Both the position numbers and the translations under genes were made by a program. A model generated the notes under the pieces. The model did no database searches. It was not told the origin of the DNA and was given only the letters and a program-made list of their open reading frames with translations. A DNA stretch of 61,983 nucleotides, counting the filler, from Sanchytrium tribonematis (taxonomy: Eukaryota): assembly GCA_018985235.1 (NCBI GenBank). It is 7 parts of 7 records of this genome, joined end to end, with 100 filler letters (N's around TTAATTAATTAA, not from the genome) between each part and the next. Parts side by side here need not be neighbours in the genome. Positions count along the whole stretch, not along the records: positions 1 to 22,232 come from JADGIG010000084.1; positions 22,333 to 25,765 come from JADGIG010000862.1; positions 25,866 to 29,286 come from JADGIG010000863.1; positions 29,387 to 32,795 come from JADGIG010000864.1; positions 32,896 to 36,304 come from JADGIG010000865.1; positions 36,405 to 39,808 come from JADGIG010000866.1; positions 39,909 to 61,983 come from JADGIG010000085.1. One strand, given 5' to 3'. Numbering within the stretch: position 1 is the stretch's first letter; each line of letters starts with the position of its first letter. Shown piece by piece: positions 1 through 61,983 of the stretch.

Positions 1-1
1 G

Positions 2-433
2 AAATGGCTCAACATGTTTGATGGAATTCTGCTTGATGCACCCTGTAGTGGAACTGGTGTCATTAGTAAGGATCCCCATGTTAAAAATACTAAAAACGAA
101 AATGAGATCCATCTGCTCTCTGATCTGCAAAAGCAGCTAATTCTGAGTGCTATTGATGCTTGTAAAGTGGGTGGCATTATTGTATACAGTACTTGCTCTA
201 TTCTAATTGATGAGAATGAATGTGTGGTAAACTACGCTTTGAGGAAGCGGGATGTTAAAATTGTTCCCTGTGAGGTAAATGTTGGAAAATCTGGATTTAC
301 CAACTTCAAGCAGTTAAAGTTTAGCAAAGCGTTAGAATACACTAAAAGGATCTACCCTCACACTCATAACATGGATGGATTCTATTTTGCAAAATTAGTA
401 AAACTATCACACAAGAAGCAGGACGAAAAATAA
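2..433 (+). CDS. NOP2: Nop2/NSUN1 25S rRNA m5C methyltransferase, C-terminal part (5' truncated by window edge)
   Basis: Motifs FDGILLDAPCSGTG, IVYSTCS, RIYPHTHNMDGFY; frame open from position 2. Confidence 0.9.
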   Translation, partial: KWLNMFDGILLDAPCSGTGVISKDPHVKNTKNENEIHLLSDLQKQLILSAIDACKVGGIIVYSTCSILIDENECVVNYALRKRDVKIVPCEVNVGKSGFTNFKQLKFSKALEYTKRIYPHTHNMDGFYFAKLVKLSHKKQDEK

Positions 434-492
434 ATTAAAAATGACGTATTTTAGACTAACTGATCTATAAATCGTTTAAATGGCCACATCCC

Positions 493-1308
493 GTGAAATA
501 TATGGGCTCTTCAAAGCATATAATGTTCGAATTAAATTATTCGTCATACATAGTTTTGATATCTTCTATTTTGCTTGTTAAAGGGGTATTACTCATTATG
601 ATAAGTCTCAATATGCTAGGGTGTCTCAGTTTGCTGGCAGGATTCACATTTATTTGTTGCCTTTTAACCAAGTCAAAAACGTCATTCCTTATTTTGTGGT
701 TTGTGACAGAGTTTTCGCTATATTTGAGCATAAATGGAGCTTTTATACATTTAGCATTTCAAAGGACATTTTTAAAATTAAATAACTCTTCTAACTCAAT
801 ACTGAAATCATCCAATGATATTGATACAATATGGACAATATTTAGTGTGATTGGAGTATTGTTTGATATCACACAGTTTACTTCAAACATTCTTGCACTA
901 CCAAAATGCTATGATCAATTCGAGAAATGTCAGCTGTGTTTGTCTAAAGAGAAGCTTTCAGAAGTTGAAAAAGGAAGTAAAAATACAAATATGAACACAA
1001 ATGTGACTCAATTAAACTCAATCTCTATGCGAGGACCTTTAAATACAGCACATGTAAAAAGATACCAGACACCGGAGAAATTGGTGCAAAATTCATTGCT
1101 GGAGTCTGACTTTAAAGAGAGAAAAGCGAAAAGGGAATTATATCTCAGGCACAAATTAGAAAAGGAAAATAATATACTACAACTTGGTTCGCGGAATTTA
1201 AATAGAAACCCGAACACCGCAAATGCGGGGGCACAATATCAGAGTCCTAAGAAGTACAGGTCAAAATCTACATCCTCAAAATCAGAAATTCATTACCGCC
1301 AACAATAA
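493..1308 (+). CDS. Hypothetical membrane protein (about 4 TM segments plus polar C-terminal tail)
   Basis: 271-aa ORF with several hydrophobic segments; true ATG probably slightly downstream of the ORF-track start. Confidence 0.55.
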   Translation: MKYMGSSKHIMFELNYSSYIVLISSILLVKGVLLIMISLNMLGCLSLLAGFTFICCLLTKSKTSFLILWFVTEFSLYLSINGAFIHLAFQRTFLKLNNSSNSILKSSNDIDTIWTIFSVIGVLFDITQFTSNILALPKCYDQFEKCQLCLSKEKLSEVEKGSKNTNMNTNVTQLNSISMRGPLNTAHVKRYQTPEKLVQNSLLESDFKERKAKRELYLRHKLEKENNILQLGSRNLNRNPNTANAGAQYQSPKKYRSKSTSSKSEIHYRQQ

Positions 1309-1449
1309 ATTTCGCATCAAGACTAGCTAAAAACGCACATTTTTTCGGTTTTTTGTAGGCTATATTCTCTAAATCAATTTTATAGACCATCTAAATCCGC
1401 AAGATTTAGCTCTAATTTGAATAAAACCAAGATTATATCACTTTAATTA

Positions 1450-1989
1450 ATGATGTCTTCCAAAAAAGGTGGAGCTTCTAAAGGTCAAAGATTGGCAGCT
1501 GGATTAAAATCAGGTTTGGGCGTTCTCTTAGTATTGACCGTATTGTACGGAATATACCAACTTTGTGTAGGCATGTATGTCACTGGATCATTTTGGTTGA
1601 TTGCAGGTCTACTTGGAATGATCTCCCTTGTGGGATCATCTTCCAAAGTTGTTTTAGCTGGATTAGCCTTGTACTCGATTTTTATGATTGCCGCATTTAT
1701 TACTCATATTGTAAGATTAGCAACTTTCAATGATTATTTTAACAATAATTACCCGGAAAGAGCTAATGACAATGCTGGAGTCAAAAGTATGGGTGAATCC
1801 CAAACTAGAGATACCTGGTATGGATCTGAAATTGCTGGATTGATTGCATCGTTTCTAGGATTGGCAACAGTTATTCCATTGTTGTGGCGATTAAAGAGAC
1901 ATCATGATACTCGGCACACTGGTAGAACTCGCGGTAATATGGAAGGTGGTTATACTAACGCTGGTCAATATGCACCAAACACAAGATAA
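1450..1989 (+). CDS. Hypothetical 4-TM membrane protein
   Basis: 179-aa ORF with four hydrophobic helices; AATAAA directly after the stop. Confidence 0.65.
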   Translation: MMSSKKGGASKGQRLAAGLKSGLGVLLVLTVLYGIYQLCVGMYVTGSFWLIAGLLGMISLVGSSSKVVLAGLALYSIFMIAAFITHIVRLATFNDYFNNNYPERANDNAGVKSMGESQTRDTWYGSEIAGLIASFLGLATVIPLLWRLKRHHDTRHTGRTRGNMEGGYTNAGQYAPNTR

Positions 1990-1998
1990 TAAATAAAT

Positions 1999-3118
1999 TT
2001 ATTTGGCCTCAAAATCACAGATTTGAAGTGAACAATCCATATTTGAGAGTACTATTTTTGTGTTATCAAATGTCAAGTAGTGCGTGCAATTTTTCATATC
2101 TTTGGAAAACAGCAAGTCTTGTTTAATTGTAGCTGCAATTACTCGTCCATTACAAGTCCCATAAACGACCTTGATGAGATACAATTACCTTTTTATCAGA
2201 TGCTTTAATTGTAAGAACCGTGGCATTTTCATTCCATCTAGATAATTTTTTGCCCAACAAATCAATTTGGGTCAAACCTGAGTAGTGACCTACAAAAATA
2301 TCATTACGAATCATTGAAATACAATATAAAGTAGATGGGATACTTACTGAAGTGATTAATTGCCAATTGAGTGCGTTGTAGATCCTCAACTTACAATCTA
2401 AACCTCCAACTGCAACATAGGAACTGGATACATCAATACAACTTATTGGGAGTCTTGAAGTTTGAATTATATGTACTAAATCATTGTTTGTCTCTATCAG
2501 TATTAATTCTCCGACCTCATTTCCAGCAGCTATTATATTTCCCTTCAATTTTATACACGATATCTCATTTCTAGACGCAGCAAATTCTTTAACAGTGAAA
2601 TCAGAACATTTCCAGAGTTTAATGACTCCAATCTTATCAGCAGTTGCAATATAATTATTTTCAATAGAGGAAGTTGTGATTTTCTCGTCATGTCTCAATG
2701 AAGCAATATTTCTGTTATTTTTAAGATTCCAAACATTTGCTTGACCATTCTCAGATAGGCTCACAACTAATTTCGATTTTTCATCGATGCACAAATGAAG
2801 CGATCTATTTATGTTAAATTGAGAGGTATTTTGAACGACCCCATTATTTTCGTAGTAAAATTTTGAAGATTTAAAGTTTCCTTTTTTCCAATTTCTTTCA
2901 GTTAGATGATATAATTTGTATAATAATCTCCAAGTAGATATGCTTTTTAAATTCATGTCAAGCTCATATTCCCTCCGAAATCTTTGTTTCCAAAGATATT
3001 CGTTGTTAAGCAAAAGACTCAATGATTTTTTACTACGTGATAAGGTCGACTGTTCGTGAACACTACACAATAAACTAATTGCAACAATTATTTCATCTGG
3101 TATGGTGTCCAAACTCAT
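1999..3118 (-). CDS. F-box/WD40 repeat protein (2 exons)
   Basis: N-terminal F-box (LDTIPDEII...LWK), WD repeats; 19-nt intron 2170-2188 GTAATTGTATCTCATCAAG joins ...ASDKK|VVYGTCNG... Confidence 0.8.
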
Positions 3119-3229
3119 GTTCTGCAAAATATTTTCGTGAAAAATAACTAAGCCACACTATTCATTATTTCGAGAATTCGATGCACTATCAAAATTATTC
3201 GCAAAATATTGAGACATCAAGACCAAAAT

Positions 3230-3724
3230 TCAAGGCGCCTTGAAATGTATTGATTTTAATTCACGAACATCAATTTTGTCATTTGCGCATCCAAAAATTT
3301 CATTGGGGTTTTCCATTCTAATCTTTCTGGGCAAGACTCCTTTATTGATTTTTGACGCTTCTGAATCTTGAACACGACTAATTTTGCGATGTTTTTCCAA
3401 TTTACGCAGATGTGAGGGAATTGGCTTCTTGTAAGTTTTAAGGAATTCCATCTTATTATCTGGATCTAATTGCTTACAGCCAAATTGAAGGTGATAGCAG
3501 ATGCTTGAACTGCTATGCATTATCTCAGATCCACAGTAATTACAGCTCCAACGAATTCTACTAGTACTAGTGGTTTTTCTGACACCGTGTTTGTCTGCAA
3601 AATATAGCCATTTGGCCCTAGCTTTCGGGATACTATTACTTTTATTCAACATTGTTGTCGTGTTTGGCTTCATGCGTAGGGAATATAAAACACAAGGATG
3701 AGCAGCTATATTTAATTTATTCAT
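3230..3724 (-). CDS. Small BED-type zinc-finger protein
   Basis: W-x-YF...WSCNYCG...ICYHLQFGC resembles a BED finger; first ATG overlaps the UBA1 stop, alternative ATG at 3673. Confidence 0.5.
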   Translation of the reverse strand: MNKLNIAAHPCVLYSLRMKPNTTTMLNKSNSIPKARAKWLYFADKHGVRKTTSTSRIRWSCNYCGSEIMHSSSSICYHLQFGCKQLDPDNKMEFLKTYKKPIPSHLRKLEKHRKISRVQDSEASKINKGVLPRKIRMENPNEIFGCANDKIDVRELKSIHFKAP

Positions 3725-6612
3725 TCATAGGCTCTCCGCGAAATCGTAAAACCACACTTGGCAAATCTTCAACGTCTTCTCCGTCAGCACCATTGGCACA
3801 GATTTCAAGAACTAATTGCTGTATATGATCTTCAATTTTTTTTTTATGAATTTCTTCGACTATGTCACTTATTTTCATATAATTTCTCTTTTCAACTTTA
3901 TCTTTGCCCCAAAAAAAAGCAAACATCATACTGACACCATGGCTCAGCATAGTGATCTCCAAATTGTGTTTCAATTGCATGTGGTTTAGCAATTCGCTCA
4001 AAGTTAAATCGCCATACACAATAAATTTGTCCCATAAAGTAAATTCTTTGTCGTTGTACTTTAATTTGGGAGGTGGAATTGGTTCTGCAAATCCAAAAAA
4101 TGGCAGTGCTAAATTCACAAAGCCATTCTTAAAGTCATCCAGTTTGTAATTTGGCTTCTGTAACTAAATTATTAGAAAATACTTTATAAAGTTCAAGACA
4201 TACGAAAGCGCTAACACAAGCAGTTGTTGTAGCAATGGCTGGTATAATTTTGCCTGCAATCCTTTTCGTTTCATGCTTGTTTAATGATTCAATGTCATAA
4301 TTTTCAGCACGAAGATTACTTGTTGCGGTTATGAAATCTATATGATAATTAGAATCATCGTCTTTTTCAAATTCTATCGGAAAAACTTCAAATGAAAGTG
4401 CATTGGCATTCGGAAGAACTTCATCTTCGTCTACAGTTTCTTCCATTTTTTCATTTTCGTTAGTCTGAATTTTGACTCCTGTTTTAGGAATAAATTCAGG
4501 AATAATCATGTTTTCCAAAGTTGAAATTAAGTCAAGATTCATAGGTTTGATTCCAAAGTTGACAGCTCTAAGATTCGCTGCGGAAGTTATAAATGCTAAG
4601 TGTTGACTATTTTTGATATCAAATAATATAGGGTGTGGTGCTCTCTTAGGGCCAGACCAAAATAAATGGCCTTCCTTTGTCTTCACATCTTTAGGGAAAA
4701 CATGTAACAATTGCTTAATGGTATTGCCAAAGTAATCTTCAAATTTGAGCCTCGCCCATTGGACACATTCTTCAAATGTTGAACATTGCTTTACAATGTC
4801 TTTAAAATATTTAAGACCTTCTTTCGGTTTCACACCTTTCTTGAAAGCTAGAACTTCTTCTGGGCCTCTTTTAAAAAGACCTTCGAACTCACTTCTTGCA
4901 AACTGAATTGTATGCTCTATTTTGTTAGGAAAATTGTGCAAAGTGCACATAGGTATGCTTTTCTCAGGGGGATCATTACTACTGCTAAACGATTCGGTCA
5001 AAAAAGGCACCACCACTTGGATATTGCCTTTTGTACCAAGTGTTCCAGATTCTAATAAAGGTTTCTGGTAATAAACGCACCTCTGATCCATGTACCTTCT
5101 AGCCTCCCAATTATCTAAAGCATTTAATACGACGTCTACTTGATCGAAAAAAGAATCTCCAAATATCTTTTCGGTTTCAGGGCCAACCCTATCACTCTTC
5201 GCATCAATTTTTAAATCGGGATTCATTTTTGAAGCCGCATTTGCAGCTGTGACAGATTTAAGCTTTGATACATCCCATGCGCGAAATAAAAACTGTCTAT
5301 TCAAATTGCTTTTCTCAATGGTGTCCATATCTGTCAAGGTCAACTTGTTTTTCGTTCCCACTCCCATCATTGCAAGATTTTTCAAAAGTTCACATCCAAT
5401 AGCCCCACTACCGACAACGAATGGATGTAACTTGAACAATTTTTCCATTGTGTCTCCAAACAAATGGTACTGGCGAGCATATCTTTTAGAAACTACTGAA
5501 TCAAATGAATCGCCTTTACATTCCAGTGCATCCAAATAGAAATATTGATCGAGGGGTGTGAATTTACCACTTATTTTCTTTAAAACTTCTTGAGCAACAA
5601 AGCCACCGATAATTCCATATAAAGGAGGGCACTCACCGTTAACCGAGTGTATAAATTCATTTACAATATTTTGTTGAAGTTCTACATTTAAATGCGATCT
5701 GGTTTTTTCAACTATTGATCGAAACAAAGCCTCATCAAAAATCTGATGATAATAGAAATATTCAACATAACTGACAAAACAACAATGTAAAGTATCCTGT
5801 CTATCCATCTTGGCAAAATCGCTAGGTAAAATATTAGGGGATTTCATACTGTCTTGAAATGATTTGTGGCATATTGAAAATGGAACTTTAACTTCAGTAA
5901 ATATACCGCCTTTTTCATATTCCCCTTTGATATCTTCACTACATTCAATGCTGAATGAAAACGGACCATTAATATTCTTTACAGGGTATTCATTTTTTAA
6001 ATTGAGACCTACGATTTCAGAAAATTTAACAACATTGCCGACTTCTAAACCATGACGATGTTCATCCAAACAAACAATTTCTAATAACTTCCCAGATACA
6101 ATCATGTTTGAAATTACACCATTTTTTAGTTCTTCCCCGTCTTTATCCAAAATAAAATGTTCTCCAAAATCACAAAACACCTGGGCAAATAAACCCACTA
6201 CCAAGGCTAATATAACTTTAGATTTGGCCCAGTTTAAGACATTGTAGATAGGAGAAGTAAGGACAACTAAGTCGAATTCATTAACGATACTTTCAGTCAA
6301 ATCAGTGATATGAATCGGAACATAAGGATTCAGCTCTGCTAAATGTTTAACCATAATTTCGACTTTGTTTTTTCCAATGTCCTCATCAGTAAAATAAAAG
6401 TGGCAACCTAAATCCTCTTCAGTAATCGACTCTTCGCTTTTTGTCAGAGTCAAAGAATGTACTCCTCCTAAACATACATTTTTTGCAATTTCGAGTGCCA
6501 GTGGTCCAGATCCTATTAGCAGTACTTTGGCATTTAGCATTCTCTTCATTGCTTCATGTCCAAGGACATACAGTTGCCTAGAATAAAGAGACTCGTCTAT
6601 TTCAGTAGACAT
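3717..6612 (-). CDS. UBA1: Ubiquitin-activating enzyme E1 (2 exons)
   Basis: IDESLYSRQLYVLG, VGSGAIGCE, SNLNRQFLFR, catalytic PMCTLHNFP, IIPAIATTT; 19-nt intron 4164-4182 GTATTTTCTAATAATTTAG restores CLELYK|LQKPNYKLDDFKNGFVNLALP. Confidence 0.97.
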
Positions 6613-6644
6613 TTGTATCAAAAACTCCTTTGAATAATTTATTA

Positions 6645-9074
6645 TTAGTTGAACAATTTTTTGAGCATTTTTTTAAATTTGGAAGTCTTAGGCTTTTTCT
6701 CAGAATCAGTATATACTGCACCAGAACCGGGAATGTACGGCATAAAACTGTTTCTATTGCTCAATTTGCTCAATGGAATATCATCATCTTTGTAATCCCA
6801 GTTTGGAAAAAGAGGCGGCTCAGCTTCTTTTGATATGATCGTTGTGTCATTTTGCGAGTAGTCAGATTGATCAACAAGATCAAAACTTGCACTTTCTTCT
6901 CCCATATCCTCTTCTAGCTGAGATGGATCAGCATTGTGAAATGCATCCGTAACAACTTGATGAATATCTATAACGCTTCCACAGGGAACATGCTTCAGTT
7001 GAGCACTCTGATCTGTGACTAAAAGCTCTTCGATTGCTTTGACTGCTCTATCAGACATGTCAGAATTAGTACTTCTGGCCATAGAATTATTAGGTTCTGA
7101 ATGAGGATGGTCTGTTGCTGTGTCTTCTGATTTAGCAATTGATCCATTGCTTGGATTTAATAAAAGTGTGGATGCAAAATCGTAATCATTTGAGTTGGCA
7201 AACACTTCACTATTACTAAACTCAAGCAAAAGGGGTGATGGATCAAGCTTTAATTGTTTTGGAGAAGTCTGGCTCTCTAAATTTGAGGTATCCTTGACAA
7301 CATCGCAATTTTCCTCGGAAAGTTGCTTCAAAGAGGGGTTAGAATCATTTTTAAGCACGAGAGAAGTATTTTGCTGACCGTCCTGACTCATTTTAACAAT
7401 TTGATTCACATCAGAGGATTGGGATTCATCTACGTTAATGTTATTTGTATCGTTTTCCACGACGCCGAGATTCTTGAAAGTTTGTGAGCTTAGTTTATCA
7501 GTTGAGCTCACTAACTTGAGATTGTCAGCTTTAGTATTCAAGGTGTTCGAAACATTCTTAAATTCAGTCTTATCTTCGACGTTTTCTAAATTCAAGCTCT
7601 CCCTTGAGGTATCTTCATTTCGAGACTTACTTTGTTCGTCTTCTCTATTAGGTGTACGATTCTCAAACTCTTTTGCCATATCCAGATTATGCGCATCTAC
7701 CGCTTCGTGCTCATTCTTTTGAACCAAATTTTGATGCGATAAGTCTTCAAAGTTATTAGGAACTTGCATATCCTCTGAGCCTGTGATTTCACTAGTTGCG
7801 GTATCCTCATTTTCTGATGTATTGAAATCAGAGGTGCTCTGGTGCAAATTATCAGATTCATCGATGTTAGTTTCAAATGGCATTAAACTTGGACTTTTTT
7901 TTATAAGATCGTCTGAATCTTGCTTGTGTGGAGTGAAACCATCGATGTCCACTTGGTTCAAATTCTGGTACAGCTCTGCTTTCTGTTGCTGTGCACTCTT
8001 TACTTTAATAGGAGACACACTTTCCGAAGAGTCGTCAGGAAAACTCTCTATAACTGGAGAGAAATCAATTAGAATGTCTTTTTTAGAATTACTTTGTGAC
8101 TTGCTATTATTTTGAATTTTATCGGGAGATTTAGTTTCTGAGGCATAATAAGACATTATAGCAGAACTTCTATGTTTTTCTTTTTTAGCTCTCTTTTTCT
8201 TTTTCTTCTTTTTTTGAATTTCCTTTTCACTACTAATCAAATCCTGATTAAAATTTTCTGGTTCAAATGACATAGTATGTCTTAGCGGACCTCGATTTGA
8301 ATAATTTAAAGCCGAAAAGTCCACACTTACAGCGGAGCTAGGTGAATTAGGTTCATCGTCACTAGCACCAATGAAAGACCTTCTTGGATCCTCAATTGTG
8401 ACGTTCGCTCTATTAAACACTACAGAAGATCTATTCGGAAGAATGGGTGAAGTAATATTAGCTGATAAATTCGGAGAAGATTTTTTCTGAGGGATACTCA
8501 CGACAGCTCCTCGAACTTTCGTGACTCCTAACAAGCCCTTGTCTCTTCGAAAATCGTCTCGAATTTTCTCAATATTACCGAGGCGCATGTCGTTATAGAT
8601 CCGATTATGATCTAATTCTTTACCTTTAACCATATTAATTAGACCTCCACCACTTCGTCTAACATTGGGCGAATTTGGATTAAAGTTGTGAACATTCTGT
8701 CCCTGATTCCCTGAATTTGGGAAGGCCATATTATGGCTATAATAATTATGGTGAAAGTTAGGTGTGACATTAGAGCCAATATTCGATCCAGTTGAGGAAA
8801 ATGCTTGAGGATACATTTGAAAAGATTGCCGTGAAAGTTGAGGTGAAAACTGAGCTTGTTGTTTTTGGGCTACTTGTTTCTGTTTTTCATGTCTCAAACT
8901 GATCTCATACTTCTTCAGTTGCCCTTCAAAAAATTTTTGCGCATCTTCATTTCTTTTATCAACATGGATTTTGTTGTCTTTAATTTCAACCTGTATACCC
9001 TGCTTTTGCAGCTTTCTTATTTTTTTCTTTATTGTACCACTTCTGTTAACGCTAGCCGGGAATGTAAACTCCAT
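6645..9074 (-). CDS. Hypothetical low-complexity (S/N/E/K-rich) protein
   Basis: About 810-aa uninterrupted ORF, mostly disordered, with a poly-K NLS-like stretch. Confidence 0.7.
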   Translation of the reverse strand: MEFTFPASVNRSGTIKKKIRKLQKQGIQVEIKDNKIHVDKRNEDAQKFFEGQLKKYEISLRHEKQKQVAQKQQAQFSPQLSRQSFQMYPQAFSSTGSNIGSNVTPNFHHNYYSHNMAFPNSGNQGQNVHNFNPNSPNVRRSGGGLINMVKGKELDHNRIYNDMRLGNIEKIRDDFRRDKGLLGVTKVRGAVVSIPQKKSSPNLSANITSPILPNRSSVVFNRANVTIEDPRRSFIGASDDEPNSPSSAVSVDFSALNYSNRGPLRHTMSFEPENFNQDLISSEKEIQKKKKKKKRAKKEKHRSSAIMSYYASETKSPDKIQNNSKSQSNSKKDILIDFSPVIESFPDDSSESVSPIKVKSAQQQKAELYQNLNQVDIDGFTPHKQDSDDLIKKSPSLMPFETNIDESDNLHQSTSDFNTSENEDTATSEITGSEDMQVPNNFEDLSHQNLVQKNEHEAVDAHNLDMAKEFENRTPNREDEQSKSRNEDTSRESLNLENVEDKTEFKNVSNTLNTKADNLKLVSSTDKLSSQTFKNLGVVENDTNNINVDESQSSDVNQIVKMSQDGQQNTSLVLKNDSNPSLKQLSEENCDVVKDTSNLESQTSPKQLKLDPSPLLLEFSNSEVFANSNDYDFASTLLLNPSNGSIAKSEDTATDHPHSEPNNSMARSTNSDMSDRAVKAIEELLVTDQSAQLKHVPCGSVIDIHQVVTDAFHNADPSQLEEDMGEESASFDLVDQSDYSQNDTTIISKEAEPPLFPNWDYKDDDIPLSKLSNRNSFMPYIPGSGAVYTDSEKKPKTSKFKKMLKKLFN

Positions 9075-9256
9075 TTCAAATAACGAAAAGGGAGATAATG
9101 TTTTATGGCAGAATTTACAAATTAAATTCAAAATGATTGGTAGAAAAGCAATGTTCCAAATTTATATGGTGAAGGAAAAGTAAAATGCAACCATTAAAGG
9201 AACATTGATGAGTTGAAGGAACTGTTTCAATATTAAAAATAGAAATCGAAATAAAT

Positions 9257-10096
9257 TTATTTTTTCTTTCCTCCTTTACCCATCATTGCTTGAAGTTTAG
9301 CCATTGATTCTGGATCTTGCATGGCCTGCATAGCCTGTTGCATCATATCAGGATTCATTCCTCCTCCTTGACCGCCCATCATGCTTTGGGCCATTTGTGC
9401 TAGTTGTGGATTATTCTGCATCATTTGCTGTGCCATTTGCATCATCTGAGGATTGTTCAAAAGACCACCTAAACCGCCCATATCTGGCATTGAAGGACCT
9501 GAAGATCCAGTTGGCTGATCTCTCGAAATTTCTTCCACCAAACCAAGCTTTTCTTTACATTTTTCAAGTCCATTTAATAATGTAGCATTACTAGGATCTA
9601 ACTCAACACCTTTCTCATAAGCCTCCAAAGCTTTGTCGAATTGATTCATCGAAAAATAACATACTCCCAGTCTGCTATAGGCTCTGACAAAATTTGGGTC
9701 TATCTCAACGGCCTTTAAAGCGTCTTCAAGACCTTCCTGAAATGATTGTTGACTAATATACGCAGCGCTTCGATTACTAAAAAAGACGGGATTTGTATCG
9801 TCTAAAGCAATTGCTTCACTGTAATTTTTGATAGCCTCAACATAGTCTTTAGACTGCATTAATTCGTTTCCTTTATTCTTAAGCTCTTCTGCATTGTTCT
9901 TGTCAGTGGCTGTAATGCTTTTTGACTCCAAATCTTTCTTTTTTGGACTGCTGTTACTGTTTTTTAATTCTAATGAGTCTAATTCAAAAACGTGCTCCAA
10001 ACAATCAATGGCAATATTTAGTGAGTTTTTTTTGCTTTCGTCTACTGACAATGATCGCAAGTGTTGCAAAATTGATTGTCCATTTATTTCTCCCAT
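9257..10096 (-). CDS. SGT2: Small glutamine-rich TPR co-chaperone Sgt2/SGTA
   Basis: N-terminal dimerisation motif (SLNIAIDCLEHVF), three TPRs, M/Q/G-rich STI1-like C-terminus. Confidence 0.9.
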   Translation of the reverse strand: MGEINGQSILQHLRSLSVDESKKNSLNIAIDCLEHVFELDSLELKNSNSSPKKKDLESKSITATDKNNAEELKNKGNELMQSKDYVEAIKNYSEAIALDDTNPVFFSNRSAAYISQQSFQEGLEDALKAVEIDPNFVRAYSRLGVCYFSMNQFDKALEAYEKGVELDPSNATLLNGLEKCKEKLGLVEEISRDQPTGSSGPSMPDMGGLGGLLNNPQMMQMAQQMMQNNPQLAQMAQSMMGGQGGGMNPDMMQQAMQAMQDPESMAKLQAMMGKGGKKK

Positions 10097-10111
10097 GTCT
10101 CAAAAATTTAT

Positions 10112-10561
10112 TCAATTAGAAGTTCTTGTATCTAGAGGACTAGTTTCAAATTTGGAAGCAGCCCTTCTTTTAGCTTTTGCTTTGATTTTGAGCTTTTCTA
10201 ATTCTTCATTAGATGTTATAGTTTTAACCTTTTTGTTGGAGAGATCCAGAGGAAAAGGAGCCTTTTTCCAATTTAAAGTTCTGAGTCCAGGGATTAGATT
10301 GCGAGGATCGACACCGATTGATTCTGTATACTCTATAAATTTTCTCTGTCGCTTAAGATTAAAAAATGGTTTTCTCCAACTTCCTTCCATCTTTTTTGCC
10401 ATTGTAAAATTTGGGACCTGTGACCATTTCTCGCTTGTGAACCTTTGGAAATAATTGAAAATTTTAGCGTTGTGAATAGGAAGTTTGTTAACACATTCTA
10501 AAGCTTTTTTTGACTGAATTTCATCCAATCGCAGTCGTTTTAGGCTCGCAATTGGTTTCAT
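10112..10561 (-). CDS. Probable mitochondrial ribosomal protein mL59 (Mrpl25-like)
   Basis: PNF...GSWRKPFFNLKRQRK resembles the mL59 core; basic protein. Confidence 0.5.
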   Translation of the reverse strand: MKPIASLKRLRLDEIQSKKALECVNKLPIHNAKIFNYFQRFTSEKWSQVPNFTMAKKMEGSWRKPFFNLKRQRKFIEYTESIGVDPRNLIPGLRTLNWKKAPFPLDLSNKKVKTITSNEELEKLKIKAKAKRRAASKFETSPLDTRTSN

Positions 10562-10744
10562 AGAATGTGACGAGGAGATTTGTTTATGTTGAAACTCAAA
10601 CTATTTCTATGCTGATTTGAATGAGTCAATGATCGATAATTATCTAAAACTATTGAACTATTTTGATGATTCGACGACTGTGATTGGTTCCAAATGATAT
10701 CAATGGGTTATCAATCATTTTACTCCTTCAAGTCGTGATAGTCA

Positions 10745-11483
10745 ATGAATTGGTTATACGTTGCAACTTCAGTGATCAGCTTTTATGCGAACTACATCGG
10801 ACTTTCTGTTGTACTGGTTTACTATTACTATATTAAAAACTGGGATCGAAGAGAATGGTGGAAAATTCAACCCGAAAAATTACCAATTGATGTTAGAAAT
10901 CGACCAAAGTCTCACCTCATTTATTGGTTTATCAATACACTATTTGGGGCTTCTAATGCTGTAATATCCTATCATATTACAATGAAAAATCAGTATATTC
11001 AACGAGACATTTATCAACAAATTTCGAATGTGATCCTTTTGCATGCAGCACATACAATTTTTAGTTACTTTTGGCATAGAGCTCTACATATCCCAATCCT
11101 TTACAAAAATTTCCACAAAATTCATCATCATTACAAGTCTCCTATGCCATTTGATGATCTCTTCTTTCATCCAGTCGAGTATGCAGTTTACGGTTGGTTC
11201 TTACTGATTCCTCTATTTTTATTCAATTTGACTCCGCTGGAGATTATTCTATATTTGACTCCATTAGGGCTACTTGGAATGTACATTTTATTAATATAGG
11301 TTAGATCATTGTGGAATCAAACTAAATATGGGACTCTACAATACAGAACATCATGATGTACATCACGCTGAGTTCAATTATAACTTTGGATTCCCGTTTC
11401 CGTTCATGGACATTGCATTTGGAACATTTAAAGGATCATTTGCAAATACTACTTATAAAGGAACCCGCAAATTAAAAAAATAA
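10745..11483 (+). CDS. Fatty-acid hydroxylase/sterol desaturase family protein (2 exons)
   Basis: His boxes HRALH, HKIHH, then DHCG and HHDVHH, NYNFG after removing the 19-nt intron 11281-11299 GTACATTTTATTAATATAG. Confidence 0.9.
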
Positions 11484-11491
11484 ATTTAATG

Positions 11492-11788
11492 TCATGATTT
11501 TATTTCCGAAACTAAATTTTGATCTTTAGAAATAGCTGTTAATAATTCGTGTATAAATTTTGAAGAATCAGGTTCTGCCGTACTCTGGATTTCGTTTAAA
11601 AGATCTTTTTGCTCGAAAATACCACAACCTAGATCAAATTTAAACTCTAAATCATTTTCGGAATTATCTGAATATTGGTCATCTTCTGATTGTTCCACCA
11701 TAATTTCATTCAGTGGGCTCAGAGGCGCTGTCTCTAAATCTTTCAAAAATTGAATTGTACGTAATTTGAGATCTTCCACTTGTGTCAT
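11492..11788 (-). CDS. Small acidic protein, NOPCHAP1/DUF4598-like
   Basis: ...QFLKDLE...LEFKFDLGCGIFE resembles the IEMxLGxGVxE motif of that family. Confidence 0.4.
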   Translation of the reverse strand: MTQVEDLKLRTIQFLKDLETAPLSPLNEIMVEQSEDDQYSDNSENDLEFKFDLGCGIFEQKDLLNEIQSTAEPDSSKFIHELLTAISKDQNLVSEIKS

Positions 11789-11862
11789 CCCAACAAAGTT
11801 CAATTTAGATGTCCAATCAAAAATGTCTGTCCAAATCAAAATGAATTTTTGCCCATGAACAC

Positions 11863-13059
11863 ATGTTTTCGCTTCCTATTGAATTAGTTGATAATATTTT
11901 AGGTTATTTACGAGGCAACGAATTGATGAAAGTGAGATTAGTTTGTAAATCTATAAATCGCTTGGCTTTGAATCGGCTAAATTATCAGGTTTATTTGTAC
12001 GGCGATTTTGATGACATAGTGTGCAGAGTCCAAAATTTGTCAGATCTCTCAGATAAATATAAAACAAATGGAATTAAAAGCTTAGCCGTATGTTCAACTC
12101 AGTTTCAGGGTGAGAATGGTAATTTATTGAACTGCATATTTAATAATACAATGGGGATGAAGCTGAAGAAGCTAATGTTGATGAATCCGAATTTTATCAG
12201 TAATGTGCAGTTGCAGTGTCTACTAATGACTCATCCTTTGGAAGAACTTGATTGCCAACCGTTTATGCTGGATGAAGAAGTTGCATGGATACTAATCAAA
12301 TATGCCCACTCTTTGAAAAATTTATCGTTAAGATTGACCAGCATGCCTCTTCCGACAGTTTTTGCGAAGCTTGCCTCCACAATGACTAATTTAGTTCATT
12401 TGGAATTATATGAAAGCAACATTGAAGTCTGCGAGATTGTTGTATTATTAGAAAGATTTAATTTAGCGTCATTATCATTCAACAAACTCAGAGTATTTGG
12501 CTCGTTGATGAAATCTAGATTTTCAATAGCACAGAAAGTTAAATTACTAAAGGTTGATGAATGTGATATAATAACTGCTGAATTTTACAAATTATTTGAT
12601 CCAGAGAAGCTAATTGTGCGAAATTCTGATATAACAAGTCTTGATTTTAAGTTTTGTAGCAGCATTATGGTCTTGTGCTTGACTGGGACCAATTTAAATT
12701 TCAATCACATATCCAGCTTAAACTTTTGTCCATTAAAGAAGATTCGCATAGGTAATTTACTTTTACCGTTTCGCGGGATTTCTGACGTATTGAAAATACG
12801 GTCTTTAAAATATGCTGAATTCAATGATGTTGGTTGTGAAGATTCTATAGAACAAAATGAATTGGTAGAATGTAAAAATTTGACATATTTACGTATTGGA
12901 AGAATCAACCCTAGACTTCTTAGTATCAGCAATGTCCAAAATTTTGATTTAAATTTCACACTTGTTCTTAGCAAATCAAGTTTTACAGAACCTGTGGAGC
13001 AGGTTGATGAGTGGTATCATAATACGTCATTGCCATCTAATATAATGATCACTCAATAG
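11863..13059 (+). CDS. F-box/LRR protein
   Basis: N-terminal F-box (LPIELVDNILGYL...RLVCK) followed by leucine-rich repeats. Confidence 0.8.
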   Translation: MFSLPIELVDNILGYLRGNELMKVRLVCKSINRLALNRLNYQVYLYGDFDDIVCRVQNLSDLSDKYKTNGIKSLAVCSTQFQGENGNLLNCIFNNTMGMKLKKLMLMNPNFISNVQLQCLLMTHPLEELDCQPFMLDEEVAWILIKYAHSLKNLSLRLTSMPLPTVFAKLASTMTNLVHLELYESNIEVCEIVVLLERFNLASLSFNKLRVFGSLMKSRFSIAQKVKLLKVDECDIITAEFYKLFDPEKLIVRNSDITSLDFKFCSSIMVLCLTGTNLNFNHISSLNFCPLKKIRIGNLLLPFRGISDVLKIRSLKYAEFNDVGCEDSIEQNELVECKNLTYLRIGRINPRLLSISNVQNFDLNFTLVLSKSSFTEPVEQVDEWYHNTSLPSNIMITQ

Positions 13060-13103
13060 AGTTATCAAATAAATATTGTCTGAAAACCATTTTTAAATTT
13101 TGT

Positions 13104-14201
13104 TTATTCGCTATCTGAGCTTTCAGCTGATGATTCTTGATCATTGAGAAAAGAAAGGAAACGCTCTGATTGTTTTCTAACTTGATTGCTTTTTTCCAAA
13201 GAACCAGCAAATTTTTTTGAAGGAGAATTATACCATTTTTTAACTATATCTTTCTTGAGTAATCCTAAATCGTAAAATTGGAGTAAGAAACCTGATGTGC
13301 TTGGCATTAGCTTAGGATTGGTGTTACTTACCAGAATTTCGATTGCTACTAATAAATATTTCTGATTTTTCTTACTGACTTTTTGCTTTTTCATAATCAA
13401 AGTATTCCAAATTTTTTCATGGCTAGGAATCAAATTTTTTTCAATGAATTGAGCATCATTGAGCAGTGTTACAACCGCTGCTATAATCGCATCTTTCCTA
13501 GTGATTTCCAATTGTTTTAGCAAAACCTTGACATCTTGAGTTGCAACTTGTTCCGAAAAAGCCTTAATTGGATCTTGAACTTGAAGCCAAGATGACATGT
13601 TTGTGTCTAAATCAACTCTTCTAGAAGTTGTCCATTCTCCATCATTGTCGTCACTTTCAGACGCTAAATTAATTGCCGTCTCATCAATTTCTAAATCCCC
13701 CATTCCTTCGACTACCTCACCGGTCTCTTCTTCGTCGTAAATTTCTTTATTTTCTGTATCAGGCGGATTCCTTATAATATAAGTTGTAAGTCGATGAGTC
13801 ATGTCTACAGACTCTTTATGGCCACAAGCAACGCAAACTTGATATATTGTAGATTTCTTCTTGCTTCCCTCGACTACTAAATCAGTCTCAGGATTGTCGC
13901 ATTTTGGACATAAAACAAATTTTTTTATAAAGCCACTCAAAATGGTCTGCAATTTTGAAGCGTCATGTTGACCGTTGACAATGTATCTGTCGCTCACTAT
14001 AGTTTGAGACCCAAGTTCAAACCCAAAAAATTTGGTAATGTAATCACTTCTTCTATGAAGAGCTTTGCCGATTTCTTGCATATTTGGAATAACTGTTTTA
14101 ATTCCGTTTCCTCTTCCTTCAGTTTTGCTTTGTATCCTAGGCATTTTATATCTGTAAAAAGCATCATCCACATTGGGATTGACATTAATATTGTCACTCA
14201 T
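13104..14201 (-). CDS. TIF5: Translation initiation factor eIF5
   Basis: DAFYRYKMP, EGRGNGIKT, FVLCPKCDNPET zinc ribbon, W2 C-terminal domain. Confidence 0.95.
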   Translation of the reverse strand: MSDNINVNPNVDDAFYRYKMPRIQSKTEGRGNGIKTVIPNMQEIGKALHRRSDYITKFFGFELGSQTIVSDRYIVNGQHDASKLQTILSGFIKKFVLCPKCDNPETDLVVEGSKKKSTIYQVCVACGHKESVDMTHRLTTYIIRNPPDTENKEIYDEEETGEVVEGMGDLEIDETAINLASESDDNDGEWTTSRRVDLDTNMSSWLQVQDPIKAFSEQVATQDVKVLLKQLEITRKDAIIAAVVTLLNDAQFIEKNLIPSHEKIWNTLIMKKQKVSKKNQKYLLVAIEILVSNTNPKLMPSTSGFLLQFYDLGLLKKDIVKKWYNSPSKKFAGSLEKSNQVRKQSERFLSFLNDQESSAESSDSE

Positions 14202-14242
14202 GTTTAAACGGAGTAATTTGGTACAAACTAAACAGAGGGTAT

Positions 14243-15578
14243 TTATTCATCTAAAAACGGATTAGTTTTGGCGGGAATTATTGGCGGAACAATTGATGCT
14301 TTTGTGGTTTTAGAAATACCAATATCCAAATCTTCAGTCTCGACTTTCATCATCTCGTCTTCAATTATGTCTTGGCCCGCAAAACTTGTAAGCGCCAATT
14401 TGACATCCTGAATTTGCTCAAGAACATGCTGAATATTGTTTTCTAATCTGTTGGCTTGATTTTCGGTTTTGATGAGATCCTCAAGAAGAATTTTTAACAG
14501 ATCAATTTGCTCCGGTAGTAGTATCGAAGGCTGATTATAAACGCCTTCTTGAAGATGTAAAATATTTTGGAGTTTTTGATCCTGTACATGTTGTTTTACG
14601 GTTGACCGTGCTCGATATTCTTCATACAATTCGGTCATGTTCATACTCAATATGGTGATTGGAAATGCCACGACAAGTAACCCTGTAAACATAGTGAGTC
14701 CTCCTATTAGTTTGCCCCAGCTGCTCATTGGAATCATATCACCATAACCAACCTAAATAAGTTATTCATACAGTTGTCAAAGTTACCATTGCCCACCACA
14801 TTGAATGAGGAATAGACTGAAACTCTGACCTTTCGCCTTTCATATCACCGGAAACGTAGTACAATATGCCATTTTGGTCTTTTTGAGAAATAGTTAATTC
14901 CGCAAAATAGACGCAACTTCCATAAAGAAATAAGCAATTAGAAATTAGAAAGCAAAGCATAAGCACGGCATCTCTTGATCTTAAAAGAGCCTCAAAGACC
15001 ATTTTCACTTGAACTGTATGTTGCGATACTTTTAATAGACGGACCATTCTTAATACTCTGGTGAGTCTTATGATTCCTAGCAAAGTACCACTAGTATTTT
15101 CAAAAAATAATGTTAGATAAAAGGGAAGTATTGTAATTAAATCAATTATCCATGAAAATGAAAACAGGTAAGTTGGCAGCCATTTGTATGATGGAAAGAA
15201 TATTATCCTCAAAAAGTACTCTAATGTAAATATGATTGATATGATGATCTCGTTGTACTTCCAAATTGTTTTCTCGAAGGATGTGCTGTTAAGATTCCAG
15301 ACTGTTTCTAGGGAAAAGGATATCGCACACCAAACAATCGTAATTGTCAAAAATAAACTCATTAATTTTCCAGATAAACCAAATTTTGGGTCAGTCAATA
15401 TTGAAAATACCTGTTTTCTGATTCTTAGATGAGTTTCGTCAGTTTGTTGGATTTTAAAGTCAGTAGAATGATTACGAGCTACATCTTTAGGATTAAAAGC
15501 AGATTCCTCTGAAGATATTGAGCTAACACTGCTTCCATTTTTTCTTAGTGAAGAAATAAATGCAGCTTCATAATTCAT
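14243..15578 (-). CDS. Voltage-gated K+ channel (6TM, Shaker-like), paralog 1 (2 exons)
   Basis: S4 RLTRVLRMVRLLK; pore SIPHSMWW...TLTT|VGYGDMIP restored by 19-nt intron 14753-14771 GTATGAATAACTTATTTAG; S6 VAFPI; coiled-coil tail. Confidence 0.92.
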
Positions 15579-15624
15579 ATATATATTGAAACTTACAAGC
15601 CTCGAAAATTGAAACAAAAATTAT

Positions 15625-16909
15625 TTATTCACCGCTTTTAAGATTTGGTTCTGCTTTTATTTCTGAAGAAGCTAGTACTGTTTTTCGGTCTCTATCCAAG
15701 ACCCTTCCTAACAATCCTTGGATGCCAATATTGATATGTTCATGTTGCGCTGACAAAGTCTCAAGTGAGTTCAAGATATCGGATCCTATTTTATCACTTT
15801 TCAGCAGATCTTCTTGAATTTGTCTCAGCTTGTTGGACATTTTCTTCTTAATCAAGGAGTCTTCTGCAACTCCGGAAACCTTCAATCTTAATTTATCTAC
15901 TGGTGAAATGGTTGCAATTTTCGTGACATTTCCCTCGTTCGCATTCTTTTGTTCTTCATACAACTCAGACATATTTATAGAAAGTATTGTAATCGGAAAT
16001 GCAACAACCAGAAGACCGCAAAACATTGTCATTGCGCCAATAAATTTACCCCATCCAGAAGTCGGATACCTACATTAAATATAATTACATGTCTCCGTAT
16101 CCCACAGTAGTTAGGGTTACAATACACCACCACATTGAATGAGGAATGGATTGAAATGCAGATATTGACCCAGAGAGTGGGCCACTATTGTATACCAGAA
16201 AATTTGTTTGAGGATCCATATCTGAAATTCCGGCTTCGGCGTAGTAAACAAAGGAACCAAAGAAAAATAACCCGTTCATTATCAAAAATATAAGCATAGC
16301 AATAGCCTCTCTTGATCTTGATAAGGCTTTCCCAACTAAATGTACCTGTTTCATATTCTTACTAGCCTTGAGTAATCTGAAAATCCTAAAAATTCTAACT
16401 ATACGCACAACCCGTAAAACGGCGGCATTGCTTGAGCCAGAAGATGCCAAGTCTATATAGAAAGGCAATATTGATATCAAATCAATCAACCAAAATGGCT
16501 TAACTAAATATCGAGGAAGTAGTTGCAGCTCTGGAAAAAAGACTATTTTCGTGAAGTAATCGATGCTAAATACAATATTAAAAAACAGCTCAAATCCAGA
16601 GAAGGTATAAGCCTGATCCTCAGTATTGTTCAATGAGTACACGGATTCCAATACAAATTCAAGAACTGAACCTAAAATTATGAGAGACATAGCTATGGAA
16701 TAAAATTTCGCCAAAGCGTTAAAAGATGGGTTTGTCAAGACAGCGTATACGGTTTTTCTAATTTTTTTCAAGTTTGAGTCAGAGGTTTTGGGCAAAAGTT
16801 CAATAGAATATGAGGGTTTTAAATGCGCAGTTTTTTTAACTCCTTCATTCTCTACATTTGGCTTTTTACCGCGTTTTCTGACCAGGTGAATTGCATCATT
16901 GACTCTCAT
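15625..16909 (-). CDS. Voltage-gated K+ channel, paralog 2 (2 exons)
   Basis: S4 RVVRIVRIFRIFRLLK; TVGYGDM|YPTSGWG via 19-nt intron 16070-16088 GTAATTATATTTAATGTAG. Confidence 0.92.
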
Positions 16910-16945
16910 GCCAAGCCACCTTAAAGTAAATTTTAAAGCAAACAA

Positions 16946-17657
16946 TTATTTATTGTAATGATAGTATAATTCAGATACGTCCCATGCCCCAATGAATTTC
17001 CATCCTTCGCGGTCAATATGATATACTAAATTAATAAACTTTACAATTTACACGACCACCACTTGCAGCATCCCTAAATGTGGCATGATATATGGCTCGC
17101 TTTCCCAATTCTAATGCATCTTCTTTAGTCATGTCATATTTGTAGGTAGTGTCAAGAATTCCATATGCAAAAGTGCTACCACTCCCGACACTAAATAGTT
17201 TTCCTTCTAATCTTTGACCATCGTTATCAACATAAAAAATTTGTGGTCCCTTATCATCCCATCCACAGATCATAGTGCCCATGCTCAATCCTTTTCCTTT
17301 ATATTGATATATCATACTACATAATACTTTGCTGGCACCGCAGACGGAAATTCTTTTTCCATACTTTAACTCGTAAGTTCTACAATATTTCCCCAAATTT
17401 CGTTGCCAATAACTGCAATCAGCAGCACCACCGGCCATAGTTCCCAGCAAATAAGGATTGATTCTAATTACTTTGTGCACAGATTGCGAAGCAATATAAC
17501 TTCCAGCAGTTGCACGGGAATCTACTGCCACTACTACTCCGTGTTGGTACGCAAATGCCAAGGTCGTGGTCCCTTTATGCATCTTAGAAGTAATCATGTC
17601 ACAGTTGACATCGTATATTTGTGGTAGTTCTTGTAAATCTGAGTGAACATCTAACAT
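16946..17657 (-). CDS. PRE2: 20S proteasome subunit beta5 (2 exons)
   Basis: Propeptide then [26 protein letters not shown]; 19-nt intron 17026-17044 GTAAAGTTTATTAATTTAG gives [11 protein letters not shown]... Confidence 0.95.
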
Positions 17658-18119
17658 TTAATATAAATGGAACAGGGAGATTAAAAGATTTTCTTTGCCT
17701 TTCAATAAATACGCTGGAAGAAAAGTAATGTTTCTACAGGTTAAAAGATATAATTTTCGGTTCAATAAATTTGTTGTACTCCAATCTGTGTAATCTAATT
17801 GTGACAATTGTAATCAACTTATCCAAAAAATGCGTGAAAGGGGTTACACCTAAAGCGGAAATATTTGTACCAATGATCTGGTTAACATTAATTCGTGCAT
17901 TTTCTATTGATTCTGTTGTTTCTCATCAGGAGTTGGAAATGTATGAAATTTTACTTTGTTGCACTTTAGGTGCGTCATTGAGTCTCATTTACTTAATTTA
18001 TTACTAATTCTATTTTTGTGCTATACTAGTACTTCTTAATTGTATTTGGTTTTACAGCTTATCATTTCAAATTGAAAGCATTTTAAAAACCAAGAAAATC
18101 TTTCTCCTGAAACAGATAT

Positions 18120-19098
18120 ATGGGTCAACTATTAAGCATTTTAAAAACTCCCCCTACGGAATCAATCAATATCAATATTGAGCAGGTTAACCCGAACCCA
18201 AAAGAGCTTAAGTTATATACTGAATTGAATGAATGGATGCAAAGTAGCTCGAAAATTATTCAGCAACTTAAGGAATATAAAGGCTGTGCGTCCTACATTC
18301 AAAAAGCTATTAGCAGTGCGTCCCAGGAGGCAGAACAAGAAGCTTGGCAGCATTTGACACCCAGTGTAGTATTGTTGAAGCAATTTTATGAGTACGCAAT
18401 CAAAATCGAGCAAGCATTACCAAAAGTTTATGATATGCTCTGCTTTGAGGATACGGTTAAAGTCAAAAATATTAGTGAGCAGCTACAAAATTATCAGGCT
18501 TTGACTCGGTGTATGGCTCTTATTATCCATTTTAGTAGTGAGTTTGATGATCTTAAGATGGTAAATCCTACAATTCAAAATGATTTTAGCTACTACAGAA
18601 GAACACTTTCCAGATACAAAGGACAAGACAAAGGTATAGCGCCTGTCGTTAGCGATGAATTGGCTAATCGAATGAGTTTATTTTATGCATACCCAACTCC
18701 AATTTTGAACGTTTTAACTACGGCCACTACTGCATACGTCAATACTAAGGGTGTTCAGACCCAGGTATGCGAGGCTTTAATTAATTTGGCTAAGGTCTGT
18801 TTAATTGCAGTCCAGGAGAACAAGTATTTTGTTTTTATTTAGATTACAAAATCCGGGTGAGAATACGGTTTTTTGCCTAAGAGTTATGGTCACCAGCGTA
18901 GTCTTATTTGACCACATACATCCGAATGGCGTTTTTAAAAGTAGCGACATCAACATTAAAACTGTAATTAAATGCATTCAAACATGTGGTGGAAATCAAG
19001 TAGAACAATTACTTAATGCTTTAAGATTCACTACGAAACATCTGAATGATGCGGATACCAAGAAAGATGTCAAATCTATGTTGGGAGTTGCAACTTAA
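18120..19098 (+). CDS. CYRI/FAM49 (DUF1394) Rac1-interacting protein (2 exons)
   Basis: MGQLLS myristoylation-type start, FDDLKM.NP.IQNDFSYYRR, ANRMSLFYA, LRFTTKHLND; 19-nt intron 18824-18842 GTATTTTGTTTTTATTTAG. Confidence 0.92.
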
Positions 19099-19116
19099 TA
19101 CCAGTAAAATATTTAC

Positions 19117-20236
19117 TTACAGCTGTATGGGGTATTTTGGTAAGGAATTTGAAAGTTTCGAGCTATTTTCTATAGTAGCTCTTACGGATTGGTTACCCAA
19201 AGTATTTGTAATTATCGATATACTATCAATTGACTTGGCCAATAAATTTTTCTCGCCAAGATAATATCGATGTTCAAATGAAATGTCAAGTGGTTTAGTG
19301 GGACTGGGAGATAAAGAATCCATACTACTTATTCTTTCCATTTGTCTTGACGAAGTTATTATATATACACCAATAAATATTGAAGAACATCCAATTAAAA
19401 ATAGAAGCATTTGATTTGTATTTAAACCATCAAAATCATTAAATAATATGGCGCTACTTATAATTGCAAATAGCGTATAAAGAACAAATTGAATCGGTAT
19501 GACCTGTGTGGAATTAAAGCGGCTCATTGCTTTGTTTAAATATCTGATCTGAATCACACCACTTCCCAACAAGACAAATATCACAATATAAGATACCCCA
19601 AATCCAAACATTTTGAAAGAATGAGTTGATAAGAGACTGGAGACCGATTTAGTTGCAAGAACTGTATATCCAGCTAAATAAAATAAAAATACCTGATATA
19701 CCAACAATTGATAAGTCCACAAGAATAAATTGTGGTCCTATTTTTTCATTGAAGCTTACCAAAGCTCCAACTACAAGTAAGGACACTAAAAAATAAATAA
19801 CGAATTTTGTTTGAAAAAGACATTGCATAAGAAGGAATGCATCAATCTGCTGCTCATTGTGCTTTGAAGATATAACAACTAAAATCGCTCCTATTACAGC
19901 GCACAGTACACCTTTCAAGTCTTTCCTCCTGAAAGCTTCCTTAAGGATGAATGGCGCAAAGACTGTATTTGCAATAAGTGCCACAGTACCTAGTGGTGCA
20001 ACGATGGATGCACTGGCAAAGCTGTATGCTATAAAATTACCACATTCTCCTACGATTAATAAACCTAAACCTGCCCACCATATTGGCTCATCTAGATAAC
20101 GATACTCGTTCGATACTTCCGTTTCTTGCAATTTCAGGTGAGCATATTTTTGAAGATTTAAAGCCAAAGATATCACAATGTTACCTAAAATGGCAGTCAA
20201 AATCCCAATCCAACTTGAATAAACTGAACTTCCCAT
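19117..20236 (-). CDS. NIPA-family Mg2+ transporter (2 exons)
   Basis: ALNLQK, WWAG..L..GE.GNF.AY.FA, YLNKAM..F; 19-nt intron 19674-19692 GTATTTTTATTTTATTTAG. Confidence 0.9.
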
Positions 20237-20306
20237 GAAACGGAAATCTCCTGAAGTTCGCCTCAATCATACGAGTCAATGAATTATAAACAAATTGAGC
20301 GATTTA

Positions 20307-21462
20307 TTAGCTTCTTGCAAGTTGATATTCACCCAGCAATGCGTTGACACTCGCTCTCAGATTTGCGTTTTGCTCAAGTACGCTTTTTGTGGAGTCTTTC
20401 AATTTGCTAAGGTTTTCCAAGGCTTTTATCAAATCCTGACTCATCTCCTTTAATATTAGACTCTGCTCGTCCGTCAGCTTGGTCTTGGACGTTGCTTTGT
20501 ATTCATCCAGTGACTTCTCTTTGATTTCCACTAGTTTTTCAGTTCTGTATCGATCATATACTTCCGCCATGTTGATTGAAAGAATTGTTATGGGGAACGC
20601 AACTACTAGAAGCGCTACAAACATGGTAATTGCTCCGAAAGTTTTTCCCCATCCTGAAGTCGGAAACCTACATTAGTATAGTTTACATGTCACCATAGCC
20701 CACTGTAGTCATCGTGACGATAGCCCACCACATGGCATGAGGAATAGACTGAAAGCCACTAGTTGCACCAGCTAGAGGGCCATCGTTGTACACTAACAAT
20801 GAACCTTGATAATCTTCAATTCCTAGTTCTGAAAAATACACAAACGCACCGAAAAATATTAAGCAGTTCAGCAGCATTATAAGCAACATAATTACACCAT
20901 CTATCGACTTTTTGAAGGCCTCAAACATCATATGAACTTGTTTAAGATTTTTGCTAGCCTTAAGAATTCTTAATATTCTAAAGATTCTAACTATACGGAT
21001 AATTCGCAACACCGAAGCATCAGAAGACTGTCCTTGTAAACATAACTCAATATAAAATGGTAAAATTGACAATAGATCAACAATCCAAGCAAAAGAAACC
21101 ATAAATTTTGGCAACTTGTAGTAATTTGGGCAAAAGAGAACTTTTGAAAAATAGTCTATGCTGAATATTATGTTAAAAAACAATTCAAATCCATCAAAAG
21201 TGGCTATTTGATCCTCAGTATTATTCAAGTCGTATACTGTCGAAAGAACCAGCTCGAGCACGGATCCAAATATAATAAATGACATGATTATTGAAATCAC
21301 TTTCGCTGTTTTGCTACAAGTAGGTTCTGTCAAAACTGAAAATATTGTTTTTCTAGTTCTCATTAGAACTGAATCCTCAGTCTTAATCTCGATCTGCTGG
21401 GTCCAAGTTATATCGTCTTTTCTTAAATTGGTCTTGAAAGCGCGTTTTTGAACTAGAGTCAT
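20307..21462 (-). CDS. Voltage-gated K+ channel, paralog 3 (2 exons)
   Basis: S4 RIIRIVRIFRILRILK; TVGYGDM|FPTSGWG via 19-nt intron 20668-20686 GTAAACTATACTAATGTAG. Confidence 0.92.
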
Positions 21463-21554
21463 GTTGAAGCCAAGCCTCAAAATTTATGAGCATTTAAACT
21501 AATTAGTTAGTTAGGTTTCGATTTAATAAGAATGATCCATAGATCAGTAAAGAT

Positions 21555-22232
21555 TTATTGGACTGCGAAGAGACGGTATCTTTTTCCATTAGGAGTCAGC
21601 AAAAATCTGCGATACGAGTCTGTGGACATAAGCCTGAAAGTCAGGTCTTGAACCGCATCAAATGTTGTAAAAGTTATGTGCTTTGACCTTACTTCTTGTC
21701 TCAAAAGCTGGATTGACTTGTAATCAACATTGATTAGACTTGTGGCGTACTCTGCTATAAATTCATCGAAGATATTATTTGCGAATTTTTCGTTCTCTAA
21801 TTTTGACGAAGAATGAAATTGGTGTTTAAATTGCTCTACTTTTTCCCAGAAAATAATGTTCTCAGTGCTAAATTCCTTTGCTAAAAACGATTTAAATTCT
21901 TGTAGCCCAATTGGGTCCTTCAAACAGTCTTTCAGTGGAATAGTATAATTTACATACTTTGTATTGGATCTACTTCTTTGCATTTTGCTTTCTGAATGAT
22001 TACTATCTTGCAAAGTAGATTGCTTGCTTAGGGTAATGGTGGTCTTGCTTAATTCAAATAACGGCAAACCAAATGAAATTATGTTCATGGTAAATGTCAT
22101 TAGAGAAATTATCAAATCTGCCCATTCTTGCTCATAATATCTAAGTACGAAATAGGCTGTTTGAAATATGAGCCAGGCAAAACTTGAGAATAGCAATTCT
22201 TTAAAAATGCCTAATGTTATGCTCACTGTGAA
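21555..22232 (-). CDS. Transmembrane RGS-domain protein (5' truncated at contig end)
   Basis: Two TM helices followed by an RGS domain (FKSFLAKEFSTENIIFW...INVD...FD...M.TDSYRRF). Confidence 0.85.
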   Translation of the reverse strand, partial: FTVSITLGIFKELLFSSFAWLIFQTAYFVLRYYEQEWADLIISLMTFTMNIISFGLPLFELSKTTITLSKQSTLQDSNHSESKMQRSRSNTKYVNYTIPLKDCLKDPIGLQEFKSFLAKEFSTENIIFWEKVEQFKHQFHSSSKLENEKFANNIFDEFIAEYATSLINVDYKSIQLLRQEVRSKHITFTTFDAVQDLTFRLMSTDSYRRFLLTPNGKRYRLFAVQ

Positions 22233-22332
22233 NNNNNNNNNNNNNNNNNNNNNNNNNNNNNNNNNNNNNNNNNNNNTTAATTAATTAANNNNNNNNNNNN
22301 NNNNNNNNNNNNNNNNNNNNNNNNNNNNNNNN
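22233..22332. other. Artificial contig-joining spacer (N44-TTAATTAATTAA-N44); repeated at 25766-25865, 29287-29386, 32796-32895, 36305-36404, 39809-39908
   Basis: Identical 100-nt spacer six times, with stops in all frames. Confidence 0.97.
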
Positions 22333-23878
22333 ACAAATTAATAATCAAGTTTTAAAGATGCCGAGGATCAGTCTGAAAGTGATCATTTAGATGACTTGTT
22401 AGAATCTGAGTTTGGTGCATTTGCACTGGAAATTAGGCAAATTCCATTAAAAGAAGACAGTAGAGAATTAAAAGGCGATCCATTTAGTTTAAGATTCTTA
22501 AAACGATTTTGCAGTGGAATCCAAAGAGAATTAGCTAGGTTGGATAAAAATAAAAATTCAGCCAATATTTTTACTGTAAATGATTTGGTGCAGATTGGAG
22601 AATCATGGAACTTGTCAACTGTTTGTATTTAAAAACATTTATTTTAACTGGTTTTTGGTTGTGGTTAAGATTTAACGATTTACAAAAATTACAATGGGGA
22701 TCTATAAAAAGAAATTTGCTAGATGTAGAACTAGACACCACATTTAAATATCACAAGATTTTCCTACATGCCAGAAAACATGATGACTCTACAACAATAA
22801 GAAATTTATATAAACGAGTGCATAAATCTGAATTGCCATTTTGCGTATTTAACTGTTTAAATTTACTTTACGAATATGTATCAAAAAATAGAGAGATCAA
22901 GGATACATATTTAGTGTTTCTTAATTATAAAATAGAGAATAATTGTTTATTAATTAGCGATTTCACCCAACATTTGGAATCTAGATTCTTTTGTGGTACT
23001 TTAATCTAGTATAGGTCGAATGAATAAATTACAAATTGAAGTAGGAGTATCCGACGGTACTAAGTATACAACCCATGCTATGCGTCGCAGTGGGTGCCAA
23101 TATATGGTATTTTTTGCACCAAATACACTTACTTTGGATGCAGCGGCAAACTTTGGTGGATGGGGTGAGGGTTTATCGGGTAAACGTGTGTATTTGATTA
23201 ATAACTCCTTGGATAGTGATTTGGCAATTACAGATGGTTTGAGATCAACCCCTCGTCAAAATGGAACACAAATATTTTCTAAATATGACACCAATTCCAA
23301 TTGCAATGAGTTAAAATGCATGTTAGAAGAGTTTAAGAATGAGTTAGTTAATTAGTGCTCTTGCAGGTAAAAGTGTAGTTGCCACGACATTAGATCATGA
23401 AAATACACCAAATGAAAGTAATCAGGGTGTTACAAGGGACACTTTAGAAAATTTAAATTTAGAAGCAGGTTTGGCAGAGACTCAATGCCCTTTAATACCT
23501 AAGGTACCTTGAAAACATGTAATGCCTGCTAATTTGTTCTTCTTTCATATTACAATCAAGGGGTTTAACGAGCAAATATTTCTCAAATACCCCAAATTGG
23601 AATGTTTAGATTATTTTGTACCAATGGTCAATTGGGGGGATAATATGGTTGTTACTAAGACATTGAGTAATCGTATTAGAGAAAGAATGAGACTTCTTGA
23701 GTATATCCAAACAAGAGGTGAGGATCAGTACATGCAATTAACATCGGGTATGACAGCTGCACAAATTTATAAAAATACCATTATTAATTTCACTACCAAG
23801 AAAAATGCGGGAAGGAAATCAAGAAAGAAGTCTACTTCATCACTTGAGTTAGATTTAGTAAGTGAAGATGACAACTAA
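22333..23878 (+). mobile_element. Degenerate tyrosine-recombinase element (Crypton-like DNA transposon)
   Basis: YR catalytic set across fragments: WLRFND (R), ARKHD (K), THAMRRSG (HxxR), GGW, RVYL (Y). 19-nt intron 22996-23014; frameshifts near 22625 and 23350; in-frame TGA near 23510; C-terminal domain to 23878. Confidence 0.75.
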
Positions 23879-23949
23879 ATAATTTAGTAATAAATATGTA
23901 TGACTATATTTTCTGTTTTATAATTTTCTACTGTTTATATGTGAAAGTT

Positions 23950-24133
23950 TAATTCCCGATGTTTTAATTAATTCCCGATATGGTATAAATCCACAAGGAG
24001 TTTCTGCAACATCGGGAATTTATTTAAATCTTCAATTCGCGTCGTATAGACATATAAAATGCATCAATGGAATGCTAGTAATGATAAGAGTTGATTACAA
24101 GTAGTTTAAAGATAATTTATTTTTATTCCCGAT
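23950..24133. repeat. ATTCCCGAT motif cluster with a 13-bp perfect inverted repeat
   Basis: AATTCCCGATGTT 23951-23963 versus AACATCGGGAATT 24008-24020; further direct copies at 23971 and 24125. Confidence 0.8.
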
Positions 24134-24659
24134 CTTCTCCCGTATATACACATTTCCACCTGCACGAAAATTTGTATTATTTAAATTTAAGAGACTTTTA
24201 TCAACTCACTTTTTTCTCATAAAATACAAGGGTTCTATGACCATTATTGATTGATATAGCCATGTTTAAAGATGAAAATTTACTTTCAAATATGAAAGTT
24301 AGACTAACTATATATTTGGCACACCCCAACACAAAACCAGAGCAACCTAAATCCAGTAAATTCCAGTTATACCGTATTCAAATCCGGAATCCCTCCAAAA
24401 ATTTATCCAATTCGAATTGACCCGTGTTTCGTGTCACAAGTCCCTATAAATGTCATTCAAAGATTTAAACTTAGATTAATCTTCTTGGACACAGAACGAT
24501 ATTTGAGTGTTCAAAATCAACGATGGGATTAGAGTTGCAAAATTGAATTCTTTATAGGTATCGTTTCATCAACATTTTCTCTACAATTTGTTCTACTGTC
24601 AAGTCCTCGTTCCCACCTTCTACCCTATAGAAACAAACACCACCATATTGATACAGGGT

Positions 24660-25765
24660 TTGACCTGATGGAAGCAATCCATGATATCTTCCAGCATTTA
24701 TTATGGAATTTGAAATGCACGTTGATGCACTCGGCTGGAACTCAGGTGATAATAGAATTACTGATTTGCCAACCAATTTTCTATTGTGTATCAAAGGACA
24801 TGCCCGTAAGACAATGCATTTAGCAGGAATTTGGGAAAATTATACGGTTACTACACAGATTGAAGTAACCAATGAAGAAGGTGAAAAAGGTTTACAAGAT
24901 CAAGTTCACACTTTTAAACGCGTCTCTTATTCTCAAACCAAAGCAGCTCTTGTTGACAAATACTTGACAGAAAGTATGTATTTAGAGTTGTATCGACGTT
25001 GTTCAACTATGAGAATGAAGAATCAAACTGTGAATAGTTATGAACAGTATGCATTTGAAACTTTTGAGGCATTGGACTCATTTGACAAATTATTGAAACA
25101 AAAAGAAGAATTAAAAAATGAGAATACAAAAAGAATCAGTGTAACTCAAGAGAGTTTACGCAATGCCTATATCAATGGATTACCTGACTACATTAAGGAC
25201 CAACTGATGTTAAATTTGCCACCCAAATTTGAGGATATTATTTCCATGGCCAAGAAGATTCAAGACAATCTTGGTGACTCAAGAAACAAAGATCAACCAA
25301 AACAATACAATATGGAGAAACAAACCTTTAGAAAAACAAAAGAAACCGATGAAGAACCAAAATGCTATTATTGCAAGAAGAAGGGACACCTGAAGAGAGA
25401 CTGTCCAAAATTGATTAACAAGAACAAACAACACAACAAGAAAGAAGATCCAATGGAGATGGATTTGGTGCATTCCACCGTAGATAGCATTATTGCGCAA
25501 ACAACCCGACCAAATTTATTAGTGAAAATCCAGGATCAAGAATTTAAGGCTTTATTAGACACAGGAAGCCCTGTATTTTTCATTTCCGGTACAACAATAT
25601 CTAAATTAAAAGATGTCGATATGAGTGACTGTACAAGACCATTCTTGAGTTTTGGTGGAAATGAAGATTTAGTCAAACATGAATGTAAAATTAAAATGGA
25701 ATTAACTGGTTTCAGTCCCACTATGCATTCCACAAGGAAACTATATGTGGCTGATAACATGAAAG
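24660..25765 (+). mobile_element. LTR retrotransposon (Ty3/Gypsy-like) gag-protease fragment
   Basis: Zinc knuckle CYYCKKKGHLKRDC, PMEMD, protease ALLDTGS; in-frame TGA just upstream (DGSNP*YLPAFIMEFE) suggests decay; truncated at contig end. Confidence 0.85.
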
Positions 25766-25865
25766 NNNNNNNNNNNNNNNNNNNNNNNNNNNNNNNNNNN
25801 NNNNNNNNNTTAATTAATTAANNNNNNNNNNNNNNNNNNNNNNNNNNNNNNNNNNNNNNNNNNNN

Positions 25866-28800
25866 CATTAAATGATCTGTCATTATCAGATATAAACTCC
25901 TTAGGAAAACCAAATATACTCGCCCATGCATCCAAGAATGCGGTAAATATGGTTTCCATATCTTTATTTGGAATAGGTACTGCTCTTAAAAACCTACTTC
26001 CATCGTCCATCATTGTGAGAATATATCGCATCTCATCTTCTGGGTCATTTGACAAATCCTCGATAGGTCCAACAATATCAATGTAAATCCTATCAAGAAC
26101 CATTGCCGGTTTCCGTGTGCTAAGGACATTGTATTTTTCACCAACTCCTTTTATTCTTGCACAAGTTACACAATTCCTACAGAATATCTTTAATATTTTC
26201 TGCAACCCAGGAATATAATAATTTCTTAAGTGAAAGCTCATCTGCTCTCTACCAGAGTGAGCCACCAATGGACTTTCATGAACCTCTTTAAGTACTGTTT
26301 GAACCAGGTGCTCTGGAACATAAATTTTCTCAGTACTACCATCTGAAATCCTGTATACTATCCCCTCTTTTTTCTTAAATTGTCTTTTCTTGCTTTTCTT
26401 AACAAGTACTTTGTCCTTAGATTGCTCTAAAGGCCAATCTATCTCAGACAATTTAAACAAGACTATGTTGTCTTTCTTTTCAGATGTATCCTTCTGCTGA
26501 ACAGGTTCTCTTTTTCTAAAATTATAAGAATTAACTTGTATTATTTCGTCAACAGAATCTCGACTAAGTACATCTGCAACGGGATTATTAACACCCTTAA
26601 TATAACAGATTGTAAAGTCATATTGCTGCAAATTCATTTGCCAGCGCGCTAAACGGCCCTTTTGTTGATGTGCCATTAGCCATCTAAGATTACCATGATC
26701 TGTCATAACAGTGACATGATTAGGATAGTAATATGGTCTAAATTTCTCTAAGCCAAACATTATAGCTATTGCCTCCTTTTCCCTTGTGTCGTACTTTTTC
26801 TCTAAGTCATTTAATGACCGAGACGCGTACCATATAGGATAGCTATCTTGCATCAATACAGCACCAACTCCATAATTGGAAGCATCTGTAAAGATAGTAA
26901 ATGGTTTAGTATAGTCTGGATGTCTTAAGACTCCATAATTTGGATCTTCCGAGCAAAGAGCCTCTTTAAGCTGTTTAATTGCCTCGTACTGACTTGTTCC
27001 AAATTTAAATTTAGTTTTCTTCGACAAAAGTCTATTCAACGGTGCAATCATTGTTGAATAACCGGGGATAAAATTTCTATAATATGAAGCCATTCCTAAA
27101 AATCTTCTCAACGCTTTCTGCGTTTTAGGTATAGGCAAATCTCTTATTGCCTTGACCTTATCCATAGATTTTTGTATTCCAAGGCCACTTACCTTGTAAC
27201 CTAGGTATTCGATAGATTCGAATCCGAAATCACATTTCTTGGCCCGAATATGAAGATTATTAGCTTCAAGTCTTTTTAAGACTTCCACAGTCAAATCATA
27301 TAATTTGTCTGCTGACTCAGCATAAATGAGTAAATCATCTAAGTAAACCAAGACTCCTTGATTAATTAGATCCTCAAATATTGTATCCATCATTCTTTGA
27401 AATGTTGCTGGAGCCGTTTTAAGCCCAAAAGGCATTACTGTAAATTCATATAGCTGACCATTAGCTATAAACGCTGTTTTGTCTTGATCAACCTTCTTTA
27501 AAGGAATCTGCCAATATCCTGCAGATAGATCAATTTTGTTAAAGAACTTAGCGCCTTTAAGATTTGACAATCGTTCCTGTACATTTGGAACTGGGTAGTT
27601 ATCTGATTCTGTATTTTCGTTTAATTTACGAAAATCAACACAAAATCTCCATTTCCCATTGGGTTTAGGAACCATCACGATAGGACTTGCAAATGCTGAG
27701 CTAGAAGGCACAATGACTCCTTTCTCAATCATATAATCAAGTTCTTTCTGAATCAGTTCTTGCTGAGCTTTAGATGCCCAATATTGTTTTTGTCTAAAGG
27801 GTTCACCTTTGTAATTGATTGCATGCTTCACAGCAGTGGTGCAACCTTTTTGAAATTTAAACAATTTCTTAAAACTTTCCAGTAACAAAAAGAATCTGGC
27901 CTTAAGGTCAGCCCCTAGTGCCAATCCCATGTTAACAAGTTTATAAGACAGCTCTGATTCTTCAAAATCAGGACCAAAGTTCATGTCTTCAGCACTTTCC
28001 TCGACCGGATTAAATCTTTCATCATCCGTGTCACTTGTACGTGAATTGAACTTGTCAATTTTATCTTTGAAAGCTTGCATAACATCCAAGCTGTTCAAAT
28101 GAATCTTAGATTCTATTTTACTTCGAGTAGCAGATATGCAATATCCATCTACCCAGACTAATCCCTGAGGGACTTCATCTTTAATATTCAATGCATTCAT
28201 GCCTTCTCGACCAATAATGCATTGATATGTTAACTGAGTGGTGACTAAGAATCTTAGATTATAAGTCTTTTCAATGCCGAAGTCAATATCAAGCTTAATC
28301 TGCCCAATGACTTTCATTGTATTTCCATTAGGAACCACTATATCAGAACAGTCGATTCGTTCTAAGTTTGTAAAATTATTATCGAGTGCAAACTGCTCTG
28401 ATATCAGGTTAGGAATTGCTCCACCATCAATCAAGACTGTTGCTTCAATATTGTTCAATTTGACTTGAACTTCGAGCAGTCTCTGCTCGACAGAATAAGG
28501 TTCAACTGGTTTATTTGAAAACGTGAACGTGTTAAGTCTGCTCATATCAGGTTTTAAATAACCCTTCTTTTTCTTCGGGCAGTCGCGGCTAAAATGACCT
28601 AATTTGCCACATCTAAAGCACTGAGCTTTAAACTTATCAGGCTTTTCTCTGTTCTTGTCATTGCCACTGTATGAGCCCTTGTCATATTGATCGTATTTGT
28701 ATTTCTTTCGAAATTCTGGTCGATCATAAGACTTTCTCTTACGTGGTGCCATATTTCCTCCCATTGATCCCAATGGTCCACCATTATAGCTTTCCAACTT

Positions 28801-29286
28801 TGAGGCGTGCGACGCAATTGTCTTGGGCTCAAAGCCTCCACGTAAGCTAATTTTCTTCTGAATTTCAGGATCATAGCAATAATTTCTTAACTTCATTGCT
28901 ACCATTGCTTTTGTAATGCAATGTGTCCTAGTGCCTTTTGCTTCAGAAACCAATTGGTTAATCTTGTCTTGATAGTCTAGCACTCTGTCATAAAAGTGCT
29001 CATATCTTTCACCAGGTTTCTGGCGACAAGCTTCCCATTCCTTGAACATAGAGTCTAGGACACCCTTTGGTCTGTATAGACGAATAACCTTTCTTTTCAA
29101 TTTTTCATAAGGTACCTTTAAACCTTCTCTCTCAATGTGTTTGAAGGCATGCTCAGGCATCAGTCTAATCATGACAAATTTCCTATACTCTTTATCCAAA
29201 TGGTGAAGGTCACACATAAACTCCAACTTTCTGAACCAGGGCTCAATCTCATTTCTTGGATGATACTTATCTAAACTATTCTTACA
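25866..29286 (-). mobile_element. Ty3/Gypsy LTR retrotransposon, single-ORF gag-pol (both ends truncated)
   Basis: Gag CFRCGKLGHFSRDC, protease LIDGGA, RT (WRFCVDFRKLN, MPFGL, YLDD), RNase H (TDAS), integrase (HHCC, IDIVGP); PR-RT-RH-IN order. Confidence 0.97.
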
Positions 29287-29386
29287 NNNNNNNNNNNNNN
29301 NNNNNNNNNNNNNNNNNNNNNNNNNNNNNNTTAATTAATTAANNNNNNNNNNNNNNNNNNNNNNNNNNNNNNNNNNNNNNNNNNNN

Positions 29387-30545
29387 TTTTAATGTCGCCT
29401 ATAATTTATTAACTGGCACTGTTCCAGTCCTTCCATCCACTCTAACCATATTCAATGTGGCTCACAATCAATTATCAGGCACTATAGATGCATCCAATAT
29501 CATTAAACCCATTGTATTATTCATTCCAAACAATTTAATCACAAAATTCATTTTTCCATCTTCCATCAAATTCACTGTTTGTGATTTATCTAGTAATCCA
29601 CTTGATTATATCCCATCTCTGAGCAATCAATGTAATATGATTCGTTTAAATTCACTAGATTGTCCATTAATCATCAAATTTGCAAATTCATTGAATATGC
29701 CAAGTAATTTTATGGGTATTTTAAATGTTAATTGTTGTTCAGATACTGGTTTAACATGTTCTGGTGGTCTTGTTAATAGTGTGACATCTATTAATTGGAA
29801 TAAAAGACAATTAACTGGCCAAATAGATGCCAGTTTGATACCAAACACTGTCACATCCTTGAATCTCAAAAACAATCACTTGAATGGCCCATTAAATTTA
29901 CCAAATACCATAAGAAATGTCATTATGAGTAATAATTCATTCTCTGGTGACTTTATAGTGGATAATCAAGTGCAATTATTCATAGATTCTAATAAATTCA
30001 CCAAATTAGTGATTTTAAACACTATTTTGACAATTGGTTGTAATATTAGCAATAATCCATTAGATTATACTTCAATTAGTACATTTAGCCTATTCTGTGG
30101 TCAAACTACTATGATTCCGGATCCACCCATCCCTACACGCATTTATTATCATACAAATCCAATTAATGAATTGACGAGCAATGATTTTGTATATTCTGAT
30201 GTATATACACTAGAAATGACAAGTAGATTATCTACAACTACTAAAATACCCTCTAGTATCCCAAATATCCCAGATATGCCATTTTCACTCGCTTCCTTTT
30301 TTACCAATTATTTGGTGTGGATTCTAGTAGGAGTCGTCTTTTCTACATGTATTATAGTCGTATTAATGGGTAAATATTGGAAAGGACCTCAAATCATCAC
30401 AAAATTCACTCGAAAACACTCTTTTGGATCCCTAGTCACCTTTTCAAAGAAATCTAAAATGAAACAAGATGATGATGGATACGGCATTAAATCACCAGAA
30501 CCAATATCATCTCCAACACGTAGAACGTTTAAAGTACTTGAATAA
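29387..30545 (+). CDS. Leucine-rich-repeat single-pass membrane protein (5' truncated)
   Basis: N.L.G.I LRRs, Cys cap (NCC..TGLTC...V.SINW...LTG), S/T/P stalk, TM near the C-terminus, short basic tail. Confidence 0.8.
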
Positions 30546-30602
30546 ATTTACTTGTTTAATGCGCAATATCATTGATTTGGAGAAAATACAACTCGGACTG
30601 AA

Positions 30603-31511
30603 TCAGGATATTCTCTGACGCTTTTCACTTTGAGCAAAAGGTTCTCCAGTAATAAATGGATGTTCCAATGCTTGTTGTGCAGTCATTCTATCATTTGGAT
30701 CACATTTGATGAATTCAGCAATAAATTTCATAAATTCATCTGTAAATGGTGTATGTGACTCATTAAAAAATGGATGCTCGCAAGGAACAATCTTTTTTTG
30801 GTCCAAATCCGGAATAGCTACAAAAGAACCTACACACCTTACTAGTGTGGCACCAAATGAAAATAAATCACTTTTCCTTGGAGAATATAAGGTTTGAGAC
30901 CGCATTTCTGGTGAGAAATATTGTAAAGTGCCATGGAGGCCATATTTTGTTTTGGCTTTTGTACTTTTATCAAAATCAATTAAAAGATACTTGTCTTCAT
31001 TTCTAGAATACACTATGTTCTCAGGTTTTATATCAAAATGCGCTTTCCCTTGTTTATGCAAATAATTGAGCGCATTCAAGATATCTTTACTCATTTTTTG
31101 AAATACGGTTTCCAATTCCTCTTCAAATTGCTGGTTTATATAACTATTGCGTAATTCTTCAGCTCTAGTTAAAAAATCCATTTCATAATATGGCATTTCC
31201 ATATAAAAACATGTTATTGTGTTATTTATAAATTTATCATAAGAATTAATTTTTATAATATTTGGATGAGATAGATCAGCCAACATATTCAATTCTCTTT
31301 CAACATTTCTACCGCATTTTTTGTTGCTATTGCTACCACAAACTCGTTTAATTGCCAATTTTTCTTTGTAATATATTTCTGTAATACAATCATCTTTTTC
31401 ATTCTTACTGTGCTCTATAGAAGTATAATCACTCAAATTTCTATTCAATTCTATATTTTGAATAATGACTTTTGCAGAGATGATGATTACGAACATGAAG
31501 AACGATGACAT
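30603..31511 (-). CDS. Ser/Thr protein kinase with N-terminal hydrophobic signal-like peptide, paralog A
   Basis: AIKRV, HFDIKPEN, LIDFD, GTLQYFSPE, SDLFSFG, RMTAQQALEHPF. Confidence 0.88.
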   Translation of the reverse strand: MSSFFMFVIIISAKVIIQNIELNRNLSDYTSIEHSKNEKDDCITEIYYKEKLAIKRVCGSNSNKKCGRNVERELNMLADLSHPNIIKINSYDKFINNTITCFYMEMPYYEMDFLTRAEELRNSYINQQFEEELETVFQKMSKDILNALNYLHKQGKAHFDIKPENIVYSRNEDKYLLIDFDKSTKAKTKYGLHGTLQYFSPEMRSQTLYSPRKSDLFSFGATLVRCVGSFVAIPDLDQKKIVPCEHPFFNESHTPFTDEFMKFIAEFIKCDPNDRMTAQQALEHPFITGEPFAQSEKRQRIS

Positions 31512-31587
31512 GGAATTGTTTTGATCATACTCCTTTTTCAACTCCTAATATGTGAAACTGGAATTCAAATTGAGTCATATAATGTTT

Positions 31588-32526
31588 TTATTGTAGAAAT
31601 GAATGTTCCAATGCTTGTTGTGCAGTCATTCTTTTATTTGGATCACATTTGATGAATCTGGCAATGAAATTCATAAATTCATGTGTAAATGGCGTATGTG
31701 CCTGGTTAAAAAAAGAATGTTCGCAATCTACTTGCTGATCCGCATTAAAATCATAGTTCACACTAGTAAATAAAAACATCACGTAAATCGCAATTAATGC
31801 ACCAAACGAGAATAAATCACTTTTCATTGGATCATACGGCAAATAATCGCGTTTCCATCCACCACTTTCCAATTCCACATTTTCTCTAAGGTACATTTCA
31901 AAGGATGTATATTTGGGTGTGCCAACTGGGCCTCGCGCATCAGTGTTAGACTTGCTCAAATCAAAATCAATTAATAAATAAGTATCAGTTTTCTCAGAAT
32001 ATACAATATTTTCAGGTTTTAAATCTAAATGTGCCACTTGTTTGTCGTGTAAATATCCAAGTGCCTTTAAAATATCACGACTCATTTTTTTGATAACATT
32101 TTCAAATTTAAAAATTAAGCTATTCTCTCTCCGATTAGGTGCTGAATAAAATTCATCAAATATTGTAAATAAATCCTTGTTATAAAATGGCATTTCAAAA
32201 TAATAGCACATTTCATTATAATGCGGCTTAGATGACACTCCCAAATATGTGCCAGATACAATATTTTCATGCTTTAATGTGGTTAAATAATGAATTTCCT
32301 GTTGTACGCCACGCAGACACTCATGATTTAATGTAGAACATACCCGTTTTAATGCCTTTTGTTCCTCTTCAGATTTATAAATAAAAGTTTGACATCCTTT
32401 TTTATATCCATTAAATTCCGGAATTAAAGAGTATTTACGATCATCAAATTGAAATGGTTTGTTAAATAGAGCAGAATCCATTGGGAGACGTGATTGTAGT
32501 GTGGCGAAGATGTTCAAAATCAGCAT
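31588..32526 (-). CDS. Ser/Thr protein kinase with N-terminal hydrophobic signal-like peptide, paralog B
   Basis: ALKRV, HLDLKPEN, LIDFD, GTPKYTSFE, SDLFSFG, RMTAQQALEHSF; C-terminal DNA nearly identical to paralog A. Confidence 0.88.
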   Translation of the reverse strand: MLILNIFATLQSRLPMDSALFNKPFQFDDRKYSLIPEFNGYKKGCQTFIYKSEEEQKALKRVCSTLNHECLRGVQQEIHYLTTLKHENIVSGTYLGVSSKPHYNEMCYYFEMPFYNKDLFTIFDEFYSAPNRRENSLIFKFENVIKKMSRDILKALGYLHDKQVAHLDLKPENIVYSEKTDTYLLIDFDLSKSNTDARGPVGTPKYTSFEMYLRENVELESGGWKRDYLPYDPMKSDLFSFGALIAIYVMFLFTSVNYDFNADQQVDCEHSFFNQAHTPFTHEFMNFIARFIKCDPNKRMTAQQALEHSFLQ

Positions 32527-32895
32527 GAAGGGGAAATGACTTTTGATTTGATTTGTGTTTTCTCCGTCGACTCCTTGTTGTACATAGTCGCAGTTTTACA
32601 TTACAGTAAATTACCCTATTTATTGTAGAAATGGATGCTTTAATGCTTTTTGTGTCAATTCTTTCCATGTTTCAAAAAATACATGTGAAAATCGACTGTC
32701 ATTCAAACACGGATCTAACAAGGAGCTATGATTCTAAATCCGATTACATTTTACTATCTCGACCCAACTGACTTGCATAAAACCATCAAGGAATTNNNNN
32801 NNNNNNNNNNNNNNNNNNNNNNNNNNNNNNNNNNNNNNNTTAATTAATTAANNNNNNNNNNNNNNNNNNNNNNNNNNNNNNNNNNNNNNNNNNNN

Positions 32896-33749
32896 CCTCT
32901 TTCCAAGAAATTAGACGAGATCAGTGTTATTGGCTCAGGGTTTGTATTATATCTTAAAATTTTAAGTGCATCAATTGTAGAAATAGAATGCTCATTCTCT
33001 GAATCATTTAATACTTTTGGGTTAAACTTTGAAAATTCCACCAGTAGACGTTGAATAGTTCCTTTCTTATTAACAAAAATTAGGGTATTTTTAGGGATTC
33101 GCAATATATTCCCCAATGAATCCATTAAAGTACGATAGTCAGATTTTGTAGAATCCAAGTAAATCATCTGCGGTTGAACAGTTTTTTCTTCTGCTTTGAG
33201 AATCAAAGGATCGCTATGTTTTTGTATCAGATTTAAAGTTTTACTATCACAAGTAGCACCCACGAACCACTTCTTCGTCTGAGGTCCAATCATATCAAAA
33301 ATCGGAATTGCGTTGTCGTCGTCATTTCGATCTAATAAAACATCCATTTCATCAAACACACATATCTGGAGTGCCTTAAAATTAAATTCGTTTCTGTACT
33401 TTTTGACGTAGCCCGGTGTGCTCACCAATATCGACGACAAAGTATGTGTTCGTTTCTTACGTTGGTGGTAGCTCAGTTTCCCGTGGATAATTTGTACATC
33501 TTCTTTCATTGTGTATAAATCATGTCCAATTTGTTCAGCCAATACGGTGGAGGGAGCCAAAACAAGGGCTTTAGGATAGAAATCAGATGGTTGAAAAAAA
33601 TTTTTCATCTGTTGAATATAAGCCAAAGTTTTTCCCGTACCTGGCTGAGATTGAATCAAATAATCTTGGAATGGCTGCTTCCACACTAGGCTTTGTATAT
33701 TTGTCGGTTTTACATAGTTTAAATTGAGTTTTTTGAAAAGCAATTCCAT
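32896..33749 (-). CDS. Divergent DEAD-box RNA helicase (3' truncated)
   Basis: Q motif PTNIQ, Walker A QPGTGKT, LAPS, STPG, DEMD, LIFVN. Confidence 0.8.
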
Positions 33750-33770
33750 GTCTGATGGAGTAAATTTATT

Positions 33771-34028
33771 TCAATCAAGTGGCTGGTACACTGATTGCTT
33801 CTTAATAAGCCCGTAAAAACTGATACAAAATATTATAATATTCAAACATATAAAGCAGACAAACGCCAATTTGTTGGCTTCAGGTAAACATCCAATTGGA
33901 CTTTCGAAAGCAGTATCTGGGCACCGCTGTTGTCCCCAAAATCCAGTCTTTGCGCAATATTCTTGAACAGACATCATTTCTGGGGAGCAAGCTTCACATT
34001 TTCCTATCGAGCAAGTTGCGGTTCCCAT
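33771..34028 (-). CDS. Small JTB-like Cys-rich single-TM protein
   Basis: C..GKCEAC...YC.KTG.....C...C followed by a TM helix, matching the JTB Cys spacing. Confidence 0.55.
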   Translation of the reverse strand: MGTATCSIGKCEACSPEMMSVQEYCAKTGFWGQQRCPDTAFESPIGCLPEANKLAFVCFICLNIIIFCISFYGLIKKQSVYQPLD

Positions 34029-34075
34029 TTTGAGTTTCAAAATAAAATACAATTAAAATTAACAACCCTTGTAAC

Positions 34076-35170
34076 ATGGGAATAACTGATAAAATTAAGG
34101 ATATAGAGTACGAGATGAGTAGGACTCAAAAGAACAAAGCAACTGAGCATCATCTTGGGACCTTAAAAGCAAAGTTGGCGAAATTAAGACAAGAGCTTCT
34201 TGAAGATGTAAAAACTAGTTCCAAGGGTGAAGGGTTTGATGTACAAAAAAGTGGTGTAGCCAGAGTCGCTATGCTGGGGTTTCCTAGTGTAGGGAAGTCC
34301 ACTTTATTGTCTAAACTAACTACAACGGAAAGTTTAGCGGCAAACTATGAATTTACCACTCTCACTGCTATTCCCGGAAAATTAAGACTCCACGGCACAG
34401 AAGTTCAACTTTTAGATCTACCTGGAATTATTCAAGGCGCCGCTCAGGGTAAAGGTCGAGGTAGACAAGTTTGCGCAATAATTCGAACAGCAGATTTAGT
34501 TTTATTCATGCTTGATGCTACCAAAGATGTGGAACAACTTAGAATCCTAATGAGAGAGTTAGAGTATATGGGAATCCGAATCAACAAGACTCGACCAAAT
34601 ATTTACATAAAGCAGAAGCAGGGTGGAGGAATTTATTTTAATGCAACCTGTAAATGTACACATTTAAATGACAAAATCGTATCTTCAATTCTAAAAGACC
34701 AGAAAATGCATCATGCTGAAGTCATCATTCATGACGATTACACAGTAGACGAGTTTGTCGACGTTCTTGTAGGAAATCGTAAATATATCAGAGGTCTGTT
34801 TTGCTACAACAAGATTGATGCCGTTCCTTTAGAGAGGGTGGAAGAATTAGCTCTAAGGCAAAACTCGGTGGTTATAAGTTGTGAACTTGAACTTAATTTA
34901 GATTACCTACTAGAAGCAATTTGGCAGCACTTAGATTTAATTCGCATATACACAAAACGGAAAGGTACATATCCTGATTTTGAGAATGGTTTTGTAGTCA
35001 GTCGTGATACTAGTGTTCAAAACATCTGCAGAATGATTCACAAATCATTAGAAAACGAATTTAAATGCGCTCTAGTCTGGGGCACATCTACAAGACACTC
35101 CCCCCAACAAGTAGGGATAAATCATATTTTGGAGGACGAGGATGTCATTCAAATCTTAAAAACAATTTAA
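34076..35170 (+). CDS. RBG2: Developmentally regulated GTP-binding protein DRG2/Rbg2
   Basis: EMSRTQKNKATEHHLG, GFPSVGKST, YEFTTLT, DLPGII, NKID, TGS domain. Confidence 0.9.
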   Translation: MGITDKIKDIEYEMSRTQKNKATEHHLGTLKAKLAKLRQELLEDVKTSSKGEGFDVQKSGVARVAMLGFPSVGKSTLLSKLTTTESLAANYEFTTLTAIPGKLRLHGTEVQLLDLPGIIQGAAQGKGRGRQVCAIIRTADLVLFMLDATKDVEQLRILMRELEYMGIRINKTRPNIYIKQKQGGGIYFNATCKCTHLNDKIVSSILKDQKMHHAEVIIHDDYTVDEFVDVLVGNRKYIRGLFCYNKIDAVPLERVEELALRQNSVVISCELELNLDYLLEAIWQHLDLIRIYTKRKGTYPDFENGFVVSRDTSVQNICRMIHKSLENEFKCALVWGTSTRHSPQQVGINHILEDEDVIQILKTI

Positions 35171-35194
35171 TAAAGCTGTTCCTTCGAACCCTCA

Positions 35195-35695
35195 TTAGTG
35201 AAGCCTATTCAAAGAACCATTTCCAACGACCTTGTCCAATTTATCCAATTTTTTTGGATTTTTTTTAAACTTTTGCCAGTTTTTTTGCGATTTAATATGT
35301 TCTTTCGACTCTTCTTTAATTTTTTCTTGGATTCTCAATTTTCGATTCTCTTTTTTTCTTTTGAGGTATTCATTACTTTTGATACCTTTTTTCTTAATGT
35401 CATTCGACAACGGGCAAAGATCTTGAAGCTTTAAGTTTCGCAACTCAGTCGTTCCGTCAAACTGCACAGTATAGATATTTTCAAATATATTAGTTATAAT
35501 GGCTTTGTAAAAATGACCGTCCAAATCTTTTGCTCCACACTTTGATTTAACTTCATATTTTTGAATTGATTTTGAGTGGCCTTTCGTCACAGAGAGCATT
35601 TCTAATAAGTCACTCTTTAATTCTAAAAGAGCAGCATTATTTGGATCATCTATCAAATCTTTTTCCACGTTTAAAAGTTCGAGTTCATAATCCAT
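35195..35695 (-). CDS. SPF30/SMNDC1-like Tudor-domain splicing factor
   Basis: YELEL..VE..L..DP.NA.LLELK.DL.E N-terminus, Tudor domain (DGHFYKA.I...Y.V.F.G), basic region ending in NWQKF. Confidence 0.75.
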   Translation of the reverse strand: MDYELELLNVEKDLIDDPNNAALLELKSDLLEMLSVTKGHSKSIQKYEVKSKCGAKDLDGHFYKAIITNIFENIYTVQFDGTTELRNLKLQDLCPLSNDIKKKGIKSNEYLKRKKENRKLRIQEKIKEESKEHIKSQKNWQKFKKNPKKLDKLDKVVGNGSLNRLH

Positions 35696-35718
35696 AAATC
35701 TGCTCCTTTTGTAATACA

Positions 35719-35934
35719 ATGGCATTGAGTGATTTTTTGAAAGATCTGCTTGGAAAACCTGTTCTCGTCAAACTTAATGACGGTATTGAATACAAAGGAA
35801 CACTAGCATGTTTAGACGGTTTTATGAATGTAGCATTATCAAAAGCAACTGAAGTGGCTAAAGATAAATCAACTTTCTATGGTGACATATTTCTTCGCGG
35901 AAACAATGTACTTTATTTAAATAAATTGGATTGA
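35719..35934 (+). CDS. LSM6: U6 snRNA-associated Sm-like protein Lsm6
   Basis: SDFL...GKPV.VKLN.G.EY.G.LACLDGFMNVAL...YGD.FLRGNNVLY. Confidence 0.88.
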   Translation: MALSDFLKDLLGKPVLVKLNDGIEYKGTLACLDGFMNVALSKATEVAKDKSTFYGDIFLRGNNVLYLNKLD

Positions 35935-35982
35935 TTGATTAGAAATATCCTCGCCGTTTGCTGTGACGAAAATTTAGAATGG

Positions 35983-36304
35983 ATGACACAAAATAGATTT
36001 CAGGGACTACAAGCAGGATTGCTAAGTGGCTTACTCAATTCATTATTACTCCAACCATTCGATGTGATTCGAACTAGGCAGCAGCAGTCCCATGGCAAAT
36101 TTTTTCACACCGTTAACAAAATTTATGATCAAAATTTGGGAAATTTTTACAAAGGCACAGTTGTAACAATTTATAGGAATGGTGCCGGCTATGCTGCGTA
36201 TTTTGTTGCTTTGAATCAACTTCAAAATACGGTGGGCAAAGGTACACTAAACAACATTTTTTCTGGATGTATGGCTAGATTTTCAGTGGGCCTACTTTTT
36301 TCGC
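35983..36304 (+). CDS. Mitochondrial carrier, SLC25A38/Hem25-like (3' truncated)
   Basis: GLLSG...LLLQPFDVIRTRQQQ carrier signature. Confidence 0.75.
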
Positions 36305-36404
36305 NNNNNNNNNNNNNNNNNNNNNNNNNNNNNNNNNNNNNNNNNNNNTTAATTAATTAANNNNNNNNNNNNNNNNNNNNNNNNNNNNNNNNNNNNNNNN
36401 NNNN

Positions 36405-36801
36405 AGGGCGCATGGTGTAGAGATATGTCAAGGATTTATTGATTGAAGGCAATTGTTTGAAGAATATGATGGTGCAACAAGTATTGCCATGTGGATTTCA
36501 ATATAAGAAACAATTGGCTGATACAGTGCATGCAGTACAGAGTATTAAAGGAGATACGACTGTAGAAATGGATTTATTGACTAAAATTGGAAATGCCATT
36601 TCTGAATGTCACAAATTAGTGCGTGAATTGGATTTAGTATTAAAGAAAATCAATGAATTAGAAGGAAGAGAAGCAGGTGTGGTTTGTAAAGGGGAATTGG
36701 TGCCTATTATGGATCAAATGAGAGTACATGCGGATATTTTAGAGGAATTGGTGGATGATAAATTATGGCCATATCCTAAATATTTGGAATTGTTGTACTA
36801 G
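36405..36801 (+). CDS. Glutamine synthetase type III, C-terminal fragment
   Basis: IE...L..M..QQVLP and P.M...R...D.LE.LVDDKLWPYPKY.ELL, typical of the GSIII C-terminus. Confidence 0.8.
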
Positions 36802-36870
36802 TTGGTAATAAATATATGATTTGATTTTCAATTGAATTTGTCATTCACGGTGGGATGCGTGCACAGGTGC

Positions 36871-36980
36871 TGTGATTGGATGCGTACATCGAGTAATACT
36901 CTGTTGTATTTGTGATTGGATGATTGAGATTAAAAATTGCTTGCAGGTTCCATAAATAGAGACATGTCCCTTCACTGTAC
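36871..36980 (+). promoter_or_regulatory. Putative promoter with reverse CCAAT boxes and a TATA-like element, duplicated upstream of the paralog (about 37500-37649)
   Basis: TGTGATTGGA twice, then ATAAATAG-A(G/A)ACATGTCCCT about 30 nt before the ATG; same layout before 37650. Confidence 0.5.
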
Positions 36981-37262
36981 ATGATTTCATTGATTGCTTT
37001 ACCAATTTATGCAATTCCAATGCCAGAATCAGCACAATTCTCTCAATCAATTAAAAATGAAATCACTAATACGGTAATATCCTATTTTGCAACTTGTATG
37101 CGACAATGCATTGGAACTCACTCAGATTGTGCAAGTATCATGGCAGATTGCGTATTACGTTACAAAATACCACAAGATCCCATGCCACAAGATCCCATGC
37201 CACAAGATCCCACTTTGGTGCAACCACATATGCCTACTTACTTTCAACCTCAAATTCAATAA
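36981..37262 (+). CDS. Small secreted Cys-containing protein, paralog A
   Basis: Signal-like MISLIALPIYA, CMRQC...DC...DC, PQDPM repeats. Confidence 0.7.
   Translation: MISLIALPIYAIPMPESAQFSQSIKNEITNTVISYFATCMRQCIGTHSDCASIMADCVLRYKIPQDPMPQDPMPQDPTLVQPHMPTYFQPQIQ
37170..37211 (+). repeat. 15-bp tandem repeat CCACAAGATCCCATG (about 2.8 copies, encoding PQDPM)
   Basis: Seen directly; paralog B has a single copy. Confidence 0.85.
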
Positions 37263-37649
37263 AAGATTTGAATTGGGAATTGAAATCTATTGCCACTGTT
37301 TTATTTTAATAATTATCCGATAAATTGTTTTGATTGCCATATTTGAATTTGCCCTGTTGGCAAATAATGGAGAAAGCTGCCGTCAAAGAGTATTATGAAA
37401 TTGTGTCACAAATAACTTTACAACATCGAAGAACCTTTTAATATGATTAATCAATCATTATAGTCGTTTCACATTTCATTTTAATGTTTTTTTCATTACA
37501 TGCTGTGATTGGATACGTGCAATGATTTCTGCGATTGGATGATTGCACCGTGCAGTTGTCTGAATGACTCTTGCATGTGATTTAATTGGTTGAGCTTGAT
37601 AATCACAGAATCAATTAAACATAAATAGAAACATGTCCCTTTACTGCAC

Positions 37650-37889
37650 ATGATTTCATTATTTGCTTCATCAATTTACGCAATTCCACAACCAGCATCA
37701 GCACAATTCTCACAATCAATTAAAAATGAAATCACTAAAGTGGTATTAAGTAATTTGGCTAATTGTATGCGACAATGCATTGGAACTCATTCAGATTGTG
37801 CAAGTATCATGGTAGATTGCGTATTACAGTATGGGATGCCACAAGATCCCACTTTTGAGCAACCAACAAATCAAACGCCAATGAAATAA
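37650..37889 (+). CDS. Small secreted Cys-containing protein, paralog B
   Basis: MISLFASSIYA...SAQFSQSIKNEIT...CMRQCIGTHSDCASIM, highly similar to paralog A. Confidence 0.7.
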   Translation: MISLFASSIYAIPQPASAQFSQSIKNEITKVVLSNLANCMRQCIGTHSDCASIMVDCVLQYGMPQDPTFEQPTNQTPMK

Positions 37890-38055
37890 ACAAATTTAAT
37901 TGGAGATTTTGATATTTTGCGCCACCTTTGGAAAACTTATGTAAATTTGACGTCTTATTTCATACAGCCACGTTGTCAATACATGACAGGTAATTTTCAA
38001 AATATCGCTTATATACAAAACCTGATGTGGATCAGTTTTTATCAAAAATAATTGA

Positions 38056-39808
38056 TTTTTTTTTTTCCTTAACTTTATTTATTAAATATAAATTGGGGAA
38101 CTCTAAAATCTAGCATTTGCGTCTTCTCAAAATTCACCAAAATATTTACAATTAAGTCTGTATATGTCCAGAAACATTCATTCTAGGTGGAGGTGGTGGA
38201 GGTGGTCGCATATAGTCATATGATAGTGTCTTAAATAGGTCCAATGTCTCATAAAATTCGTGTTGTTGTATTGTTTGCACTGGTGACCACTTAATATCCT
38301 GTTTTTTATCCCATTTGGAGGAAGCCAAAACCTGTTGTGGTAGTACGAAATCTGAGATTGTGTCATTTGGTACCTTGGCATAATACACACATTCATTTTG
38401 AACTATATTATTGCAATCTAACTCCAAATATTCAATTTTTATAGAATGAAGTTGATTAATCATTTGATAAAAGTAAAATAAAATTGTGTAATATTCTAGT
38501 TTGGAGAATCTCACTTCGTTATTTACAATTCTGTTTAAAACATGAGCTGATTTTTCCAAATGGGTATAAACAATTATTTGATATGTCGACAATTGCAAAT
38601 TTAAACTCAAAATATGTTTTAAGGCCTGAGTTATAGCAGCAAAATCTAACAATAGTTGTGGAACATTCTCCCAGGCTATATTTTTGGATAATGTCTTTTT
38701 GATTTTGTTAGAGTATTGATTAATATATAGAACAGTATACGAAATTCCGGAATGATGCTGAATACCGTTTGATTTTGTGTAAGAACTGACGAAAATTTTA
38801 ATAACATTTGGTTCAAAATATCTATGCAACTCATAATCACATGGATGAAGTATTGAATCTGGCATTTGAGTGTCTTGAGCTATTGAATGAGGTCGGGAGA
38901 TTAAAATATTATTAAATAAAATTGGGTTATGTGCCATTAAGTAGTGGCTTGCAAAATGAAGTGGCTTGAAGGTGGTTTGACATGGTGGATTTCCTATTCG
39001 GCAAGGTGTTTGATATCTTGGAATTGCGCGACATAGAAGTAAATTATAATGTGGTGATTTGATTGGGTGTTTGTGTAGTATTGAATGGTATTCAAAGGAT
39101 GCAGAAGGTTTTAGAATTATGTTTGTGGGTTTCTCAACATTTAAATTGTATTTTGTTGCCATGTCCATTTGATGTTTGAAATAAATAAATTCATTTCTCG
39201 CTGCAAAGTCGGGATATTTAACTAATTCTACCAGTGTACTAGTTGCTAATCCAATTGGAGACCCCACTAAATTTTTTACAATTCTCTTGACAAATGATTG
39301 GAACTTGTAAAGCTGTTTTGGTTTGAATTGAATATTTGGCATATTTTGCTCAATCAAAGGTGTAATGTGACATGTGAGTAATCTTGAACAACATTGAAGT
39401 GGTAAACCACCATAAAACAAGCCAATTTGTTTCAGCTGATTTTCTTTTTTGTATAATTTAGTCATCACTACATTAAATTGATCATCAACCGCAATACCAT
39501 CGCTTTGAAATTGATATCCAAGATATCTTTCCGATGATTGGGTGGTGTTGATATTAGAGACAGAAGATAGAACAGTATTAGTGACAATCTTGCTTTTACT
39601 GCAATTGATATTTAGTCCTAATTCTGCTAATTTACTAGATAATTGTGTGATTAGTGATTCAGTCGCAATTAGATTGGTACTTACTGACGCATGGTCATCG
39701 GCAAACAACTGTAATAGAGATTCACATTCATTAATTAAAGAATAAATTGGTTGAAGACAACTGGTGAAAAGAAAAGGGGATAGACAATCACCCTGTGTCA
39801 CTCCAGAT
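38056..39808 (-). mobile_element. Non-LTR retrotransposon (LINE) 3' part: RT, RNase H-like domain, 3' UTR and poly(A)
   Basis: GVTQGDCLSP.LF, LFADD, GL.IN.SK, RYLG; ORF ends at 38152; AATAAA near 38074-38083 and A11 at 38056-38066 on the minus strand. Confidence 0.85.
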
Positions 39809-40093
39809 NNNNNNNNNNNNNNNNNNNNNNNNNNNNNNNNNNNNNNNNNNNNTTAATTAATTAANNNNNNNNNNNNNNNNNNNNNNNNNNNNNNNNNNNN
39901 NNNNNNNNGTTTGATAAGCCTCACTAGCCCCGGAATGTTTTCATAATGTCCGTGTAAATCATTGAAGAAAATAATTCTAAGACAATTTAAAATATTGAAG
40001 AGCAACATCCAAAGATTTGAGAAAATGGATACAACGCCCCTCGGCAATTCTAGCGGCAAATTTTGATTATGAAAAAATAGAATGATTTATTAC

Positions 40094-40300
40094 TCAATGC
40101 TGATTTTGGTTTTCCTTGATCATGTTTTTAACAAGGTCACCAGTCTTATTTTCTTCGGCAAGTGTCCTCGCATTATTTTGTGACATTTGTGGCAGCTTTT
40201 TAATAAAATCGTCTTTATCATTCGTTGTAAGGACCATAGAGGCGTAGCCGATTGCACCGATTGCTATTGTTGCTATGATTGATTTCTTGAAGACACTCAT
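40094..40300 (-). CDS. Small single-TM protein, Cbp4-like (cytochrome b assembly)
   Basis: KK.I....IG.IGY..M..TT.....FIKKLP resembles the Cbp4 pattern. Confidence 0.45.
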   Translation of the reverse strand: MSVFKKSIIATIAIGAIGYASMVLTTNDKDDFIKKLPQMSQNNARTLAEENKTGDLVKNMIKENQNQH

Positions 40301-40449
40301 TCCGTCTCTTGTTTCAAATAAGTCCAAATGATCAAAATATGCAAAAAATTCTTAAAAAGCTAATGTATTTTGCTCATCAAAGTGTCAAGTCATTAAATCG
40401 TTTTTATGCTACTATAATTTAAACTCACAAAGTCCCTTGAAACTACATT

Positions 40450-40656
40450 ATGGCAGGAATTCATCCTTGGGAAGTCTCAATCTTTAATAGAAAGTATGCG
40501 TCACACAAAGTTGTCATGGCATTTTTTGCAGTACTTGGGGGAAGTATTGCTTATTCTATTATGAAGCCAAAAAACTATGACATCAAGAAATATGTCCAAG
40601 CATTGCCTAAAGATCAGCAAGAATTACTAAAACAAAAAAATATAAAAATTGAGTAA
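40450..40656 (+). CDS. Small single-TM protein, ATP synthase subunit k (Atp19)-like
   Basis: IFNRKYASHKVVM plus TM helix resembles fungal Atp19 (IFGR.V.SH.LAM). Confidence 0.45.
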   Translation: MAGIHPWEVSIFNRKYASHKVVMAFFAVLGGSIAYSIMKPKNYDIKKYVQALPKDQQELLKQKNIKIE

Positions 40657-40671
40657 AATCTTTATTCGTAA

Positions 40672-41511
40672 TTAACAAAAAATATTAGAAAGCTCATTTG
40701 ATGCTCGTATATACATACCTTGAGATACATAACCACCAGCGTCCATTTGGGATTTCAAGATTTTGTCCTTCGCTCTTTTATCCTGCCAAAATTGCAAAAA
40801 TTTAGTGAAAGTAGGTGTTGGCTTTTTGATTTCGCTCTCAAAAAAGGTATAATTTGTCGAAATCAGGGTTTCTAATGGATTGACCGGAGTTTCATTGATT
40901 TTCTCGTTGTATCTTCTCATGGCATCTTGGGCATCTAATCCAAGTTCGATGTCTTGGAATAGTTTTTGCTTCTCCATGGACAACTCTTGCTTCAATCTGT
41001 TTTTATCGTGCAGCTGTTTTGACTGCCTTTCTTTTGCTTTCCTTTCATTAGTCTGAATTTTGTTTTTCATAATTTGTAATCTGGCGTGCTCTTTGTTTTG
41101 GTTTTGTATAATCTCTTCTTTATGCTCATTTTCATATTTTCTGATAATTTTTTCAGTAGCTGGAATATCAATACCCTCTAGTAAATTCATGATCAAATTT
41201 TCCTTTAATTCAATATAATCATTAAATTCCATTAAGTTTTCAAAATCTTCCTCTTTCTTATTATAGATATTTTCAATTCTTTTCCTAATTCGCAAGTCTC
41301 TTTCAATGCTGATATCCTCAAACAATTGCTCTTGAAATAAATGCTTCTTAATATGAGTGCCACATTGCGGACAAGATACAGTGCGTCCGATTACAAAGAG
41401 TCTTTCAATACATTCTTCACACATAATATGAAAACAAGTACTCATCCTCAACCTTATGCTAGGATTTATAAACCTATCCGCATGGCAAGAACAGCATAAA
41501 GAATTATTCAT
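40672..41511 (-). CDS. TFB3: CAK assembly factor MAT1/Tfb3
   Basis: N-terminal RING, FEDISIERDLRIRKRI..IYNK.EEDF..L.EFNDY.E. Confidence 0.92.
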   Translation of the reverse strand: MNNSLCCSCHADRFINPSIRLRMSTCFHIMCEECIERLFVIGRTVSCPQCGTHIKKHLFQEQLFEDISIERDLRIRKRIENIYNKKEEDFENLMEFNDYIELKENLIMNLLEGIDIPATEKIIRKYENEHKEEIIQNQNKEHARLQIMKNKIQTNERKAKERQSKQLHDKNRLKQELSMEKQKLFQDIELGLDAQDAMRRYNEKINETPVNPLETLISTNYTFFESEIKKPTPTFTKFLQFWQDKRAKDKILKSQMDAGGYVSQGMYIRASNELSNIFC

Positions 41512-41598
41512 TGCTTCAAGGAGTGACAGTATAAGATTAAAACCATTCGTATTATACTTTAGTTCAGAATGGTAATAATAAAATTGTGGCAAATTATA

Positions 41599-41672
41599 GC
41601 CTCTGTAGCTCAGTTTGGTAGAGCGTTGGACTTTTAATCCAAAGGCCAGGGGATCGAGACCCCTCGGAGGCG
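41599..41672 (+). tRNA. tRNA-Lys(UUU), intronless
   Basis: Acceptor GCCTCTG/CGGAGGC, D-arm GCTC/GAGC, anticodon arm TTGGA-CTTTTAA-TCCAA, T-arm AGGGG-ATCGAGA-CCCCT; T5 tract downstream. Confidence 0.92.
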
Positions 41673-41800
41673 TAAATTATAATTTTTAACATTTGTGTAC
41701 TCCTTATTAATGAGCATTGTGAATCTTTGTTAATTAAAATAAAAGCCATCAATGATTTATTTCGATATATTTAAATTTGAGACTCAAATTGAAACTGGAG

Positions 41801-44207
41801 ATGAATAGTAATGAATTATCAAGATTAGGTTCGAAAGATTTTGATCCTCAAGCATTCATTAGACGGCAAATTGCGACACTCGACGACAGTGGACTGCAGG
41901 ATCTGAAATCCAAGCTGAAAGAGGCTCACAAGCAAGCTCAACAAGACGTCAATCATGTCCTCATGAATAATTACAAAAGCTTTTTAAATTTGACAGAGCA
42001 ATTGACAGCGATAGAGGTGGAACAACTTTCTATCAGTAATATTATTTTAGAAGTTAAGGGAATTTTCAAAGCTATGCAACTAGAAGAGATTCAAGTGGAG
42101 GCACCACAAGGAGGCACAGAATTACAAGAGGAAATTGTTGATCTCGAGGAGGCGGTTGGTAAAATAGACAAAAAAGTTCTACATATATCTTATTATTGTT
42201 ATCATTTGACTGGATCTTATCCCGACAAAAAAATTTATCGAATATTTCTGTTCACCGATAACGTTGTAATAACAGTTCGTAAAAAAAAGGGACAAAACGC
42301 TAGAACTAAGGAGTTTGTGGACGCTTTCATTCCTCTCAATAAGCTTTTTATAAGTTCAGCCTCTGATATCGAAATCACATTGTTACACACCGAAAATCAG
42401 ACAGAATTAAAGTTCCGTTTTGAAAAAGTGAAAAACAAACAAGATACTTATGAAAATATCAAGCAAGCCGTGTCTGTGATTAGTCAGGGAGCCAAATCGC
42501 ATTTGAGAAGCAATACGACTAATTCAATGACGATGATGAGGCCTGCAGTAGAGACTACTAATTTGGAAACGGAAATTATGACTTCAACACAATTCAGTGC
42601 ATTTACAACCGTGATAGATCAGCTTGACGATGCGGTTCATATGAGAAATTTTCAACAATCTGCCAAATTGTATAACGAAGGCAAAAAAATTCTTTCAAAT
42701 TATGGCTATAAAGATTCGATGGCTCATAATTGTAGAAAACTATTACAATTAAAACACAAAGAGCTTTCTAACATTCTTTTATCCCAGCTCAATAATCAGA
42801 CTAATTCTAAACAGCATGTAATTACTTACAATACATTATTAATGGAAATTGGACTAGCCGAGCAAGCAGCAGAAATTTTTCTTAAAATGCGCTCACAATT
42901 GATTAAAAAGCGAGCAAGGCAAATTGTCTATCAAGGAGATGTGGTCAACTTCATTAGTGATCTATCCTTTGTTTTATTTTCTCTAATTAGAAACACCGGT
43001 GATTGGTACCTCACAAGCTTCAAGGACGCGATGATGATTAGCATCTACGTGAAATGGGCCCGGGACGAAGTTTCGAATTACGTTGAGATTTGCAAAAGAC
43101 ACTTGAATATAAATCAATTTTCCTCACTGCGAAAAATTGCACAGACGCTATACCAGATTGAGCACCATGCCGATATTGTAATATTCACTAACTTAGTTGA
43201 ACAAAAGTGGTATCAATATCACATATATTATCCATGATTTGCTTGAGTCTCATGTAGTTGAAAATTTAAGAAACACTAAAAACTCCAGCGCTTTTGCTGT
43301 TGGAAAGGCGGTTGTGGAGGATGATTTGAAGACTCTAGCAGAAAATAAGCTTTTAAATGAAATATCTGCCCTGAATGGAAATACCTTGGAACACTCGAAA
43401 AGCACGAATCTTTTAAAAGAAAACATCAAAGGCTTGAGCGAGTTGGCTATGTCAACTAATAATCTGATCATTCGAAACGAGACTTTTGTAGCGATAGAAA
43501 CTATCTTGGAGGCGTATTTTCATGTTAGCTTAAAAATCGTGGATGAAAGAGATAATTTGTCTGAACTTGATTTACAGATGATTATTCAAAATTCTTTATT
43601 TGTACACAATCTGATTGTGGATGATGTTATAAAGGATTTGAATGAGCTATCCGAATTTTACTCTAATTTTTCGGAAGCCATTATCAAAAGAGCAGAAGAA
43701 GGGAAAGAAAAGTTAATACTGGGTTCTTTTAACAAATATTGTCCCCATCTTGTCTCACAAATTTATAAATTCACCGACATGAATTTATCAGACGACAATC
43801 CACTGAGTTCTACCCAATTACCAAGCCATAATATGGGTAATATCATCTTCAAATTTAAGGCTTTTGGGCGTTCATTAGCGACATACCAGAATGAGATCAT
43901 AGGGAGATTAATCTCTGTTTTCCTTATTGAGTTAAGCAAAGATACTTATTGGACGGCTAGTGGAAAACTTCGAAACTTAGGAGTCGGTGGTGTGGAGCTT
44001 ATCATGTTGGATGTGCAATTTTTACTACGGTCATTTGAGGAAATCTTAAACGAAAATATTAAGCAAGAAGGAAAAAAATTGTTAGAAAAAGCCATTAAGT
44101 CTTACTTTGAAAAATGCGGTGAGACCGGCAAGCAGCCTAAACAATTCAAAACTACTGACTGGTTTGAAAAGCAGGTTCAGCATGCCATATCTGATATCCC
44201 CAAGTGA
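41801..44207 (+). CDS. EXO84: Exocyst subunit Exo84 (2 exons)
   Basis: Vps51-like N-terminus (FDPQAFI...NYKSF), PH domain, Exo84 C-terminal helices; 19-nt intron 43178-43196 GTAATATTCACTAACTTAG. Confidence 0.85.
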
Positions 44208-44247
44208 TTTTTTTCAAATTAATTTCTCAATAAACTCCTTGTTGCAT

Positions 44248-47191
44248 ATGACTGAAAATTTATTTGCCAAAGCGATTGATCCCAATCCTGAAATTCGAAA
44301 GCAGGCTAGTATTGCTATCTCTCAAGAAGAGCAAAATTACAGCCAATCGCATACACAATGGATGCACTATGTGGCTTCACTTTGTCTTACTGATAACGGT
44401 GCGGCAGTATATTTGAAAAATTTTATAACTACTAAATGGAACACAATGCATCAGCCAGACAGGTTACTTGTTAAACAAAATATCGTCGAATGGATTGTGC
44501 ATAGCTCTGGACCTGTTAGAAAACAACATTTAGAGGCGTTGAAATCTCTTCTGAAAATAGAAACTATTGATATTTTATCAATGGAGCACATTCACACTTT
44601 AATTCAATCACACCCTTTAGCTGCTACATTTATTTTATTAGAAGCTTGTCGCCATTTTCAATGGAAAGCTAAAAGCGAGCGTGGTCCACTTCAAATTATT
44701 TTAACTAAAATTTTTCCAACTGCACTGGGGGTCTGTAAACAAAGTTTAATATCATATGGGCCAGAAGATCAAACTATTATTAAAAACATAATCAAGTCGT
44801 TTTTCTTTACCATGAGATTTGAGCTTAGTGTAATACACAGACAAATCCTAGCAGAATGGTGCCAAATATCTGCCGATATTTTATTCAAACCTACTGACGG
44901 AGATGATTCAGCATCTGATGCATATAAAGCCAAGAAATGGGCTTCTCATTTTTTAACTCGGTTGTTTGTCCGCTATGGTCAAAAAGGATCCTCCAAAAGT
45001 CCAGAAGAGGCGGAATTCATATACACTCATCTGGCGCCTTCAATTGTTCAGACTTATATTCAATTGATAACTCAATTTATGGATCAAAACAATAGATTTT
45101 CTGACTGTCATCCCCTTCATGCGAAAACTTTTTTACCTGAAAAGGTTCAGCATGACGCAATTGTGGCACTTCAGTACTGTATACGGTATAAAGATATGTG
45201 GAATATTTTGAAAAGTAATCTCAATGACATAATACCTAATTATTTTATTCCAATGCTGAGATTATGTGAAATTGATCAAGAATTATGGGAAAACGATCCT
45301 ATTGAATACATACACTCAAAATTGTCTTCTTGGGAAGATTCAGTGCATGTTAGGAGTTCGGCGACTCTTTTCTTAAGTGAAATGTGTGAGAAACGAAAAC
45401 TTATGATACAACCTTTATTTCAAGTTATTCAGGAACTCTTAAAAAATCAATGGCAAGATCAGGAAGCTGCATTGACTTTAATCGGTGCACTTTGTTATGT
45501 CCTAAGAAGAGATACTGAATTTACTGCCACTATTGAATCATTCACTTATGAATGTATCATTCCTGCTATGAATGCGGAGGTTCCTGTTTTAAAAGCCAAC
45601 GCTTTTTTTGTGTTTTCCAAATACTGTAGTAATGATTTAAAGCAACTCGAACAGCTTCAAAAAGCCTTTGAATATTCCTTTTTAGGTTTACAATCTAGTC
45701 TACCATTATCAGTGTACGCGGCTATCTCTATATCTCCTCTTCTAAAAATGTCGCAATTAAAGCCAATAATTAGTCCTAATATTGCGCAAATTATGTCTAA
45801 AATGTTGGAATTGACTAATGTGATTGACATGGACATTTTGACAGAAGTAATGGAAACTATTGTTGATCTGTATAGCAACGATATGATTCCTTATGCAGTA
45901 GAACTATCGACTTCACTAATCAACAGCTTTATGAGAATTCTCAAAAACTGCGATACTGAGACCGACTTGGACTTTAGCAGCGACAAAATTATGACAGCTA
46001 TCGGAATAATGAAAACTATTCAGTCCCTGATTTTGAGTTTAGAAAACAGTCCTCAAATAGTGTATCAGATCGAGCAAATTGCTTGTCCTGCTTTAGAATT
46101 TGTGCTTGAAAATGATTTTATTGATTTGTTTGAGGAGATCTTTGAATTCATAGACACTGTAACTTTTACCACCAAATCTGTATCCCCTTTAATGTGGAAA
46201 TTCTTCTTTCATTGCTTTGAAAAGTTGAAGGAAACTGCTGCAGATTATTTAGACCAGATGATTCCCTGCTTTGATAATTTTGTTCAATTTGGTAAGGAAC
46301 AAATATTGGGTGATCCGGCTACTTTGAATAGTATTAACCAAATTATATCTGGCCTGTTTAATTCCCACATGGTCGAGACTGATAAAATTCCAGGCTGTTT
46401 ATTAATAGAGACGATTTTATTGCATCTAAGAGGCAGTGTGGATTCACTAGTTCCAATATATATTGATATGGCTCTGCATTATCTCGGTCAATTAGACCAA
46501 AATTCAAATAGTCACCAAATACAGCACAATGAATACCGACTTGCTTTAATTGAAATTGTTTTAAATTGCATCTATTACAACCCTCAAATTTCACTCACTA
46601 TATTAGATCAAAAGAATTGTGCAACTACTATTTTCGGATTTATGGTAAATCAGTCTGAATCTTTTAAAAAACTTCATGATAAAAAGCTACTTATTTTAAG
46701 CAGCTGTACTATCTTGACCTCTCCTTTAGAATCAATACCGCCTAATCTTAGAGTTGAGATTCCGAAGCTATTAGGATTTGTGACAAACCGACTTCAAAAT
46801 TATCAAGATAAATTAACAAGTAGAATATTTTAATGTAGAAAGAAAGCAAGCTTCGGAAAAGTGGGCCACAAATCCATTTTATACTGGATTTGATCATGTT
46901 CAGAAAAAACAAATTAAAGCTGTTGGCGATAACGAAGACGCACTTAGCGATGACGAGTTTAATTTCGAAGAGCTTGAAATATTTGAGGAAGATTCGAGTT
47001 ATGAGACCCCACTGGACCATATTGATCCCTTCTTGGTATTTGGACATACAGTTCATGTATTAATTGGTACTAGAAAGCCCGAATATGATTCCTGGATGAA
47101 TGCACTTCCAGGTGAAACCCGAATTTTAATTGAAAAGCTTTATCAACTGTATATTGATCATGTTCAAAAGAATTCTGCAAAAATAAACTAA
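44248..47191 (+). CDS. Importin-7/8 (Nmd5/Sxm1)-like karyopherin (2 exons)
   Basis: AAVYLKN IBN-N, KAKKWA, ELWENDPIEYI, LHDKKL; acidic tail with ETPLDHIDP after 19-nt intron 46820-46838 GTAGAATATTTTAATGTAG. Confidence 0.88.
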
Positions 47192-47228
47192 TTTGTGAAA
47201 AAATAGAAGAATCTAACAAGGGGAGCCG

Positions 47229-48299
47229 ATGTTGTCAATTGTTAAAAGACAATTAGCAAGATCATTTGTTAGACCACAGAACAGCACTTTACTATTTTTA
47301 AGGCGATTCAATTCGACCGAATCAAAGATTCCTAGTTCTAGAGCTCCCGACGAGATTCCTCAACAAATTAATAGTCATATCGCTGAAACTGGATCAATCC
47401 CAACACAATCGTCCATAATTGAGCAAAATGAAGAAATGATCAGTAATGCATTTCTGCAACAGATGCCACAGACAGTTGGTGATTTGCATAGTTTGGGACT
47501 TTCTTATTCATGGCCACCTGGCTGGATTGTTCAATTTCTTGAAGCATTTTATATAACAAGTGGTTTAAGCTGGTGGGCAGCAATCGTTCTATATACTTTG
47601 ACAATTAGGATTTTGCTAGTCCCAACAATTGTAAAAATGATGAAAGTCAACGCGAAACTTATGAAAATACAGCCTCAAGTTCAATTGGTGCAGAAAAAAC
47701 TAGAAGATGCGAAGCAAAATCAGGATGTTCCTCTTATGCAGAAATCAATTAATGAAATGAAAAGTCTTTACTCGGAGCAAAAAATTAGTCCTTTGTCAGC
47801 ACTTAAGGGTCCAATTATCCAAGGAGCAATCTTGATTTCTACTTTCGTGGCATTAAGAAGAATGGCTACACTTCCCGTACCGTCTTTTGAGACAGGCGGG
47901 GCATTGTGGTTTACTGATTTGACTGCTGCAGATCCCACTCTTGCCCTACCAATTATATCTGCAATTTCTGTTTTAGCGCTTCTGAAGTATTCTTCAGAGA
48001 TTCAGCCACCAACTCCGCAAACCCAAACTCTCAAAACACTAATGCCTTTCTTAGTAATTGGTGGTGCATACTTCGTTTCAGATTTTCCGGCTGCTGTATT
48101 TGTATATTGGATCACATCTAACGTCTTCAGTATCTTGCAAACTCTTCTATTGCAGTCACCTAAAATGAGAAAAAAGTTTGGAATTCCTAAAATTGAGAAG
48201 CCAGTTTTACCAAAATCACACACAAAACCGTTAGGATTCTTCGAAGGTTTCAAACTTGCATATGAAGCAAACAGAAAGCCTACCAATTCAAATAAATGA
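47229..48299 (+). CDS. OXA1: Mitochondrial inner-membrane insertase Oxa1
   Basis: Presequence-like N-terminus, GLSWWAAI...T.IR, GGALWFTDLT.ADP, YWITSN. Confidence 0.92.
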   Translation: MLSIVKRQLARSFVRPQNSTLLFLRRFNSTESKIPSSRAPDEIPQQINSHIAETGSIPTQSSIIEQNEEMISNAFLQQMPQTVGDLHSLGLSYSWPPGWIVQFLEAFYITSGLSWWAAIVLYTLTIRILLVPTIVKMMKVNAKLMKIQPQVQLVQKKLEDAKQNQDVPLMQKSINEMKSLYSEQKISPLSALKGPIIQGAILISTFVALRRMATLPVPSFETGGALWFTDLTAADPTLALPIISAISVLALLKYSSEIQPPTPQTQTLKTLMPFLVIGGAYFVSDFPAAVFVYWITSNVFSILQTLLLQSPKMRKKFGIPKIEKPVLPKSHTKPLGFFEGFKLAYEANRKPTNSNK

Positions 48300-48393
48300 G
48301 ATTTATCAGTATATTTTGCTTGTACCAATCAGACCGAAATTTGCTCAGAATTTAAAAAAGTTTGGTTTCCGTGTTTCAATCATCAAATTTCAA

Positions 48394-49623
48394 ATGCCAA
48401 ATGAAAGAAATTCAAATAGAAGACGAAATGACACTAATCAGAGAACCCCTTACGAAAGAAGGCAAGATAATGATAATATAACTGATAGAACTGAGATTTT
48501 TATGAGGCCAATTGTAAGGATTTTAAATACCACTAGGCAAGTAGAAAGTAATGCTAGAAATACCCAGTCACGTAGAAATGACCAAGCAGATTCTTCAGTT
48601 TACAATGGGAACATCAGATCTAGATTGAGATCTAGAAGTAATAATTCACCGCGATCAAATTCTATCTCACCGCAAAGACCAGTTGATTCTAGCAGAAATC
48701 AGGCTTCTACAGGTCAGGCCAATTTTGATTTTGATGAAAGAGTGGGAGAGGGTGAGACAAGACGATATGGTTCTTTAGGGAGATCATCAGGTGCTATAAA
48801 TCCAGGTTTTACATTTGCTACAGAAATTAACGGAATTAATAGATTTGAGAGAATTCGAAGAGCTCAAGTAGTCGACTTGACAAACTATAACAATGGGATG
48901 CTCCACCGAATAGCTTGGAGAAGTGCCTTTGTAACTGAAGGCGATGGCGACGTTAGTGAAGAAGAAACCTCACAATCTCCTAGAAGATCCAGAAGGCTTA
49001 ACAGCGAGCCTCCTGAAGAAGTCGTTGATCTAGAAGATCTCAGCAGGCGGAATCGTAGAAGAACTCGAGACCCTTCTCCAGAGATTCAATTTCTTGGCAG
49101 GTCAGCACCTAGACCCACTCGGAATGTTCGTCGAATACCTTCGAATATGAGACAAATTGGAACTTCTATTATATTTACACGTGGATTTAATTTAAATGAA
49201 ATGGATAGGATACCGGACGACGATGCTGCCAGAAATATGTTTCCTGGGTTCGAATCCTTATTTGATCCATTTGAAACATTTACATATGACGATTGGCTTA
49301 ATTTTGAGGATCTTGTTGGTAATGTTAGAGGTAGAGATTCTGGTGTTAAAAAAGAAATTTTCGATAAGCTAAATACAATCAAAGTTGGTGAGCCGATGAA
49401 GGACCTAGTTGTAGACCTTACCTCCGAGGTGCCTAAATCTGTGGTCCAGGAAAAAGAGCCTCCTATATCCTCTGCGTCAAATTGCGTAATTTGTATGACC
49501 GATTATGATGAAGGGGAAAAAGCCATTTTACTGAATTGCAAACATCATTATCATAGCGAGTGTCTCAAAAAATGGTTTGATAGCCATTCTACATGTCCAA
49601 TATGCCGTTTTGAAGTGAAATAA
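48394..49623 (+). CDS. RING-H2 E3 ubiquitin ligase
   Basis: R/S-rich disordered N-terminus, SIM-like VVDL motifs, C-terminal CVIC...CKHHYHSEC...W...CPICR. Confidence 0.85.
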   Translation: MPNERNSNRRRNDTNQRTPYERRQDNDNITDRTEIFMRPIVRILNTTRQVESNARNTQSRRNDQADSSVYNGNIRSRLRSRSNNSPRSNSISPQRPVDSSRNQASTGQANFDFDERVGEGETRRYGSLGRSSGAINPGFTFATEINGINRFERIRRAQVVDLTNYNNGMLHRIAWRSAFVTEGDGDVSEEETSQSPRRSRRLNSEPPEEVVDLEDLSRRNRRRTRDPSPEIQFLGRSAPRPTRNVRRIPSNMRQIGTSIIFTRGFNLNEMDRIPDDDAARNMFPGFESLFDPFETFTYDDWLNFEDLVGNVRGRDSGVKKEIFDKLNTIKVGEPMKDLVVDLTSEVPKSVVQEKEPPISSASNCVICMTDYDEGEKAILLNCKHHYHSECLKKWFDSHSTCPICRFEVK

Positions 49624-49668
49624 AATTTTCACCAATTTATTGCTTTTTTTTGAAACACAATTTCGCCA

Positions 49669-50860
49669 ATGATTCAAATCGTTGATGCCCAGACTCAAAA
49701 TAAAATTACTGTTTATATTATACAGCATGGAGACGTAGAAATAAGAAAAAGGTACAGTGAGTTCGACCAACTTCATGCCTATTTGAAAGATAAATACCCA
49801 GCTATTATAATTCCTATGATTCCGAGCAAGACTTCTTTAAAACAATATGCTGCTCATCCCAACAGCGCTAAATTCGATCCAAATGTTATTCAACAAAGAA
49901 AAAGATTATTAGAAAAATTTCTAAACAGAATACTTGCACATCAAGTTTTAGTAGAAGATGATGGTGTTAAGCAATTTTTGGATCCAAGTGCTGCCCCCGT
50001 TTTTGAAATTAAAGGCCATAAAAAGAGAAAATCGTTTTCAATAGGCGGACAACAATTGAAGAATATAGACAACAAATTTGTTGAATATGAAAGTTATACA
50101 ACGAAATTAAATTCTCATTATAAATTACTCCATAAGCTTCAAAAAAAGGTATTTCGAAAATACATGGACATGACACCGGATGATGCAGAACTTGGGGCAG
50201 TTTATAACGCATTAGCCCTGACTGAACAACATTCTCCAGAGCTACAAACAGTTTTGCAAGGTTTAGGACAGGCTGTAGATAGATGTCAAGTTTCTAAGAT
50301 TAATTTATGCAATGACATGCAAATTTTGTGCGAAGAACCTTTACAAGAATATAAAGAGTTGACTGACGAAATTAAGGAGATCTTAGACTTTAGAATCCAG
50401 GAGCAAGCTGATTTTGAATCTAATACAGATCAATTGTCAACGAAATGGTCGACCTTAAAGCAGCTTGAAAAAGTTGAGGAAGAACAAAAGCGAATGCAAG
50501 ACGCATTTCAAGGTGTTGAGCGATCTCGCCCAGCTGCTAATAAAAGCGTTATTGGGAACCTTACTGAAAAATTGAACTCGATGATAGATTCAGATCCTGA
50601 TGCGACCAGAAGACACAATATAGCAAAAACTAAGGATACAATCGCACAAGTAATTTATTCTTATCTAGTTGGAACAAACAAGAAGCTCTCAAGAAGACTC
50701 TATTGCTCAAATCAGCGAGAACATACATCAAGAAATGCAAAGATTTGAAAAAAATCATCAAGATGAATTCAAACAAATTATGCTTAATTATTGTAAAACA
50801 ATGCTGGAATATCACACCAAGAATCTAGAAACTTGGAAAGCTGTCAAATTGGATCAGTAA
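49669..50860 (+). CDS. PX-BAR sorting nexin (Snx4/Snx41/Atg20-like; 2 exons)
   Basis: PX domain (RKRYSEF, IIPMIP.K, RKRLLEKFL), BAR helices; 19-nt intron 50650-50668 GTAATTTATTCTTATCTAG. Confidence 0.88.
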
Positions 50861-50902
50861 ATTTATGCCACTGAAGTTTTAAAATGCACATACAAAAAAA
50901 AT

Positions 50903-51811
50903 ATGCCCCGTTATTGTGTGACAATGCATTCCAAAAAAGGATTATCTAAGTTTGTTCTAGTTCACGGCCCTGATAATACAACGTCATGGAAAGCAGTAAA
51001 TGTTGTTGATCCGATTCACCTTGGATTTTTTGATGATGATAGGTATGACTACAATAAGCATTATAAAGCTGCGGGAGATGATCCTAATGCTATATTTGTA
51101 CCATATGATGATCCAGTTGATGATTTTAAAGACGAAGAACTTAACAACCCTGATATTAAAGAGCTTATTGATGCACTTGAAGATGAAGCTTATTATGAAA
51201 TGGACGAAATTCTAAATGAAGACAATCTTAGTGAACCTGACGATGAATACTTTACGAACTTAGTTTCGGATAAAAAAATTAGAGATATAGACGACGATTT
51301 CGACAAGTTTTTGGAAGACTTTGAAAAAACCAACAATGATGACGAGAATTTTGAAGAAATGCATAGTTACGCCCAAATGCTGAAGCAACAACAAAAGGAG
51401 TTTGCTAGAACCAAGACCTCGGCCGACATGAAAAACAAGATAATGGGTATGGTTGAGTTGCAAGAAGAGGAGTATGTGCAGGAATTGGAGGCGTCAGAAC
51501 ACTCATCTGAATTTGAATCAAGCTCCGAGGAAGAGTGGAATTGCGAAAAGCAATTAATGGTAGATTCTGTAAATATATTTAAACCGACTGTTATACAACC
51601 TCATCGATTGCACGAAAAAATAGTTTCTGAACCCACATCATCAAACGATGCTTCCTCACAGGAATCTCAGAATCCAATAATTGAAATAGTCATTCCTAGT
51701 AGAAGAAAAGGCGAAACAAAAGATGAAAAGAAACACAGAAAGGAGTTGCAAAAGAAAGCAAATAAGCTAAAGCGAGCACGTAAAAAGTCACAACTTGTCG
51801 CTACCCAATAA
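50903..51811 (+). CDS. LTV1: Ribosome biogenesis factor Ltv1-like
   Basis: FVLVH, GFFDDDRYDYNKH, acidic middle with WNCE, C-terminal ETKDEKKHRK. Confidence 0.7.
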   Translation: MPRYCVTMHSKKGLSKFVLVHGPDNTTSWKAVNVVDPIHLGFFDDDRYDYNKHYKAAGDDPNAIFVPYDDPVDDFKDEELNNPDIKELIDALEDEAYYEMDEILNEDNLSEPDDEYFTNLVSDKKIRDIDDDFDKFLEDFEKTNNDDENFEEMHSYAQMLKQQQKEFARTKTSADMKNKIMGMVELQEEEYVQELEASEHSSEFESSSEEEWNCEKQLMVDSVNIFKPTVIQPHRLHEKIVSEPTSSNDASSQESQNPIIEIVIPSRRKGETKDEKKHRKELQKKANKLKRARKKSQLVATQ

Positions 51812-51869
51812 ACTACATGCTACTGTACTTTGACATTTCATCGCCAAGATTCTGGAGCTGAAACTCTAG

Positions 51870-52617
51870 ATGGAAAAATTAAATAATTTACAGTCACTTA
51901 AAGATGCGAAAGAATATCTAGGTAATTCTTATCCGATATATTTAAAAAGTTTAAGGCTATATTTTGAGAATTCTATTTCATTACACGAGTTTAGGTCAAG
52001 GATAATACATTTGTTTGGTAAGCAAAAAAATCTTCATACAAAAGTTATTCGAGACCTACTAAAAATTAATTATAAAATAGAGAAGCCGTTGAAGAAAATT
52101 TCTCTTCACAAATACAGGTTGGATGTGATACGCTCACTGGGTCAAGTGGAGCGAGATAGACTAAAATTATATCTTAATAAGGCTGAACCCGAAAAGTTGA
52201 TTCCGCAAGTTTTCAGTGCTTCCGTAAGTGAGCCATGCTTTAGTGAAAATGAGAATCTTTTTACAGAGGAGAACGTCAAATTGAGGCTGTTGGCTTTAGC
52301 TGAAAAATATGGCGTAGCGACTGGTCCCGGATGCTCTGATTTCTTATACAGGGCCACAATGGTAATTATTATTAATCAAGATGTTTATAAGAGAAAAATT
52401 GACAACAATATCATCTGCTACCTGCAGGTCTCCGGAAAACAATCCACATCATCCTTATAAAAAGGAAGAGCCTTTGAATAATGGACCTCACGTAACAAAA
52501 TCTGAAGCAGATGACTTTAGTATCATAGAGAAAGAATTTGAGTCAATAACACCTCAAATCTTAAGTAGAACGTTGGACCCGCTAAGTCAAAGACTAATTT
52601 TGTATGGTTCAGTTTAA
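51870..52617 (+). CDS. SAGA subunit Ada1/Tada1-like protein (2 exons)
   Basis: LG..Y..Y...L..YF...IS..EF......L.....LH N-terminal domain and histone-fold-like segment; 19-nt intron 52362-52380 GTAATTATTATTAATCAAG. Confidence 0.6.
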
Positions 52618-52622
52618 TAAAT

Positions 52623-54629
52623 TTATTGACTTAAGGCAAATTTCTCGACTCTAATTAACATAGTGCTTGGCATAGTATGTCCTTTCGACGTTAAAAATGG
52701 AACATGGCGATACCCTTCTTTTAAAGACGATAAAAGTACGCTTGCTTGGCAAATAAAATCATTAGATGAATAATCCAAGTCATAGACGGCAAAATGGAGA
52801 AATGAAAGTGAAGACTCCGCTTTAATATTGAGTTTCTCATTGAAAATTGGATTGCAGCCATTGTTCTGCACGGCCTTAGTTTTAAAAACTTCATTTTCCA
52901 AAGAAATCGTACCTTTCACATGTGTTGCTTCTATAAATGGATCTATGATCTCCCCTTTGCTTCTTTCGATAGGTTTCGGAAGCCTTTGACAAGATACTAT
53001 CTCGATGATATAATTTATCGGCTTAAAAGCATTTAAATTTCCTGCTAATGAATGCGGTCTCAGAAAGTATCCTAAATTTCCATTTGAGCTAAAAAGAGCC
53101 CTATTCATGCTTAAATATTTATCATTTGTTTGAAAATTCAACGCAACTACTTGAGCGCCAGCTAACCAATGTGGAATTGGATCATAATTACTGCTATCAA
53201 CTCTTTTATTTCCAGGGTATATTCTATTTAGTCTTATATGGGACAGACTTTGATATTTTTTAAGATTTAGCTTAAACATATCAAGTGATTTGCCTTCATT
53301 AAAAGAAGATATTGTTCTACTTACTACAGCAGTATTGTCACTCAAAATTTCAAATCCCGTAAATTTTTCTGCTTTCAACAAAGAAATTAGTCTCTCCAAC
53401 TTTGGAGAAATTTTTTTAACAACTTTGGAATCTTCCTCATCTGAGGCTGGATCAGGATTTCTCGAATTTACTTTTCCTTTGATAACAATCTTGCCAGCAA
53501 GCATTTTTGGACTAGGAAGATAATCCTCATACTTTTCTGGACCAGGGGACTCCTGTATAAATAGTAAATCGCCAAATACATCGACCAGCATATCCGCAAT
53601 TATATCTTGTTGGGAAATAGAGCAGTGCATTTCGAAAGAAAGAATTAATGGTAGAGCAGATTTTATAAAACCATATTTTTTAATGCAAAAAAACGCATCT
53701 TTAGCTAAAATCTTTGATGTCAATGTTCTTCCATGAAAAATTATAGGTTCTACCGAGCCGTCCCATAAATCTAATTCGAGACATCTACAACCATCTAGTA
53801 GAGCATTTTTATAGCCTTCCGTGGAGGAATCTGAATTGAGTTGATTACCTAATAAGTATGTATTGTGTGATGAGTTGATAAAATAAAATGATAAAGGTAG
53901 TTCAAAGGAGTCTTCAGAAGTTTGATTAAAATAATCCAAGCCTTCCAAATATCTTTCGAAAAAGAGAAAGTCAATTTCATTTGGAATATCAGAGGAATTA
54001 ATTTTTTCTTGAAAAAATGTCATCAACCATTCTATGAAATAACCCTTAGATAAAGATTTGCTCGCATTATGCTTTAACAAATCTTTGAAAATGCATTTCA
54101 AATCTTTCCTTTTCCATGACTTATAAAGTGCAAATTCGGCTAAAAGTAAATCTTGAGAATTTGAAAATATTTGTTTTATATTGAGCAGTTCATCTTGAGT
54201 CAAAACAGATTTAAAATTGTCTTTTTGCATTTCAAACTTCTTTTTTATAGCAGAGGTAGTTATATTGGAGTTGACGTAGACAAGTAACTCTTCGATGGTT
54301 AACTTGTCTTTCAAAAATCGCAATATACAATCGATTTTTTGATAATGTTTAATGTAAGCTGGATCTAACTTGAGAATGATGACATCATCATACTCTTTGT
54401 ATGAGATGCCCGGCATTTTGAGAATATGGCTGACTGCATCCCTCGACAAAATAATTGTAAATTTCTCATTTTCAATCGTAAAGTTCTCTATGCGAGAGAT
54501 TCTCCAAATAGGCAAGCTAACTTCATCAAAAGTCTTTCTTTTTGACGTTTGCATTATGCCACTGATAATGGCTATTTCCTTGGTTTTTTGGATTCCTTTG
54601 GATGGCCGAGTAATTTTGGCATGGAACAT
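52623..54629 (-). CDS. PLC1: Phosphoinositide-specific phospholipase C
   Basis: X box (YFINSSHNTYL, GCRCLELD.WDG, HGRTLT), Y box (RIYP...RVDSSNY.P, VALNFQT), C2 domain. Confidence 0.93.
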   Translation of the reverse strand: MFHAKITRPSKGIQKTKEIAIISGIMQTSKRKTFDEVSLPIWRISRIENFTIENEKFTIILSRDAVSHILKMPGISYKEYDDVIILKLDPAYIKHYQKIDCILRFLKDKLTIEELLVYVNSNITTSAIKKKFEMQKDNFKSVLTQDELLNIKQIFSNSQDLLLAEFALYKSWKRKDLKCIFKDLLKHNASKSLSKGYFIEWLMTFFQEKINSSDIPNEIDFLFFERYLEGLDYFNQTSEDSFELPLSFYFINSSHNTYLLGNQLNSDSSTEGYKNALLDGCRCLELDLWDGSVEPIIFHGRTLTSKILAKDAFFCIKKYGFIKSALPLILSFEMHCSISQQDIIADMLVDVFGDLLFIQESPGPEKYEDYLPSPKMLAGKIVIKGKVNSRNPDPASDEEDSKVVKKISPKLERLISLLKAEKFTGFEILSDNTAVVSRTISSFNEGKSLDMFKLNLKKYQSLSHIRLNRIYPGNKRVDSSNYDPIPHWLAGAQVVALNFQTNDKYLSMNRALFSSNGNLGYFLRPHSLAGNLNAFKPINYIIEIVSCQRLPKPIERSKGEIIDPFIEATHVKGTISLENEVFKTKAVQNNGCNPIFNEKLNIKAESSLSFLHFAVYDLDYSSNDFICQASVLLSSLKEGYRHVPFLTSKGHTMPSTMLIRVEKFALSQ

Positions 54630-54665
54630 GGAGACGGGTCCTAAAATATTATACAAAGAAATTTA

Positions 54666-55256
54666 TTAATCCTGAGGCATTTCTTCTGATAAAATTGTTC
54701 TAAATTCTGATTCTTGTACAGAATCACCTGCTTTACTTTCCAAATATTGAATATATAGCCGAGCTGCTTGTAAAATCTCAACTTTTGCCATTTTCCGTTC
54801 TTTAGCAAACGGAACACTATCTCTCAAATTAGTCAGTGCGTTTTTCGCATCATCCCTTCGTTTCTGTTCCGCTAATTTATGCTGTTGCTTCTTAAGGTCT
54901 TCTTTCATGATGGGAATATTCTGATGCTGGTTGTAAAATGGCTGTAATGCTTGGGGACTAGTAATTGGGTAAGGCCTTGGTGAATATTCAAAATACTGAT
55001 AACCTGGCGCTTGTGTGCTGTGCTGGGAATGGCCTGAAGAAAATAATAGGCCAGGCGTTAGCGGCTGCATATTTGCAAAGTTTCCAGCAGGTAAATTTTG
55101 AGGACTCTCGTCTGGAGTAAGAAGCGCGCTTTGGTAGTCCGATTTAAATTTAGTTAGTTGCTGACCATACGATGGTTGATAATCAGCAGGAAATTGCTGC
55201 TCCATACTGTTTGAGTTTGACTCCTTCTCATGAATTGCCCAATTTTCAGCCGTCAT
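54666..55256 (-). CDS. bHLH transcription factor
   Basis: HKLAEQKRRD...L..LR..VP......KVEILQAA..YI. Confidence 0.88.
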   Translation of the reverse strand: MTAENWAIHEKESNSNSMEQQFPADYQPSYGQQLTKFKSDYQSALLTPDESPQNLPAGNFANMQPLTPGLLFSSGHSQHSTQAPGYQYFEYSPRPYPITSPQALQPFYNQHQNIPIMKEDLKKQQHKLAEQKRRDDAKNALTNLRDSVPFAKERKMAKVEILQAARLYIQYLESKAGDSVQESEFRTILSEEMPQD

Positions 55257-55303
55257 GATATGAACAACATTCGCACAAGACTTAAAATAAGTATTTACTA
55301 TAT

Positions 55304-56491
55304 CTACTGCAAGAAATTTTCTTCGTCACCAACCTGGCGATATTTACGTGGTACAAGAACCTTTGGTTTTATAGGTGAAACTTGAGTAGCTTTGTCACTA
55401 TAGCGACCAGGTTTCGGTAAAATATTTTCCAAATTCTCAGATTGAACAGTTTGAATGGTTTTGGAATAATTGTTAGGCTTAGTTGGTGTTTTTATCAAAT
55501 TATTCCGTCTCGGTGATTTTGTTGGTGTAGTAGGGATTTCCGCATAACACAATTTGATAGGTTTAATTGGAGTTGTTGGCAAATTCTCGATGGCGTCTTC
55601 CTTGAACTCGCTGAATGCTTCGGGGACGTCAGAGGAGAGAAAACTAATTTCTTTTCCATGAGATGGTTTATCACTACTTAAAGGAAGAGATTTGCTGGAA
55701 AAGATCTCAGAAGATGCAACTTCAGAGGAAGCATCTATTCTTCGTCTCTTGACAGGCACGTTGCCAAAACTCATTTTACAAACATAATTTTCAGGAATTA
55801 AGTCACGCTTTCGTTTCTTTTTATCCTTGCTGGGCCTTTTTTCTACGAGACTTGGTCTTGGAGTTCTAATTTGTAAACTTGTAGGAGGTGCAATTTCTTC
55901 TAAAAGTGTGGCTAAACCGTTTTCATCAATTCTAAATTTCCCATCATTAAAACTTATAGCATACTTCTCAAACAAATCCCGCTGAACCTGAGGAAGGTCC
56001 TTATAGATCTGCGCCATCATTTTTCCAAATTCTTTTTTACCCATATCGGCCATTTTCTGCTGGAAATAATCCGTGTATAGAGTATAGAATACCAAATGAC
56101 CAGTGCATTTTTTGGGCATTTTTTTAAAGGCCAGTTTTTTAGGTACGAAATCAAGCGGTAAAGAAGTTATCGTCTGTTTAACTTGATTTTCTCGCAGCTG
56201 GTGCAACGCAGATGGAGTCGGCTGCTGTTTCGGTAACAACTTAGGGTATTGTTTTAATGGAGTATTCGTGTTATTCAGACCAACAGCTTTCGCAAACTCG
56301 GATTTTACGTATTCTGATGTGAGCAAGTCTGAAGATATCGTTGGCGTCGTAAAGTATGCTGATGGGTATACCGGATCAGTCGATGGCTTGTTTTGTGAGT
56401 CTGTCGTCAGAATAGAATCAAACTCAAAATCGTTTGTAAATTCTTCGAACCAGTCATCAAGGCCTTCAAGAAATTCGTCGTATTCTGCCAT
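55304..56491 (-). CDS. HMG-box protein
   Basis: PKKCTGHLVFY...EFGKMMAQIYKDLP..QRD.FE..A resembles an HMG box; acidic N-terminus; many TP/SP sites. Confidence 0.6.
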   Translation of the reverse strand: MAEYDEFLEGLDDWFEEFTNDFEFDSILTTDSQNKPSTDPVYPSAYFTTPTISSDLLTSEYVKSEFAKAVGLNNTNTPLKQYPKLLPKQQPTPSALHQLRENQVKQTITSLPLDFVPKKLAFKKMPKKCTGHLVFYTLYTDYFQQKMADMGKKEFGKMMAQIYKDLPQVQRDLFEKYAISFNDGKFRIDENGLATLLEEIAPPTSLQIRTPRPSLVEKRPSKDKKKRKRDLIPENYVCKMSFGNVPVKRRRIDASSEVASSEIFSSKSLPLSSDKPSHGKEISFLSSDVPEAFSEFKEDAIENLPTTPIKPIKLCYAEIPTTPTKSPRRNNLIKTPTKPNNYSKTIQTVQSENLENILPKPGRYSDKATQVSPIKPKVLVPRKYRQVGDEENFLQ

Positions 56492-56627
56492 AAAATAAAT
56501 GTGTTTCAAGGCAAAGTAAAAAAAGTTACGTCTTACTGAACCAAAATATTTAAACGTCATTTAGACAAAGGCGTGTAACCCAATTCGACTTAAGTTAAAT
56601 ATTTACTTCTATAATTACATCGTCTAG

Positions 56628-57077
56628 TTACAATCCGATTCTTGAGTCGCTCTTTTTAAGATGATAATTTGAAGTCTGAGCTTTTTCACTACTTTTGGCC
56701 CTAAATTCCCAATTGATTTGGCACTTTTTACAAAGCTTCGATATAAGCAGGAGATCTTGTTTCCCGTAAATTGTATTAGGAATTTGAAAAACGACTCCTG
56801 AATTTAACGAGTATTCTCTCAAATTAATATTTGTTTGTTTCTTCAACTGTTTTACAACATGAGTTGTATTTTCAGCACACCGGTCACATAGTATTGGCTT
56901 TGTACTTATCAAAAGTGGAGATATGGTTTTTAAATTCCTCTCTCTAGGCATAGCTTGAAAAGTGGAACAGCCTCTTAATTTGTTCAGAAGCATGTTATTT
57001 TCTATCAGGTTAGAGTCATAGAGATAAGGATGATAGTATTTGGTCTCTGCTTCAATATTAACTGAACTGGAGGACAT
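56628..57077 (-). CDS. Hypothetical protein with two CxxC pairs
   Basis: 149-aa ORF with CDRC and CKKC. Confidence 0.45.
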   Translation of the reverse strand: MSSSSVNIEAETKYYHPYLYDSNLIENNMLLNKLRGCSTFQAMPRERNLKTISPLLISTKPILCDRCAENTTHVVKQLKKQTNINLREYSLNSGVVFQIPNTIYGKQDLLLISKLCKKCQINWEFRAKSSEKAQTSNYHLKKSDSRIGL

Positions 57078-57428
57078 TATTTGATTGAAACAATTGTCGG
57101 CCTACTGAGCAAACCTGAAGATTTTATCATCTTTCTGCGTTTCAGGTTTGTGTGATTTTACCAAATGAGGTTCTATTTCAATTAAAGGAAATTATATATA
57201 GTATCACTGCAAGAATTCGAATTTCTCAAAACTACCAGTCAAATTATTTTTTTATTTTCGCAGACTTGAGTTCGGAGACCCATTTCGAGTTGATTTTAAT
57301 ACTCTGTAAGTTAAGTATGTAGATTTGCCGCGTGCAAGGATCATCTTATATTAAGACAAATTGATTGGACCTTTCATAATATATAGAAATTTTTGACACA
57401 TTTATCTGCCAAATTACCCCATTTTCTG

Positions 57429-59190
57429 ATGATTCTATGTTTTATTTTCGTGTTACTGGCTAAAAAGTCTCCACCTTACGTTCGGCCTAAAGATTCTCTA
57501 GTTATCGAATTGAATCCTAAAAATTTTAATTCACATGTTAAACCAGGTAATAATTTGTTGGTGGCATATTATGCACATTGGTGCCACTACTCGAAAAAAA
57601 TGTTGCCAAAACTGGACGAGCTTTCACATAAAGTCAAAAATTTGCCAATATCAATCGTGACCTATGACTGCGAATTAAAAGGACAGGCTAAGATTTGCGA
57701 TGATTTAAAAATTGATGGTTATCCAACCCTCTTTTCTTATAAAGGAATCAAAAAAGTTAAAGAATATGAGCAAGGTGAAAATGTAGATTTATTGATGCAA
57801 TTTGTCAACGAATTCTTAAAATCTGAAAACGCTCCTAAGGTGCTATCGAAGGAAGGGTATAATTTTGTTCGGAATTATTACAAACCACCAAAAGCTATCG
57901 CAAATCCAAAAGGAGAAGTAATTTTATTAACGGATTCAAATTTCGAAGGTCTGGTGCAAAAGGATCCTTGGTTCGTCGAATTTTATGCAGAATGGTGCGG
58001 ACATTGTAAAGCGTTAGCTCCAACATGGACAAAGTTAGGTGGCTTAATGAGAGAAAAATTAAATATTGGAAAGATTGACGCTAGTGTTAACAAAAGAATA
58101 GGTTCTAAATATAGCGTTCAAGGCTATCCAACTCTTTTATTTATTCATGGGGATAAAGTTGAGAAATATAGAGGAGATAGGTCTCTGGAAAGCTTAAAGC
58201 AATTTTCTTTTGAAATGAAAGCAAAATCATTTATCAATGAATTTACTGAGAAAGACATCGCGCAAGTGAAAGATATGCCAGCGATTGGCTTTCTGATATA
58301 TTCCAATAATATTAACGAAAAACTTAAAACAAATTTGGAAATTTCAGAAGACTTGAAGTTTATTTCCCCATTTTATAGTTTATCTTTTTATTCTGCAAAA
58401 GCTATATTTCCCAAAATCGCACCGACCGTGGGACCTCCGACTTATTCCAAATTAAAAGATCATGACCATTATGTAATGCTATATTACCCTAAATCATTAG
58501 AGGTCAATAGAATTCAATTTTATTTTAGCAATAGTGTTTCACGAGTCGATTTGAAAAACTGGTACAATGCAAATCGATTTCCTTTCTTAGTTGATTTGAC
58601 CTCAAGTAATAGCGAGGCTTTATTGAGCGAACCCAAGTATCTCATTTTAGGCCTTGGCGAAAAAAGAAACGATTTAGAAGAAATGGCAACAAAAATCAAG
58701 GATTTAGTTCCCCCACATGCATATCCAGCTGAAATCAGCAGAGCTGTGCAATTTGTAAGTGTTGATGTCAACAAATATGGAGATTGGGCGGATAGGCTAT
58801 TCGGACTAAAGCAAGGTATAATTATACTTAGCAACGAAAAAAAAGTTTATTACAAAGCAGATCCTGATGGTAGTTTAATAACATTAGGCACTATTTTGCC
58901 TTCGTTAAAATCTCTCATTGATATTGATATCTTTCAGCAGAAATTAAAATCAGTTGCTCAACCATCTTCTTGGGAAAAATTAGAATGGACACCTCATGAA
59001 TTTGCACCTTCTGGTTTTCTTCAGGTTATTTTGACTTACTTAGAAATTTATACAATTTACAGAAAGCAATTTTATATTAATAACTCTTGCGATGGTATTC
59101 GTATTAATCTTTATCGTCTTTGTCGTTATGTCGGACAACAATCAGCCGGGCTATCAACAAATTAAATCTCCCGAGAATAAACAGGATTAA
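57429..59190 (+). CDS. Membrane-anchored protein disulfide isomerase (Eps1/TMX-like; 2 exons)
   Basis: Signal peptide, thioredoxin WCHYS and WCGHC; removing the 19-nt intron 59025-59043 GTTATTTTGACTTACTTAG yields a C-terminal TM helix and ...ENKQD*. Confidence 0.88.
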
Positions 59191-59191
59191 T

Positions 59192-60221
59192 TTATTGTTG
59201 TAACCCAATGGCATCTATGCATATAGTAAATAGGCCTATAGCAATTTCCAAACATATCAGTATTATGACAATATATTCTAGCCTTTCTCCATGCATTGAC
59301 TGCATATGATCCTTGAGCATTTGTAACATGTCAGTGATGACGCCTACCCTCTGATTGACAATTTCGACTCTTTCCGATATTTCCATCTACATAAATATAT
59401 AATACGTATCCTCTAGTAGCCTGATATAGGGGTTCCATATAGGGTTCGGACCAGAAAATGTCTGGAGTATCCAACACATTGGAAACCAAATTGACATTAA
59501 TGCGCATGCCAAATAATTTTCCAATTTTCATGTTGACTTCTTTCCTAGACAAAGGAACTGTCCCGGATTTTGCCATTAATTTTGGAATTTCTTTGGTTTG
59601 CTCTATAGTGGTATCTATTAAATTTTCAAAATAAGCCAATTTAGAACTTTGAGCTATACAGTGAGAAATAGTCATTTTTGCCATCCAATTTTCTTCTGAT
59701 TTAAGCGTTATTACATCGTTATATATTCGGGGTTGGTAATTGGTATTGTAATGGTATAATAATTCCTCTATTTCGACATTGAGTTTATCTACTGGCTCCG
59801 AACAAAAAGGCTTGAATGTTTGAACAATTGCGCCTTCTTCTTCTCTAGATAAACCCCATATCACTAATACCCCATAATCAAAAAAGAATATCTCGGAATG
59901 AAAACTGCCTTTTGGTTCCCATTTGCAAAATATACATTCATCAATTTTTTTAAATTCTTTTCCATAAGAATGAAGATAAACTTGGAGCAATTCAAAATTG
60001 TATCCATTACCTACGCAAAGTGCAGTGCATCTAGGAAGTTGTCTACGATCCAGATTTAATAAAAAATCAGGCGGATTATCATTTCCCTCTCGTTCTTCGG
60101 TTTCTGGTGCAACGATGTCGTATTTAGGTTGATTAACAGATGCTTCAGGAAAAACAGTAAGTTTGGCAGAAGTTTTAGTAGTTCTGTTAACTATTTTACG
60201 ATTTTTTTCTTTTATTTCCAT
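59192..60221 (-). CDS. Rmd1/DUF155 family protein (2 exons)
   Basis: IFFFDYGVLVIWG, ISH.IAQS.KL, LDTPDIFW, LEYIVIILI; 19-nt intron 59387-59405 GTATTATATATTTATGTAG gives RGY|MEISERV. Confidence 0.9.
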
Positions 60222-60246
60222 TTATTGTTGCAAAAAATAAATTTTT

Positions 60247-60690
60247 ATGTCCCAAATCCTGAATTTAACCAAAAAAATAAATAGCACTGGAAAAAGAATC
60301 GAAAATTTAATAAAAGAATGCAGAGATCAAGATGAGTTATTTCAGAGTATTGGGTCTGACTTTCTGTATGAATTTAAAAATATGGCAGCCCAAATTAAGG
60401 AAAAATATGATTTTGAAAGCAGGAATGATGCAAAAGAGGAATTCAGCAATATAAAAGAAATATTTAAACAGATTGAGACGCACAAGCGTGAAATTGACAG
60501 CCTTTGCAATTCTTACCAAGAGAAAAAGCGTCTTGTTGATGATCTTCATCAGACAATTGAGTCTATAAAATTAGCAGAATTGCAATCGGAAAATGAAGTC
60601 ACTGAAAATTCAATAATCCTTGAAGACCTGATTAATGAAAACATGAAGCTTCACCAAATGTACGAGGATTGTAAATTGAGAAATCAATAA
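60247..60690 (+). CDS. Hypothetical coiled-coil protein
   Basis: 147-aa E/K-rich helical ORF. Confidence 0.55.
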   Translation: MSQILNLTKKINSTGKRIENLIKECRDQDELFQSIGSDFLYEFKNMAAQIKEKYDFESRNDAKEEFSNIKEIFKQIETHKREIDSLCNSYQEKKRLVDDLHQTIESIKLAELQSENEVTENSIILEDLINENMKLHQMYEDCKLRNQ

Positions 60691-60718
60691 AAAAATTTAT
60701 CCTTTTGTTACAAAGCTC

Positions 60719-60967
60719 ATGTTGAGTCGAGTATCGAGACGGAAACCATCTATTCATTTTAGGTATATTAAAAGTGAATCTTCTACAACAGCTGCAAGTG
60801 ACTCAGATGGGCCTCTTTCGACTAAAATGGAACTTCACTCCAATTTAGTTGACAAGAAAAATGACATTATTGCGTCAGTCGCTTATGAAAAGCTTTCACT
60901 GCGATTTAAGCCCAGAAGTTGGTCTGAGCAAGAAATAGATGTCATTGTTCAAGGCGGGGCAATTTAA
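60719..60967 (+). CDS. Kgd4/Ymr31 (MRPS36)-like small mitochondrial protein
   Basis: PSIHF N-terminal motif and L..RF......EI..I..GGA C-terminal motif. Confidence 0.75.
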   Translation: MLSRVSRRKPSIHFRYIKSESSTTAASDSDGPLSTKMELHSNLVDKKNDIIASVAYEKLSLRFKPRSWSEQEIDVIVQGGAI

Positions 60968-61764
60968 ATAAATTCTTTACTATTCTTCCTAATTAAAGTT
61001 TGTTTTCGCAAATTAAATATTTTTCTAGGATCCTTGACTCTTAAATCTAGCTCCTGCCGCAATTTGTTATTCGATTCCTCTAAGTTTCCAATTATATCCG
61101 TGTTTTCTAAGACTTGCTGAAACATCTCAGAATCGGTGGTGTTGACATTTGCAATTTTCACCACCTTTTTTTTAATTTCCTCAAAAGTTCTCTCGACAAA
61201 TTTGAACTTCGTAGCTATGGCAATTTCAGTCGGCTTTTTGGCTCTCAATTGCTTGATGCCTTGAACATTGTCCATCTTTTCGAAAATCAGTTTGTTTTGC
61301 AAGCTCATTATCTGACCAACTAAGGCTTTCAAGTGAAAATTATCCGATACGGTACATGAGTCCACTCTTTTGGGAATAGCGTGTATCGCAACGCTAGAAT
61401 AAGTTTTCTTCTCAATTAAATCGGAGCTTGAAGTGCCTTGATCAATTGACTCTAATGCGAAATGAGAAGCTTTATCAGAAAACAATGTATGATTACCGCA
61501 ACACTGGTCAGTCATCATGAAATTCGCATCTGTGCCTCTAGTAGATTGCTCTACAATGGCGTCTGACCCAATATCTAAGACATTTTCTTTTGCTTGGGCT
61601 TCAATATCCTTTCCCCTAAATTTTACCTGTATTTCTTTGTCTTCTAATTCTCTTTCAGTCTGAGATGATTTGCTTCTCATATCTGTCAGATAGTTATTAA
61701 TGTAGCAATGTATTTCATCAGTATCTCTTTTTTCCGTCTCCAAAAATTTTAATAATTGAAACAT
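60964..61764 (-). CDS. Hypothetical coiled-coil protein
   Basis: 266-aa ORF; stop overlaps the stop of the convergent gene; 5' end uncertain. Confidence 0.5.
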   Translation of the reverse strand: MFQLLKFLETEKRDTDEIHCYINNYLTDMRSKSSQTERELEDKEIQVKFRGKDIEAQAKENVLDIGSDAIVEQSTRGTDANFMMTDQCCGNHTLFSDKASHFALESIDQGTSSSDLIEKKTYSSVAIHAIPKRVDSCTVSDNFHLKALVGQIMSLQNKLIFEKMDNVQGIKQLRAKKPTEIAIATKFKFVERTFEEIKKKVVKIANVNTTDSEMFQQVLENTDIIGNLEESNNKLRQELDLRVKDPRKIFNLRKQTLIRKNSKEFI

Positions 61765-61983
61765 TCCTAAATAAGGGAATTGGAGACTGAACCCTTTAAT
61801 TTTTATCTTAAAATTCTGAATAATTATAATTTAAATATAAATGACAAATTTCAAATATTATCGTGAAAACAATACTGTGGCTTGAATTTTGTTTACTTGA
61901 AACTCAAGTATGCACGATGGTTCTAAAGCAGGTATTCCAGGTGTTACTATTAACATGATCAATTCAGTTCTTGGAGCTGGTGT

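What the first reader, a model, noticed from the sequence alone, without database searches (positions are those of the whole stretch)
2170..59405. Every recoverable spliceosomal intron is exactly 19 nt: a fixed-length minimal splicing system
Seen: 16 GT-AG introns restore protein continuity, most across recognisable conserved motifs, and all are 19 nt. They are 2170-2188(-), 4164-4182(-), 11281-11299, 14753-14771(-), 16070-16088(-), 17026-17044(-), 18824-18842, 19674-19692(-), 20668-20686(-), 22996-23014, 43178-43196, 46820-46838, 50650-50668, 52362-52380, 59025-59043 and 59387-59405(-). Examples are the K+ filter TVGYGD, the desaturase His boxes and the UBA1 FVNLALP motif. Established: comparably tiny introns occur in chlorarachniophyte nucleomorphs (about 18-21 nt) and heterotrich ciliates such as Stentor (15-16 nt); typical fungal introns are much longer. 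Inference: a fungus-like nuclear genome with a single intron length implies a spliceosome that measures a fixed 5'SS-to-AG distance. I cannot confirm whether this is already published for this organism. Caveat: stop-free 18- or 21-nt introns would not break ORFs and would be invisible to my approach.
Basis: partly seen in the sequence, partly recalled or inferred. Interest (0 to 1): 0.92.

Follow-up and report, generated by a model that had tools for sequence, protein, structure and literature searches.

The report
Nineteen-base introns in sanchytrid fungi
Sixteen genes in this stretch of a fungus that likely belongs to the sanchytrids (parasites of algae) are each broken once, usually late in the gene, by a 19-base insert with intron-type ends; these are most likely spliced introns, shorter than any fungal intron found in the papers searched, and gene calling that ignores them leaves the proteins cut short.

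Summary
Confirmed at DNA level; no RNA was available. All 16 inserts are GT..AG and 19 nt, and removing each joins two open frames. A length-blind scan finds 11 hits at 19 nt and none at 18, 20, 21, 22 or 24, which largely closes the in-frame blind spot. The organism is sanchytrid-like (nearest named relative Amoeboradix gromovi). Read-through tails of related proteins decode to 19 nt in 7 of 7 unambiguous cases, 2 of them in A. gromovi; 3 more are probably 19 and 1 probably 22, so 19 is dominant, not absolute. Each gene has one intron, 15 of 16 in the 3' half. The geometry matches Stentor (15-16 nt); Mikrocytos (16-17) and nucleomorphs (18-23) are known parallels. Nine literature searches found no report for sanchytrids. 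The scan noted longer tiny introns before on other DNA (Rozella 25-32 nt, Neolecta about 37 nt), not this. Verdict: new variant of a known kind.

The parts
2170..2188 (-). 19-nt intron, F-box/WD40 gene, phase 0
   Evidence: weak motif score (leave-one-out 2.2); no family hit on exon 2
4164..4182 (-). 19-nt intron, UBA1, phase 0
   Evidence: spacer equals 84 of 86 measurable homologs; A. gromovi orthologue P0002 is unbroken, and unnamed relative P0003 breaks at the same site
11281..11299 (+). 19-nt intron, fatty acid hydroxylase family gene, phase 2
   Evidence: only frame-restoring GT..AG of 10-90 nt near the join; Pfam PF04116 on both exons
14753..14771 (-). 19-nt intron, K+ channel paralog 1, phase 0, just before the VGYGD filter (site A)
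   Evidence: same site decodes to 19 nt in six relatives
16070..16088 (-). 19-nt intron, K+ channel paralog 2, phase 2, after GYGD (site B)
17026..17044 (-). 19-nt intron, proteasome beta5 (PRE2), phase 1
   Evidence: exons abut at residues 175 and 177 of PDB chain 5l5w_K; a GTA donor 7 nt upstream would break the frame
18824..18842 (+). 19-nt intron, CYRI/FAM49, phase 2
   Evidence: Pfam PF07159 on both exons, profile 2-221 and 228-301
19674..19692 (-). 19-nt intron, NIPA-type Mg transporter, phase 1
   Evidence: Pfam PF05653 on both exons
20668..20686 (-). 19-nt intron, K+ channel paralog 3, phase 2 (site B)
22996..23014 (+). 19-nt candidate intron in a tyrosine-recombinase-like, probably transposon, gene; weakest member (G instead of A at -6)
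   Evidence: joins frames of 137 and 112 codons; one homolog, P0258, matches exon 2 at 33% but BLAST does not extend across the join; the recombinase label is recalled, no Pfam hit
43178..43196 (+). 19-nt intron, EXO84, phase 0
   Evidence: Exo84_C stops at profile 195 of 205 at the join
46820..46838 (+). 19-nt intron, importin-beta family gene, phase 1
   Evidence: no family hit on exon 2
50650..50668 (+). 19-nt intron, PX-BAR sorting nexin, phase 0
   Evidence: Pfam PF09325 on both exons, profile 10-173 and 183-232
52362..52380 (+). 19-nt intron, ADA1/SAGA-Tad1-like gene, phase 0
   Evidence: no family hit on exon 2
59025..59043 (+). 19-nt intron, protein disulfide isomerase-like gene, phase 0 (GTT donor)
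   Evidence: weak motif score 3.0; no family hit on exon 2
59387..59405 (-). 19-nt intron, RMD1/DUF155 gene, phase 0
   Evidence: DUF155 stops at profile 163 of 174 at the join

Best explanation
The sixteen 19-base GT..AG inserts are most likely ordinary major-class spliceosomal introns shrunk to a working minimum, in which a predicted branchpoint A at position 14 would close a 14-base loop and leave a 5-base tail ending in AG. Shown: the layout GTA, 7 A/T-rich bases, then Y-T-W-A-Y-N-(T/A)-A-G; exact restoration of proteins; and the same length and branch-like letters in relatives. Inferred: U2 pairs at the YTWAY box, the acceptor is the AG at a fixed short distance behind the branch A, and the donor is taken by its distance from the branch site (13 nt) more than by its own strength, since good-looking GTA donors 7, 9 and 15 nt upstream must be passed over. 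The narrow length would come from deletion pressure in a small, AT-rich parasite genome against a floor set by the smallest lariat this spliceosome can close. This state likely predates the split of the sampled sanchytrids.
For: Boundaries and frame restoration in 16 of 16. Residue-exact fits for UBA1 and PRE2. Fixed T at -8 (16/16), A at -6 (15/16), pyrimidine at -5 (16/16), close to the WCTRAYN branch consensus in PMC2483917 (passages). Length-blind leave-one-out scan: 11 hits at 19 nt and 0 at 18, 20, 21, 22 and 24 at score >= 6, with about 0.37 expected per length in shuffles. In relatives, 7 of 7 unambiguously decodable introns are 19 nt (P0004, P0122, P0136, P0137, P0245, P0246, P0247; two labelled A. 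gromovi), and the codon over positions 13-15 is xAY in 6 of 6 phase-0 cases (P about 8e-5). Decoy donors: 26 nt in PRE2 (score 10.8), 34 nt in Kv1 (7.4), 28 nt in NIPA (5.8). A. gromovi has labels for core spliceosome proteins. Stentor has the same A at -6 with a 5-nt tail (PMC9505925 section 2.1).
Against: Splicing and the branchpoint were not observed in RNA. One relative (P0124) cannot have 19 nt and most likely has 22; P0003 allows 18 or 19. One window member lacks the branch A (22996). The motif was derived from the same 16 introns, so the scan is blind to introns with other signals, and decoy donors share the true 3' end and were scored with the full model. The sample is one 62-kb window plus two gene families in relatives. 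Two sense-strand 19-nt matches to the looser motif (6956-6974, 43807-43825) sit inside long open frames and are apparently not removed, so the motif alone is not sufficient.
Confidence: 0.78

Rival explanations
1. Hard ruler: the sanchytrid spliceosome is rebuilt so that it can remove only about 19 nt, with an upper as well as a lower limit; longer introns would not be spliced at all.
For: 16 of 16 in the window and 7 of 7 clean cases in relatives are 19 nt, although UBA1 is only 51-57% identical between them. No 20- or 21-nt neighbour class appears, whereas Stentor, Mikrocytos and nucleomorphs each have a second class. Upstream decoy donors must be ignored. No Slu7 or Prp18 label occurs in the held part of the sanchytrid annotation table, and both were not found in Stentor.
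Against: P0124 most likely has 22 nt. The sample is too small to exclude a 5-15% second class. The annotation table is cut, intron-blind and label-based, and the KEGG/KOG identifiers searched were recalled, so the absence is weak. Deletion bias against a floor is already proposed to give narrow peaks without a ruler (PMC10245619 section read).
Confidence: 0.15
2. 19 nt is only the main peak of a nucleomorph-like spread (18-23 nt), and the window is a lucky or biased sample.
For: B. natans has 70.3% and L. oceanica 49.3% of introns at 19 nt within 18-23 (PMC4494063 passages). P0124 is probably 22 and P0003 could be 18. Stop-free 18/21-nt introns do not break frames.
Against: No hits at 18, 20, 21, 22 or 24 at a threshold that recovers 11 of 16 known introns, and only chance-level hits at a threshold that recovers 14 of 16. 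With 69% sensitivity, zero hits allow at most about two hidden introns with the same motif. 16 of 16 puts the 95% lower bound for the 19-nt share of frame-breaking introns near 83% (my arithmetic).
Confidence: 0.15
3. The inserts are not introns: assembly errors, pseudogene frameshifts, or elements skipped by the ribosome.
For: One insert (22996) lies in a probably decayed transposon-like gene and lacks the branch A.
Against: Essential single-copy-type genes (UBA1, PRE2) carry them. All have GT..AG and a shared internal motif. Independent assemblies of relatives break at the same or nearby sites with the same length. 8 of 16 have an in-frame stop inside the insert.
Confidence: 0.02

Closest known systems
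Stentor coeruleus 15-16-nt introns (PMC9505925; passages and section 2.1 read)
   Same: GUA start, A/U-rich body, branch A six bases from the end with a 5-nt tail, one dominant length (92.8% at 15 nt), most intron-bearing genes with a single intron.
   Different: Predicted loop of 14 nt instead of 10-11; a visible YTWAY branch box, which Stentor is said to lack; a fungus, not a ciliate; introns here lie late in the gene, while Stentor's are reported as 5'-biased.
Mikrocytos mackini 16-17-nt introns (PMC10245619; passages and intron section read)
   Same: Parasite with a near-single intron length (217 of 224 at 16 nt) and conserved intron sequence.
   Different: Rhizarian; only 224 introns and a spliceosome of 17-19 proteins. 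Here the density extrapolates to some 2,700-2,900 introns per 10.5-11.2 Mb, and U1-70K, SF3B1, U2AF2-like and SF1 labels exist in A. gromovi.
Chlorarachniophyte nucleomorph introns, 18-23 nt (PMC4494063 and PMC2483917; passages read)
   Same: Same modal length of 19 nt in Bigelowiella natans and Lotharella oceanica; GT-AG; about 88% A+T.
   Different: Nucleomorph lengths are spread (70% and 49% at 19 nt), there are several introns per gene, and no branchpoint signature is reported; they sit in a relict endosymbiont nucleus.
Short introns of microsporidia, myxobolid myxozoans and Dicyema (PMC2483917 passages; PMC13644364 first third and passages)
   Same: Opisthokont parasites with strongly shortened introns.
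   Different: Longer: Encephalitozoon cuniculi mean 35.8 nt, shortest animal median 22 nt; not reported as one fixed length.

Membership tests
U2-type (major) spliceosomal intron | GT at the 5' end and AG at the 3' end | tested here: met
   16 of 16
U2-type (major) spliceosomal intron | Removal restores a conserved protein | tested here: met
   Residue-exact for UBA1, PRE2 and the three Kv genes; domain-level for seven more; not supported by a family hit across the join for 2170, 46820, 52362 and 59025, weak for 22996
U2-type (major) spliceosomal intron | Branchpoint-like motif with an A near the 3' end | tested here: met
   YTWAY with A at -6 in 15 of 16; xAY codon in 6 of 6 phase-0 relatives. 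Sequence pattern only; the lariat was not mapped.
U2-type (major) spliceosomal intron | Removed from the transcript through a lariat | not testable with these tools
   Needs RNA reads or RT-PCR
U2-type (major) spliceosomal intron | Host encodes a major spliceosome | tested here: inconclusive
   Labels for Prp8, SNRNP40, SF3B1, U2AF2-like, SF1/BBP, U1-70K and Cwc25 in the published A. gromovi table, and U1-70K in the S. tribonematis table; these are others' automatic labels. No snRNA in the window; no whole genome held.
Fixed-length tiny-intron systems (Stentor, Mikrocytos type) | More than about 90% of introns at one length under 20 nt, genome-wide | tested here: inconclusive
   16 of 16 in the window; in relatives 10 of 11 length-informative cases are 19 nt (7 certain, 3 probable) and 1 is probably 22; no genome-wide data
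Fixed-length tiny-intron systems (Stentor, Mikrocytos type) | Branch A at a fixed distance from the 3' end | tested here: met
   -6 in 15 of 16, as in Stentor; also fits the probable 22-nt case
Fixed-length tiny-intron systems (Stentor, Mikrocytos type) | Reduced or altered spliceosome | tested here: inconclusive
   No Slu7 or Prp18 label in a cut, intron-blind annotation table; core factors are labelled
Sanchytriomycota (assignment of the organism) | Proteins closest to named sanchytrids | tested here: met
   UBA1 best named hit A. gromovi at 57%, other named fungi 51% or less; a UBA1 motif shared only by the window, A. gromovi and two unnamed proteins among 120; Kv relatives labelled A. gromovi and S. 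tribonematis. No multi-gene tree was built.

The most novel reading that the evidence does not exclude
A whole fungal phylum runs a ruler-like spliceosome that removes one 19-base intron per gene and can do so only late in the transcript. The intron is too short for U1 and U2 to sit side by side, so it would be recognised with help from the 3'-end processing machinery across the last exon. Genes would then have kept exactly one intron near their 3' end, at whichever site was at hand, as seen for the two alternative K+ channel sites 17 nt apart and the two UBA1 sites about 56 nt apart. This is the reverse of the 5' bias reported for Stentor and yeast.
Probability: 0.15. Interest if true: 0.87.

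Novelty: new variant of a known kind. Interest (0 to 1): 0.62.

Why it matters
It would add a fungal lineage to the short list of organisms with near-single-length introns under 20 nt (heterotrich ciliates, mikrocytids, nucleomorphs), with introns shorter than the 22-nt animal record published in 2026 (PMC13644364). The tail behind the predicted branch A is 5 nt as in Stentor while the loop differs (14 against 10-11), which points to what is and is not compressible in the spliceosome and can be tested. One intron per gene, late in the gene, runs against the 5' bias reported for Stentor and yeast. Practically, the published sanchytrid proteomes were called with TransDecoder on genomic contigs (PMC8371127). 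About 16 of some 50 genes in this window would be cut by such calling; the database copy of this UBA1 has 825 residues and lacks its C-terminal domain. Claims of gene loss in sanchytrids may therefore need a re-check.

Tried and rejected
RNA: the look-up of sequencing runs gave no RNA holder listed, so no reads were laid; this says nothing either way. No whole genome is held, so no genome-wide histogram or snRNA search was possible. A degenerate pattern for the lineage-specific UBA1 motif found 0 stretches in metagenome contigs. The second scan gave 2 loci, L001 and L002, both unbroken UBA1 frames closest to animal-type proteins and uninformative. A first length-blind model without the branch positions separated lengths poorly, with many 13-16-nt hits, and was replaced. 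The representative search for the 22996 gene gave 5 hits: the window's own protein, one credible homolog and three that look spurious; BLAST does not cross the join. A 25-nt high-scoring match at 12442-12466 was rejected because it lies inside a 404-codon open frame that its removal would shift; it is read as chance. Four 21-nt and one 18-nt matches to the looser motif are at background level, roughly 5 per length. A recalled likeness of ORF 35195-35767 to the splicing factor SPF30 got no Pfam or PDB support. Ribosomal frameshifting or bypassing was rejected because 8 of 16 inserts hold an in-frame stop and all have GT..AG. The figure printed as 'all >0.5' does not apply, because NIPA lies at 0.49; the KS test (P = 4e-4) is used instead. 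Look-ups of earlier scan findings for this genome and for the Kv sequence gave nothing, and no finding held the sanchytrid names.
Full report
1. Observation. All 16 coordinates give 19-nt strings that begin GT and end AG, and removing each joins two open frames. Other GT..AG pairs of 10-90 nt can also restore the frame at 15 of 16 sites, so I tested exactness against homologs. For UBA1 the 19-nt removal leaves 12 residues between two conserved motifs, as in 84 of the 86 homologs (of 120 held) where the pattern could be measured; 25 and 28 nt leave 10 and 9. For PRE2, exon 1 aligns to residue 175 and exon 2 from residue 177 of PDB chain 5l5w_K. The three K+ channel joins restore the filter motif. 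Of 63 frames scanned against Pfam, both exons hit the same family for the hydroxylase, CYRI, NIPA and the sorting nexin, both Kv1 exons hit channel families, and the domain ends short at the join for Kv2, Kv3, EXO84, RMD1 and PRE2. Four joins (2170, 46820, 52362, 59025) have no family-level support across the join, and 22996 has only weak support.

2. Aligned, the 16 read GTA (15 of 16), an A/T-rich middle (88% A+T inside), then Y at -9 (15), T at -8 (16), A or T at -7 (15), A at -6 (15), pyrimidine at -5 (16), and TAG (14) or AAG (2). T at -8 with A at -6 occurs in 10.7% of the 291 other 19-nt GT..AG strings of the window (P about 4e-14 for 15 of 16); with the introns' own composition as null the two positions give 5e-5 and 1e-6. 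This resembles the branch consensus WCTRAYN tabulated in PMC2483917 (passages). That it is the branchpoint is inferred.

3. Are other lengths hidden? A strict pattern finds 11 hits at 19 nt and none at 18, 20, 21 or 22. A leave-one-out model scored every GT..AG of 16-45 nt on both strands. At score 6 it recovers 11 of 16 known introns and gives 0 hits at 18, 20, 21, 22 and 24 (shuffles: 0.37 per length). At score 4 it recovers 14 of 16, with no new 19-nt hit and 0-3 hits at neighbouring lengths, the chance level. So at most about two in-frame introns with this motif can be hidden; introns with other signals would not be seen.

4. Organism. UBA1's best named relative is Amoeboradix gromovi (57%); two unnamed ENA proteins follow (57%, 51%), then other named fungi at 51% or less. 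One UBA1 motif is shared only by these four among 120. K+ channel relatives carry the labels A. gromovi and Sanchytrium tribonematis. The window has 34.4% G+C; the two published sanchytrid genomes have 34.6% and 36.3% and 10.5-11.2 Mb (PMC8371127). I read the window as a sanchytrid (phylum Sanchytriomycota, parasites of algae, sister to Blastocladiomycota); no multi-gene tree was built.

5. Independent test in relatives. Database proteins called without introns run through the intron and on in a shifted frame, so the tail gives the intron's length. I tested lengths 13-40 (10 upward at site B) by fitting codons to the tail and scoring the joined product. K+ channels: 20 sanchytrid-like relatives not encoded by the window were examined (two near-duplicate cluster members, P0241 and P0242, left out). 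Three have no break. Six break before the filter, and all six decode to 19 nt with the filter sequence restored; two are labelled A. gromovi. Eleven break after it: 3 run exactly to a stop at base 19 with the expected branch-box residues (19 if the stop is TAG), 7 stop earlier and say nothing, and 1 (P0124) runs to base 22 with 19 excluded. UBA1: of 3 relatives, one is unbroken, P0004 decodes to 19 nt at another site, and P0003 breaks at the window's site and allows 18 or 19. In total 7 of 7 unambiguous cases are 19; 10 of 11 length-informative cases are 19 and one is probably 22. In the six phase-0 cases the codon over bases 13-15 is always Asn or Tyr, that is A at -6 and a pyrimidine at -5 (P about 8e-5). 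The probable 22-nt case keeps the 3' box and adds three bases on the donor side. These are inferences from protein; the DNA of these relatives could not be fetched.

6. Position in the gene. Each of the 16 genes has one intron; relative positions run from 0.49 to 0.92, median 0.74 (KS against uniform P = 4e-4; three genes are paralogs) and none lies in the first 390 coding bases. About 16 of some 50 genes in the window carry one. Stentor introns are reported as 5'-biased, like yeast (PMC9505925 section 2.1). One search for a 3' bias with four terms required found no paper, which is a narrow test.

7. Mechanism. Shown: the layout, the restoration of proteins, and conservation of length and branch-like letters in relatives. 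Inferred: a major spliceosome branches at A14, closes a 14-nt loop and takes the AG that ends a 5-nt tail. The donor seems to be chosen by distance, since GTA donors 7 nt (PRE2), 9 nt (NIPA) and 15 nt (Kv1) upstream score well yet would break the frame or delete coding residues, conserved ones in Kv1. The narrow length most likely reflects deletion pressure against a floor, the model discussed for Mikrocytos (PMC10245619, section read); a hard upper limit is possible but is weakened by P0124. In the published annotation table A. gromovi has labels for Prp8, SNRNP40, SF3B1, a U2AF2-like protein, SF1/BBP, U1-70K and Cwc25; Slu7 and Prp18 names and recalled identifiers gave 0 hits. That file is cut in the held copy (most of the second species is missing) and is intron-blind, and supplementary file 2 could not be read, so this absence is only a lead; Slu7 and Prp18 were also not found in Stentor.

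8. Comparison with what is known. It works like the Stentor system (same A at -6, 5-nt tail, one dominant length) and resembles Mikrocytos (217 of 224 at 16 nt) and nucleomorphs (18-23 nt; 70.3% at 19 in B. natans). It differs by lineage, by a longer predicted loop, by a visible branch box (reported absent in B. natans) and by the late position in genes. Among opisthokonts, the values I saw are a mean of 35.8 nt for E. cuniculi and a shortest animal median of 22 nt. Membership in U2-type introns is met on sequence features and untested on RNA; membership in genome-wide fixed-length systems is inconclusive.

9. Novelty. Nine searches of the held library listed no paper on sanchytrid introns; two searches listed only 40 of 56 and 40 of 99 papers, seen as titles and abstract starts. 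In the sanchytrid genome paper (PMC8371127; term search of the main text and of 9 supplementary files) 'intron' occurs once in the main text, in a reference title, 'splic' not at all, and genes were called with TransDecoder. In PMC10459994 'intron' occurs only in a reference. PMC4035089 was seen as a listing only. Subscription journals are mostly outside the library, so prior mention cannot be excluded. Earlier notes of this scan describe tiny introns in Rozella (25-32 nt) and Neolecta (about 37 nt) on other DNA; they are unchecked, gave context only and did not change my reading.

10. Verdict. These are very likely real 19-nt spliceosomal introns with a fixed branch geometry, shared across sampled sanchytrids, dominant but probably not absolute in length: a new variant of a known kind. 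Interest 0.62. RNA evidence and a genome-wide count are the missing steps.

Noticed in passing
window 22233-22332, 25766-25865, 29287-29386, 32796-32895, 36305-36404, 39809-39908: The window is seven contigs joined by artificial linkers (44 N, a 12-nt all-frame stop, 44 N). Nine introns lie in the first contig, one in the second, six in the last, none in the four other short ones.
   Followed up: yes
window 14243-16909 and 20307-21462; proteins P0121-P0138, P0243-P0247: Three K+ channel paralogs. The intron sits at one of two sites 17 coding bases apart around the selectivity filter, and the two sites are mixed within each of three well-supported paralog clades. Differential loss of two ancestral introns or gene conversion among paralogs could explain it; a second intron cannot be excluded where the read-through stops early.
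   Followed up: partly
all 16 genes, window 1999-60221: One intron per gene, none within the first 390 coding bases, relative position 0.49-0.92 (median 0.74, KS P = 4e-4; three genes are paralogs). The scan found no further 19-nt hit at a threshold recovering 14 of 16, so missed 5' introns are an unlikely cause.
   Followed up: partly
proteins P0003, P0004 against window 4164-4182: Among UBA1 relatives, one breaks at the window's site, one about 19 codons upstream (decodes to 19 nt), and A. gromovi has no frame break.
   Followed up: partly
window 22584-23355 (+): Two frames with a recalled likeness to tyrosine-recombinase (Crypton-type) transposon proteins, joined by the weakest 19-nt insert; possibly a mobile gene carrying a host-sized intron.
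   Followed up: partly
window 24685-25765 (+), 25866-29286 (-), 38152-39808 (-): Retrotransposon pieces: a gag-like frame with a zinc knuckle, a long gag-pol frame (RT, RNase H, integrase zinc domain) and a further RT fragment; no 19-nt intron in them.
   Followed up: no
window 36421-36801 (+): C-terminal piece of a glutamine synthetase (weak Pfam PF18318 hit), cut by a contig end; origin not examined.
   Followed up: no
window 36960-37262 and 37629-37889 (+): Two similar small frames with a hydrophobic start and conserved cysteines, one with a short tandem repeat; possibly secreted proteins.
   Followed up: no
window 41599-41672 (+): One tRNA gene, the only Rfam match in the window.
   Followed up: no
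PMC8371127 supplementary file 4, A. gromovi rows 1135-1136: The branchpoint-binding protein SF1/BBP appears as two neighbouring ORFs, as expected of a gene cut by an unrecognised intron.
   Followed up: no
window 30603-32595 (-): Two neighbouring, similar protein kinase genes without introns.
   Followed up: no
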